From: Anaerolineaceae bacterium
Lineage (GTDB): Bacteria > Chloroflexota > Anaerolineae > Anaerolineales > Villigracilaceae
Direction: 5' to 3'
Assembly (NCBI GenBank): GCA_009885445.1
Contig: VFKQ01000148.1
Coordinates: 1-45,326, forward strand
DNA: 45,326 bases
Under the pieces are notes generated by a model. That model had not been told where the DNA came from. It ran no database searches and saw only the letters and a program-made list of their open reading frames with translations. The position numbers and the translations under genes are program-made. Of this stretch, positions 1 to 45,326 are shown in pieces. Numbering within the stretch: the first letter of the stretch is position 1; every line of letters begins with the position of its first letter.

Positions 1-776
1 TCGTGATGGGCGATGACGTGCATCTCGTCGCGGGAGGAACTATGGACAGCGACTCGTCCGCTGGGAGGACTCTGCACGTGGACGGAGGAGAGCGAGAAAA
101 AATTTGTCGCCGCGTCCACGCGTGTCAGCGGCGGCAGTATCAGCGCCTCGGTGACGAAGGCACCGTCCTCGGTCTGGCCGCCGAGTTCGACGGTGAGCGG
201 CGCGTCCGCTTCGGATTTGAGCGAAACCCGCCCGAGCGGACTCCACGTCTGCGGGTTGGCCCAAGTCTTCGGCATGGCGTGAATCAAGTAGATGGGCTGA
301 CCGGCGGCGAGGGCTTTTTGCACGTCGCGCATCGCGGAGGCTGTTAGCGCGGTGAGAAATGCGAAGAGATAAATGTCGTCCTCGCGATGACCGTCTGCGG
401 CGTGTTGGTCGAGCGGGACGAGCGCGGGAGCGCCGAGAAGCCGCTCAGGGCGCGAATGGAGTTCGGCGATCTGGTCGCGATACGTAATGAGGAAGGACTT
501 CAGGTCACAGCGATGGCCGCCGAGGGCGATGTCGTAGCGGTCGGGGTCGGTGAAGGGCGTGGCGCCTTTCACGTCGAAGGGAATTTCAATTTGCGCGAGG
601 TGACGGCGCAGGGCCAGCTCCACGGCCACGCCCGCCACGATGCGCCGCAGACGATTCTCCGCCGAGCCGCCCATGCGGTCATAGGTGTGCGGAAGCGAGC
701 GCACCGCGTAAGCGATGCCGCCCTCAACGAGGTCGCGGTTGAATGGGAGGTGGAGGAGGTCGGTTACGGTTAACAA
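1..776 (-). CDS. Hypothetical protein, 3' end outside the window; possible PD-(D/E)xK nuclease-like motif
   Basis: Missing from the ORF track because it has no stop in the window. Open minus-strand frame from TTG 776: LTVTDLLHLPFNRDLVEGGIAYAVRSLPHTYDRMGG...GVAVELALRRHL...DPDRYDIALGGHRCDLKSFL. Start codon uncertain. Confidence 0.7.
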   Translation of the reverse strand, partial: MLTVTDLLHLPFNRDLVEGGIAYAVRSLPHTYDRMGGSAENRLRRIVAGVAVELALRRHLAQIEIPFDVKGATPFTDPDRYDIALGGHRCDLKSFLITYRDQIAELHSRPERLLGAPALVPLDQHAADGHREDDIYLFAFLTALTASAMRDVQKALAAGQPIYLIHAMPKTWANPQTWSPLGRVSLKSEADAPLTVELGGQTEDGAFVTEALILPPLTRVDAATNFFSLSSVHVQSPPSGRVAVHSSSRDEMHVIAHH

Positions 777-788
777 GGTAATTGAGGG

Positions 789-925
789 GAGAGAAGAGAG
801 AAGAGGATTAGAGAATTGGAAATTAGAGACTGCGGTGGTCGAGCGATGTCCTGAGCTTGTCGAAGGGTAGGCGTACTCGCCGTATCGAGACCAGAGAATT
901 AGAGACTAGAGAATTAGAGAATTGG
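789..925. repeat. Composite repeat: AGAGAATT-type short tandem array interrupted by a GGTCGAG...TATCGAGACC element that itself carries a 24-nt insert
   Basis: gagagaagagagaagaggattagagaattggaaattagagac and agagaattagagactagagaattagagaattgg flank ggtggtcgag[24 nt]taggcgtactcgccgtatcgagacc. Confidence 0.85.
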
Positions 926-932
926 CCGTAGA

Positions 933-1247
933 TTATTTTGGTTTGCTGGAAAAACAAAATAATATGAACGCCATAGATAGAAAAAGGGAGGCGGCAACTA
1001 TTCCTGTTCCAAGCGAACCGCCGGACATTGCGAAAAGTAATGTTCCAACTACTAACGCGCCGAAAGCGATTACAAAGATCCACATGATTATGGATGACTT
1101 GCTCTCTTTTGGATATATCTTTTTGTATTTCCAATCGGGTTGATACTTTGCGGATGGGCGTCCGCGTTCGTCAAGCGGATGGTCAGCCTCCCACTTTAAT
1201 TGCGCGAGATAGTCTTCGGCCATGGAATGCTTGTCTTTTTTGGGCAT
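933..1247 (-). CDS. Small hypothetical membrane protein (2 TM)
   Basis: 104 aa ORF, GAGGAGG RBS, two hydrophobic segments in the C-terminal half. Confidence 0.65.
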   Translation of the reverse strand: MPKKDKHSMAEDYLAQLKWEADHPLDERGRPSAKYQPDWKYKKIYPKESKSSIIMWIFVIAFGALVVGTLLFAMSGGSLGTGIVAASLFLSMAFILFCFSSKPK

Positions 1248-1297
1248 TATTCCTCCTCTTCTTTCTCTCGAATATAGCGCGGATCAAGATCGTTGAA

Positions 1298-1726
1298 CTA
1301 GGCCCGATTTACAGACTTGAATGGATTGACAATTTGCAGACTCTTGCGGATGCTTAACCCATCCTGCATATCTTCCGAGTAAATAATCTCCGCCCCCGCG
1401 AGCACGGCTGCGGAAACGATGAGGCTGTCCCAATACGAAAGTGAATATTCCCTGCGCAATTCAGATGCCTTAAGCAGGGCTTCCTGTTGCAAGTCCATAA
1501 CAACGTATTTTCTGTAGAAAGTCTCAATGAGCTCAGCGATCCGCGCCTCCGGAAAGCGCGCCTTCCGGATCAAGTTGACGCAGACTTCGTTGATGACCTG
1601 AACGCTGATCACAGGCTGGCACGCGGCGATGACTGCCCGAGCCAAGCCCGCCTTTCTTGAATCGTCTTCCGTGAAAGCATACAACCAGATATTCGAGTCA
1701 ATAAAGCGCGGCTCACTTTCTGGCAT
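1298..1726 (-). CDS. vapC: PIN-domain (VapC-like) toxin
   Basis: FIDSNIWLY...QVINE...SYWDSLIVSAA...YSEDMQDG...IVNPF; overlaps the upstream small gene. Confidence 0.9.
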   Translation of the reverse strand: MPESEPRFIDSNIWLYAFTEDDSRKAGLARAVIAACQPVISVQVINEVCVNLIRKARFPEARIAELIETFYRKYVVMDLQQEALLKASELRREYSLSYWDSLIVSAAVLAGAEIIYSEDMQDGLSIRKSLQIVNPFKSVNRA

Positions 1727-1928
1727 TCGCTTCTTCCCGCGTCAGGGGCTTGAATCCCTTGATATTCAGGGGGTGCGCCATCAATTCGTCAATGATGTCC
1801 AAACCCTCTTTCTTTTCCTCGTAAGGAATCAGTATCACCCGGACGTTTTCGTTGACTTTGTCTTTGTATTTTGCAGGAATCGCGATTACGCCGTTCTTGA
1901 TTTTGGTCTTGAATTGCACTGTTTCCAT
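1713..1928 (-). CDS. Putative antitoxin paired with the PIN toxin
   Basis: 71 aa from ATG 1928 (GAGGTG RBS, TATAAT upstream); KTKIKNGVIAIP...VRVILI beta-type N-terminus, PLTREEAN tail; 14-nt overlap with the PIN gene. Confidence 0.75.
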   Translation of the reverse strand: METVQFKTKIKNGVIAIPAKYKDKVNENVRVILIPYEEKKEGLDIIDELMAHPLNIKGFKPLTREEANARK

Positions 1929-1968
1929 ATTGCACCTCAACTTGAATTATACAACTTTACGAGAGCCA

Positions 1969-2169
1969 TCACTCATTCCTAAACTGCAAACAATAATGAT
2001 GAAAGGTATTACTCACCCACGCGGAGCCGAGTCCGTACGGCGCGAGGGGTTGGTTGTCTTGCATCCAGATTTTTTCGTCTTTCAGAGTGTATGTCTTGCC
2101 GAGTTCGCGGGCCAAGTCCCGGGCGAGGCGGTCACTGACAACTCTTCTTGAAATTTTTCCCGGGACCAT
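1969..2169 (-). pseudogene. Chimeric remnant: probable start of a HEPN/DUF86 toxin fused to the 3' end of an unrelated gene
   Basis: Starts 1 nt after the MNT stop, where a HEPN partner is expected. MVPGKISRRVVSDRLA resembles such N-termini from memory. Only 66 aa, no RxxxxH motif. Confidence 0.45.
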
Positions 2170-2170
2170 G

Positions 2171-2587
2171 CTATGCCTCCTGCAAGATCATTGTCATGCG
2201 CTGGCGTTCCAACTCCGCCAAATCCCCTGCACGGCGGAGAATAAACAAGTCGTATTCATCCATAAGGTAGGAATCCTGCGCGTACACACGCTCACCGCGA
2301 ATGATGTTTGCGGCAAGGAATGCGTCTACTTCCTGCAAGATGAACAAATCAATAGCGGGGATGCCAAAAAGATTTTCCAAATCAAGCGTCAGGCTAACTT
2401 TGTTTTCAATTGAAAATGGATGATTGGTTAAAACCCCGATATCCAAACCACTTTGAGACGGAGTAAGTTGATATTGGTCATCTTGTATTGCATGGAGCAT
2501 ATCCGCACTTCGACCGCCAAAGACATACAATGCTTTGACTTGGTATTTTTTGCAGAGCAGTACAAGCTTGTCTAATCCGGCGTTCAT
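2171..2587 (-). CDS. Minimal nucleotidyltransferase (MNT/MntA-like antitoxin), degenerate active site
   Basis: LYVFGGRS...SGLDIGV...IDLFIL; the canonical GS and DxD motifs read GG and GxD. Confidence 0.8.
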   Translation of the reverse strand: MNAGLDKLVLLCKKYQVKALYVFGGRSADMLHAIQDDQYQLTPSQSGLDIGVLTNHPFSIENKVSLTLDLENLFGIPAIDLFILQEVDAFLAANIIRGERVYAQDSYLMDEYDLFILRRAGDLAELERQRMTMILQEA

Positions 2588-2652
2588 ACAATTACTATAC
2601 CCTGCGAATTCTGCTGCATTGACTGCAGCGCCGCAAACGTGGACTGGGTGAC
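2584..2652 (-). pseudogene. Orphan second copy of the last 22 codons of the bi-domain oxidoreductase
   Basis: Translates VTQSTFAALQSMQQNSQGIVIV* versus VTKSTFAAVESVRKNGEAQSCI*; 17-nt identity between 2629-2645 and 3458-3474. Confidence 0.85.
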
Positions 2653-2656
2653 ACTT

Positions 2657-3109
2657 TCAGGGCAGATAATATTCATCTTTTATACTCTGAATCAAATCCC
2701 CGGGCGTGCCGATGGTGAATGAGAGATTGATTTGTTTCTTCGCTTTTAAGAAATGTTCCTTGTCGTGAGTAACAAACCAATCCGGTTCGGCGCGAATGGC
2801 TTCGGCCAATACGCGCGCGTCTGGCATATAAGCGACCATACTTTGCGCAAGTTCAAGATGTTTTGGTCTGGATGCGGCGCATGTTTCCACCTGTCCCATA
2901 TCCAGCAGTTGCGCAAGCAAGGGCAGAGAGGCGGGGACTTTGCGACGAACTACTTCGTCGGCTTCTTGTAAGACAGTTGGCCCGACAATTAATTCCAATA
3001 TCCCAGCCTCTGCTAAATTGAATAATCGGCGTGCCCCGCCGCTTTGAGAAAGCACAGCGACGAAAATCACGCTGGTATCCAAAAAGACCTTAATGTTTTT
3101 TCGTGGCAT
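2657..3109 (-). CDS. vapC: PIN-domain toxin (PIN_3-like)
   Basis: VFLDTSVIF...LQEA...PDARVLAEA...FVTHDKEHF; ATG 3109 overlaps the AbrB gene end. Confidence 0.88.
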   Translation of the reverse strand: MPRKNIKVFLDTSVIFVAVLSQSGGARRLFNLAEAGILELIVGPTVLQEADEVVRRKVPASLPLLAQLLDMGQVETCAASRPKHLELAQSMVAYMPDARVLAEAIRAEPDWFVTHDKEHFLKAKKQINLSFTIGTPGDLIQSIKDEYYLP

Positions 3110-3359
3110 ACTCGGCGCGCACTTCACGGAGTGTGGTCAACATCGATTCGAGAGTCTCACCCGAGTCCTTCCATCCTTTTGCCAATTTGTCGGCAACGCC
3201 GTCTACCCGCGAACGGCGCGGACTCATGACAACCACGCCGTCGCCCAAGTCAATCAGGGTCAGCATGTCGCCTTCATTGATTTGGCTTTGGTCGCGCAAT
3301 TCTTTGGGTAAGGTGATTAACCCGCGCCGCACAACCTGCACTTTGAAAGTGGTGTTCAT
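3090..3359 (-). CDS. AbrB/MazE/SpoVT-family antitoxin
   Basis: VQVVRRGLITLPKELRDQSQINEGDML swapped-hairpin signature; GGAG RBS. Confidence 0.9.
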   Translation of the reverse strand: MNTTFKVQVVRRGLITLPKELRDQSQINEGDMLTLIDLGDGVVVMSPRRSRVDGVADKLAKGWKDSGETLESMLTTLREVRAEYATKKH

Positions 3360-3377
3360 TTTTGCTCCTGTCTGTAC

Positions 3378-3406
3378 ATCTGATTTTCAGTATATCAGAT
3401 TTTCTG
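3378..3406. promoter_or_regulatory. Likely autoregulatory operator/promoter of the AbrB-PIN operon
   Basis: Two adjacent palindromes CTGA-TTT-TCAG and CAGA-TTT-TCTG around a minus-strand TATACT -10 box. Confidence 0.5.
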
Positions 3407-3412
3407 CCGGAT

Positions 3413-5584
3413 TCAGATGCAGGACTGCGCTTCCCCGTTTTTGCGGACCGACTCCACCGCCGCAAACGTGGACTTTGTCACGCCGATCAAATGCTCGTAC
3501 GCAATCGGCGCGGGTCCGCCCTCGCGGATGGATTTGGCGAAGGCGGCCATTTCGTTTTTCCAGCCTTTATCTTGCGCGCCGCCCTTCGAGAACCTCAAGA
3601 CACCGCTTTCCACTTTCTTCTTGCCATCTTTCACCGTCGTCAGCGAAACGTAATCATCCAGCACCGCCACCATGCCGCCGCAAAAAACTTCGACGCGCTC
3701 TTTGGGCAGCGACTTGTCGCCGTTGGCGAAATAGTCCACCACGCCGATGGAGCCGTCGGGGAAAGTGAAGGTCATGCTGACATTGTCCTCGCGATATTTT
3801 CCGCCATCGGGCAACGCGCGCGCCGACACGCTGATAGCGGGTTCGCCGACGAGGAAGGTAATCAAGTCTACGAAGTGACAGGCTTCGCCGATGATGCGTC
3901 CGCCGCCGAGGAGCGGGTCTTGAGTCCAATGGTTGAGGGGCAGATGGCCGGCGTTGATGCGGTAGTGGATATATTTTGGTTCATTGAGATTCGAGATTAG
4001 AGAATTAAGAGAATTGGCAAGCGGCGAGAAGCGGCGATTAAATCCAGTCATCAGTAAACAGCTTTCAGTTTTCAGTAACTGCTTACGGATGACTGATAAC
4101 TGATCACTGTTGATCGCCAGTGGTTTTTCGACAAACACATGCTTGCCCGCTTTGAGCGCTTTCACCACCAAGTCCGCATGTGAGTCGTGTCGGGTGAGGA
4201 TGGCGATGGCGTTGATGTTTTTATCATTGATGATTTCATCTTCGGAGGAAGTGGCATATTGAAAGCCGAATTTCTTGCCCGAGTGTTGCGCGTGTAAACC
4301 ACCCGATGAAGCAATTCCAACGAGTTCGAAATCTTTATTGCTCTTGATTATCGGAAGAAGCGTTGCGTTGGCGTAAAGCCCTGCGCCGAGAACGCCGAGT
4401 TTGATAGCGCCGTCGAAGGTCGAACGTCGAAGGTCAAACTCAATCCTTCTTTCTTCTTTCTTCTTTCCTTCGGGATAGGTCAACAACACGCCAAGAAAAA
4501 CTTCCTTCTTTTTTCCAGTGATAACTTCGTAAGCCTTCACGCCATGCTCAATCGAAAAACGATGCGTGACCAGACTTTCGACTTTCAACTTTCGACTCGC
4601 CAGCAAATCCACCACGGCTTGGAAGTTGCGCCCCTCCGTCCAGCGGATGTAGCCGAGGGGATAGTCCACGCCGTTTTCTTCGTAGGTCGAGTCGTAGCGG
4701 CCCGGGCCGTAGGAGCGCGAGTTGATGAAGGCAATTTCTTTTTCGTAATAAACTTTGCGCGGAATATTCAGTCCCACCGCGCCCGTGGCGACGACGCGCG
4801 CGCGGTCGCGGGCGATGACTCCGCCGAGTTCGACGGGGTCGTTGGACGGAGTGTCCGCGCAGATGAGGACGACGTCGAAGCCGAGGTGGTTTGTAAACGC
4901 CCCAGCGGTGGACTCGGCTTGGGAGCGCGTGACCGCTTCAAGCCCGAGCGAGGAGGCGAGGGCGACGCGGCGCGGGTCGAGGTCAATGCCGAGGACGTTG
5001 CATCCCGCCGCAGACGCAATTTGAATCGTCAATAATCCTAAAAGACCCAAACCGATGACGGCCACATTCTCGCCAAGTTGCGGCTCAGCCAAACGAAAAC
5101 CGTGCAGGGCAATCGCGCCGAGGGTGGTGAACGCGGCGGATTCAAAATCAACATTTTTTGGAAGCGGAGTTAATAAATTGCGCGGCACAATATTGTATTC
5201 AGCGTGAACCGCGTAACCGCCGCCCGCGCAGGCCACGCGTTGACCCACTTTAAATCCCGCCATATTTTTGCCGAGCGCCACGATGGTGCCCGCGGAGGAA
5301 TAGCCAAGCGCCATGGGCTGGTCGAGGCGATTGAAGGCGGCTTGCGCTGTGTTGAGCAGGCCCTCGCGTTTTGCTTTTTCAATGACCTGCTTCACCAGGT
5401 CGGGCCGCGAGCGCGCCTTGCCGACGAGACTCTTTTCGGCGAACTCCACGACCATGCGCTCCGTGCCAGCCGAAACGAGCGACGCAGAAATTTTGACGAG
5501 GGCCTGCCCCTCACGCGGAGTCGGCACGGGCACGTCTTCAATAATGGTCTTACCATCGCGAATATTTTGCAACAACTGCTTCAT
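3413..5584 (-). CDS. Bi-domain oxidoreductase (MDR/Zn-ADH-like + Gfo/Idh/MocA), polysaccharide-cluster type
   Basis: SLVSAGTE, LGYSSAG, GLGLLG, SRSYGPGRYD, GVLGAG, HVFVEKPLA, GFNRRF, GGGRIIGEACHFVD. Confidence 0.92.
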   Translation of the reverse strand: MKQLLQNIRDGKTIIEDVPVPTPREGQALVKISASLVSAGTERMVVEFAEKSLVGKARSRPDLVKQVIEKAKREGLLNTAQAAFNRLDQPMALGYSSAGTIVALGKNMAGFKVGQRVACAGGGYAVHAEYNIVPRNLLTPLPKNVDFESAAFTTLGAIALHGFRLAEPQLGENVAVIGLGLLGLLTIQIASAAGCNVLGIDLDPRRVALASSLGLEAVTRSQAESTAGAFTNHLGFDVVLICADTPSNDPVELGGVIARDRARVVATGAVGLNIPRKVYYEKEIAFINSRSYGPGRYDSTYEENGVDYPLGYIRWTEGRNFQAVVDLLASRKLKVESLVTHRFSIEHGVKAYEVITGKKKEVFLGVLLTYPEGKKKEERRIEFDLRRSTFDGAIKLGVLGAGLYANATLLPIIKSNKDFELVGIASSGGLHAQHSGKKFGFQYATSSEDEIINDKNINAIAILTRHDSHADLVVKALKAGKHVFVEKPLAINSDQLSVIRKQLLKTESCLLMTGFNRRFSPLANSLNSLISNLNEPKYIHYRINAGHLPLNHWTQDPLLGGGRIIGEACHFVDLITFLVGEPAISVSARALPDGGKYREDNVSMTFTFPDGSIGVVDYFANGDKSLPKERVEVFCGGMVAVLDDYVSLTTVKDGKKKVESGVLRFSKGGAQDKGWKNEMAAFAKSIREGGPAPIAYEHLIGVTKSTFAAVESVRKNGEAQSCI

Positions 5585-5592
5585 ACTATTCT

Positions 5593-6714
5593 CTACTCTC
5601 TACTCTCTTCTCTCTGTTCTCTATTCCCTTGACTCAAAAACTCATCCATCAGCCCATGAAAATGATGCACGCCGTTTTCGCGCTTCACGGAGTAACGGCC
5701 TTGTTTGTAAATGCCGGTCAATAAATTTCTGTGCACATCTTCGCAAAGTTGAATATCTTCTTTTTGCACGGTGTCGCTGAAGGCGATGCCGTCTTGCAAA
5801 TTATTCCACGCTTCGGGCGTGCCCGGGTCGGCGTAGTACCACTCGAAGATAGTCAGCGTTTTATCGTGGCTGAGCGGGACGATGATGTTGATCTGCACGT
5901 TGCCCGGATAAATATTGACCATGAAATTCGGGAAGAGCCAATAATAAAAAGCGCGCTCGTCACCTTTGAGTTCGCTGAACACGCGGCCCACCGCATCTTC
6001 TGTGCGCACGGGGCGGATGGGCGCGTGTTGCGAAGAATAATATCGAAACGTGTCTACGCGGTATTGGTCGTAGTCAATTTCTTTGAACAAGCCTGGGTGC
6101 GCAATGGGAATGTGATAGCCCTCCAAATAATTGTCGATATAAATTTTCCAATTTGCATTGACCACATAATCGCGCCGTTCCACTTTGCGCATTTCGCCAA
6201 AGTTGAAATCGGCTGTTTCTGCGGGAATTTTGCCGAGCACTTCATTAAGCGGCGGGGCGTTGCCATCAAAGTTGACGAAGACGAACATGCCCCACGTGTC
6301 CACGCGAATCGGAATCAGCCCGAAATCGTCCTTGCTGAAATTTTCAACGCCATCGAACTCGGGCGCGTTACGCAATTTTCCGTCCAAGCCATAAAGCCAG
6401 CCGTGATATTGACATTGAAGCGACTTGCGATTCCCACAGCCTCGCGCGACGACTCCGCCACGATGACGGCAGACGTTGTGAAAAGCGCGGATCGTCCCGC
6501 CCTGATCGCGGGTTAGCACGACCGGGACGCCGACCACGTCCACGGCGGCGAAATTGCCGGGCAGGCGCAGCAGGTCCAGCGAGGCGGCGTACTGCCACGT
6601 GGCTCGGAAGACGGCAACCCGCTCCAAGCGGAGCATGAGCGGGTCGGTGTACCAGCCTGCGGGGGGCGTGAGCGCCGTCGCCAGATTTGGGTCGAGTCGG
6701 AAGATGCTGTCCAT
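5593..6714 (-). CDS. Rieske non-heme iron oxygenase alpha subunit (choline/carnitine monooxygenase-like)
   Basis: Rieske motif CRHRG...CQYHGW; mononuclear Fe site NWK...NYLEGYHIPIAH...ED. Confidence 0.9.
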   Translation of the reverse strand: MDSIFRLDPNLATALTPPAGWYTDPLMLRLERVAVFRATWQYAASLDLLRLPGNFAAVDVVGVPVVLTRDQGGTIRAFHNVCRHRGGVVARGCGNRKSLQCQYHGWLYGLDGKLRNAPEFDGVENFSKDDFGLIPIRVDTWGMFVFVNFDGNAPPLNEVLGKIPAETADFNFGEMRKVERRDYVVNANWKIYIDNYLEGYHIPIAHPGLFKEIDYDQYRVDTFRYYSSQHAPIRPVRTEDAVGRVFSELKGDERAFYYWLFPNFMVNIYPGNVQINIIVPLSHDKTLTIFEWYYADPGTPEAWNNLQDGIAFSDTVQKEDIQLCEDVHRNLLTGIYKQGRYSVKRENGVHHFHGLMDEFLSQGNREQREESRE

Positions 6715-6821
6715 GTTTGTTATGCTTTTATCAGTTTTTCAAAAGAGTATACCTTAAGGTCACATGCTATAATTTCGCGGTAATCGTTGTGAGAATGTCG
6801 ATTGTGTGGGCTTCGTGTGAT

Positions 6822-6927
6822 TTTTACCACGGAGCGCACTGAGACCACAGAGATTTACTTCTTGTTTATTCTCCGTGAACTCTCCCGTAAGAGCATCGGG
6901 ACAATGTGTGATCTCAGTGGTAAAAAA
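6822..6927. repeat. Period-9 inverted array (ACCACGGAG/CTCCGTGAA type) with a nested 24-nt insert at 6883-6906
   Basis: accacggagcgcactgagaccacagag ... ctccgtgaactc[tcccgtaagagcatcgggacaatg]tgtgatctcagtggt. Confidence 0.8.
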
Positions 6928-6944
6928 AAATTAAGGAGTACCTC

Positions 6945-8066
6945 GTGGCCGACCCCCGTGTAGAAAAATTCGCAAAAGTGCTCGTTCAATATTGCACCCG
7001 CATTCAGGCGGGTGACCGTGTGCTCATCGAAGCCACCACAGCCGCCGAGCCGTTGGTGCGCGAGATTTATTTAAAAGTGTTGGAGGCGGGCGGGCATCCC
7101 GTGCCGCTCCTGCAACTGCCCGACATGTTCTACCCCCAGCACGAAGACCTGTTGACTCTGCGCGGTAATGATGCGCAACTCGATTTTGTGCCGCCTCTTC
7201 AAAAACTGGCTTACGACCAATTCGAGAGTCGCATCCGCATTCACTCCACGCTCAACACGCGCTCACAGACTTCGATTGATCCCTCGCGCGCACAACGTCG
7301 CGGACGCGCGACGGGCATCATCACCGAGACGCAAATGCGTCGCGGCGGCGAAGGCTCGCTCAAGTGGGTGACGACTTTGTATCCAACGACGGCTTATGCA
7401 CAAGACGCCGAAATGACTTTCGACCAATACGAAGATTTTGTCTTCAACGCCTGCCACGTCCACGAAGATGACCCGGTGGCATTTTGGAAAAGCGTTGAAA
7501 CCGAACAGGCCAAAGCCGTGAAGTGGATGGACGGCAAGAGTCAAGTGGTGTTGCGCGGCCCAAACGTGGACCTGTCGCTTTCCGTTAAAGGCCGCAAGTT
7601 CCTCAACTCGTGCGGCACACACAACATGCCCGACGGCGAAATTTACACCGGCCCAATCGAAGACTCGGTCAATGGATGGGTGCGCTTCACTTATCCAGCC
7701 ATCTACGGCGGCGTTGCAGTTGAGGGCGCAGAATTAACTTTCAGCAACGGCAAAGTCACACAAGCCTCGGCCACCAAGAATCAAGATTATCTTTTGAAGA
7801 TGCTCGAAACCGACGCGGGCGCGCGCTACCTCGGCGAGTTCGCCATCGGCACCAACTTCGACATCAACAAATTCACCGGCCAGATTCTCTTCGACGAAAA
7901 AATCGGCGGCTCCTTCCACATGGCCCTCGGCGCGGGCTACCCCGAAACGGGCGCCAAAAACAAAAGCGCCATCCACTGGGACTTCATCTGCGACATGCGC
8001 AAAGATTCCGAAATCCTGGTCGACGGGCAGACGTTTTACAAGAATGGGAAGTTTGTGTTCAAATAG
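6945..8066 (+). CDS. Aminopeptidase, peptidase M29 (AmpS/AmpT) family
   Basis: NMPDGEIYTGP, ARYLGEFAIG, LFDEKIGGSFHMALGAGY, NKSAIHWD; AAGGAG RBS. Confidence 0.93.
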   Translation: MADPRVEKFAKVLVQYCTRIQAGDRVLIEATTAAEPLVREIYLKVLEAGGHPVPLLQLPDMFYPQHEDLLTLRGNDAQLDFVPPLQKLAYDQFESRIRIHSTLNTRSQTSIDPSRAQRRGRATGIITETQMRRGGEGSLKWVTTLYPTTAYAQDAEMTFDQYEDFVFNACHVHEDDPVAFWKSVETEQAKAVKWMDGKSQVVLRGPNVDLSLSVKGRKFLNSCGTHNMPDGEIYTGPIEDSVNGWVRFTYPAIYGGVAVEGAELTFSNGKVTQASATKNQDYLLKMLETDAGARYLGEFAIGTNFDINKFTGQILFDEKIGGSFHMALGAGYPETGAKNKSAIHWDFICDMRKDSEILVDGQTFYKNGKFVFK

Positions 8067-8089
8067 GAAATGGTTTTCAATTAATAATC

Positions 8090-8118
8090 GTAGGGCCGCA
8101 GCATTGCTGCGGCCCTAC
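8090..8118. repeat. GTAG-type REP palindrome, 29 nt
   Basis: GTAGGGCCGCAGCA-T-TGCTGCGGCCCTAC between convergent genes. Confidence 0.9.
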
Positions 8119-8122
8119 GTAT

Positions 8123-8479
8123 TTAATACATCCCCACGCTCGCATCAATCTTCTTGGCGTACGCATCAATCCCTCCGCGCACGTTAACGACATTCGTCCA
8201 GCCGTTTTGGATTAACCACGCCGTGACCTGTGCACTGCGACTTCCGTGATGACAGATGACGCACACGCTTCGCTCCGCGCTTTGAGCGGGTTCGGGCAAC
8301 GCGGACGTTCCGCCCGCCGCGAGTCCACTCAGCGGCGCGTGGACGAGTCGCGGGTCGTCTATGTGCGCGCGCAGTAACTCGTCCGCTTCGCGCACATCCA
8401 ATAGGATGAAGTCTTCGTCTGATTTAAGTTTTGCGGCCAGCGCGGCCACGTCAATTTCGGGGAAAGGTTTGGAAGACAT
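8123..8479 (-). CDS. Rhodanese-like domain protein
   Basis: LLDVRE...VICHHGSRSAQV...NVRGGIDAY. Confidence 0.92.
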   Translation of the reverse strand: MSSKPFPEIDVAALAAKLKSDEDFILLDVREADELLRAHIDDPRLVHAPLSGLAAGGTSALPEPAQSAERSVCVICHHGSRSAQVTAWLIQNGWTNVVNVRGGIDAYAKKIDASVGMY

Positions 8480-8713
8480 TTTGCCTCGCAGGTTGGGAGA
8501 GTGTGGGAATGATACCGCGAACCAGGTCGCAGCGGCTTTTGAATTTAAACCGACGTCTGGGAAGCGCGGTGATTAAATACTTTTGTACACGGACGCTGTG
8601 CGCACGGAAAAACACGGATTTTTTTACTGCTTTTTCAGTGCGAATCTGCCAAATCTGTGTTGTCGCGTGTACACGCGAAGCGCACAGCAACTTTCCATGA
8701 ACCATTTAAACAA

Positions 8714-8745
8714 TAGAGCCTGACATTAAATAGTGTCAGGCTCTA
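8714..8745 (-). terminator. Hairpin terminator downstream of tRNA-Lys
   Basis: tagagcctgaca-ttaaatag-tgtcaggctcta, followed by a T-rich tract on the minus strand. Confidence 0.75.
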
Positions 8746-8750
8746 CATTT

Positions 8751-8825
8751 TGGTGACTCCGGGGGGATTCGAACCCTCAACCAATTGCTTAAGAGGCAAC
8801 TGCTCTGCCATTGAGCTACGGAGCC
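8751..8825 (-). tRNA. tRNA-Lys(CTT)
   Basis: GGCTCCGTAGCTCAATGGCAGAGCAGTTGCCT-CTT-AAGCAATTGGTTGAGGGTTCGAATCCCCCCGGAGTCACCA: cloverleaf, TTCGAA T-loop, encoded CCA. Confidence 0.97.
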
Positions 8826-8925
8826 GTTTTGCCACGGCTGGCGGGCGAGCGGTATTATATACCGTAAAGGAAATTTGCGTCAATGCGATTGCCAGATTCT
8901 CGTTTTGTGCCGATGCCAATTCATT

Positions 8926-9036
8926 TAAACACAAAGGACACAACGGGCACAAAGGGAAAGATGTGCAAAATAATAAAGCCTTCCGACTTAGTGTACTTCG
9001 CCCCACAGGGGGGCTTTGCTCTGCCCTTCGTGTTAA
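8926..9036. repeat. Period-9 inverted array (ACACAAAGG/CCTTCGTG type) with a nested 21-nt insert at 9001-9021
   Basis: aacacaaaggacacaacgggcacaaagg ... gtgtacttcg[ccccacaggggggctttgctc]tgcccttcgtgtt. Confidence 0.8.
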
Positions 9037-9093
9037 AGCTTGAACGAAAATGGAATAGAATCCAGCCACGCTTCAACTACGAAAGGACTCTTC

Positions 9094-10050
9094 ATGAAAT
9101 CACCCAGACTCCTCCACGCTTGCCTCGCTTTGCTGATTACTTCAATGGCTTGTTCGTTGCAAGTTGCGCCCGCGGCCACGCCGACCGCCCGACCTTCTCA
9201 GACGCCCATTGCCTCGCTTACGCCGCTTCCCAGCTTCACGCCGATTCCGGTCACGTTGACTGCAACCGTGACGCCGACTCAAACTGTCCCTGCGTTTACC
9301 ACGCCTGTGATTCCGGGCGCGCCGTCGGGGCCGTATGCTGTTGTGCTCGTCGAGGCAGGCGACGTGCTCAACATCCGCTCGGGGCCGGGGGCTGGGAATC
9401 CTGTCGTTGGCTCGTTCCCGCCGTCGGCGCGGGATGTGGCGCGGACGGGGCCGTCGTTCATCGTGGCAGATGGAGGTCTGTGGGTCGAAGTCCAAATCCC
9501 AAATGGCGGACGCGGCTGGGTCAATTCAAAATATCTGACGGAGTACGTGGCCCCGTCCACTTTTTGCGCGGACTCACGTGTGACGACTTTCCTCTCCGAA
9601 TTTCGCATCGCCATCCTGACTTCGGACGGGGAAGCGCTTTCAGAGATGGTCAGCCCGGCGCACGGCATGGACGTGTGGATGTGGAACAGCGGCAACGCGA
9701 TTAACTATGACGCCGAGCACGCGCGCTTTATGTTTGAAAGTACCTTCGTGCATAATTGGGGCGCGCATCCCGCCAGCGGACAGGATACGAAAGGCTCATT
9801 TCACGAAGTGGTTTTGCCCGAGTTGGTGGAGGCGTTTAACACCAGTTTTGAATCGCGTTGCAACGACGCGGTTGTGTCCAGTTATGGTGAGCCGTGGCCG
9901 GCGCGTTATGCAAACGTGAATTTTTATCAAATTGTTCACGCGGGCACGCCGGGCGTGGAGTTGGATTGGATCGTCTGGCTCGTTGGCGTGGAGAACGTGG
10001 GCGGCAGGCCGTATCTGTTTTCGTTGATTCATTTTATTTGGACGCCGTAA
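9094..10050 (+). CDS. Lipoprotein with Pro/Thr linker and bacterial SH3 domain
   Basis: Lipobox-like SMAC; PT-rich linker; LNIRSGPG...WVEVQ...GWVNSKYL; AAAGGA RBS before ATG 9094. Confidence 0.85.
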   Translation: MKSPRLLHACLALLITSMACSLQVAPAATPTARPSQTPIASLTPLPSFTPIPVTLTATVTPTQTVPAFTTPVIPGAPSGPYAVVLVEAGDVLNIRSGPGAGNPVVGSFPPSARDVARTGPSFIVADGGLWVEVQIPNGGRGWVNSKYLTEYVAPSTFCADSRVTTFLSEFRIAILTSDGEALSEMVSPAHGMDVWMWNSGNAINYDAEHARFMFESTFVHNWGAHPASGQDTKGSFHEVVLPELVEAFNTSFESRCNDAVVSSYGEPWPARYANVNFYQIVHAGTPGVELDWIVWLVGVENVGGRPYLFSLIHFIWTP

Positions 10051-10053
10051 TCA

Positions 10054-10082
10054 GTAGGGGCGCAGCAATGCTGCGCCCCTAC
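10054..10082. repeat. GTAG-type REP palindrome, 29 nt
   Basis: GTAGGGGCGCAGCA-A-TGCTGCGCCCCTAC. Confidence 0.9.
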
Positions 10083-10093
10083 AACGTAAACAA

Positions 10094-10128
10094 AACGCGC
10101 CGTCTGCATGGAGACGGCGCGTTATTTT
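10094..10128. terminator. Bidirectional terminator hairpin
   Basis: aacgcgccgtct-gcatgg-agacggcgcgtt between convergent genes. Confidence 0.7.
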
Positions 10129-10143
10129 TAATCGCGGCGAAAA

Positions 10144-11049
10144 TTATTTTTCCGCACCCACGCGCAAGCGGGTTCCGCAGGTGCGACAGAAGCGGTCAGC
10201 GGCGTGGGCGCGCGCGCCGCATTGATGACAGTAAACCGGCTCGGCGTTGGAGTTTTCAGCGGGCGCATGTTGCTTGCGCGCCCGTTGGGGTTTGGATCCG
10301 CCGCGCATGTAAATATAATATCCACCGGCCAACAGCAATAAGGCCGTTGCGGCGACCAATACCCATAGGTAGGTTTTGAATGAAGTGCGACCAGTGGTGT
10401 TATCGTTGAGCGGGGCAGAGGCTTCGACCGGCACGAACGAGATGCTCAATGCGTCAGAGTCTTTTTGATATTGCACATTCAGGCTGAAGGCTTTGCCAGT
10501 TGAGAGCGCGCCGAACGCGCCTTCATGATAGGTCATTCCGTTCGTCAGGCTGGTCACGTTGCCCAGCACGGGGTTCGTGATGACCTTGCTGGCATCGAAG
10601 GGCTGTTGCAGTTTTATTTGAAAATCATTGACGGCGTAATCACCCGGCCAGTGATATTGAAATTCGCGCGCCTTGCCAGTGCGCGTTAAAGCTGGGTCGT
10701 AATATTCAAGTTGAATGGCCGCGCCGCTGGCTTCGATGACCACGGCCACCCACTCGCCCTGTGGTTCGAGCGAATATTGCACGCCCGCATCCGTCACCGT
10801 TTCGGGCGTCGCGCCCACGGCCACCACGTGCGGCGATTGCGCCGCGGCGGGAATGCGCAATCTCAACGTAGCGGGCAGGCGCGTGTCTGGCGACAGGTTG
10901 ATGTAATAGATGACCAGCACACTGGGCTTGTCGTATTCAGGCCAGATCTGCACTTCCACTGAGCTCATGCGAATCAGCGATTGCGCATGGGCGGGTTGAA
11001 ATGCAAACAGCGTGGCAATTAATAAAATCATCGAAATGGTGCGACGCAC
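10144..11049 (-). CDS. Exported membrane-anchored protein with C-terminal zinc ribbon
   Basis: GTG 11049 after GAGGAGG; signal peptide ending AHA; one TM; CHQCG...FCRTCG. Confidence 0.82.
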   Translation of the reverse strand: MRRTISMILLIATLFAFQPAHAQSLIRMSSVEVQIWPEYDKPSVLVIYYINLSPDTRLPATLRLRIPAAAQSPHVVAVGATPETVTDAGVQYSLEPQGEWVAVVIEASGAAIQLEYYDPALTRTGKAREFQYHWPGDYAVNDFQIKLQQPFDASKVITNPVLGNVTSLTNGMTYHEGAFGALSTGKAFSLNVQYQKDSDALSISFVPVEASAPLNDNTTGRTSFKTYLWVLVAATALLLLAGGYYIYMRGGSKPQRARKQHAPAENSNAEPVYCHQCGARAHAADRFCRTCGTRLRVGAEK

Positions 11050-11094
11050 GGCAGTCCTCCTCACATAAAATTTCTGCGCAAATCTTACCATGAA

Positions 11095-11123
11095 GTAGGG
11101 ACGCAGCATTGCTGCGTCCCTAC
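11095..11123. repeat. GTAG-type REP palindrome, 29 nt
   Basis: GTAGGGACGCAGCA-T-TGCTGCGTCCCTAC. Confidence 0.9.
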
Positions 11124-11134
11124 TTCGTTTCGTT

Positions 11135-12040
11135 TTATATTTCCAGCGCGCGCACCAATTCCCAACATGCGTGATTGATCAGCGTGGGCACATTAAATTT
11201 TTCACCAGCCCGCGCCACCGCGCCGCAGATTGCGTCGATCTCGGTTTGCGCGCCACGCTCCACGTCCTGCAACATCGACGAGCGATTGGCCGCAGTTTTT
11301 TGGGCCACGTTTTCAGCCGCCGCCACAGGGTCGTCAAACGGCAATTTGATTCCCTGCGCGTTTGCAACCGCCGCCACTTCCTGCGCGAGAAGCTTCATTA
11401 GATGAAGAGATGAAGGATTTTCAAGCAACTTCCCGTTGGGGACTCGCAACAACGCCGTCAGCGGATTTATCGCCGCATTGACGACCAGCTTGCCCCAAAC
11501 GAGCGACTGCGCGTCCGCTACAATCCGCACCGTGAAGCGGGCGCCTGCCAAAGCGGCCTCTACCTCGCTGATGCGCGCGTGCGCCTGCAAAGAAATTATC
11601 CCTTCGCCGCCGGCGCGCGCCAGCCCGGGCGCGATGAGACTCGCGCCGGTCGTCGTCACGCCGAGGGCCACACGTTCACGCCCCAATGTTGCGGCGAGAA
11701 TCTCGTCGTTGCCGAGTCCGTTTTGGAGGGTGATGGCCACGCCATCTTCGGCGAGGCACTCTTTGAGTTGACTCGCGGCGCGCTCTGTCTGCCAGGCCTT
11801 CACGAGCACGAGGGCGATTCTCGTGGCCCGACCCGCTTCGGGCGCGTGGAGGCTGCGCACGGGTGCGTGGATTTCGTCGCCGCTGGATTCGATCAGGCGC
11901 GCTCCGTCTCGTTCGAGCGCATTCAGTCCTGCATCCCATGTGCCGAGCATGCTGATCTCATGCCCGCGTGCGCCGAGACGCGCCGCAAATAAAGTTGCCA
12001 GGGCGCCAGTGCCGAGGATGAAGAAGGGTGGGGGATTCAT
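11135..12040 (-). CDS. panE: 2-dehydropantoate 2-reductase
   Basis: GTGALA, VLVKAWQ, LQNGLG, WGKLVVNAAINPLTA, NRSSMLQD, TEIDAICG; next to panB. Confidence 0.93.
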   Translation of the reverse strand: MNPPPFFILGTGALATLFAARLGARGHEISMLGTWDAGLNALERDGARLIESSGDEIHAPVRSLHAPEAGRATRIALVLVKAWQTERAASQLKECLAEDGVAITLQNGLGNDEILAATLGRERVALGVTTTGASLIAPGLARAGGEGIISLQAHARISEVEAALAGARFTVRIVADAQSLVWGKLVVNAAINPLTALLRVPNGKLLENPSSLHLMKLLAQEVAAVANAQGIKLPFDDPVAAAENVAQKTAANRSSMLQDVERGAQTEIDAICGAVARAGEKFNVPTLINHACWELVRALEI

Positions 12041-12044
12041 TTTT

Positions 12045-12125
12045 TAACACAAAGGACACGAAGTACACAAAGTAAAAAATACTTTGGTTGAATCCCTTCG
12101 TGACCTTTGTGTCCTTTGTGGTGAA
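12045..12125. repeat. Period-9 inverted array
   Basis: aacacaaaggacacgaagtacacaaag ... cttcgtgacctttgtgtcctttgtggt. Confidence 0.85.
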
Positions 12126-12131
12126 TGTTTT

Positions 12132-13013
12132 TTATGAACTAGCCACACGCAGGAAGGCCTGCCATTCCTCGTCGGTGGTTTCGACGGAATGCTCAACGCC
12201 TGGGAATTGGCGCGCTTGCACTTCGCTGAGGTATTCGCCGAAGGCGCGTTTCATTTCGCCGTGGAAGTCGGCATATTTTTTGACGAACTTTGGAGTGAAG
12301 CGCTCGAAGAGACCGAGCAGGTCGTGGGTGACGAGGACTTGTCCGTCGCAAGCGAGGCCTGCGCCGATGCCGATGCTGGGGATGGAAATTTTTTGCGAGA
12401 TAAATTCTGCCAGCCGCGCGGGGACTGCCTCGAGCACGATGCTGAAGCATCCGGCTTCTTCGAGCAGGAGCGCGTCTTCGAGCAGGCGTTTGGCGGCGGA
12501 GGCAGACTTGCCCTGTGTGCGGAATCCGCCGAGCTGATTCACGGATTGCGGCGTGAGGCCGAGGTGGCCCATGACGGGGATGCCCGCCGCGACGATGGCG
12601 CGGACGGCGTCGACGCGTTCGCGTCCGCCCTCGAGTTTGACGGCTTCCATGCCGCCCTCTTGCAGGAAGCGGCCGGCGTTGCGCACGGCCTGCTCAACTG
12701 AAACTTGATACGACATGAAGGGCATGTCGCCGATGCGCAACGCGGATTTGGCTCCGCGCGCCACAGCGCGGCAGTGGTGGAGCATTTCTTCCATGGTGAC
12801 GGGCAGGGTGTTTTCGTAGCCGAGCACGACCATGCCGAGTGAGTCGCCGACGAGAATCGAATCGACTCCGGCCATGTCCATCGCGAGGGCGGTGGGATAG
12901 TCGTAGGCGGTGAGCATGCTGATCGGTTCGCCGTGTTCCTTCTTTTGACGGAACGTGAGCGTGGTCACTTTTTTGCGTTGCGAGACGGGAGCAGAGACAG
13001 AAACTGTAGACAT
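12132..13013 (-). CDS. panB: 3-methyl-2-oxobutanoate hydroxymethyltransferase
   Basis: MLTAYDY, ILVGDSLGMV, GDMPFMSY, VKLEGG, GHLGLTPQS, IGIGAG..CDGQVLV; ATG 13013 with GGAGG RBS. Confidence 0.96.
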   Translation of the reverse strand: MSTVSVSAPVSQRKKVTTLTFRQKKEHGEPISMLTAYDYPTALAMDMAGVDSILVGDSLGMVVLGYENTLPVTMEEMLHHCRAVARGAKSALRIGDMPFMSYQVSVEQAVRNAGRFLQEGGMEAVKLEGGRERVDAVRAIVAAGIPVMGHLGLTPQSVNQLGGFRTQGKSASAAKRLLEDALLLEEAGCFSIVLEAVPARLAEFISQKISIPSIGIGAGLACDGQVLVTHDLLGLFERFTPKFVKKYADFHGEMKRAFGEYLSEVQARQFPGVEHSVETTDEEWQAFLRVASS

Positions 13014-13125
13014 GGGTACCCTCCGGAGGTAGGTAGAGTCCGCTGGCGCCGCCCCGATTTTATGCGCAGTGGTTTGGGTGAGATTTGTTGTCGTCGCGTT
13101 CGCTGAGGATACGCGCGGTGTGGGT

Positions 13126-13274
13126 GGGCGGTTGCCCCAAAGGGGGGCTTCGCACAAACCGCCACTACATTTGCGAAGCCGACACTTCGACAGGCTCAGT
13201 GCAACGCCTTCGTCGGCTAACGCCCAGTCCACGAAGGTGGACTTCGCAGGCGTTGGTGCGACTTAAGTCGCCCA
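13126..13274. repeat. Composite palindromic element, copy 1 of 3, with nested 21-nt and 24-nt inserts
   Basis: Close match to 33647-33773 (gccactacattt.cgaagccgacacttcga...gccttcgtcggct...agtcc.cgaagg.ggacttcgc.gg.gttggtgcg.ctt.agtcgccca). Confidence 0.9.
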
Positions 13275-13396
13275 GGCCATCATTATTCCACAAATCCAGA
13301 TTTTCGCCTATAATATTTTTGTCTGAGATTGGCGTGTCGCCACAATGCTACTGGCGACACGCTTAGCGTGTCGCAGTACAAATTTAGGAGACTCTT

Positions 13397-13612
13397 ATGC
13401 GTAGAATGTTTGGCTTTTTGATCGGAATTTTTGTCGGCGCTTTGGTCGGCTCGACGGTGGCGTTGTTGATGGCCCCCGAGTCGGGCGAGAAGATGCGCGG
13501 CATGTTGCGCGAGCGCAGTGATAACTTTGTCAGCGACGTGCGCAACGCGGCAGACAATCGGCGGATTGAATTGCAGAGTCGGCTCGAGTCGATGCGCGCG
13601 CCGAAAGAATAA
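13397..13612 (+). CDS. YtxH-domain small membrane protein
   Basis: FLIGIFVGALVGSTVALLMAPESGEKMR signature; AGGAG RBS. Confidence 0.88.
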   Translation: MRRMFGFLIGIFVGALVGSTVALLMAPESGEKMRGMLRERSDNFVSDVRNAADNRRIELQSRLESMRAPKE

Positions 13613-13657
13613 GCATAGTTTGCAGAAGACAGACCTGCGCGGCGAAAGAGCACAATC

Positions 13658-14119
13658 GTGAAAGTACTGCGTATTTACATTGATACGTCTGTAATTGGCG
13701 GTTGTTTTGATGCCGAGTATGAAAAAGCATCTAAACAATTATGGAGTGAATTTCGAAAAGGGAAGAAAATCGCCATTGCTTCTGATTTATTGCTGCTTGA
13801 ACTAGAAGAGGCCCCCGTGCGGGTTCGCCGACTATTGAATGATTTATCTGAAAATTCTATTGAATATATTTCACTTGACGAGGAATCTATTGCACTGGCC
13901 AATACCTATATTCAAGATGGCGCTGTAGCCGAGTCGAGTTTATCGGATGCCCGACATATTGCAATGGCTACCATTGCCCGCGCAGATGTTTTGGTAAGTT
14001 GGAACTTTAAGCATATTGTAAATCTCAATCGTATTCGTCGCTTCAATGCTGTGAATTTGAAGTCGGGATATCCAACTATTGAGATTCGCAGTCCAAGCGA
14101 GGTGTTAAATGAAAACTGA
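13658..14119 (+). CDS. PIN-domain protein (toxin-first TA pair)
   Basis: IYIDTSVIGGCFDAE...DARHIAMATIARADVLVSWNFKHIVN...IRSPSEV; AT-rich. Confidence 0.9.
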   Translation: MKVLRIYIDTSVIGGCFDAEYEKASKQLWSEFRKGKKIAIASDLLLLELEEAPVRVRRLLNDLSENSIEYISLDEESIALANTYIQDGAVAESSLSDARHIAMATIARADVLVSWNFKHIVNLNRIRRFNAVNLKSGYPTIEIRSPSEVLNEN

Positions 14120-14282
14120 GATAATTGATGCGGTTGCCTTAAAGCGCGAACTGCAAAAAAAGGCGGAGCAGAAGTTGATGGTTTTATCGGAAAAACAACA
14201 ACTTGATTTATTGCGGCGTAAATATGGAAGCATGCTTCATGTGACAAAAAGAAAACCGCGACGCCAATTACAGACCGCCTAA
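14109..14282 (+). CDS. Small basic protein, probable antitoxin of the upstream PIN
   Basis: 57 aa, below the ORF-track cutoff: MKTEIIDAVALKRELQKKAEQKLMVLSEKQQLDLLRRKYGSMLHVTKRKPRRQLQTA; GAGGTG RBS, overlaps the PIN stop. Confidence 0.7.
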   Translation: MKTEIIDAVALKRELQKKAEQKLMVLSEKQQLDLLRRKYGSMLHVTKRKPRRQLQTA

Positions 14283-15427
14283 CTCGAGACGGTTTTGTAA
14301 AACTCCTCCGCCCGCGCCATATTCTGCGCGTACTCGGCGCGCTTGGCGATGAGACTTCGATTGTGACCTGCGGCTTGCTTGCGCAGGTCTTTGTTTTTAA
14401 TGGCATTGATAATCGCGTTTGCGAGTGCTGAAGGGTCGGCTGAGTCAACGAGCAGGCCGTTGACGCCGTCATCAATCCACTCGCGGATGGATTCTAAATC
14501 GCCGGCGACGGGGAAGCATCCGCAGGCGAGGCCTTCGAGCAGGGAGTTGGGCGTCCCGTCGTGTGCCGAGGGCGAGACGAGGATCATGGCGCGGCGATAA
14601 ATTTCAGCCAGAGATGTTTGCGGAAGCGGGGCGAGCAGTTCGACGGAGTTGGCGATGCCCAACTCTTGAATCCAATTTAATGCTTCGGGTTGGCCGGCCA
14701 TGCTGGCGCAGATGAAACGCGCGTTGGGAATTTTTTCGAGCACGAGCGGAACCGCGCGGAAGAATGTGTCGTTACGGATGTAGGCGCGGAAGCCGCGCGG
14801 GTTGAAGATTACCGGCACTTCGACGGGTTGCTCGGGCGGAAAAAAAATGTCGGTGCGGATGCCGCCGTTGCCGGGCGTGACGAGAGTGGGCTTGGAGGGG
14901 GCGAGTCCCCATTCGCGGGCGAGGCGGATGTCGCGTTCGCAGTCCGCGTGCAGGGCGTCGGCGACGAGCATGGCCCAGCGCGTGTGTTGGCGCATCAGCG
15001 GCGTAGACGGGGCGTGCAGGGTGAAGTCGTTGCCCCAGGTGGAGACGATCAGCGGAACTTGCAGTCCGGCGTTGGCGGCCAACATGCCTTCGTAGGGAAT
15101 GCGCATGGCGTGGACTAAATCGGGTTGCGCGCGTTCGGCGATGCCGCGCAGTCTTTCGGCGGCGCGGGGAATTGTCAGCGGGCCGAGCCAGTGACGGATT
15201 TTGTTGCGCAGGTTGAGGAAGCGCGAGTCGCGTCGGCGCGGACCGCTGGCGGCTGGGGCGGAGAATCGGCTAAAGGCGACGGGAGCCACTTCGAGCGCGG
15301 AAAGACCCGGCATTGAGTCGCAGGGAAAAGTGGAGGCGAGGTGAACTTCGTCGCCGCGTTGAATCCAATATTGAATCCAATTGCGGGCAGTGGGTGAGCG
15401 GCCGTCGGCCACGAAAAGTAGGCGCAT
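14279..15427 (-). CDS. GT4-family (GT-B) glycosyltransferase
   Basis: PDLVHAM, SPSAHDGTPNSLLEGLACG, IREWIDDGVNGLLV. Confidence 0.92.
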   Translation of the reverse strand: MRLLFVADGRSPTARNWIQYWIQRGDEVHLASTFPCDSMPGLSALEVAPVAFSRFSAPAASGPRRRDSRFLNLRNKIRHWLGPLTIPRAAERLRGIAERAQPDLVHAMRIPYEGMLAANAGLQVPLIVSTWGNDFTLHAPSTPLMRQHTRWAMLVADALHADCERDIRLAREWGLAPSKPTLVTPGNGGIRTDIFFPPEQPVEVPVIFNPRGFRAYIRNDTFFRAVPLVLEKIPNARFICASMAGQPEALNWIQELGIANSVELLAPLPQTSLAEIYRRAMILVSPSAHDGTPNSLLEGLACGCFPVAGDLESIREWIDDGVNGLLVDSADPSALANAIINAIKNKDLRKQAAGHNRSLIAKRAEYAQNMARAEEFYKTVSS

Positions 15428-15450
15428 AGTATTTCCAATTGTAGTATATT

Positions 15451-15508
15451 TGGCAATATCCTTACCAAAGGGAAGTTGATGGCAATATCCTTACCAAAGG
15501 GAAGTTGA
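15451..15508. repeat. Perfect 29-bp tandem duplication in a divergent promoter region
   Basis: (tggcaatatccttaccaaagggaagttga)x2. Confidence 0.95.
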
Positions 15509-15514
15509 TGACGC

Positions 15515-15907
15515 ATGGCCCAACAACGCGTGCTGATTGTGGAAGACAACGTGGATAATTATGAGCTGGTGCGTTTTTTGCTGGCGCGCGCGGGCTATGA
15601 AGTGCTGGCGGCGTCGAACGGCATGGAAGGTGTGGAGACTGCGCGCCGCGAACTGCCCGACCTGATCTTGATGGACCTTTCGATGCCCGAGCTGGATGGC
15701 TGGGATGCGGCGCGGAAATTGAAGGCGGATGAGCGCACGCGCAAGATTCCGGTGTTGGCGCTCACGGCGCACACGTTGCCTGGGGATCGCAAGCGCGCGA
15801 TTGAAGCGGGTTGCGACGGGTATATTTCCAAGCCGATCAATGTGGCTTCGTTTGAAAAACTGGTGTCCACATTGGTGCGTCAGGCGCGGGAAGAATTGCA
15901 AGGTTGA
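15515..15907 (+). CDS. Single-domain response regulator (DivK-like)
   Basis: VLIVEDN, DLILMDLSMPELDG, ALTAH, GCDGYISKPI. Confidence 0.93.
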   Translation: MAQQRVLIVEDNVDNYELVRFLLARAGYEVLAASNGMEGVETARRELPDLILMDLSMPELDGWDAARKLKADERTRKIPVLALTAHTLPGDRKRAIEAGCDGYISKPINVASFEKLVSTLVRQAREELQG

Positions 15908-16024
15908 CGCATTTCAATCGCCTGCCAAATGGCAGGTGAATTTTTCGTATGAACGCAAGTGAATATACACTGCGTAAGACGAGTCGCTTAATTCACCAGT
16001 TACTATTTTTACAGTGAGGTATCA

Positions 16025-17323
16025 ATGAAACAAATTTGTGTTGTGGGTGTGGGTTATGTGGGGCTTGTCACCGGCGCGTGTTTTGCCGATCTCGGCAACA
16101 AGGTCATCGCGCTGGATGTGGACGAGAAGCGCATTGCGAATCTCAACAATGGCGTGATGCCTATTTATGAGCCAGGCTTGGATGAGCTGGTGAAACGCAA
16201 TGTGAAGAGCGGCAGGTTGTCGTTTAGCTCCTCTTATAAAGATGCGTTGAAAGGCGCCGAGTTTGCGTTCATCGCCGTGGGCACACCTTCGGGTGTGAAC
16301 GGCGAAGCCGATTTGCAATATGTGGCCAGCGCCGCAAAATCGATTGCTGAAAATATGAGCGCGCCGCTGATCATCATTAATAAGTCTACGGTGCCGATTG
16401 GCACCGGTGACTGGGTGGCCGATATTGTGAAAGGCGCACAGCGCAAAGCCGTTCAATTTGCGGTGGTGTCGTGTCCCGAGTTTTTGCGCGAGGGTTCGGC
16501 CATCGCCGACTTTATGAATCCGCACCGCTCGGTGATTGGCTCGCTGGATAAAGATGCGGCCAGCAAGGTGGCGCAACTTCATCTTCCGTTGCGCGCGCCC
16601 ATCGTCATCACCGATTTGCGCACCGCCGAAATGATTAAGTACGCCAGCAACGCATTTCTGGCGACGAAGATTTCGTTCATCAATGAAGTGGCGGATATTT
16701 GTGAAGCCTACGGCGCGGATGTAAAAGAGGTCGCCGCCGGAATGGGCTACGACGCCCGAATCGGACGCCACTTCCTCGATGCGGGACTCGGCTGGGGCGG
16801 GTCGTGCTTCCCGAAGGACGTCCAAGCCCTGGCCTACATGGCCCGCGAGAAGGGACTCAATCCGCAGATTCTCGATAACACCATGACGGTGAATTACGCC
16901 CGCCGGAAAGATGTTGCCCGCCGCGTGGAGTCCATGCTGGGCGGCTCATTAAAAGGAAAGACGATTGGCCTGCTTGGACTGGCCTTCAAAGAAAACACCG
17001 ACGACATGCGCGATGCTCCCTCGATTGACATCGCCAGCGCGCTGATTCAAGCCGGCGCGAAAGTGCGCGGCTACGACCCGATCGCGTTTGAGACCGCCCG
17101 TCCGCACATGCCGGCGGTGGACATCATGGACGACCCGTATAAACTTGCGGATGGTTGTGATGCGCTGATCGTCGTCACCCCGTGGAATGAGTTCAAACAA
17201 CTGGATTTGGAAAAACTAAAAAGCCTGCTCAAGTCTCCGGTCATCTTTGACGGACGCAACATCTACGACCCGCAGATCATGAAGGCGATGGGGTTTGAGT
17301 ATCGGGGTATTGGACGACAGTGA
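16025..17323 (+). CDS. ugd: UDP-glucose 6-dehydrogenase
   Basis: [57 protein letters not shown]. Confidence 0.95.
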
Positions 17324-17356
17324 TCAGTGTTCGGTGTTCAGTTTTCAGTGTTCAAT
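17318..17356. repeat. Left heptamer arm (CAGTGTT)n of the four-helix-bundle cassette
   Basis: cagtgat cagtgtt cggtgtt cagtttt cagtgtt caat; the first unit contains the ugd TGA. Confidence 0.9.
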
Positions 17357-17362
17357 GGCAGG

Positions 17363-17802
17363 ATGAGGAGAAAAATTATAGCTGGACTGGCTCATGCAAA
17401 TAGTTTTCGAGATTTGCTTGTTTATCAAAAAGTGCGCGCAGTAGCGCGTGAAATATTCGCGTTGACAAAGCGATTTCCCAAGGAAGAAGTTTTTTCGTTA
17501 ACCGACCAAATCCGTCGTTCATCGCGTTCGCTTGGTGCGCAGATTGCGGAGGCGTGGGCGAAGCGAAGATATGAGGCGCATTTTGTCAGCAAGTTAACTG
17601 ATGCTGATGGTGAACAACAAGAAACACAACATTGGATTGTGAATACATAACCCAAGCCGACGCCACCATTCTGCTCGAAAAGTATGCCGAGATTGGACGC
17701 CTGCTCGGCGGCATGATGGCCAAGGCAGATATGTTTTGCAAGCCTGAATCCATCTCCATTCGTGAAGAGCAAGCCCCATATTTCGCCATCACTGAAAACT
17801 GA
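17363..17802 (+). pseudogene. Four-helix-bundle protein (23S rRNA IVS protein / bAvd-like family), frameshifted
   Basis: SFRDLLVYQK...FPKEEVFSLTDQIRRSSRSLGAQIAEAWAKRRYEAHFVSKLTDADGEQQETQHWI, then continues in another frame as CEYITQADATILLEKYAEIGRLLGGMMAKADMFC...TEN*; break near 17636-17640. Confidence 0.88.
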
Positions 17803-17830
17803 ACACTGGTTACTGAACACTGATGACTGA
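17790..17830. repeat. Right heptamer arm (ACTGAAC)n, complementary to the left arm
   Basis: actgaaa actgaac actggtt actgaac actgatg actga; contains the ATG of the next gene. Confidence 0.9.
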
Positions 17831-18740
17831 ATCCCCTCCCGTCTGCGACTACACCGACTCTGATTACCAGTCCTCTTTTTGGGATTCTGGCGGACGCGCT
17901 TACGAAGATGCCGCTGAAGCGATTGCGCTGAAAGACCTCCTGCCTAAAAGCGGAAAGTTGATGCTCGAAATTGGCGCGGGCGCGGGACGCAATACGCCGC
18001 GTTATGCGGGCTTTGAGCGCATTGTCCTGCTGGATTATTCGCGCACGCAACTCGAACAGGCGCAGGCACGGCTGGGAAAATCTGACAAATATATTTACGT
18101 CGCCGCTGACGCCTATCGCCTGCCTTTCGTGGACGGACTCTTCGACGGGGCGACGATGATTCGCGCCCTGCATCACATGTCTGATGCGCCCAAAGTGTTG
18201 ACGGGTGTTGCGCGCGTGTTGGGGGCGCAGGCCATTTTTATTTTGGAATTTGCCAACAAGAAAAACTTCAAGTCCATTTTGCGCTGGTTGGCGGGGCGGC
18301 AGACTTGGAGTCCATTTACGCGCGAGCCTGTCGAATTCGTGGCGCTGAATTTTGACTTCCACCCGGCGGCGGTTTTCGCCTGGTTGGGCGAGGCCGGTTT
18401 CAGCGTGGAGGCGAAGCGCGCGGTGTCGCATTTTCGGCTGGGATTGTTAAAACGTCTTGTCCCCGCAAAATGGCTGGCCGCCCTCGACGGTCTGCTCCAG
18501 CCCACGGGGGAGTGGGCGCAGTTTACGCCGTCGGTGTTTGTGCGCGCGCGCCGCGTAGAACGGGATGGCATCCCGCCAGAGGGGAATGGTCGGATTGCCA
18601 ATCCGACCTACATAGAGATTTTCCAATGCCCATCGTGCGGAACCCACCCGCTGACGGCGGGCGCAGAGGCGCTGACCTGTCCCTCGTGCGGACGGGCGTA
18701 TGAATTGCGCGATAGGATTTACGATTTTCGTTTGGGTTGA
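17823..18740 (+). CDS. Class I SAM-dependent methyltransferase with C-terminal Trm112-like Zn ribbon
   Basis: LEIGAGAGR, LLDYS, ADAYRLPF...FD; CPSCG...CPSCGRAYELRDRIYDF. Confidence 0.9.
   Translation: MTESPPVCDYTDSDYQSSFWDSGGRAYEDAAEAIALKDLLPKSGKLMLEIGAGAGRNTPRYAGFERIVLLDYSRTQLEQAQARLGKSDKYIYVAADAYRLPFVDGLFDGATMIRALHHMSDAPKVLTGVARVLGAQAIFILEFANKKNFKSILRWLAGRQTWSPFTREPVEFVALNFDFHPAAVFAWLGEAGFSVEAKRAVSHFRLGLLKRLVPAKWLAALDGLLQPTGEWAQFTPSVFVRARRVERDGIPPEGNGRIANPTYIEIFQCPSCGTHPLTAGAEALTCPSCGRAYELRDRIYDFRLG
18555..18611. repeat. GTAG...CTAC double-hairpin REP-like element inside the methyltransferase CDS
   Basis: gtagaacgggatggcatcccg...ggtcggattgccaatccgacctac, 57 nt, read as VERDGIPPEGNGRIANPTY. 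Confidence 0.75.
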
Positions 18741-18744
18741 CTTT

Positions 18745-18773
18745 GTAGGGCCGCAGCAATGCTGCGGCCCTAC
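18745..18773. repeat. GTAG-type REP palindrome, 29 nt
   Basis: GTAGGGCCGCAGCA-A-TGCTGCGGCCCTAC. Confidence 0.9.
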
Positions 18774-18778
18774 TACAA

Positions 18779-20323
18779 TTATTTATTACATCGCGCAAAC
18801 AATTCGGGGGAGAGAAATGTGTTCGGCCCCACGCGCTGATAATTTTCGTTGAGGAAATCATTCAGCGGGCGCAGATATTCGGCCGTGTCATATTGGCCCC
18901 AGACGATGCCATTGTTAAGAATCACGATGACCAGCTCTTCATCGTGCAATTGTGCGATGACTTCGTCCTGCCCGACCTCAGCAACCCACGGCCAAAGAAA
19001 GAGATATTTTGAGGCGGGTTGTAAATCTGTGAACCAGTACGAATAAATTCCGGTGGGGTAATCTGCCAACAGCACATCGGCTTGGCCGCAGGTGAGTTTC
19101 ATAATTTGCGCGGCGTGCTTTTCTTCATCTTTGAAATGCACCTCATAAGAAAGTTTATTGCGCTCCTGATAAATTTGACTCGTGAAGCGGAATCCCATCC
19201 AGACGGCCAGCAAGAGAATCGCGATGCGCGCCCACTGTTGGGCGCGCCGCCACGAGATGGAGGGCAGGCATGCGCCAAACTCGTCCGTGAGAATTGCCGA
19301 AATGGCAAATAGGGCCGTGAAAATAAAAGGCTGGGCGCGGAAACTGGTTTTGGCAATTACCAGCGTGGCCGCGGCGAACAGATAAATAAAAGCCGCCAGC
19401 GAGAATTTGCGTTTTGCCAGCAATAAAATTGTGCAAATGATGATGGCCGCGCGGAAGAGGAAGCCGGTGAACAGCCAGTTATCCAATTGCACATAACGCA
19501 TGTCTACTATTTTAAATGGGTTAATGTCATACAGGCTGGGGTTGAGGATGCCGAGTCCGCTGAGCGCGTTCTTGGCGAAATCCATAATGCGCACAGGCGC
19601 GGTGTAAATATATTTGGAATATACCTGCGCGTTGAACTCGATGACGCTTTGCCAGAATAAAGTCAACGTGCCGGTGGCCAGCAGCCAGCCTGCAAAGATT
19701 ACCAATCCCATCGCGATGACGAGTCCCGCCCTGCATGCGCTGGCGCGCTGGTGGATAAACAAGAAAACCAGCGCGACTGCCATCGCGTAAATTGTCAACG
19801 GATTCGAGAGGAGCGCAACGAGCGAGAAGAGTCCAATCGTCAGCCAGTGCACCCATGCAGGTTTAAAGTCTTCGTCGAAGGCGCGCAAGGTTCCTAGCAA
19901 GACCACGAACAATGCCACGCCGGCAAACGAACTGTAAAACAGGGCGTGCCCAAAATAAAATGGACGCAGGATACCCCACAGCAGGGCGACGAGTCCCACC
20001 AGCAGATAACGTGCGCTGATTTTCATGGCGATAAAAAACGATGCGACTTGAAATGCCAACAGCGAAAGACGCGCCGCGAAGAGCGACTTGCCAAACACAG
20101 CCACCACGGCGGCCATCCAAAAATAAGGGAAGGGGAAATGATGCGAGAAGATATCGCGGTAGAGCGTCTCGCCGCTGAATATTAAACTGCCGACCACCAA
20201 GTTGTCGGCTTCATCTATAAATTTGTCCCAAAAAAGTATTGCATAGCCGAGCGCGAAGTTCAGCGCCAGCAGGCTCAGGCCGATGATCTTTTGAAAGTTG
20301 AATGATTTGGTGGGGGTGCTCAT
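18779..20323 (-). CDS. Polytopic membrane protein, probable GT-C (ArnT/PMT-like) glycosyltransferase
   Basis: DE motif after TM1 (FIDEADN), LYRDIFSHHFP loop, many TM segments, soluble C-terminal domain. Confidence 0.75.
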   Translation of the reverse strand: MSTPTKSFNFQKIIGLSLLALNFALGYAILFWDKFIDEADNLVVGSLIFSGETLYRDIFSHHFPFPYFWMAAVVAVFGKSLFAARLSLLAFQVASFFIAMKISARYLLVGLVALLWGILRPFYFGHALFYSSFAGVALFVVLLGTLRAFDEDFKPAWVHWLTIGLFSLVALLSNPLTIYAMAVALVFLFIHQRASACRAGLVIAMGLVIFAGWLLATGTLTLFWQSVIEFNAQVYSKYIYTAPVRIMDFAKNALSGLGILNPSLYDINPFKIVDMRYVQLDNWLFTGFLFRAAIIICTILLLAKRKFSLAAFIYLFAAATLVIAKTSFRAQPFIFTALFAISAILTDEFGACLPSISWRRAQQWARIAILLLAVWMGFRFTSQIYQERNKLSYEVHFKDEEKHAAQIMKLTCGQADVLLADYPTGIYSYWFTDLQPASKYLFLWPWVAEVGQDEVIAQLHDEELVIVILNNGIVWGQYDTAEYLRPLNDFLNENYQRVGPNTFLSPELFARCNK

Positions 20324-20532
20324 TGTTTTATGGGCAGGTTGAAAAATATTCAGCGGAGAAACAGGCCTTTTGCGCCCGAGCCGCTTCGGGCGAGTATAGC
20401 ACGGCGGCGGCGCGAGTCGCTTTCACGCATTGAAGTATCGACAGAGTGGCGATATACTTGACGGAACATGTTTAAGATGAACTTCGTCAATCCTTTTGAG
20501 AAACCCAGATACGCCCCTGCTAGGAGGATGCT

Positions 20533-22968
20533 ATGAAAAATCGACTCAGACTCGCCTCAGCCGCCATGTTGCTGGCCCTGCTCGCCTCGTTCATACCGTT
20601 GAGCGGGTCGGGCTTCCCCAGCGCGTCGGCGGCCACGTTGTGTGACGCGGTCAAATTCGTCAGCGACGTGACATACAAAGACGGCTCCAGTGTTGCGCCT
20701 GGACTCGCCTTCACGAAAACGTGGAAGTTAAGGAACGACGGCACCTGCACATGGACAACTGCGTACACGCTGGTCTATGTCAGCGGTGAAAAAATGGGCA
20801 CGGTTCTTTCCGTGTCGATTCCAGCGGTCACTGCGCCGGGTGGCGAAGTGGATGTGAGTGTGAACATGGTTGCGCCGACCACCGCCGGTAGCTACACCGG
20901 CAACTGGCAATTAAAGAATGCCGCTGGCGCGGCTTTTGGAATCGGTGCAAATGCCACGGGCGTGTTTTGGGTGAAGATTGTTGTGCCCGGCACTGTGCCC
21001 GGCCCGGTTCCTACTACTGGAGTGGCTTATAACTTTGCAGACAAAGCCTGCGATGCCAAGTGGACCAACGCCATCAGCACGCCCGAAGTTCTTCTACCCT
21101 GTCCGGGCACGGACGGCGACGCGCGCGGCTTTGTGCTTAAGCAGGCTAACCCGTTGCTTGAAAACGGTGTTGCTGATTCCGCCGCGGGCTTGCTCGTCTC
21201 GCCGCAACCTGTGGCCAATGGATATATTCAGGCGGAGTATCCCGCCTTCCGCGTGGAGCGCGGCGACAAACTGAAAGCGACTGTCAGTTGTGAGGCCAAT
21301 GCCACAACCTGTTACGTCGCCTATCGAATCGATTATGTGACAACCAGCGGAAAAACAGGCAACCTGCTTTCTTTCCGTGAAAAATATGAACGCCAATACT
21401 ATCGCACCAACATTGACCTGAGTTTCCTTGCCGGGCAGGATGTGAAGTTCCTGTTTAAAGTTTCGGTGTATGGCTCCGCGCTCACCAACCGCGCGTTATG
21501 GGGCAACCCAATCATTGATCGCACGGGCACACCTGGAGGCGGGACAACGCCGCCGCCACCCGCCTCGGGTTGTGACAAGGCTCAATTCGTCTCAGATGAA
21601 ACCATCCCGGATGGCAAGATCGTGGCCCCGGGTGAAGCTCTTGAAAAAATTTGGAAGATCAAAAACGCTGGCACCTGCACCTGGACGACAAATTACCAAC
21701 TGGTTTTCTTTGAAGGCAATCAGATGGGCGGCGCAAGCCCCTCGGCTTTTCAAGAGAACGTGGCCCCCGGCGCGACTGTTTTGCTCAAGCTGAAATTAAC
21801 CGCTCCAACCACGGGCGGCAAAGCGCGCAGTAGTTGGATGTTCAAGAACGCGCAGGGTCAACTCTTTGGCGCGGGTCGCACGGGCCAGGCCCCCATCTTT
21901 GTGGAGATCAACGTCAGCGGACCGACCGCCACGCCCGGCGGGCCGCCTCCCACCGACACAACCAGCGCTTACGATTTTGTTGCGCACGCCTGCGACGCGG
22001 AGACCAAGTGGGTCAGCGGCGCGGGTGCGCTGACCTGCCCGAGCGCGGACGGTGACGCGAAGGGCTTCGTGCTCAAGATTACGAATCCGCAACTCGAGAC
22101 TGGCACCGTTGACTCGCGCCCGGGCCTGTTGACCAATCCGCAAAACACGGTCAACGGTTACATTCAGGGCAAGTATCCTGAGTTCACCGTGCAGAACGGC
22201 GACCACTTTAAGAGCGTGATCAACTGTCAGTTTAACGCCGGTTCGTGCAATGTCGTCTTCCGTCTCGATTATCAAGTGGGTGATGCGGCGGCGATTAACC
22301 TGTTTTCGTTTGGCGAGAAATACGAAGGCAAGTTCTTTGAGATGGACGTGGACGTGAGCAAACTCGCCGGCCAGAAAGTGAAATTTATTCTCACCGTCAC
22401 TGCCGGCACCTCCGCAGTGGGTGACCGCGCCTTGTGGGTTGCGCCGCGCATCTTCCGCCCGACGGCCACGAACGTCCCCCCCGCCCCCGCAGTGGATACT
22501 ACCAATTTCAGCACACAAACGCTGACGAAATTCACCTTCAAGACTCCGCCCGGCTCGGTGGTGGATATTGGCTCCAACGATACTTTTGTGAAAGTCACCC
22601 TGCCTTCCAACACCGGCACCACGCTGGCTGAAAAATACATGGAGGCCAAAGTTATCGAAAATGTCACTGCTTGTACTTCTCCCGCCGCACCCGCAAACGC
22701 CGCCAGTGAAACTGTGACCATCAATGGCGTTTCGTTCCTCAAGCAGAGTTGGAGCGATGGCGCGGCCCCCAATGTCTACGATAACGTGGCGTATTCCACT
22801 TTGAAGAGCGGTAGCACCACTTGCGCCACGCTCACATTCGTCTTGCACTCGCTCAACCCTGCGGCCATGTCCACACCTGTGCCACCGGCCACGGTACCGC
22901 CCGCGTTTGATAAGAACGCCGAGTCGGCCATCTTCCAAACTATCCTGAGCACCTTCGCCTGGAAGTAA
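20533..22968 (+). CDS. Secreted protein with two NBR1-like Ig (FW) domains in a duplicated two-domain module
   Basis: Signal peptide; CD..FVSDVT..DG....PG..FTKTWKLRNDGTCTW twice, each followed by a Cys-containing beta domain (CPGTDGDARGFV / CPSADGDAKGFV); AGGAGG RBS. Confidence 0.88.
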   Translation: MKNRLRLASAAMLLALLASFIPLSGSGFPSASAATLCDAVKFVSDVTYKDGSSVAPGLAFTKTWKLRNDGTCTWTTAYTLVYVSGEKMGTVLSVSIPAVTAPGGEVDVSVNMVAPTTAGSYTGNWQLKNAAGAAFGIGANATGVFWVKIVVPGTVPGPVPTTGVAYNFADKACDAKWTNAISTPEVLLPCPGTDGDARGFVLKQANPLLENGVADSAAGLLVSPQPVANGYIQAEYPAFRVERGDKLKATVSCEANATTCYVAYRIDYVTTSGKTGNLLSFREKYERQYYRTNIDLSFLAGQDVKFLFKVSVYGSALTNRALWGNPIIDRTGTPGGGTTPPPPASGCDKAQFVSDETIPDGKIVAPGEALEKIWKIKNAGTCTWTTNYQLVFFEGNQMGGASPSAFQENVAPGATVLLKLKLTAPTTGGKARSSWMFKNAQGQLFGAGRTGQAPIFVEINVSGPTATPGGPPPTDTTSAYDFVAHACDAETKWVSGAGALTCPSADGDAKGFVLKITNPQLETGTVDSRPGLLTNPQNTVNGYIQGKYPEFTVQNGDHFKSVINCQFNAGSCNVVFRLDYQVGDAAAINLFSFGEKYEGKFFEMDVDVSKLAGQKVKFILTVTAGTSAVGDRALWVAPRIFRPTATNVPPAPAVDTTNFSTQTLTKFTFKTPPGSVVDIGSNDTFVKVTLPSNTGTTLAEKYMEAKVIENVTACTSPAAPANAASETVTINGVSFLKQSWSDGAAPNVYDNVAYSTLKSGSTTCATLTFVLHSLNPAAMSTPVPPATVPPAFDKNAESAIFQTILSTFAWK

Positions 22969-22982
22969 ACCAAAATTCAAAT

Positions 22983-23010
22983 CAGCGACCTCCCGCAAGG
23001 GAGGTCGCTG
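22983..23010 (+). terminator. Hairpin after the NBR1-Ig gene
   Basis: cagcgacctccc-gcaa-gggaggtcgctg, GNRA loop; weak U-tract. Confidence 0.6.
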
Positions 23011-23033
23011 GCTAATGCAACGTATAAAAAATC

Positions 23034-23106
23034 TACCACGGATGAAAAGGATGGAAAGGATGCCGAACAAATTCATGATCGCTTTTATCACTTTTATCCG
23101 TGGTTT
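23034..23106. repeat. Period-9 inverted array (ACCACGGAT type)
   Basis: accacggatgaaaaggatggaaaggatg ... atcgcttttatcacttttatccgtggt; related copy at 24839-24937. Confidence 0.75.
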
Positions 23107-23115
23107 CTGATGTAA

Positions 23116-23832
23116 ATGACCGACACCCGCCCCCTCATTTTGCTCGCTGACGACGATCCCTCCATCGCGGATTCGCTCGCGCCTTTCCTCGACCGAGCCG
23201 GGTTCCACGTGCTGACCGTCTCCGACGGCGTCTCGGCGCTGGAGAAGATTCACTCGCATCGTCCCGCGCTGGTGATTCTCGATGTGCTCATGCCGCGCAT
23301 GGACGGGCGTGAAGTCTTGCGTCGTATGCGCCGCGAAAATTTGTGGATTCCCACAATTCTATTAACGCAAGTCGGCGAATCCTCCGAGCGCGCGCTGGCC
23401 CTCGAAGAAGGCGCGGACGATTACCTGAACAAGCCATTTGATCCGCACGAATTATTGGCGCGCGCAAAAGCCGTCTTGCGCCGCGCAAGGCCGGGCGAAA
23501 GATCACTGTCCACTTCATGGACTCTCTCCGCGCTCGATTTGACTCTCGACCGCAAAGCGCGCCGCGCGAGTCTCTCGGGCGTGACGCTGGAGCTGACTCC
23601 CAAAGCGCTGGCTGTGCTCGAATATTTGATGATTCACCCCGACGAAGCCGTGCGCCGCGAACGTCTGCTCGAAGCAGTTTGGGGCTGGGAATATCCCACC
23701 GGCACGCGGACAGTTGACACGCGCATGGCCGAACTGCGCCGCGCCCTCAGCGATGACCCCGACCAGCCGCGTTATATCGAAACTGTCCCGGCTGAGGGCT
23801 ATCGTTTTATTGCTGACGTGAAGGGGGAGTGA
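23116..23832 (+). CDS. OmpR-family response regulator
   Basis: LADDD, ILDVLMP, GADDYLNKPF, winged helix TRTVDTRMAELRR...IETVPAEGYRF. Confidence 0.95.
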   Translation: MTDTRPLILLADDDPSIADSLAPFLDRAGFHVLTVSDGVSALEKIHSHRPALVILDVLMPRMDGREVLRRMRRENLWIPTILLTQVGESSERALALEEGADDYLNKPFDPHELLARAKAVLRRARPGERSLSTSWTLSALDLTLDRKARRASLSGVTLELTPKALAVLEYLMIHPDEAVRRERLLEAVWGWEYPTGTRTVDTRMAELRRALSDDPDQPRYIETVPAEGYRFIADVKGE

Positions 23833-23865
23833 TGATTAATACATTTGCCACGAAGTCCACGAAGC

Positions 23866-23898
23866 AAGTGACAGTCACCTTCAAGGTGACTGTCACTT
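23866..23898. repeat. 33-bp doubly symmetric palindrome between regulator and kinase
   Basis: aagtgacagtcacctt-c-aaggtgactgtcactt; each arm contains the palindrome gtgac-a/t-gtcac. Confidence 0.85.
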
Positions 23899-23914
23899 CT
23901 GGGTTTGCGCAACC

Positions 23915-24838
23915 ATGAAATACCTGCGCCTCCTCATCGCCCTCGCGCCTGTGACTTTGGGCGCGCTCATCTCTGTCATCGCGCAATTATTTTTTGCGCC
24001 GGTGCCATTGCTCGCCTTCAAAGTGGACGTGGGCATGGCGATTTTCGTCATTGGCGCGGGCGTGAGTCTCGTCGTTGGCGGAGCGTTCCTCGGAGCGGCC
24101 ACCCGTGAGCGGCGGGCGACGAACGAGATAGAGGCGATTCGGCGCGAGACGGAGGAGAGTCAACGGCGCTTCATCCGCCGACTCGACCATGAGATTAAAA
24201 ATCCGCTGACAGGACTCGGCGCGGCGTTGGTCAACATGCAAGAGACTCCGCGCGAGGAAGATCGAAAACGCGCCGGCGAGAATGCGCGACACGCGATTGA
24301 AAGATTGAAACGCCTGCTCGCGGACTTGCGCAAACTGGCCGAGTTAGAGGAGCGTCCGCTCGAGCGCCTGCCCGTGGACATCCCCGACTTGCTCGAAGAG
24401 GTGGCGGAGGCCGTGCGCTCTTTGCCGACGGCGCAAGAGCGGACGGTGAACCTGATGATCGCGCGCGTGCCCTGGCCCTTCCCGCCGGTGACGGGGGACC
24501 GCGATTTGCTGGGACTGGTTTTTTATAATTTACTTGAGAACGCGATCAAGTTCACGGGCCGCGCTGATTCGCTCGAAGTGCGCGCGCTCGAAGATGGCCG
24601 CGACATTGTGGTGGAAGTGGCCGATAGCGGCACGGGGATTCCGCCGGAAGATTTGTCGAAAATTTTTGAAGAGTTGTATCGCGGCGTCAACGCGCGCTCC
24701 ACCGAAGGCTCGGGGCTTGGCTTGGCGCTCGCGCGGCGCATTGTGATTCTGCACGAGGGCCGTATGGAAGTGCGCTCGAAACAGGAGGAGCCGCGAGGCA
24801 CGGTGTTTACGGTGAGGTTGCCGGTGGGGAGGAAATAG
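23915..24838 (+). CDS. Sensor histidine kinase (2 TM, HisKA, HATPase_c)
   Basis: RLDHEIKNPLT, NLLENAIKF, DSGTGI, GSGLGL, GTVFTVRLP. Confidence 0.94.
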   Translation: MKYLRLLIALAPVTLGALISVIAQLFFAPVPLLAFKVDVGMAIFVIGAGVSLVVGGAFLGAATRERRATNEIEAIRRETEESQRRFIRRLDHEIKNPLTGLGAALVNMQETPREEDRKRAGENARHAIERLKRLLADLRKLAELEERPLERLPVDIPDLLEEVAEAVRSLPTAQERTVNLMIARVPWPFPPVTGDRDLLGLVFYNLLENAIKFTGRADSLEVRALEDGRDIVVEVADSGTGIPPEDLSKIFEELYRGVNARSTEGSGLGLALARRIVILHEGRMEVRSKQEEPRGTVFTVRLPVGRK

Positions 24839-24937
24839 AACCACGGATGGAAGGGATACAAGAGATAAGACCACAGATATTAGAGGATACAAGGTATGAA
24901 GTCCGCGTTTATTTTCATCGCTTTCATCTGTGGTCTT
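24839..24937. repeat. Period-9 inverted array (ACCACGGAT/ACCACAGAT type)
   Basis: aaccacggatggaagggatacaagagataagaccacagat ... ttcatcgctttcatctgtggtctt. Confidence 0.7.
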
Positions 24938-25029
24938 TATAAAAAATCGGGGCACCGCTCTTGTCTTATGCTAATATGCACTGGCCGCGACCTGAGCAAA
25001 AAGGAGCGCAGTATTTATGAGCAAATCAA

Positions 25030-25736
25030 TCCCTAAGCGTTTGTTCAAAAATAGCTTGAACACTTTTTGTATTTGATAATGTGTCCTAAAAAAATAGGAC
25101 AAGCATAATGCCAAGTAAGTCAAAAAAAAACGCTTCATAACTGTACCCGTGAAATTTGCAAACGACATCCATATAGCAGGATAGCCAACGAGCACAAAGC
25201 AATCAACCGTGTTTTGATGGGCTTGGATGAAAAAAAAACAAACGGCGCTTTGCGGGCGTACTGGCAAATCAACAAGGAAATATTTTGCAATTGTCGTGGA
25301 TCACGGGTTTGAGTCGAAATACAATTTATAGCGGACAAAGTGAAGTTGAGCATTCGCGACGCAATCGAATATTAAGCATACGGCGTTCAGGAGCAGGACG
25401 ATTACCTGTTGAAAAAAACAACCCGGAATCTTGAAGGCATTGGAAAAACTTTTACAAGATTCAACCGCAGGCGATCCAATCACAGGACTGAAGTGGACGC
25501 GTAAAACATCTCGCAAACTTGCCCGTGAACTAATGCGAAAAGGCTTCAAAATTGGACACAACACCGTTTCGCGGTTAGCCAATCATTTGGGATACACCTT
25601 GCGCGGAAACAAAAAGCGTCTTAGCCGAAAGCAGGATGCGAGGCGCGACAGCCAGATGCATTATCTGGCAGGTCTGCGAAATCGGTTTTTGCGACAAAAA
25701 CTGCCTGTTATCAGCGTAGATTGCAAGAAAAAAGAG
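25030..25736 (+). mobile_element. ISAzo13-family transposase remnant, frameshifted and 3'-truncated
   Basis: From ATG 25108, with slips in A9 runs: ...LDEK/NKRRFAG...TGLSRNTI...RRSGAGR...TAGDPITGLKWTRKTSRKLAREL...TVSRL...GYTLRGNKK...PVISVDCKKKE; AT-rich; left end approximate. Confidence 0.85.
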
Positions 25737-25763
25737 AGCGGACACAATGTCCGCTCTCTTTTT
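25728..25763. terminator. Bidirectional intrinsic terminator
   Basis: aaaaaagagagcggaca-caa-tgtccgctctcttttt. Confidence 0.85.
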
Positions 25764-25775
25764 GTTTTACGCTGA

Positions 25776-26225
25776 TTAAGCTATTTTCTTGCCCGCACGT
25801 TTCGGTGCGGGTTTGGCCGGAGCGGCCTCGGGGGCCGGAGCGCTCATTGTGGGCGAACCCGCTTTGGGGCGTTGCCCTGAGCCTGTCGAAGGGTCGAGCA
25901 CGAGGCGCGCGTTGCGGCGTCCCAGCCAGTAGGCGCCATAGACCAATCCTGCGAACAGCACCAAGTGGATGAGTCCGCCGGCGTGCCCGCCACCATGGTC
26001 ACCGCCGAAACGTCCGCCATGATGTTTGCCGCCGTGAAAACTTTGGCCGGGCCCAACCTGAATCACCTCGCCCAGCGGCGCTTCAAACGGACCGCCAGCA
26101 AAAAACATGGGGCCATGCGCCGCAAAGCCCATGTGGGCCTGCGCCATAAAACCAACACACGCGCCAGCCGCGAACAGGGCCAGCCCCAAAACAATTCCTA
26201 AAAACCATTTCCAAAATTTATTCAT
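25776..26225 (-). CDS. Small Gly/His-rich membrane protein (2 TM)
   Basis: AGGAG RBS; MNKFWKWFLGIVLGL TM, HGG-rich loop, second TM, PA/K-rich tail; carries a 24-nt insert. Confidence 0.75.
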   Translation of the reverse strand: MNKFWKWFLGIVLGLALFAAGACVGFMAQAHMGFAAHGPMFFAGGPFEAPLGEVIQVGPGQSFHGGKHHGGRFGGDHGGGHAGGLIHLVLFAGLVYGAYWLGRRNARLVLDPSTGSGQRPKAGSPTMSAPAPEAAPAKPAPKRAGKKIA

Positions 26226-26335
26226 TTCTGCTCCTTTGTGAAGGCCCCATTATAAGCGCCCAATCTGAAAGCCAGATGATTTTTTGCGGCGGTACTTCTG
26301 GTGCTGTGCCGTGGGGAGAATTCTCGTATAATGAG

Positions 26336-26410
26336 AAGGTATACAAGTACACATGTAAACACGTTTCCTGTTTCCCTGTGTACCTCTTCATCCTTCATCT
26401 TTCATCTTTG
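26336..26410. repeat. 8-mer inverted array plus (TTCATCT) heptamers upstream of the ATPase
   Basis: aaggtatacaagtacacatgtaaacacg / tttcctgtttccctgtgtacct / ttcatccttcatctttcatcttt; related 8-mer arrays at 28063-28119 and 43648-43673. Confidence 0.7.
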
Positions 26411-26416
26411 AATCCT

Positions 26417-28060
26417 ATGACTCAACAACAACGCATCACCGACGACCTCGACGTTCTGCTGGATGTTCTGCCCCTGAACATCCGTCACGCCGTGGAGGCC
26501 GCCAACAAAAAAGAATATCTGCTCGAGATCATCCTCGACCTGGGGCGGGTGCCCACCGCGCGCTACGTGGAAGAAGAAATCATCCTCATTCCGAAGGAAG
26601 TGACGCGCGCCGACCTCGACTACGTCACCGAGCGCATCGGCGACTTCGACCTCGACAACCGCGCCGGCATGGAGCGCACCCTGCATCGCATCTCGTGCAT
26701 CCGCAATCGGCGCGGCGCAATCGTGGGCCTCACCTGCCGCATTGGCCGCGCCGTGTATGGCACCATCGACATGATCGAAGACATGCTCACCTCGGGCAAG
26801 TCCCTGCTTATCCTCGGCAGGCCGGGCGTCGGCAAGACAACCCTCCTGCGCGAGGCCGCGCGCATCCTCGCCGAGAAGAAGCGCGTCATCGTCGTCGACA
26901 CCTCCAACGAAATCGGCGGCGACGGCGACGTGCCACATCCCGCAGTGGGCAAGGCGCGCCGCATGCAAGTGAAAGTGCCCAGCCAACAACACGAAGTCAT
27001 GATCGAAGCCGTCGAGAATCACAACCCCGAAGTCATCGTCATCGACGAGATTGGCCGCGAACTCGAAGCCATGGCCGCGCGCACCATCGCCGAGCGCGGC
27101 GTGCAACTCATCGGCACCGCGCACGGCAACACCCTCGACAACCTCCTGCTCAACCCCACCATCAGCGACCTCGTCGGCGGCATCGAAGCCGTCACTCTCA
27201 GCGACGAAGAGGCCCGTCGGCGCGGCACCCAAAAAACCGTCCTCGAACGACGCGCCCCACCCACCTTCGACGTGCTCATCGAAATCCAAAACCGCGACCG
27301 CTTCGCCGTGCACACCGACATCCAAGCCTCCATAGACGCGCTCCTGCGCGGCTTCCCGCTCATCCCCGAAATCCGCACCCGCGAAGACGACGGCAAGATT
27401 CGGATTGAGAAAGCCGCCCCGCCGAAGACGTCGCGAGTCGACGCGCGCGACACCGTCAAAACGCCTCGACGCGCGCCCACAGCGGGTGACCCCTCCGAAG
27501 AGCCGAGTCGCCCCGTAAAATCTCCACGCGCATCCGCCGCCCTCGCAGAGACTCCTCCGCCCGCGCCGGTCAGCACCGTCGGCATGAAAACCGTGCGCAT
27601 CTTCGCATATGGCGTGGCGCGCAACCGTCTGCAACAAGCCGCCAAGCGCATGGGTGTGCCCGCCATCATCGTCCGCGACGTTGAAGAAGCCGACGCGCTC
27701 GTTACTCTGCGCTCGTATTATCGCGACCGTCAAGCCACCGTCATTGACGCCGAAGCGCGCGGCATGCCCATCTACGTCCTGCGCGCCAACACCATCAACC
27801 AGGTGGAGCAGTTCATGGGTGACCTGTACAACCTGCCCTCTGAAAGCGCGGTGGCGGGACACAACAGCGAACTCGACAACGTGCGCGACGAAACCCAACT
27901 GGCCATCGCCGCCGTGCTCAACGGCGAACGCTGGGTAGACCTGCCCCCCGGCCCCTCCCTAGTTCGCCGCCTGCAACACGAAATGGCACGCAACGCAGAG
28001 TTAATCTCACATTCGTATGGCAAAGAACCCAAGCGGCATGTGAGGATTTTTAGGGAATAA
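26417..28060 (+). CDS. SpoIIIAA/Ycf45-like AAA ATPase with C-terminal R3H domain
   Basis: EIILDLGR, GRPGVGKTT, VDTSNEIGGDG, IVIDEIG, IGTAHG; RRLQH...SHSYGKEPKRHV; ATG 26417 preferred because the upstream extension is repeat DNA. Confidence 0.9.
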   Translation: MTQQQRITDDLDVLLDVLPLNIRHAVEAANKKEYLLEIILDLGRVPTARYVEEEIILIPKEVTRADLDYVTERIGDFDLDNRAGMERTLHRISCIRNRRGAIVGLTCRIGRAVYGTIDMIEDMLTSGKSLLILGRPGVGKTTLLREAARILAEKKRVIVVDTSNEIGGDGDVPHPAVGKARRMQVKVPSQQHEVMIEAVENHNPEVIVIDEIGRELEAMAARTIAERGVQLIGTAHGNTLDNLLLNPTISDLVGGIEAVTLSDEEARRRGTQKTVLERRAPPTFDVLIEIQNRDRFAVHTDIQASIDALLRGFPLIPEIRTREDDGKIRIEKAAPPKTSRVDARDTVKTPRRAPTAGDPSEEPSRPVKSPRASAALAETPPPAPVSTVGMKTVRIFAYGVARNRLQQAAKRMGVPAIIVRDVEEADALVTLRSYYRDRQATVIDAEARGMPIYVLRANTINQVEQFMGDLYNLPSESAVAGHNSELDNVRDETQLAIAAVLNGERWVDLPPGPSLVRRLQHEMARNAELISHSYGKEPKRHVRIFRE

Positions 28061-28125
28061 TAACGTACACAGGTAGACAGGTACACACGAAAACACGCGG
28101 CCTGTCTACTGGTTTACCTCCCATC

Positions 28126-28468
28126 ATGTTCATCACCCTTGAAGGCTCTGGCAAGACCTAGCACATCCCCGCTCGTCGGCTATCTACGCGCGCTGGTGAA
28201 ATACGCCACTGGCGGACTCGTCCCCGACCTGACGATTCTGCTCGACGTGGATGTGGAAGTGGGCCTGAAGCGTAAGCACAACGACGCGGATTGGAACCGC
28301 ATGGACTCGCAGACGATTGACTTTTATCGCCGTGTCCGCGCGGGGTATGCTGAAATGGTGAAGCAGGACCCAAGTCGCTGGCGTGTGGTGGACGCGGGCG
28401 CGGACTGGCAGTCCGTGCAAGAGGGGTTGAGAAAAATTATTTTGGAGGAGCTGCCAGCTCGAAAATAA
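28126..28468 (+). pseudogene. tmk: Decayed second copy of thymidylate kinase
   Basis: Aligns to 38094-38720 with a 9-bp deletion in the P-loop, TCG>TAG, a 2-bp deletion and a 267-bp deletion between CGCGCGC repeats. Confidence 0.92.
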
Positions 28469-28470
28469 AA

Positions 28471-28511
28471 AAAAAGGCGTAGCGGAACAATGCGTTACGC
28501 CTTTTTGATTC
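28471..28511. terminator. Terminator-like hairpin, repeated at 29242-29279
   Basis: aaaaaggcgtagc-ggaacaatgc-gttacgcctttttgattc. Confidence 0.8.
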
Positions 28512-28554
28512 CCATATTTGAGAAGTGCTATAATCGTTTTCGATAGAGACAACC

Positions 28555-28881
28555 ATGAGCATTCAAGAAATTGAACCCCAACTCTCCCGTATGAGCCGCG
28601 CCGAAAAAGCAGAACTCCTGCAAAGACTGGCGCGGGAAGTTGCCAACGTTTGGCCTGGCATCGAAAAAACGGCTGGTGTTTCGGGCGGCGAGGCCTGTAT
28701 CGTACGCACGCGCATCCCCGTTTGGACACTCGATAATTATCGCCGCCTGGGCTGGACTGAAGCCGCCATTCTCGAGAACTTCCCCTCCCTGCGCGCCGCG
28801 GATTTGGTCAATGCGTGGGCATATGTGGACGCGCACACTGAGGAAATTGAGCAAACTATTCACGCCAATGAGGGAGCTTGA
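28555..28881 (+). CDS. DUF433-domain antitoxin
   Basis: IEKTAGVSGGEACIVRTRIPVW...ILENFPSLRAADLVNAWAY; TATAAT at 28529. Confidence 0.92.
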   Translation: MSIQEIEPQLSRMSRAEKAELLQRLAREVANVWPGIEKTAGVSGGEACIVRTRIPVWTLDNYRRLGWTEAAILENFPSLRAADLVNAWAYVDAHTEEIEQTIHANEGA

Positions 28882-29222
28882 TGGCACTGTTATACAGCAA
28901 TGAAAATTTTCCGTTGAAAGTCGTGCAACTCCTGCGCGATATGGGGCATGATGTTTTGTCATCGAACGAAGCAGGAAATTCAAACCAAAGAGTCCCGGAT
29001 GAAGACGTATTGGTATTTGCCATTCAATCGGACAGAGTTTTGTTAACTTTGAATCGTCGCGATTTCATCGCTTTGCATCAGCGAATCTCGAATCATTCAG
29101 GCATTATTGTCTGCACACAAAGCGCAGATTTACAGGAACAAGCCGAGCAAATCCATCTGGCGATTCAGGCAGCAAGCTCATTGGCCGGAAAATTGATAAG
29201 GGTAAATCGCAAACCTAAATAG
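28881..29222 (+). CDS. DUF5615 PIN-like toxin
   Basis: LYSNENFP...GHDV...DEDVL..A...RVLLTLNRRDF...HSGII; TGATG coupling to DUF433. Confidence 0.9.
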   Translation: MALLYSNENFPLKVVQLLRDMGHDVLSSNEAGNSNQRVPDEDVLVFAIQSDRVLLTLNRRDFIALHQRISNHSGIIVCTQSADLQEQAEQIHLAIQAASSLAGKLIRVNRKPK

Positions 29223-29241
29223 AGAATGTTCAAAATAATTC

Positions 29242-29279
29242 AAAAAGGCGTAGCATCAACTGCTACGCCTTTTTGATTC
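29242..29279. terminator. Second copy of the terminator-like hairpin
   Basis: aaaaaggcgtagca-tcaac-tgctacgcctttttgattc. Confidence 0.8.
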
Positions 29280-29669
29280 TCACACTCCATCTATAAACTC
29301 CCACTCGCCTGTGCGACTGAGGGTGTGCATGGCGAGCAAGTCGTTGTGCTGAAAAATCTTTTCGGCGTATGATGTTTCGGTTAATAAATCAATGCGAAAG
29401 CCATAACGCAGTGAACAATCTTGCGCGGGGCGATAGAGCGCGCCGTCATGGGCGAAGATCGGCCCAGCGGGGCGGGCGTTGCTGACATCGGAGACGATGG
29501 GGTTGAGCGGATGCGGAGTCCATGCGGTGGAGAGCAGGTCGTCGGCGAAGAACAAATGCAATTCATCCCACGAGGATGCGCCCGACTCGGTCTTCACGTT
29601 GGCGAACAGCCACCAGCGGTTGTTGTAATTTAACAGCGTCGAGTCTACCGCGTAGATGTCGCTGATCAA
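29280..29669 (-). pseudogene. C-terminal fragment of a beta-propeller glycoside-hydrolase-like protein (GINT1 N-domain-like)
   Basis: VDSTL....RWWLF...ELHLF.AD.....WTPHPLNPI....ARPAG......LYRPAQDC...YG; lacks the N-terminal part and a proper start. Confidence 0.6.
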
Positions 29670-29941
29670 ATTGTGGACGAAGTGTAACGATGGAATTCTG
29701 TTTCAATCTTAACTAGCACGTCCACTGCGGCTTTGACTCCGCGTAAACTACGCTGGGCGCGCACTGCGCGCTGAACAGGGTTTTCTTTGCTTTCGGGGAT
29801 AATCACCAGGAAATCCATGTCGCTGTCAGCATTTGGCTTGCCCCAGGCATAGGAGCCAAAAAGATAAATCATTTATGGATGAAATTCATCCACGAGACGG
29901 CGAATCACTTCTTTGCGCATGACAAGTGAAATTGTGTTCAT
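29666..29941 (-). pseudogene. Nucleotidyltransferase (MNT) pseudogene, no HEPN partner
   Basis: ATG 29941 MNTISLVMRKEVIRRLVDEFHP*MIYLFGSYAWGKPNADSDMDFLVI: in-frame TAA at codon 23; C-terminus appears cut. Confidence 0.85.
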
Positions 29942-29982
29942 AGTGACGAAATTATACGTGTGTATTGAAAACTAAAATACAT

Positions 29983-31326
29983 TCACCATACCCTCTCCAG
30001 ATCCGGGTTATCCGCCGCGCGGCGACCGACCTTGGCCATGTCTACCCATTCGCCTTGGACTTTTACGCGCGTCACGTCGGCGGTGAAATCGGTGACGGTG
30101 GCGCTGGAGTTATTAAATAGATATGAGCCGACTGCATAAATATCGGCAGGGACGCCCAGCGTTTCGAAACGTTTAATTTTTTCTGGATTGAACCCGCCCG
30201 AGACAATGATCTTCACGGTGCGACAATATTCGCGCGCCGCTTCTTTCCACGCCTCGGGCAGGCTCCAGTTTTCTGAGGCCGAGTCCAACGCCTGGCGGAC
30301 ATTAAACACCAGCCGCGGGTTCACGCCCAAGTCGAGCGCCGCATCGCCCAGCGGCGGCACAGACACATCGCGGACACTTCCGCTCGTGTCGAGACGCACG
30401 CCATACAACACATATTTGGCGGCTTCCTCTTTTTGACCGGCGTCGATCAATTCGCGGTACTTCGTAAACATGGCATTCATCACACGCAACGAATCGCGGA
30501 TGCTGTCGTTATTAAAGTCCACCAGCGCGATGCGCGGAGTGCGCGGCGGCAGGACTCGTGAAAAGGTCATCATGGCTTCGGCGGTGTCGCCAAGGAAGGA
30601 GGCAATCGCCGCGTGGGCAATCGTCCCGCCGCCGGCGCCGCCCCACCAGTCACCCTGCGCGTCGGTGGAGACGAAGAGTCCGAGCGTCTGGGCGTATTCG
30701 GCGTTGAACTTCTGCACGGCGAGGTTGTACGAGTAACCGTCGGCGGCTTGCACTTCGTGCAGGTCGAAGCGGGCCGGGAAAAACAACACGGGTTTGCCGC
30801 GCGCCGAAACGAGCGTATCAAATACATTTGTGGCGACCCGGCTCGAGCGCGTTAAGATGCCGAGCGTGGGCGTTTCGAGCAGAGCAAAATCGCGATAACG
30901 TCCGCGCACACGCACGACGGGCTGGATATTAATCGGGTCGCCGTCGTATTTAACTGTCGCGCCGTCTTGCACGGCCCACACTTGCAGGTTTGCGGAAGTG
31001 TCCACGAAGTGGTCGCCGTCGAACGAGCCACTGCAATGACGGAGCATCGCCAGAGTCTTATCTACGCCGACGACGATGGTCTTGCCCGGGCGGCGCGTGA
31101 ACCACTGCATCTCCACTTCGATGTCGCCGACTTCCACTTCGTGGGCAGGGAAGTTCACGGGCAGGTTGGAGTGATGGCCTGAATATTTGTAGCCTTCACC
31201 CGCCAGAGCGATGAGCATGCGGCCGATGTTCTCGAAATATTTATCTGAGTACCAGCCGCGGCGCATGCGATCTATATCGAGTTTGAAGACTTCGTTGGTC
31301 AGGCGTTTACCGTCAAAGATGGACAT
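29983..31326 (-). CDS. pncB: Nicotinate phosphoribosyltransferase-like protein
   Basis: YSDKYF, LFFPARFD, GGTIAHA, ALVDFNND, GVRLDTSG, IIVSGGF, DFTADV; downstream of a nicotinamidase-like gene. Confidence 0.85.
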   Translation of the reverse strand: MSIFDGKRLTNEVFKLDIDRMRRGWYSDKYFENIGRMLIALAGEGYKYSGHHSNLPVNFPAHEVEVGDIEVEMQWFTRRPGKTIVVGVDKTLAMLRHCSGSFDGDHFVDTSANLQVWAVQDGATVKYDGDPINIQPVVRVRGRYRDFALLETPTLGILTRSSRVATNVFDTLVSARGKPVLFFPARFDLHEVQAADGYSYNLAVQKFNAEYAQTLGLFVSTDAQGDWWGGAGGGTIAHAAIASFLGDTAEAMMTFSRVLPPRTPRIALVDFNNDSIRDSLRVMNAMFTKYRELIDAGQKEEAAKYVLYGVRLDTSGSVRDVSVPPLGDAALDLGVNPRLVFNVRQALDSASENWSLPEAWKEAAREYCRTVKIIVSGGFNPEKIKRFETLGVPADIYAVGSYLFNNSSATVTDFTADVTRVKVQGEWVDMAKVGRRAADNPDLERVW

Positions 31327-31349
31327 GGGGTTCCTTTTATTGATTTATA

Positions 31350-31411
31350 GTAGGGGCGACCCGTCAATACAAATCAAGGCGATTTGTTCTCGCCGGGCGG
31401 GTCGCCCCTAC
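31350..31411. repeat. GTAG REP with a long spacer
   Basis: gtaggggcgacccgtc ... ggcgggtcgcccctac. Confidence 0.85.
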
Positions 31412-31417
31412 TGCGAT

Positions 31418-32428
31418 CTAAATGGATGTCAAAAAATCATCCGTTGATTTCACGCGATGCATGCCAGCCTGCGCAAATTTTGCAAAGGCTTCGTTCGCCG
31501 CGTCAGTGTAATCCAATCCCGGCACGACGACGGGGGAGGTGCAGTCTTCGAGCAGGTAAACTTTTTTCGCCAGTGATGAGTCGGTTGCGTTAATGTCATT
31601 CAGCAGGTCGGCCACTGTCCACGCCACGCAATGACTCTTGGCCTGACCGGCGATGATCAGCGCGTCTACTTCTTTGAGGGTTTCGATGAATTGTGAATTG
31701 TGTTCGCCGAGCACTTCGCCGCGCGGACCGGTCGTCACTTCGGGGCCGATGGCGGAATAATTTTCAGTGAAGGGACGGTCACCTTTGAGTTCAAATAGTG
31801 TCGGCGCAAAACGCGCAATGGAGTGAAAGAACAACGCCTCTTCAACTGACGAAGCCAGCGCATGTCCCACGCCGCCGAGCATGGCGTGATAAGGCCAGAT
31901 GGTCAGGGAAAGTTTTCCGTTTTTTTCAAGTTGCTCAGCATACTGAACAAGACGTTGCTGACCATATTCTGCGCTGACTTTAAACTCGTCAGCTAGTGCA
32001 GGGTTGAATTGCCAGCGACCCGCTTTGAGGTCGGCGCTTGAGACGAGGCTGTAGGGGGCGGGATGCTCACCAGCAGAGTCCACTAAAAAGATGGGGTGAA
32101 AAATCTGCATGGCGCGATGCGTGTCGAGCGTGGCGGTGATTTGCGAGATGTGACCGAGATTGCGATAAATAAATTCGCACAGTCGGCGGTTATCGTCGAC
32201 TGCGCCGCGGCCATCGCGCCCGCCGACGAAGAGTTCAAAATCGGGCAGGCAAAAAGTATTTTGCACATCGATCAGCAGGAGCCACACTTTGCGCGCATCT
32301 TGCGCGGCGGGTCGCAAATTATTTTTTTGCGCCCACTCACGAGCTTGCGCGGCGCGGGCGGCGTAATCCACGCGCCAGTGGGTGTTGAGTTTATCGGGGT
32401 CAAAAAAATCAGGGATGGGAGTGGGCAT
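31418..32428 (-). CDS. pncA: Isochorismatase-superfamily cysteine hydrolase, probable nicotinamidase
   Basis: IDVQNTF (Asp), TLDTH and WPYH (metal ligands), LKG (Lys), GQAKSHCV (Cys); ATG 32428 with AAGGA RBS. Confidence 0.8.
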   Translation of the reverse strand: MPTPIPDFFDPDKLNTHWRVDYAARAAQAREWAQKNNLRPAAQDARKVWLLLIDVQNTFCLPDFELFVGGRDGRGAVDDNRRLCEFIYRNLGHISQITATLDTHRAMQIFHPIFLVDSAGEHPAPYSLVSSADLKAGRWQFNPALADEFKVSAEYGQQRLVQYAEQLEKNGKLSLTIWPYHAMLGGVGHALASSVEEALFFHSIARFAPTLFELKGDRPFTENYSAIGPEVTTGPRGEVLGEHNSQFIETLKEVDALIIAGQAKSHCVAWTVADLLNDINATDSSLAKKVYLLEDCTSPVVVPGLDYTDAANEAFAKFAQAGMHRVKSTDDFLTSI

Positions 32429-32545
32429 AGAGATTCCTTTACAGCCCTTCTTATACCGTAAATTTAAAAATGTGTGCATGAAAAAAATCGCCCACCACAG
32501 ATTAAGTGGCAGGCGACTCTTGCATACAAATATTTTCAGCGACTG

Positions 32546-33376
32546 CTACGCGCCCTGTTTCGCGCTCGAAGCGGGTTGGGCGCGATTGAACATTCTCAAG
32601 CTGATGAAGACGGTCGCAAAGTAAGCCACGTAAGCGAGAATTTCTGTAAGTGATGGGTTGCCGTTATAACCAAACAGCGCCTTGAGCAATAGCCCGAGAG
32701 TGGAGTCTTCGTTGATGAAAGCGTTCATATCCCAAACGTGCTCAACAATGACGGGGACCCAGCCGACCTCGTTGAACTCGTGCACGCCATGTGCGACGAG
32801 TCCGGCGGCGAAGAGAATCAGCAAAAAGCCGGTGACTTGAAAAAAGCGGCGCAGGTCAAGGCGGATGATGGCCGCGAAAATGGACCAGCCCAGGAGGATG
32901 GATGTGCCGAGTCCGAGAATCGCGCCGACGGTGGTTTGCAACCAGTCGGTGGCGAAGACGGAGGCAGTGAGGAAGAGCGCAAGTTCGATGCCTTCGCGCA
33001 GAAGGGCGATAAAGGCCACTAGAAACACGGCCCGCTTCCCCGTCCCGAAAGCGGCGCGGTGGACGTCGGCTTCGATCGTCGGCTTGAGAGTCCGCGCGGT
33101 GCGACTCATCCAGAAAATCATCCAGGTCAGCAGGGCCGCGGCGAGAATCATGGTGATGCCTTCGAAGATCATTTCTGCAGGGCCTTCGAGTTGGAAACCA
33201 AACAGAGTCAGCAATACGGCAACGGCCAGGCTGATCACGGTGGCGGACAATGTCCCCAGCCAGACGGGTGAAACCAGGTCGGGGCGACGCATTTGACGCA
33301 CCGCGCCGAGGACAATGCCGACGATGAGCGCGGCTTCGATGCCTTCGCGCAGGGAGAGCAGATAACTTGGAAGCAT
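32546..33376 (-). CDS. FTR1/EfeU-family iron permease
   Basis: Two REGIE motifs (LSLREGIEAAL, LLREGIELAL), about 7 TM. Confidence 0.93.
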   Translation of the reverse strand: MLPSYLLSLREGIEAALIVGIVLGAVRQMRRPDLVSPVWLGTLSATVISLAVAVLLTLFGFQLEGPAEMIFEGITMILAAALLTWMIFWMSRTARTLKPTIEADVHRAAFGTGKRAVFLVAFIALLREGIELALFLTASVFATDWLQTTVGAILGLGTSILLGWSIFAAIIRLDLRRFFQVTGFLLILFAAGLVAHGVHEFNEVGWVPVIVEHVWDMNAFINEDSTLGLLLKALFGYNGNPSLTEILAYVAYFATVFISLRMFNRAQPASSAKQGA

Positions 33377-33390
33377 GAATTTACCTCATT

Positions 33391-33510
33391 GGCGATTGAA
33401 ATCGCCGCAACATTTACGAAGTCCGCCTTCGCGGACTAGCCGACGAAGGCGATGTGCTGAGCCTTGTCGAAGTATCGGCTTTGCGGCGGCAGTGGCGACT
33501 TTAGTCGCCC
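33391..33510. repeat. Composite palindromic element, copy 2 (inverted)
   Basis: ggcgattgaaatcgcc...gaagtccgccttcgcggact agccgacgaagg[25 nt]tcggct...ggcgactttagtcgccc. Confidence 0.88.
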
Positions 33511-33646
33511 AACCTGGACAAAAAATCGGCCTATTTCAGGCTGATTTAGGCAAAGTCTACCACGCGAGGGCGGAACTTGGCAAGATATTTATCACTTTTT
33601 TCATAAATATTGGTCATGCGATAATCCCATGAAAACAGCGAACTCG

Positions 33647-33773
33647 GGGCGACTCAAGTCGCCACTACATTTACGAAGCCGACACTTCGATGAACTCAGT
33701 GCATCGCCTTCGTCGGCTGAATACAGTCCGCGAAGGCGGACTTCGCGGGTGTTGGTGCGGCTTGAGTCGCCCA
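33647..33773. repeat. Composite palindromic element, copy 3
   Basis: gggcgactcaagtcgcc...agccga[24 nt]ccttcgtcggct...agtccgcgaaggcggactt...gcggcttgagtcgccca. Confidence 0.9.
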
Positions 33774-33776
33774 ATG

Positions 33777-35291
33777 CTACTTCCCCTTCTTCGCCACGGT
33801 CTTACTCCCCTTTGCCATGCGCCGATACGGCGGCATATCAATCGCGTGGATTTGGCTCTTGGATTGGTCAAGGATTTTATTCCACAATCCTGGGTAGTTG
33901 ACGGCGAAGGTGTCTTGCTTCATCGTGGACGTGATCACCGTGGGCAGGTTGGCGTAATAACGATGATTGATAATTTGGTAAAGTTTGTCCTCCGCCCACA
34001 CAGAACTAGCGCCACTCTCTTTCAAGTCGTCGAGAATCAACATCGGTGTATTTTTAATTTCATGAAAGCGCCGGTCAAACGGAACTTCAGAAGTGGGACG
34101 AAATGTCTGGCGCATGTAATCGAGCAGTTCTGAAACTTCAACCATCATGGCCTGTCCGCCCAACGCAATGCGATGATTACCGATGGCGGCGGCCAGGTGA
34201 GTTTTGCCGGAAAACGAGCCGCCCAGCAAAACCATCCAGCCACCAGGCTCCTCTGCAAACATCACTGCGGCATTGACGGCTTTGCGCAGAGTCTTGATAT
34301 CCTCCGCCGTCACTTTGACGCGGATGATTTCTTTATTGGTGAATTTCTTGTTGAACCTGTCCTGCTTTTCGGTGGTGACGGTGGTCACCGCTTCTTTGCC
34401 GAGTTCATCTTCGCGCGTCTCGAAATTCTTGAAGGTCATTGTCTTCACTTCAGAGAGTGACAGCATCGAGATGCCCGGGTTGCTCGTCTCGGTGGGACGG
34501 CGGTAATCGGGCGCAGTCATGCGCAGGTGATTGACCATCTCCTCGTCCTGCAAACGCGAACGGATGCGACTCTCGATTTCGTCCAGCATCAAATTGGTGG
34601 TGATGACTGTCGGCAGTTTGTTGATGTAGCGATAATTGATGATCTGGAATAATTTTTCCTGCGCCCAGCCGGTCGCGTTTTGTGTGCCGAAGTCGTCAAG
34701 CACGAGCAAGTCTGCGTTACGAATCTGCTCGAAGCGCGCTTCGAAAGTTGTTTCGGGGTCACTGAACGCAAAGCGCAAAGAGTCCAGCAAGTCAGGGACG
34801 GTGATAAACAAAGTGGGGCGACCCTGCGACACAGCGAAGTTGGCAATCGCCGCCGCCAGATGAGTCTTGCCACAACCATAGCCCCCCTCCAACAACAGCC
34901 AGCCCTGCGGGTTGTGCGCAAATTTGTCAGCGGCCTCCACAGCCGATTCCAAATTGTGCGCATCTTGCGGGGTCATGAACTTGGCGTTTTTATTTCCGCG
35001 CGTTTCAAAATTTTCAAAAGTGAGATGACTCAAGCGGTCGAGTCGACTCATCTCAAACAGACGATTGCGCGCGCCCTCGGCAATGTCTGCCGCGCGACAG
35101 ATGCACGCCTCCAGCCGCCCGAATTTCGGGTCGCCCATCTCCACGTCAAAGCGCACGTAGCCCGCCCCCGCGCAATGCGGACAGTCCGGGTCGCCGAGCG
35201 TGGTTCTAATCGCGCTTGAGATATTCGGCGAACTCGCCCTCGGTGTAGCGGTCGAGAGTTTCGCCAGCGTTTTGTTTATCTTTTCTTTCAT
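33777..35291 (-). CDS. DnaC/IstB-like helicase loader with N-terminal Zn site and two tandem AAA+ domains
   Basis: CPHC...CIC; GGYGCGKTHLAAAI/LLVLDDFG/NYRY..LPTVITTN and GGSFSGKTHLAAAI/MLILDDL/NHRY..LPTVITS. Confidence 0.9.
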   Translation of the reverse strand: MKEKINKTLAKLSTATPRASSPNISSAIRTTLGDPDCPHCAGAGYVRFDVEMGDPKFGRLEACICRAADIAEGARNRLFEMSRLDRLSHLTFENFETRGNKNAKFMTPQDAHNLESAVEAADKFAHNPQGWLLLEGGYGCGKTHLAAAIANFAVSQGRPTLFITVPDLLDSLRFAFSDPETTFEARFEQIRNADLLVLDDFGTQNATGWAQEKLFQIINYRYINKLPTVITTNLMLDEIESRIRSRLQDEEMVNHLRMTAPDYRRPTETSNPGISMLSLSEVKTMTFKNFETREDELGKEAVTTVTTEKQDRFNKKFTNKEIIRVKVTAEDIKTLRKAVNAAVMFAEEPGGWMVLLGGSFSGKTHLAAAIGNHRIALGGQAMMVEVSELLDYMRQTFRPTSEVPFDRRFHEIKNTPMLILDDLKESGASSVWAEDKLYQIINHRYYANLPTVITSTMKQDTFAVNYPGLWNKILDQSKSQIHAIDMPPYRRMAKGSKTVAKKGK

Positions 35292-35838
35292 CTTTCCCTT
35301 TTTCCTTCCAGCGTTTCAAAATCGCTTCAATGTATTTCCAATTGCGCACGTTGCGCCCCACCGCAATCTCGAAGGCCTCCTCGAACCACATGCTCGGATA
35401 ATCCTTCTCGGCCTCGCGCAACATGTCCGCGATCATCGGCGTCAACGCGCCGACATTTTGCTCGTACAGCGTGAACACATTTGAATGTTCGACGGGCGGC
35501 GCATTGAGCACATTCGACGGATCGAACTTGCCGCCTTCGATGGCCTCCGCCGAGACTCGTCCACGCGGCGAGTTGAGGCAAAAAAATTCGCCCGCTTCAT
35601 TCTTGACCTTGAGCAGGGTGCCCCGCGCCGCGGCTTTGTCTGCGCCTGAGGCGAATGCGCCAAAATCTGCGCGCCGCAAAAAGCGGACGGGGCCTTCCAT
35701 GTGCTCGATGCGCCAAAAAGCATGAAGCGTGGCGCGCAGTTCGTCCGCGTCTTCGATCTCGGCGAGCAAGTCGCGCAAAAACGAATCGGGGATGGAAGTG
35801 AATGTTTCGGAGGATGTGAAGCCTTGAAAGTTTGGCAT
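35206..35838 (-). CDS. DnaD-domain replication protein
   Basis: FTLYEQNVGALTPMIADML...FEEAFEIAV..NVRNWKYIEAILKRW; ATG 35838. Confidence 0.88.
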   Translation of the reverse strand: MPNFQGFTSSETFTSIPDSFLRDLLAEIEDADELRATLHAFWRIEHMEGPVRFLRRADFGAFASGADKAAARGTLLKVKNEAGEFFCLNSPRGRVSAEAIEGGKFDPSNVLNAPPVEHSNVFTLYEQNVGALTPMIADMLREAEKDYPSMWFEEAFEIAVGRNVRNWKYIEAILKRWKEKGKDERKDKQNAGETLDRYTEGEFAEYLKRD

Positions 35839-35856
35839 TGTCTCTAAAAAAAGCCT

Positions 35857-35942
35857 AAACACGAAGGGCACTAAGTACACAAAGGGAAAGGGTCTTGATT
35901 TAGCAATGTATCCTTCGTGACCTTCGTGTCCTTTGTGTTTAA
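35857..35942. repeat. Period-9 inverted array
   Basis: aaacacgaagggcactaagtacacaaagg ... ccttcgtgaccttcgtgtcctttgtgttt. Confidence 0.85.
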
Positions 35943-35954
35943 AAAGGTTTTGAA

Positions 35955-37325
35955 TTATTCGTTAAATTGGACATGTTTCGTGGCCGCGTTCTCAAACTTG
36001 GCCAGCGAATTGCGGAAAATTAATTCCACACTGCCCACGGGACCATTACGATGCTTGGCAATGATGATCTCAGCAATGTTCTGCTTGGCGGTATCTTTTT
36101 CGTACTGGTCGGGACGATAAATGAACATGACGATGTCGGCGTCCTGCTCGATGGAGCCCGATTCGCGCAAGTCGGAGAGCACGGGACGTTTGTCGGTGCG
36201 TTGCTCCACGGCGCGACTCAACTGCGCGGCGGCCAGCACGGGGACGTTTAACTCGCGCGCCAACACTTTCAAACTACGCGAGATAAACGAGACTTCCTGC
36301 ACACGATTTTCATTGCGCGTCTCGCCGCCCATGAGTTGGATGTAATCAATGATGATCAAGTCCAACTTGAATTCCATGTGCAGGCGGCGGCACTTCGTGC
36401 GCAATTGCAAAGGCGTGATGGCCGGCGTGTCGTCTAAAAATATTTTTGTATCCGACATTACTTCGATGGAATGCGTGAACAGCGGCCACTCGGCCTCTGT
36501 CAGCTTGCCGTTGCGCAGACGTTGCGAGTCAATTCCCGTCTCCTGCGCGATCAAACGTTGCACCACCTGCTCGTTCGACATTTCCAGCGAGAAAATCGCC
36601 ACGTGTTTTTTGTGAGTCAGCGCGGCATTCTTCGCAATCGAAAGCAGGAAACCCGTCTTGCCCTGGCCCGGTCGTCCGGCGATGATCAGCAGGTCTGAAG
36701 GTTGCAGGCCCGAGAGCATTTTATCCAGGTCAATAAAACCCGTCGGCACACCATGAATTTCTTCGGGACGTTTTGAGAGGTCGTCAATGCGGTCGTAATA
36801 ATCGGAGAGCACTTCGCGAATCGGTTGCAGGTCGTGGCGCAATCTTTTTTCGCTGACATTGAAAATCGCCTTCTCAGACTCCCCCATCACTTCTTCCACG
36901 TCAATGCCGGTGTTGTAGCCCAGCGCCGCAATCTTGTTTGCCGCCGCAATCATCTTGCGCCGAATCGCATGTCCCTCCACGATGTGGCCATAAGACTCGG
37001 CGTTGATCGAACTCGGCACCTGGTTAACCAGCGATGTTAAAAACGACGGGCCGCCGATCTCCCCAAGTTGCCCGACCCGCTCCAAGTCGTCAGCGACCGT
37101 GAGTAAATCCACTGGCGTGCGATTCTCGTGCAGTCGCGTGAACGCATCCCAAATCCAACGCAGGCGATGAATGTAAAAATCATCGGCGCCAAGAAATTGC
37201 GCCACATCGTAATAGGCTTCTGGGTTAATCAGCACCGCCCCAACGACGGCTTCTTCTGCTTCTCGGCTGTGCGGAACGCTGGGCGCGGCGGGGGCGGTAT
37301 CTTCTGGGGGGAAAAAATCTGTCAT
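35955..37325 (-). CDS. dnaB: Replicative DNA helicase
   Basis: PHSREAEEAVVG, GVPTGF, AGRPGQGKT, FSLEMS, IDYIQLM, AQLSRAVEQR, SDLRESGSIEQDAD, KHRNGP; no intein. Confidence 0.97.
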   Translation of the reverse strand: MTDFFPPEDTAPAAPSVPHSREAEEAVVGAVLINPEAYYDVAQFLGADDFYIHRLRWIWDAFTRLHENRTPVDLLTVADDLERVGQLGEIGGPSFLTSLVNQVPSSINAESYGHIVEGHAIRRKMIAAANKIAALGYNTGIDVEEVMGESEKAIFNVSEKRLRHDLQPIREVLSDYYDRIDDLSKRPEEIHGVPTGFIDLDKMLSGLQPSDLLIIAGRPGQGKTGFLLSIAKNAALTHKKHVAIFSLEMSNEQVVQRLIAQETGIDSQRLRNGKLTEAEWPLFTHSIEVMSDTKIFLDDTPAITPLQLRTKCRRLHMEFKLDLIIIDYIQLMGGETRNENRVQEVSFISRSLKVLARELNVPVLAAAQLSRAVEQRTDKRPVLSDLRESGSIEQDADIVMFIYRPDQYEKDTAKQNIAEIIIAKHRNGPVGSVELIFRNSLAKFENAATKHVQFNE

Positions 37326-37327
37326 CG

Positions 37328-37894
37328 CTATATCTGCTTGTCGGGCGGCGTGTCGTTGAGATTATCCAAATCAAGTTTGTCGAGAAAATCTTTGAACACA
37401 TCCAGACGTTCACTATTAATTTCAGCGGGCGGCGACGAAACTGCGCGCTCCTTGCCGGACCGTGGGCCGGGTGCCCCCTCCGAGGAAACATCCTTCTCCG
37501 GGACAATGCTGGCCGCGTCCATCACCGACTCGTGCACACGAATCGGCACGCGCGCGCGGACGGCCAGCGCAATCGCATCCGAGGGACGCGAGTCAATGCT
37601 GATCTCCTGCCCGTCCTGGTCGGCGATGATGTTGCTGAAAAAAATATCTTCGCGCAAAGAGACGATCTCAATGCGCGTGATGCGCGCATTAAACGTGTTT
37701 AGAATCGAACGAATCAGATCGTGCGTCAACGGACGCATCATCTCCACTTCCTGCAAAGCGACTGTGATGGCTTCGGCCTCGTAAGGCCCGACCCAAATGG
37801 GCAAATAACGCTCGCCGTTCGACTCGCGCAAAATGACCAATCGCTGTGGCGACATTAAGTTGACGCGTACGCTGTCTATGAATACTTCTATCAT
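37328..37894 (-). CDS. Bifunctional nuclease family (DUF151)
   Basis: YLPIWVGPYEAEAI, RPLTHDL, IDSRPSDAIALAVR. Confidence 0.93.
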   Translation of the reverse strand: MIEVFIDSVRVNLMSPQRLVILRESNGERYLPIWVGPYEAEAITVALQEVEMMRPLTHDLIRSILNTFNARITRIEIVSLREDIFFSNIIADQDGQEISIDSRPSDAIALAVRARVPIRVHESVMDAASIVPEKDVSSEGAPGPRSGKERAVSSPPAEINSERLDVFKDFLDKLDLDNLNDTPPDKQI

Positions 37895-37949
37895 AATAGT
37901 GCTCCGTGGTGATTTTGCCTATTGTAGCATAACCGCAAGTCCATTCAAT

Positions 37950-38029
37950 TAAACACGAAGGACACAAAAGAAATCTTTGGTTTTAGCATTTTGCTCTCCT
38001 GTGTGAGCCTTCATGGACTTTGTGGTAAA
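37950..38029. repeat. Period-9 inverted array
   Basis: aaacacgaaggacacaaaag ... cttcatggactttgtggt; half-copy at 38838-38868. Confidence 0.75.
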
Positions 38030-38093
38030 AGGTTTTAAATGTGACCTTGTCAAATTATTTACCTGCCCGCCAGTTTGCCTTTATACTTAACCC

Positions 38094-38720
38094 ATGTTCA
38101 TTACCCTCGAAGGCCCCGAAGGTTCGGGCAAGACCTCGCACATCCCCCCGCTCATGGACTATCTGCGCGCGCAGGGGCGTGTCGTCTTCGCCACCCGCGA
38201 ACCCGGCGGGACGTCCATCGGCGAGCAGATTCGCGGCGTCATCCACGATTTGAAGAATACCGAGATGCACCCACGCACAGAGACGTTACTCTATCAAGCC
38301 GCGCGCGCGCAGATCGTGGAGCAGGTCATTCAGCCGCGACTCAAAGCCGGCGAGATTGTCATCTGTGACCGCTACGCCGATTCGACGATTGCCTATCAGG
38401 GCTACGGACATCAACAAAACCTGGACGAAGTCCGCGCGCTGGTGAAATATGCAACCGGCGGACTCGTCCCCGACCTGACCCTCCTGCTCGACGTGGATGT
38501 GGAAGTCGGCTTGAAGCGCAAACGCAATGACGCCGACTGGAACCGCATGGACGCGCAGACGATTGATTTCTATCACCGCGTCCGCGCCGGGTATGTTGAA
38601 ATGCTGAAACACGAACCCAATCGCTGGCACGCTGTAGATGCTGGCGCAGATTGGCAGTCCGTGCAGGACGAGTTGAGGGCGGCAATTTCCAGCCGACTTC
38701 CTGCTGTACATCTGATCTGA
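38094..38720 (+). CDS. tmk: Thymidylate kinase
   Basis: FITLEGPEGSGKT, TREPGGT, ICDRYADSTIAYQGYG, PDLTLLLD. Confidence 0.96.
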   Translation: MFITLEGPEGSGKTSHIPPLMDYLRAQGRVVFATREPGGTSIGEQIRGVIHDLKNTEMHPRTETLLYQAARAQIVEQVIQPRLKAGEIVICDRYADSTIAYQGYGHQQNLDEVRALVKYATGGLVPDLTLLLDVDVEVGLKRKRNDADWNRMDAQTIDFYHRVRAGYVEMLKHEPNRWHAVDAGADWQSVQDELRAAISSRLPAVHLI

Positions 38721-38883
38721 AATAAGTTCAAAACCTAAACGCCAATAGCGCGAACACTTGCACCTGGCGCAAGTGCAGGTGTTCGCGTTAAAAACCTATT
38801 CTGGTTTTTGATTTCACATCAGGCATATTTTGCTCCCCTTCGTGACCTTTGTGTACTTCGTGTTTAAATCCTTTGTCAAACAA

Positions 38884-38916
38884 AAACGATGCGCACCTCA
38901 CGGCCTCGCATCGTTT
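38884..38916. terminator. Hairpin between convergent tmk and DUF4230 genes
   Basis: aaacgatgcg...cgcatcgttt. Confidence 0.6.
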
Positions 38917-38939
38917 ATTGTATCTGAGTTTGTGTGCGC

Positions 38940-39611
38940 TTACTTCACGAAGATCGTATTCGGGAAACCCAGCGCGGCGAAGAACTTGATCAAGAAAGCC
39001 TCGGCGTTGATTTGTGCCTGAGTCAGAATGCCGTCCTCAAGAGCGGCCTTGAGAATCTCCTGCTCTGCGGCCTGACGCGCCAGCGTTTCGAGGTCGGTCA
39101 CGCCCTGGGTGAGGATACCCGTCTCACGGTCGTACACGTACGACTTTTCATTATCTAGTGTGGCGATAAAAATTTCGGCGGCGGGCAGGGTCACGTATAA
39201 AACTCCGCCTTCAAAACGCATGTGCTCGGGCTGGAGCTTGGCCATGTCGATTCCTGCAATGACAGTGCCGTGCGCCACGAAAAGCAGTTTGTCGCCGAAG
39301 AGGAAACTAAATGTTCCCTGTCCCTGCTCGGCGGTGATGACCTTCTCGATGCTATATTGAATCGTCTCAAGCCGGGCCAGCGCGCGGATTTCGGTGATGT
39401 ACGTCACCGGGTCGGGGATAATCGTCGGCGTGGGGTGCATCAACTGCGAGACCTGAGTCTGCATGGCCTGATTGGCCTCCTGCAAAGGTTGGAACGCAGA
39501 CGAGGCCTGCTGAGCCGTCTCGCTGACCGCGGCGCGGATGGTGTTTACAATGAAGTACACGCCAGCCACCAGAACGATAAGGACGATGAAGTTGAACCAG
39601 TTATTTTTCAT
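38940..39611 (-). CDS. DUF4230-domain membrane-anchored protein
   Basis: N-terminal TM; GTVIAGIDM, VTLPAAEI, GILTQAQINAE; ATG 39611. Confidence 0.85.
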   Translation of the reverse strand: MKNNWFNFIVLIVLVAGVYFIVNTIRAAVSETAQQASSAFQPLQEANQAMQTQVSQLMHPTPTIIPDPVTYITEIRALARLETIQYSIEKVITAEQGQGTFSFLFGDKLLFVAHGTVIAGIDMAKLQPEHMRFEGGVLYVTLPAAEIFIATLDNEKSYVYDRETGILTQGVTDLETLARQAAEQEILKAALEDGILTQAQINAEAFLIKFFAALGFPNTIFVK

Positions 39612-39705
39612 GCTGGCATTATAAACCACACAGAAAATGGACGAAAGGGATACGCAAGGTGGATTAATCTTCGGCAGATAACCGCAACCTGTTATCATTG
39701 CCAAA

Positions 39706-40698
39706 ATGCGCCTCCTAAAACTGATCACTGTTTACTGTTTACTGATTACCGCCCTCGCCGCCTGTGTGCCCACGACGACTCCGCCGCCCGCGCCGACTTT
39801 CACGCCCCCCGCAGAGACGCTCACCCCCGCGCCCGAGCTGGGTTCGCTGGCCAATCCGCTTTTACTAGCCCTGCCGCCCGCGCAGATCACCGACTCCACT
39901 GACATCGCCAACGGACAGGCGCTGGCCGCTTTGCTCGAAACATTGACGGGGTATCACATTGTCGCAGTTGCGCCGACCACCACCACTGAATTAATTGAAG
40001 CCATGCGCACAGGCCGCGCACATATTGCGGCCTTCTCGCCATTTGCATTGACTCGCGCCTACGAACAAAGCGCCGTGCGCGCCGCGTTTGCTTCAACGAA
40101 GGACGGCGACGCCTCGTACGGGGCGCAATTCATCGGGAGCGCAACCCGCTTCAAGTCGTATTACGACCCGATATTGGGCGAGAACGTGGGCGAGGCGGCT
40201 GAGGCGCTGAGTCAGTTCGCCGGCGCGCGCGCCTGTTGGACAGAGTCCACTTCGCCGTCTGGTTATCTCGTGCCGGCGGGTATGTTGGGCTGGTACAAAG
40301 TTGCGATTCCGGATGGCGCATTCGTGCAGAGTCATTTCTCGGTGGTGCGCGCGGTGCAACAGGCGATTTGTGATTTCGGCGCCACGTATATTGACGCGCG
40401 CGATTATCCCGCGTTGAAAGATTCATATCCGCAATTAAAAGATGAGGTGCTGGTCGTCTGGCAGATTCCGGCCATCATTCCTTACGATGGAATTTTTCTT
40501 TCGGCGACTCTCTCCGACGGAATGATCGCCAACTTGAAGTTGGCCCTGCAACAAGTGATCGACTCTCCCGACGGCGCAACAATGCTGACCGCGCTGTGGG
40601 ACGGGCAGGCCTGGTCGCCGGTCGAGGATGATTTCTACGTCGAATTCACGCGCTACCTGCTGGCCGCACCGATTGATTTGGAAAGCATGATTCATTGA
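39706..40698 (+). CDS. PhnD-like phosphate/phosphonate ABC substrate-binding lipoprotein (orphan)
   Basis: Lipobox LAAC; IEAMRTGRAHIA, STSPSGYLVP, IPYDG; no permease or ATPase adjacent. Confidence 0.82.
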   Translation: MRLLKLITVYCLLITALAACVPTTTPPPAPTFTPPAETLTPAPELGSLANPLLLALPPAQITDSTDIANGQALAALLETLTGYHIVAVAPTTTTELIEAMRTGRAHIAAFSPFALTRAYEQSAVRAAFASTKDGDASYGAQFIGSATRFKSYYDPILGENVGEAAEALSQFAGARACWTESTSPSGYLVPAGMLGWYKVAIPDGAFVQSHFSVVRAVQQAICDFGATYIDARDYPALKDSYPQLKDEVLVVWQIPAIIPYDGIFLSATLSDGMIANLKLALQQVIDSPDGATMLTALWDGQAWSPVEDDFYVEFTRYLLAAPIDLESMIH

Positions 40699-40711
40699 TT
40701 TCCAACATACA

Positions 40712-40780
40712 GGTGGTCGAGTAGGCGGCGAGTTTCTATAGTAGTTTTATCCTACTTGCTCAAGCCGCCGTATCGAGACC
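40712..40780. repeat. GGTCGAG...TATCGAGACC element without the 24-nt insert
   Basis: ggtggtcgagtaggcggcg...gccgccgtatcgagacc; same ends as the element at ~834-892. Confidence 0.85.
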
Positions 40781-40803
40781 TGAATAGCATGATTCATTAA
40801 CTG

Positions 40804-40902
40804 ACCTTACGCATTTAGCCACAGAGCACGCAGAGTTTTTTGAGCTTTTTCTCAAGGTTTTCTCGGTGAACTCTGTGGCTAAGGCATTCGCCTGCGTAAG
40901 GT
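40804..40902. repeat. Long imperfect hairpin with period-9 arms
   Basis: accttacgca..tagccacagagcacgcagag ... ctcggtgaactctgtggcta...tgcgtaaggt. Confidence 0.75.
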
Positions 40903-40947
40903 GATTCATCAAATGTATAATCACACCATCATCCCCGAGGAGACAAC

Positions 40948-42633
<1,686 letters not shown>

Positions 42634-42639
42634 TGCGAG

Positions 42640-42717
42640 GCCCTCATCCTACCCCTCTCCCGATTACGGGATAGGGAACTCCCTTCCCCCAGCGGGAGAA
42701 GGGCCGGGGATGAGGGC
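42640..42717. repeat. C-rich/G-rich branched palindrome (CCCTC...GAGGG type)
   Basis: gccctcatcc..ccctctcccgattacgggataggg..cccttcccccagcgggagaaggg..ggatgagggc. Confidence 0.8.
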
Positions 42718-42784
42718 GAAATCTGCGCAATCTCAACCCCTCTTTCGCCAGCCTTCCCCCATTCAAAAATAGTATAATTGTTCT

Positions 42785-43639
42785 ATGTTAGCCAACCCGT
42801 TCCTGCCCAAACGCCCGTGTGTGGCCGTGCATCCCAAGATGGCCGACGCGCTTTCACAGACCGAAACCATCATCGAATATTTCAAAGAAAAAGGGATGGA
42901 CGCGCCCGCAGGCTCGCTGTATGACGAGAGTCTGCGCCGCCGCTTGAAAGACGGCGAGTTCGACATGCTCATCGCCCTCGGCGGTGATGGCACCATGTTA
43001 CGCGCCGCGCATTTGTGCGCCCCTTCCAACATTCCCATTTTGGGCATCAACCTCGGGCGGCTCGGATTTTTAATTCAGGTGGAACATAAAGACTGCAACA
43101 CAATGTTTGATCACGTGCTGAGCGGCGATGCCTGGATCGAAAAACGCATGATGTTACGCGTGGAGCAACAGCGCGCCGGCGAAAGTCTCGGTGTGTCGCA
43201 CGCGTTGAACGAAGTCGCCGTCAGCCGCGGACAATATCTGCGCCCGATTCGACTCACGGTGAATGTGGACTCGCGACTATTAACCACTTACGTCGCTGAC
43301 GGTTTGATCGCCTCCACGCCCACCGGCTCCACTGCGTACGCGCTCGCAGCGGGTGGCCCGATCCTGCCGCCCGATCTACGCAATATTTTGATCGTGCCGA
43401 TTGCTCCGCATCTATCTGTGGATCGTGCTGTCGTACTTTCTGAAGGTTCCTCGGTGAGCATCCTCGTCCAAAGTGAAAACGCCCTCTTCAGCGTGGACGG
43501 GCAGGAGCCGATCGGCCTCGCCGAAGGCGACCACGTAGATGTGCGCGCCGCTGAATACGAAGCCTCCTTCGTGCGCTTCGGCGACCCAAATTATTTTTAC
43601 CGCAACCTCACCGCGCACATGCACCAGAATTCGATTTAA
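42785..43639 (+). CDS. nadK: NAD kinase
   Basis: LGGDGTML, GINLGRLGFL, ALNEV, ADGLIASTPTGSTAYALAAGGP. Confidence 0.96.
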   Translation: MLANPFLPKRPCVAVHPKMADALSQTETIIEYFKEKGMDAPAGSLYDESLRRRLKDGEFDMLIALGGDGTMLRAAHLCAPSNIPILGINLGRLGFLIQVEHKDCNTMFDHVLSGDAWIEKRMMLRVEQQRAGESLGVSHALNEVAVSRGQYLRPIRLTVNVDSRLLTTYVADGLIASTPTGSTAYALAAGGPILPPDLRNILIVPIAPHLSVDRAVVLSEGSSVSILVQSENALFSVDGQEPIGLAEGDHVDVRAAEYEASFVRFGDPNYFYRNLTAHMHQNSI

Positions 43640-43647
43640 AAAAGATT

Positions 43648-43713
43648 ACAGGTAAACACGTAGACACGTAGATACCGAATACTGATCACTGAACACTGAA
43701 CACCGATGACTGA
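43648..43713. repeat. 8-mer array followed by an (ACTGAAC)n heptamer arm ending in the start codon
   Basis: acaggtaaacacgtagacacgtag / accgaat actgatc actgaac actgaac accgATG actgac. Confidence 0.85.
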
Positions 43714-44263
43714 CGACACCACCCTCTACTGCTACGTCCACCCCACGCGCCCAACTTTGTTGCGTTGCAACAAATGCGAGCGGCCCATTTGCGTTTCTTG
43801 CGCGATACGCACACCTACGGGTTATCGTTGCAAAGAATGTGTCAGCGGCCAGCAAAAAATATTCGACACCGCCGAGTGGTCTGACTATGTGCTGGTCTTC
43901 ATCGTCGGCGCGATTCTTTCGGGCATTGCCACCGTCATTATCAGCGGCATCGGTGCGTTCTTGTGGTTCTTTGTTTTTGCGCTCGGCCCGCTGGCCGGCA
44001 CGTTGATCGGCAACATCTGTCGCCGCCTGGTCAAGAGTCACCGTTCGCGCGCGCTCAACTTTACATTGATGGCTGGCATGATCGCTGGCGCTTTGCCGAT
44101 GCTCCTCATTTTGGGTCTTTTCGGTGTACTGGGTGCGATTGGCCTTCGTGAAAATCCGGTTGCCTTGGTTTCGCTTCTGCCGTTGGTCTGGCAGATTATT
44201 TATCTAGTCACCGCTTTGCCGATTGCATACTCACAATTTTCTGGAATGGTATTTAGGCGATAA
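43706..44263 (+). CDS. Membrane protein with N-terminal B-box-like zinc finger
   Basis: CYVHP...LRCNKCERPICVSCA..TPTGYRCKEC followed by about 4 TM. Confidence 0.85.
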   Translation: MTDDTTLYCYVHPTRPTLLRCNKCERPICVSCAIRTPTGYRCKECVSGQQKIFDTAEWSDYVLVFIVGAILSGIATVIISGIGAFLWFFVFALGPLAGTLIGNICRRLVKSHRSRALNFTLMAGMIAGALPMLLILGLFGVLGAIGLRENPVALVSLLPLVWQIIYLVTALPIAYSQFSGMVFRR

Positions 44264-44265
44264 AC

Positions 44266-45326
44266 ATGCTGACTGAACTGCGCATCCAAAATTTTGCCAT
44301 CATCGACCGCCTCGAGCTCGCCCTCGGAGCGGGTTTAATTATTCTGACGGGGGAAACCGGCGCTGGTAAATCCATCATCCTCGACGCGGTGGTGACTCTC
44401 ATCGGCGGTCGCGCCGACGCAACCCTCGTCCGCGCGGACTCAGACGCGGCCTTCGTCGAGGGCACATTCACCCTCGAGGGGTCCGCGAAAGACGCGGCGC
44501 ACGAAATTCTCAATCGCGAAGAATTAATGGACGACCCCAACTTCGTCACGCTCACTCGCGAAGTCCGCCGCGAGGGCCGCTCTGCCGCGCGCATCAATGG
44601 CCGCACCGTGAACGTGGCCCTGCTTCGAGAACTGGGCGCGGTGCTGATCGATATCCACGGCCAGTCGGAACATCTGTCCCTGCTCGACCCGCGCGCGCAT
44701 TTGGGATTACTGGATCGCTACTCGGATGTCGGCGCACTGCTGACAGATTATCGCAAGACCTACCACGCGCTGACAGATTTGCGCCGCGAGTTAACCGACC
44801 TGCGCGCCGCGCAAACTGACACCGTGCGCCGCACCGAGATGCTCACCTTTCAAGCGGACGAAATCGAAGACGCGAAATTAAAAAAGGGTGAAGACGACGA
44901 ATTAAAAAAAGAACGTGACCGACTCGCCAACGCCGAGTCTCTCGCCGAGCACGCGCAGGAAGCGCTGACGATTCTCGACGAGTCCACGCCCGAGATTTCC
45001 GCCGCCTCCGATTTGGTGGGGCAGGCCGCGCAGGCCATGTCTTCGCTGGCCAAGACCGACCCCTCGCAGGCTGAACTCTCTGAACGCGCCGACCTACTCC
45101 TCGAAAATCTCACCGACCTGACGCGCGACCTGCGCGACTACCTCGAGGGCATCGAATTTAATCCGCGCCGCCTCGAGGAAGTGGAGGAGCGGCTCAATCT
45201 CATCTATCAACTGACGCGCAAATATGGCGGGAACATTGAGTCGGTCAACAAATTTGGCGCAGACGCGCGCGCGCAACTTGAGAATCTGTCCACGGCGGTT
45301 GAGCGCATCGAAGAATTGAGCGCGCA
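44266..45326 (+). CDS. recN: DNA repair protein RecN, partial
   Basis: Missing from the ORF track (no stop in window): MLTELRIQNFAIIDRLEL...LTGETGAGKSIILDA...LIDIHGQSEHLSLL, then coiled coil; follows nadK as is usual. Confidence 0.95.
   Translation, partial: MLTELRIQNFAIIDRLELALGAGLIILTGETGAGKSIILDAVVTLIGGRADATLVRADSDAAFVEGTFTLEGSAKDAAHEILNREELMDDPNFVTLTREVRREGRSAARINGRTVNVALLRELGAVLIDIHGQSEHLSLLDPRAHLGLLDRYSDVGALLTDYRKTYHALTDLRRELTDLRAAQTDTVRRTEMLTFQADEIEDAKLKKGEDDELKKERDRLANAESLAEHAQEALTILDESTPEISAASDLVGQAAQAMSSLAKTDPSQAELSERADLLLENLTDLTRDLRDYLEGIEFNPRRLEEVEERLNLIYQLTRKYGGNIESVNKFGADARAQLENLSTAVERIEELSA

Follow-up and report, generated by a model that had tools for sequence, protein, structure and literature searches.

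A 23–25-nt non-coding element inserted precisely into bacterial repeats and genes, with a GIY-YIG nuclease lineage as its candidate mobiliser

Introduction

Here, we describe a non-coding element of 23–25 nt, present as six units in a 45,326-nt stretch of Anaerolineaceae DNA (the window), for which we see about an even chance that it is spread in trans by nuclease nicking and short-homology copy-in, the candidate enzyme being a small Slx1-like GIY-YIG protein. This nuclease is put forward because a predicted hairpin core is common to the unit and to the repeats that flank genes of its lineage, and it is predicted to recognise the hairpin in single-stranded DNA. To our knowledge, the question of how repeats of around 24 bases move has been unsettled since small dispersed repeats (SDRs) were described.

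Results

The unit and its copies

All six units listed in a preliminary description of the window were found, at the same coordinates and on the same strands (Table 1). One strand folds with tandem G.A mismatches, as had been proposed, and the pairs covary on that strand, the predicted order being a tag of 4–5 nt (CG-N-Y-G or C-Y-T-G), then a 4-bp stem and the tandem G.A, and beyond these a G-C pair, then a bulged T and last a mini-loop; what had been read as a 5-nt loop is a closing pair with a 2–3-nt loop and the bulged T. Rfam at gathering score gave one tRNA only in the window, the unit having no match.

Table 1. Units of the element and their hosts in the window
Feature	Position	Strand	Description
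Unit	844..867	-	24 nt, type A, folding strand +; within long hairpin repeat, directly after its GA-G
Host repeat of 844 unit	833..892	+	Long hairpin; core stem/GA.GA/G-C/bulged-T as in unit
Empty paralogous copy of 844-type host repeat	40712..40780	+	Both arms, interior longer
Unit	3582..3605	+	24 nt, type A, folding strand -; in frame in oxidoreductase; inner pair a G-C variant
Host gene of 3582 unit	3413..5584	-	Zn-dehydrogenase / Gfo-Idh-MocA bi-domain oxidoreductase, 723 aa
Unit	13183..13206	+	24 nt, type A, in REP-type repeat
Unit	25870..25893	-	24 nt, type A; in frame, tail of 149-aa protein
Host ORF of 25870 unit	25776..26225	-	Matches in 14/70 family genomes
Unit	33450..33474	-	25 nt, type A tail, 3-nt loop; REP-type repeat as at 13183
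Unit	33683..33706	+	24 nt, type A, inner pair a T-A variant; REP-type repeat as at 13183

Across the 2.98-Mb genome, the core CTTCGA-N4/5-CTCA has 122 matches against 8–12 in three block shuffles, a structure-scored rule recovers 87 copies, compared with a single one in a shuffle, and an IUPAC pattern gives 93 matches against 0 for a reversed-pattern control. Some 90 copies have definite ends, a refined rule resolving them into 57 type A of 24 nt, 2 type A of 25 nt, 19 type B of 23 nt and 12 type B of 24 nt. The length of 24 nt first given is therefore the commonest but is not fixed, ranging from 23 to 25 nt in two tail types.

Insertion sites

Precise insertion with empty counterparts, proposed earlier from a single example, is upheld by host repeats that occur both empty and filled, the genome-wide empty/filled counts by host-repeat type being 130/14 for the 844 type, 19/13 for the 13183 type, 35/2 for one further type, 98/7 for a heptamer and 81/6 for a 9-mer. 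The empty site originally reported at 40715–40727 is a real sequence, but it lies in a paralogous copy of the host repeat, with its second arm at 40770, and is not an orthologous site. The three units in 13183-type repeats had been taken to share one site, leaving about four independent insertions; one shared insertion is not established, since the 13 filled copies of this repeat hold 8 different unit sequences. Among 63 copies examined in the complete genome G146, most are nested at the bulge of members of the hairpin family itself, and one locus elsewhere (L102) has a head-to-tail array of four full units.

Of 25 type A sites in this genome, 92% have a G as the last base before the junction, as do 89% of 161 elsewhere, and the preference on the folding strand is roughly GAAGG/TCG (slash at the junction), like the element's own 3' arm. 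An obligatory target duplication was not found, in agreement with the preliminary description, and a 1-nt duplication as a rule was rejected, the first and following bases being unequal in 25/166 type A and 93/261 type B sites. Within this genome, the first and following bases of type B copies covary (6/6 A/A).

Insertions inside genes

Most homologues of the protein hosting the 3582 unit lack the eight residues: in a comparison of 121 proteins, 2 of them unparsed, 113/119 have an 18-residue segment, that is, one without the eight residues, 4 have 26 and 2 have 19. The tree requires two events at this site, and the same nucleotide position has apparently been reused by insertion more than once. 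For the in-frame insert proposed at 25870, two orthologues (G008 and G047) read LDP and are without the peptide, but the diverged tail leaves the 3' junction unfixed; the 149-aa host protein has no Pfam match. Contigs from study P2 span both sites, with no 24-nt gap seen among the matches listed.

Copies occur in genes in both orientations, and eight-residue inserts are found in conserved proteins, namely PriA, MutL, RecO, a sigma-70 factor, Mur ligases and CinA. In-frame entry, as first described, is upheld. The codon length noted previously looks like a filter imposed by selection rather than a fixed property, as 23-nt copies exist and are rare in genes: among type B copies, they make up 1/7 in Pfam-confirmed genes and 18/24 elsewhere (p=0.007, counts assigned by hand).

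Distribution across bacteria

The element had been thought to act in this lineage, a view that is too narrow because Nostoc, Actinomycetota, Bacteroidota and other groups carry an identical 24-mer. Units are found in at least Chloroflexota, Cyanobacteria, Actinomycetota, Bacteroidota, Pseudomonadota and Latescibacterota, and also in phages. Named Nostoc records carry the unit, and type A and type B units occur in 11/12 genomes of a Nostoc group, with C following 13/13 type A sites and T following 14/15 type B sites. Given this cross-phylum 24-mer, Nostoc included, the element is probably one of Elhai's cyanobacterial SDRs.

A GIY-YIG lineage linked to the core

In flank samples that are biased, their metagenome loci being closely related and their cross-phylum genomes selected for carrying the element, the core lies within 500 bp of 125/129 distinct genes of a repeat-linked GIY-YIG lineage against 1/27 other GIY-YIG genes (groups taken from the tree), and is near 25/25 cross-phylum lineage genes scoring at least 100 bits; a smaller first sample had given 8/8 against 1/22. 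Control loci have the core nearby far less often, at 1/30 for Y1, 2/29 for oxidoreductase and 4/30 for GxxExxY, and 34/300 random windows of this genome contain it. Repeats of the 833..892 type bracket lineage genes in relatives, and at locus L045 inverted mini-hairpins bracket the GIY-YIG gene, followed by tandem units. The encoded protein has about 95 aa with invariant Y5, Y15, G17, R25, H29 and E62; its fold resembles UPF0213, HIGLE and Slx1, the nearest solved relatives being UPF0213, and no NCBIfam family scores above cut-off. Its gene is mobile, 28 loci falling into 20 neighbourhoods, compared with a single neighbourhood for 21 housekeeping relatives.

Against the nuclease as mover, loci picked by the element have a lineage gene nearby in just 1/116 genome loci and in 0 of the viral loci, and no recurring mobilising family adjoins the 116 genome loci, 87 copies of this genome or 266 viral loci. 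No gene family is enriched beside ordinary copies. Mobilisation in trans, as first suggested, holds up, and the enzyme then left unnamed and placed elsewhere now has a specific candidate in the GIY-YIG lineage. Two absences also count against the nuclease as mover, namely that tblastn and HMM searches of this genome (92% complete, 404 contigs) found no lineage gene, and that the gene was not found in 24/50 element-bearing genomes. The GIY-YIG gene that this genome does have (C94) was rejected as mover, being of housekeeping type with no flanking cores. Co-occurrence of lineage and element in 121 relatives (median 14 vs 1 copies), which as kin are not independent, was set aside as proof of a nuclease role: a GxxExxY control matches it (odds ratio 14.8 vs 7.8), so it may reflect repeat-rich lineages.

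Discussion

A proposed route of spread and its alternatives

In the mechanism we favour at even chances, the nuclease, bound to the hairpin, would nick at G/N and so release a 3' end (..AAGG) able to anneal to a donor flank, where a host polymerase would copy the tag plus hairpin. Since it mimics the 5' side of the target, the new end (..AAGGG) could then re-anneal at the nick, so that ligation would leave one unit; repeated cycles would build tandem and nested arrays, and copies in genes would survive mainly at 24 nt. GIY-YIG enzymes hydrolyse DNA, and that we know of no strand transfer by them counts against the nuclease, as do standard DNA energies of only 0 to -2.5 kcal/mol, with an alternative fold frequently preferred.

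It is rather unlikely, though the strongest of the competing accounts, that the nuclease recognises the hairpin and so explains its conservation, leaving the spread of the 24-mer to repair or recombination by the host at nicks, or to another repeat-linked small nuclease such as one of the GxxExxY (PD-(D/E)xK) family. This genome has four GxxExxY genes and no gene of the GIY-YIG lineage, the 9-mer repeats flanking GxxExxY genes serve as insertion targets, and where the GIY-YIG lineage is absent GxxExxY still predicts copy number (at least 5 copies in 27/56 vs 1/33 genomes). However, few GxxExxY genes have the core nearby, the lineage still predicts copy number among GxxExxY-positive genomes (odds ratio 3.5, p=0.013), and uniform ends across phyla would seem to require a specific cutter.

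The chemistry of IS200/IS605 elements and REPs, with no target duplication, a subterminal imperfect hairpin and strand asymmetry, invites a comparison that the unit sustains in all three respects. An HUH/Y1 transposase of RAYT or IS200/IS605 type might accordingly cut the unit out as a minute circle of single-stranded DNA and, guided by the tag, insert it on the 3' side of a G, and the bulged T in the hairpin, the 5' tag and the head-to-tail arrays would suit such a route, as would the three window copies lying in a repeat type whose empty form adjoins a Y1 transposase gene (contig C338). We nevertheless judge it improbable and Y1 as mover not supported: the core is linked to a Y1 gene at just one of the 30 loci, co-occurrence is weak (odds ratio 1.9, p=0.13), both ends of the unit, unlike those of IS200/IS605, lie within 24 nt around a single hairpin, and G146 has no replichore bias (47/43 vs 36/45, p=0.36; 171/172 copies, origin assumed at dnaA), although host-repeat nesting may mask one; the lack of such a bias also counts against the GIY-YIG nuclease. 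Guidance by the tag was likewise dropped, no tag–target complementarity being found, and in viral type B copies two 'same base' signals may be GC effects. Highly improbable, in our view, is movement as RNA, with a reverse transcriptase acting in trans to copy it into nicked targets; one-strand G.T wobbles (40 vs 12) and tandem G.A suit RNA and single-stranded DNA equally, but the ends are uniform with no truncated series, genes hold copies in both orientations, Rfam offers no match, and the common core is linked to a DNA nuclease family.

Relation to known systems

SDR1–8, reportedly described from Nostocaceae by Elhai et al. in 2008, are said to have 21–27 nt and fixed ends and to insert precisely, entering genes in frame as well as short tandem repeats; we know of no mover for them. 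By these features, the unit is like them in its 23–25 nt with definite ends, its precise insertion, its entry into short tandem repeats, its filled and empty orthologous sites, its in-frame copies and its presence in Nostocaceae, and unlike them in spanning at least six phyla and phages. SDR5 inserts into HIP1, according to the portions available of two papers (PMC4390886, PMC5861425).

Ssn nucleases are GIY-YIG proteins of cd10448 with NTS/SRM repeats (Chenal et al. 2025, PMC11893778), among which SsnA provides the precedent for the candidate proposed here: in the sections available, this single-domain protein binds single-stranded DNA of the hairpin that flanks its gene, with cleavage a few bases upstream, and requires Y6, Y17 and E64. 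By the same sections, the lineage resembles Ssn as a GIY-YIG gene of one domain and about 95 codons between tagged hairpin repeats that are also dispersed genome-wide. In contrast, the SRM pattern as published there lies near 1/156 GIY-YIG genes of this study, the lineage protein is nearest to UPF0213/Slx1-type structures (1zg2 and 1ywl being termed bacterial Slx1 family in the accessible part of PMC1564403), the unit's hairpin has internal tandem G.A and a bulged T, and those sections report no precisely inserting 24-nt form for Ssn.

CGTC-tagged REPs, which in the excerpts available of Di Nocera et al. 2013 (PMC3733652) 'lack a dedicated transposase', have a CGTC/TGTC tag, a stem of 8–9 bp and a 3' tail. 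On the basis of those excerpts, CGTC- and GTAG-tagged REPs are like the unit in being short tagged hairpins that form dimers and clusters and lie in frame within genes for replication and repair, whereas the unit has a 4-bp stem, internal G.A pairs, its own tag and no tail, and its peptides were not found among the intragenic REPs tabulated there. The literature searched, with subscription journals largely missing and the Ssn supplements, which possibly cover the lineage, outside its scope, held no paper on the unit or the nuclease–repeat pair.

Significance

The element is a cross-phylum source of eight-residue peptides inserted in conserved proteins. With a target rule, an enzyme named as the candidate and a substrate defined by its tag, 4-bp stem, tandem G.A and bulged T, the question of movement becomes testable by means of one small protein and a set of oligonucleotides. 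It is possible, if doubtful, that the Slx1-like GIY-YIG protein alone mobilises this pan-bacterial element, as a second, undescribed nuclease–repeat system; if so, the two would be the smallest transposon pair known, the protein would be the enzyme so far lacking for the cyanobacterial SDRs, and the pair would serve as a tool from nature for adding eight-residue peptides without a scar.

Anatomy and target of the unit

The six hairpin insertions first described in the window were all recovered at their positions (see table). Contig C351, one of 404 in a 2.98-Mb genome, makes up the window, and relatives of its proteins are assigned to Anaerolineales/Chloroflexota. In this genome the core sequence CTTCGA-N4/5-CTCA has 122 matches against 8-12 in shuffled sequences. 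Scans of the genome, as called for in the preliminary description, found about 90 full units. The repeats that host them are unrelated to one another, the position of the unit within each is fixed, and every host repeat type also has many empty copies. An Rfam search of the window gave no match for the unit.

On the strand opposite the original consensus, a tag precedes the first arm of a 4-bp stem, GA and G lead into a closing pair around 2-3 loop nucleotides, and T, C and GA lead back to the second arm; the stem-GA-G[5 nt]C-GA-stem suggested earlier keeps its GA pairs and covarying pairs, while its five nucleotides become closing pair, 2-3-nt loop and T. Types A and B differ in their tags, of 5 nt (CG-N-Y-G) and 4 nt (C-Y-T-G) respectively, and in the loop, which is mostly 2 nt long in type A and 2 or 3 nt long in type B. 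Among 73 distinct sequences, with stems left free and some chance matches included, the second stem position gave 51 Watson-Crick pairs against 23 expected and the inner pair (C-G, T-A or G-C) 59 against 47, and G.T wobbles occur 40 times on the folding strand versus 12 on the other, all pair counts being inflated by related copies. Because of this inflation, and because standard folding energies do not favour the proposed fold, the hairpin stands as a prediction.

The preferred target, RRG↓TNG (close to GAAGG↓TCG in the window's genome), resembles the unit's own 3' arm. On a complete Binatia chromosome (G146, L693-L752) there are 172 copies, many two or three deep in same-family hairpins; of 63 examined, most lie inside such hairpins at the bulge, nested repeatedly, and no replichore bias was seen. 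Locus L102 holds four units head-to-tail. Resemblance of the target to the unit's 3' end, lack of duplication and tandem arrays suggest that the unit may spread by a nick followed by copy-in; the sequences expected from a circular intermediate would look no different.

Insertion into genes

The eight residues encoded at 3582, in a Zn-dehydrogenase/Gfo-Idh-MocA oxidoreductase, are missing from 113 of 119 parsed homologues, the clean gap that had been sought, and present in 4; within the family, 24 of 29 parsed loci have the short form and two the filled form. In the relative G008, a different 24-mer occupies the equivalent nucleotide position before a different host allele, so that no duplicated base is required, in keeping with the earlier remark that target duplication is not consistent. 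A tree of 39 of the 120 proteins, from which the variable segment was excluded, places the window's oxidoreductase as sister to an empty protein (support 100/99). The remaining three filled proteins sit in a separate group, joining it in 0 of 200 bootstrap trees. Two insertions at one position is the simplest reading of these sequences, the alternative being a single gain followed by precise loss, or conversion. For the 25870 host, the expected gap was found in part: two orthologues lack the copy, but where its 3' junction lies cannot be told from them.

Long ORFs hold fewer copies than expected by chance (30 of 90, versus 71.5% of random positions). Pfam domains were found in 16 of 20 scanned host ORFs, among them PriA, MutL, RecO, sigma-70, Mur ligases and CinA. 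Of the 19 in-gene copies, 18 are 24 nt long, versus 51 of the 71 outside genes (p=0.037), a difference that suggests selection on reading frame. A long acidic, alanine-rich ORF at L123 (G119:C43:139200-140952) consists partly of repeated type B-like units in frame.

Range across bacteria and phages

The exact type A pattern occurs at 116 loci in many phyla, drawn from 8 of the genome collection's 64 parts, and is followed by C at 104 of 114 distinct sites, and phage contigs also carry the unit. It is present in 90 of 121 relatives (0-152 copies per genome) and 11 of 12 Nostoc-group genomes; in that group (L753-L782), C follows 13/13 type A copies and T 14/15 type B copies.

Other features of the window and its relatives

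The motif beside the 25870 unit, with 18 occurrences in the genome versus 0 read backwards, is often found as an arm of an ACCCGC..GCGGGT hairpin, and may represent a further in-frame micro-repeat. Repeats of the 9-mer type host the 24-mer and flank GxxExxY genes of the same genome (L637, L642, L646, L650). At L003 (G000:C81:2038-2394) and in many relatives, a Y1-like domain ends an ORF of ~550 aa.

Features of the window (forward-strand positions)
Feature	Position	Remarks
Units	844, 3582, 13183, 25870, 33450, 33683	24 nt (25 nt at 33450)
Oxidoreductase gene	3413..5584 (-)	host of 3582 unit
ORF	25776..26225 (-)	host of 25870 unit
RARGCGGGTT(C/A)GCC	25855-25869 (-)	just after 25870 unit
GTAG-tagged palindromic repeats	8090-8121, 10054-10085, 11095-11126, 18745-18776	four, 32 nt
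9-mer tandem repeats	8924-8971, 12042-12135, 35854-35949, 38837-38874	one family
PIN-domain and nucleotidyltransferase genes	1298-3127	probably toxin-antitoxin pairs
Octamer repeats	26338, 26366	two extra 16-nt pieces in related strain (sequencing run X5)
Thymidylate kinase	28139-28468, 38433-38677	second copy of 3' half (245 nt, 84% identical), 10 kb from full gene
dnaB, DnaB_2-domain gene, 504-aa gene containing two IstB/DnaC-like ATPase regions	33777-37325	probably helicase-loader operon

A candidate GIY-YIG nuclease

No gene family recurs next to ordinary copies, where the earlier description had proposed to look for enriched small nuclease genes. Among GIY-YIG loci of relatives, one Slx1/UPF0213-like lineage is bracketed by longer hairpins that have exactly the unit's predicted core (4-bp stem, tandem G.A, G-C pair, bulged T and mini-loop; 8/8, versus 1/22 others), and the host repeat at 844 is a hairpin of this type. 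The core flanks the lineage gene at 74 of 76 metagenome loci and 25 of 26 relatives' loci, counts that leave out loci whose gene escaped the search pattern, and at 25/25 loci in other phyla, in many of which it takes the form of the mini-hairpin itself; pooled, it accompanies 125 of 129 lineage genes versus 1 of 27 other GIY-YIG genes, with control loci (Y1, GxxExxY, housekeeping) at background. Within 500 bp of the gene at L679, L686, L687 and L668 (Actinomycetota, a cyanobacterium), 4-10 hairpins form regularly spaced arrays with intervening spacers, oriented away from it on both sides.

The lineage protein keeps the catalytic residues, and its confidently predicted model (pLDDT 88) matches UPF0213, HIGLE and Slx1 folds. 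Its gene changes neighbourhood readily and was found neither in the window's genome nor in 24 of 50 element-bearing genomes; genome-level co-occurrence with the unit is not specific. The structure common to the unit and the gene-flanking repeats makes it likely that the nuclease recognises the unit's hairpin; this alone does not establish it as the mover, for which it is a candidate.

Comparison with known systems

The unit behaves as an SDR-type element, a kind reportedly described by Elhai (2008), and probably is one. SDR5 is one example, treated in PMC4390886 and PMC5861425. The lineage with its flanking hairpins parallels SsnA with its NTS; in the portions of PMC11893778 available, UPF0213 receives no mention, and the SRM pattern described there is practically absent (1 of 156 GIY-YIG gene flanks). 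By the published definitions, the unit is neither an SRM nor a CGTC REP. The literature searched held no account of the 24-nt unit or of the GIY-YIG nuclease-repeat pair. The unit is a real element, with a testable candidate for its mover.
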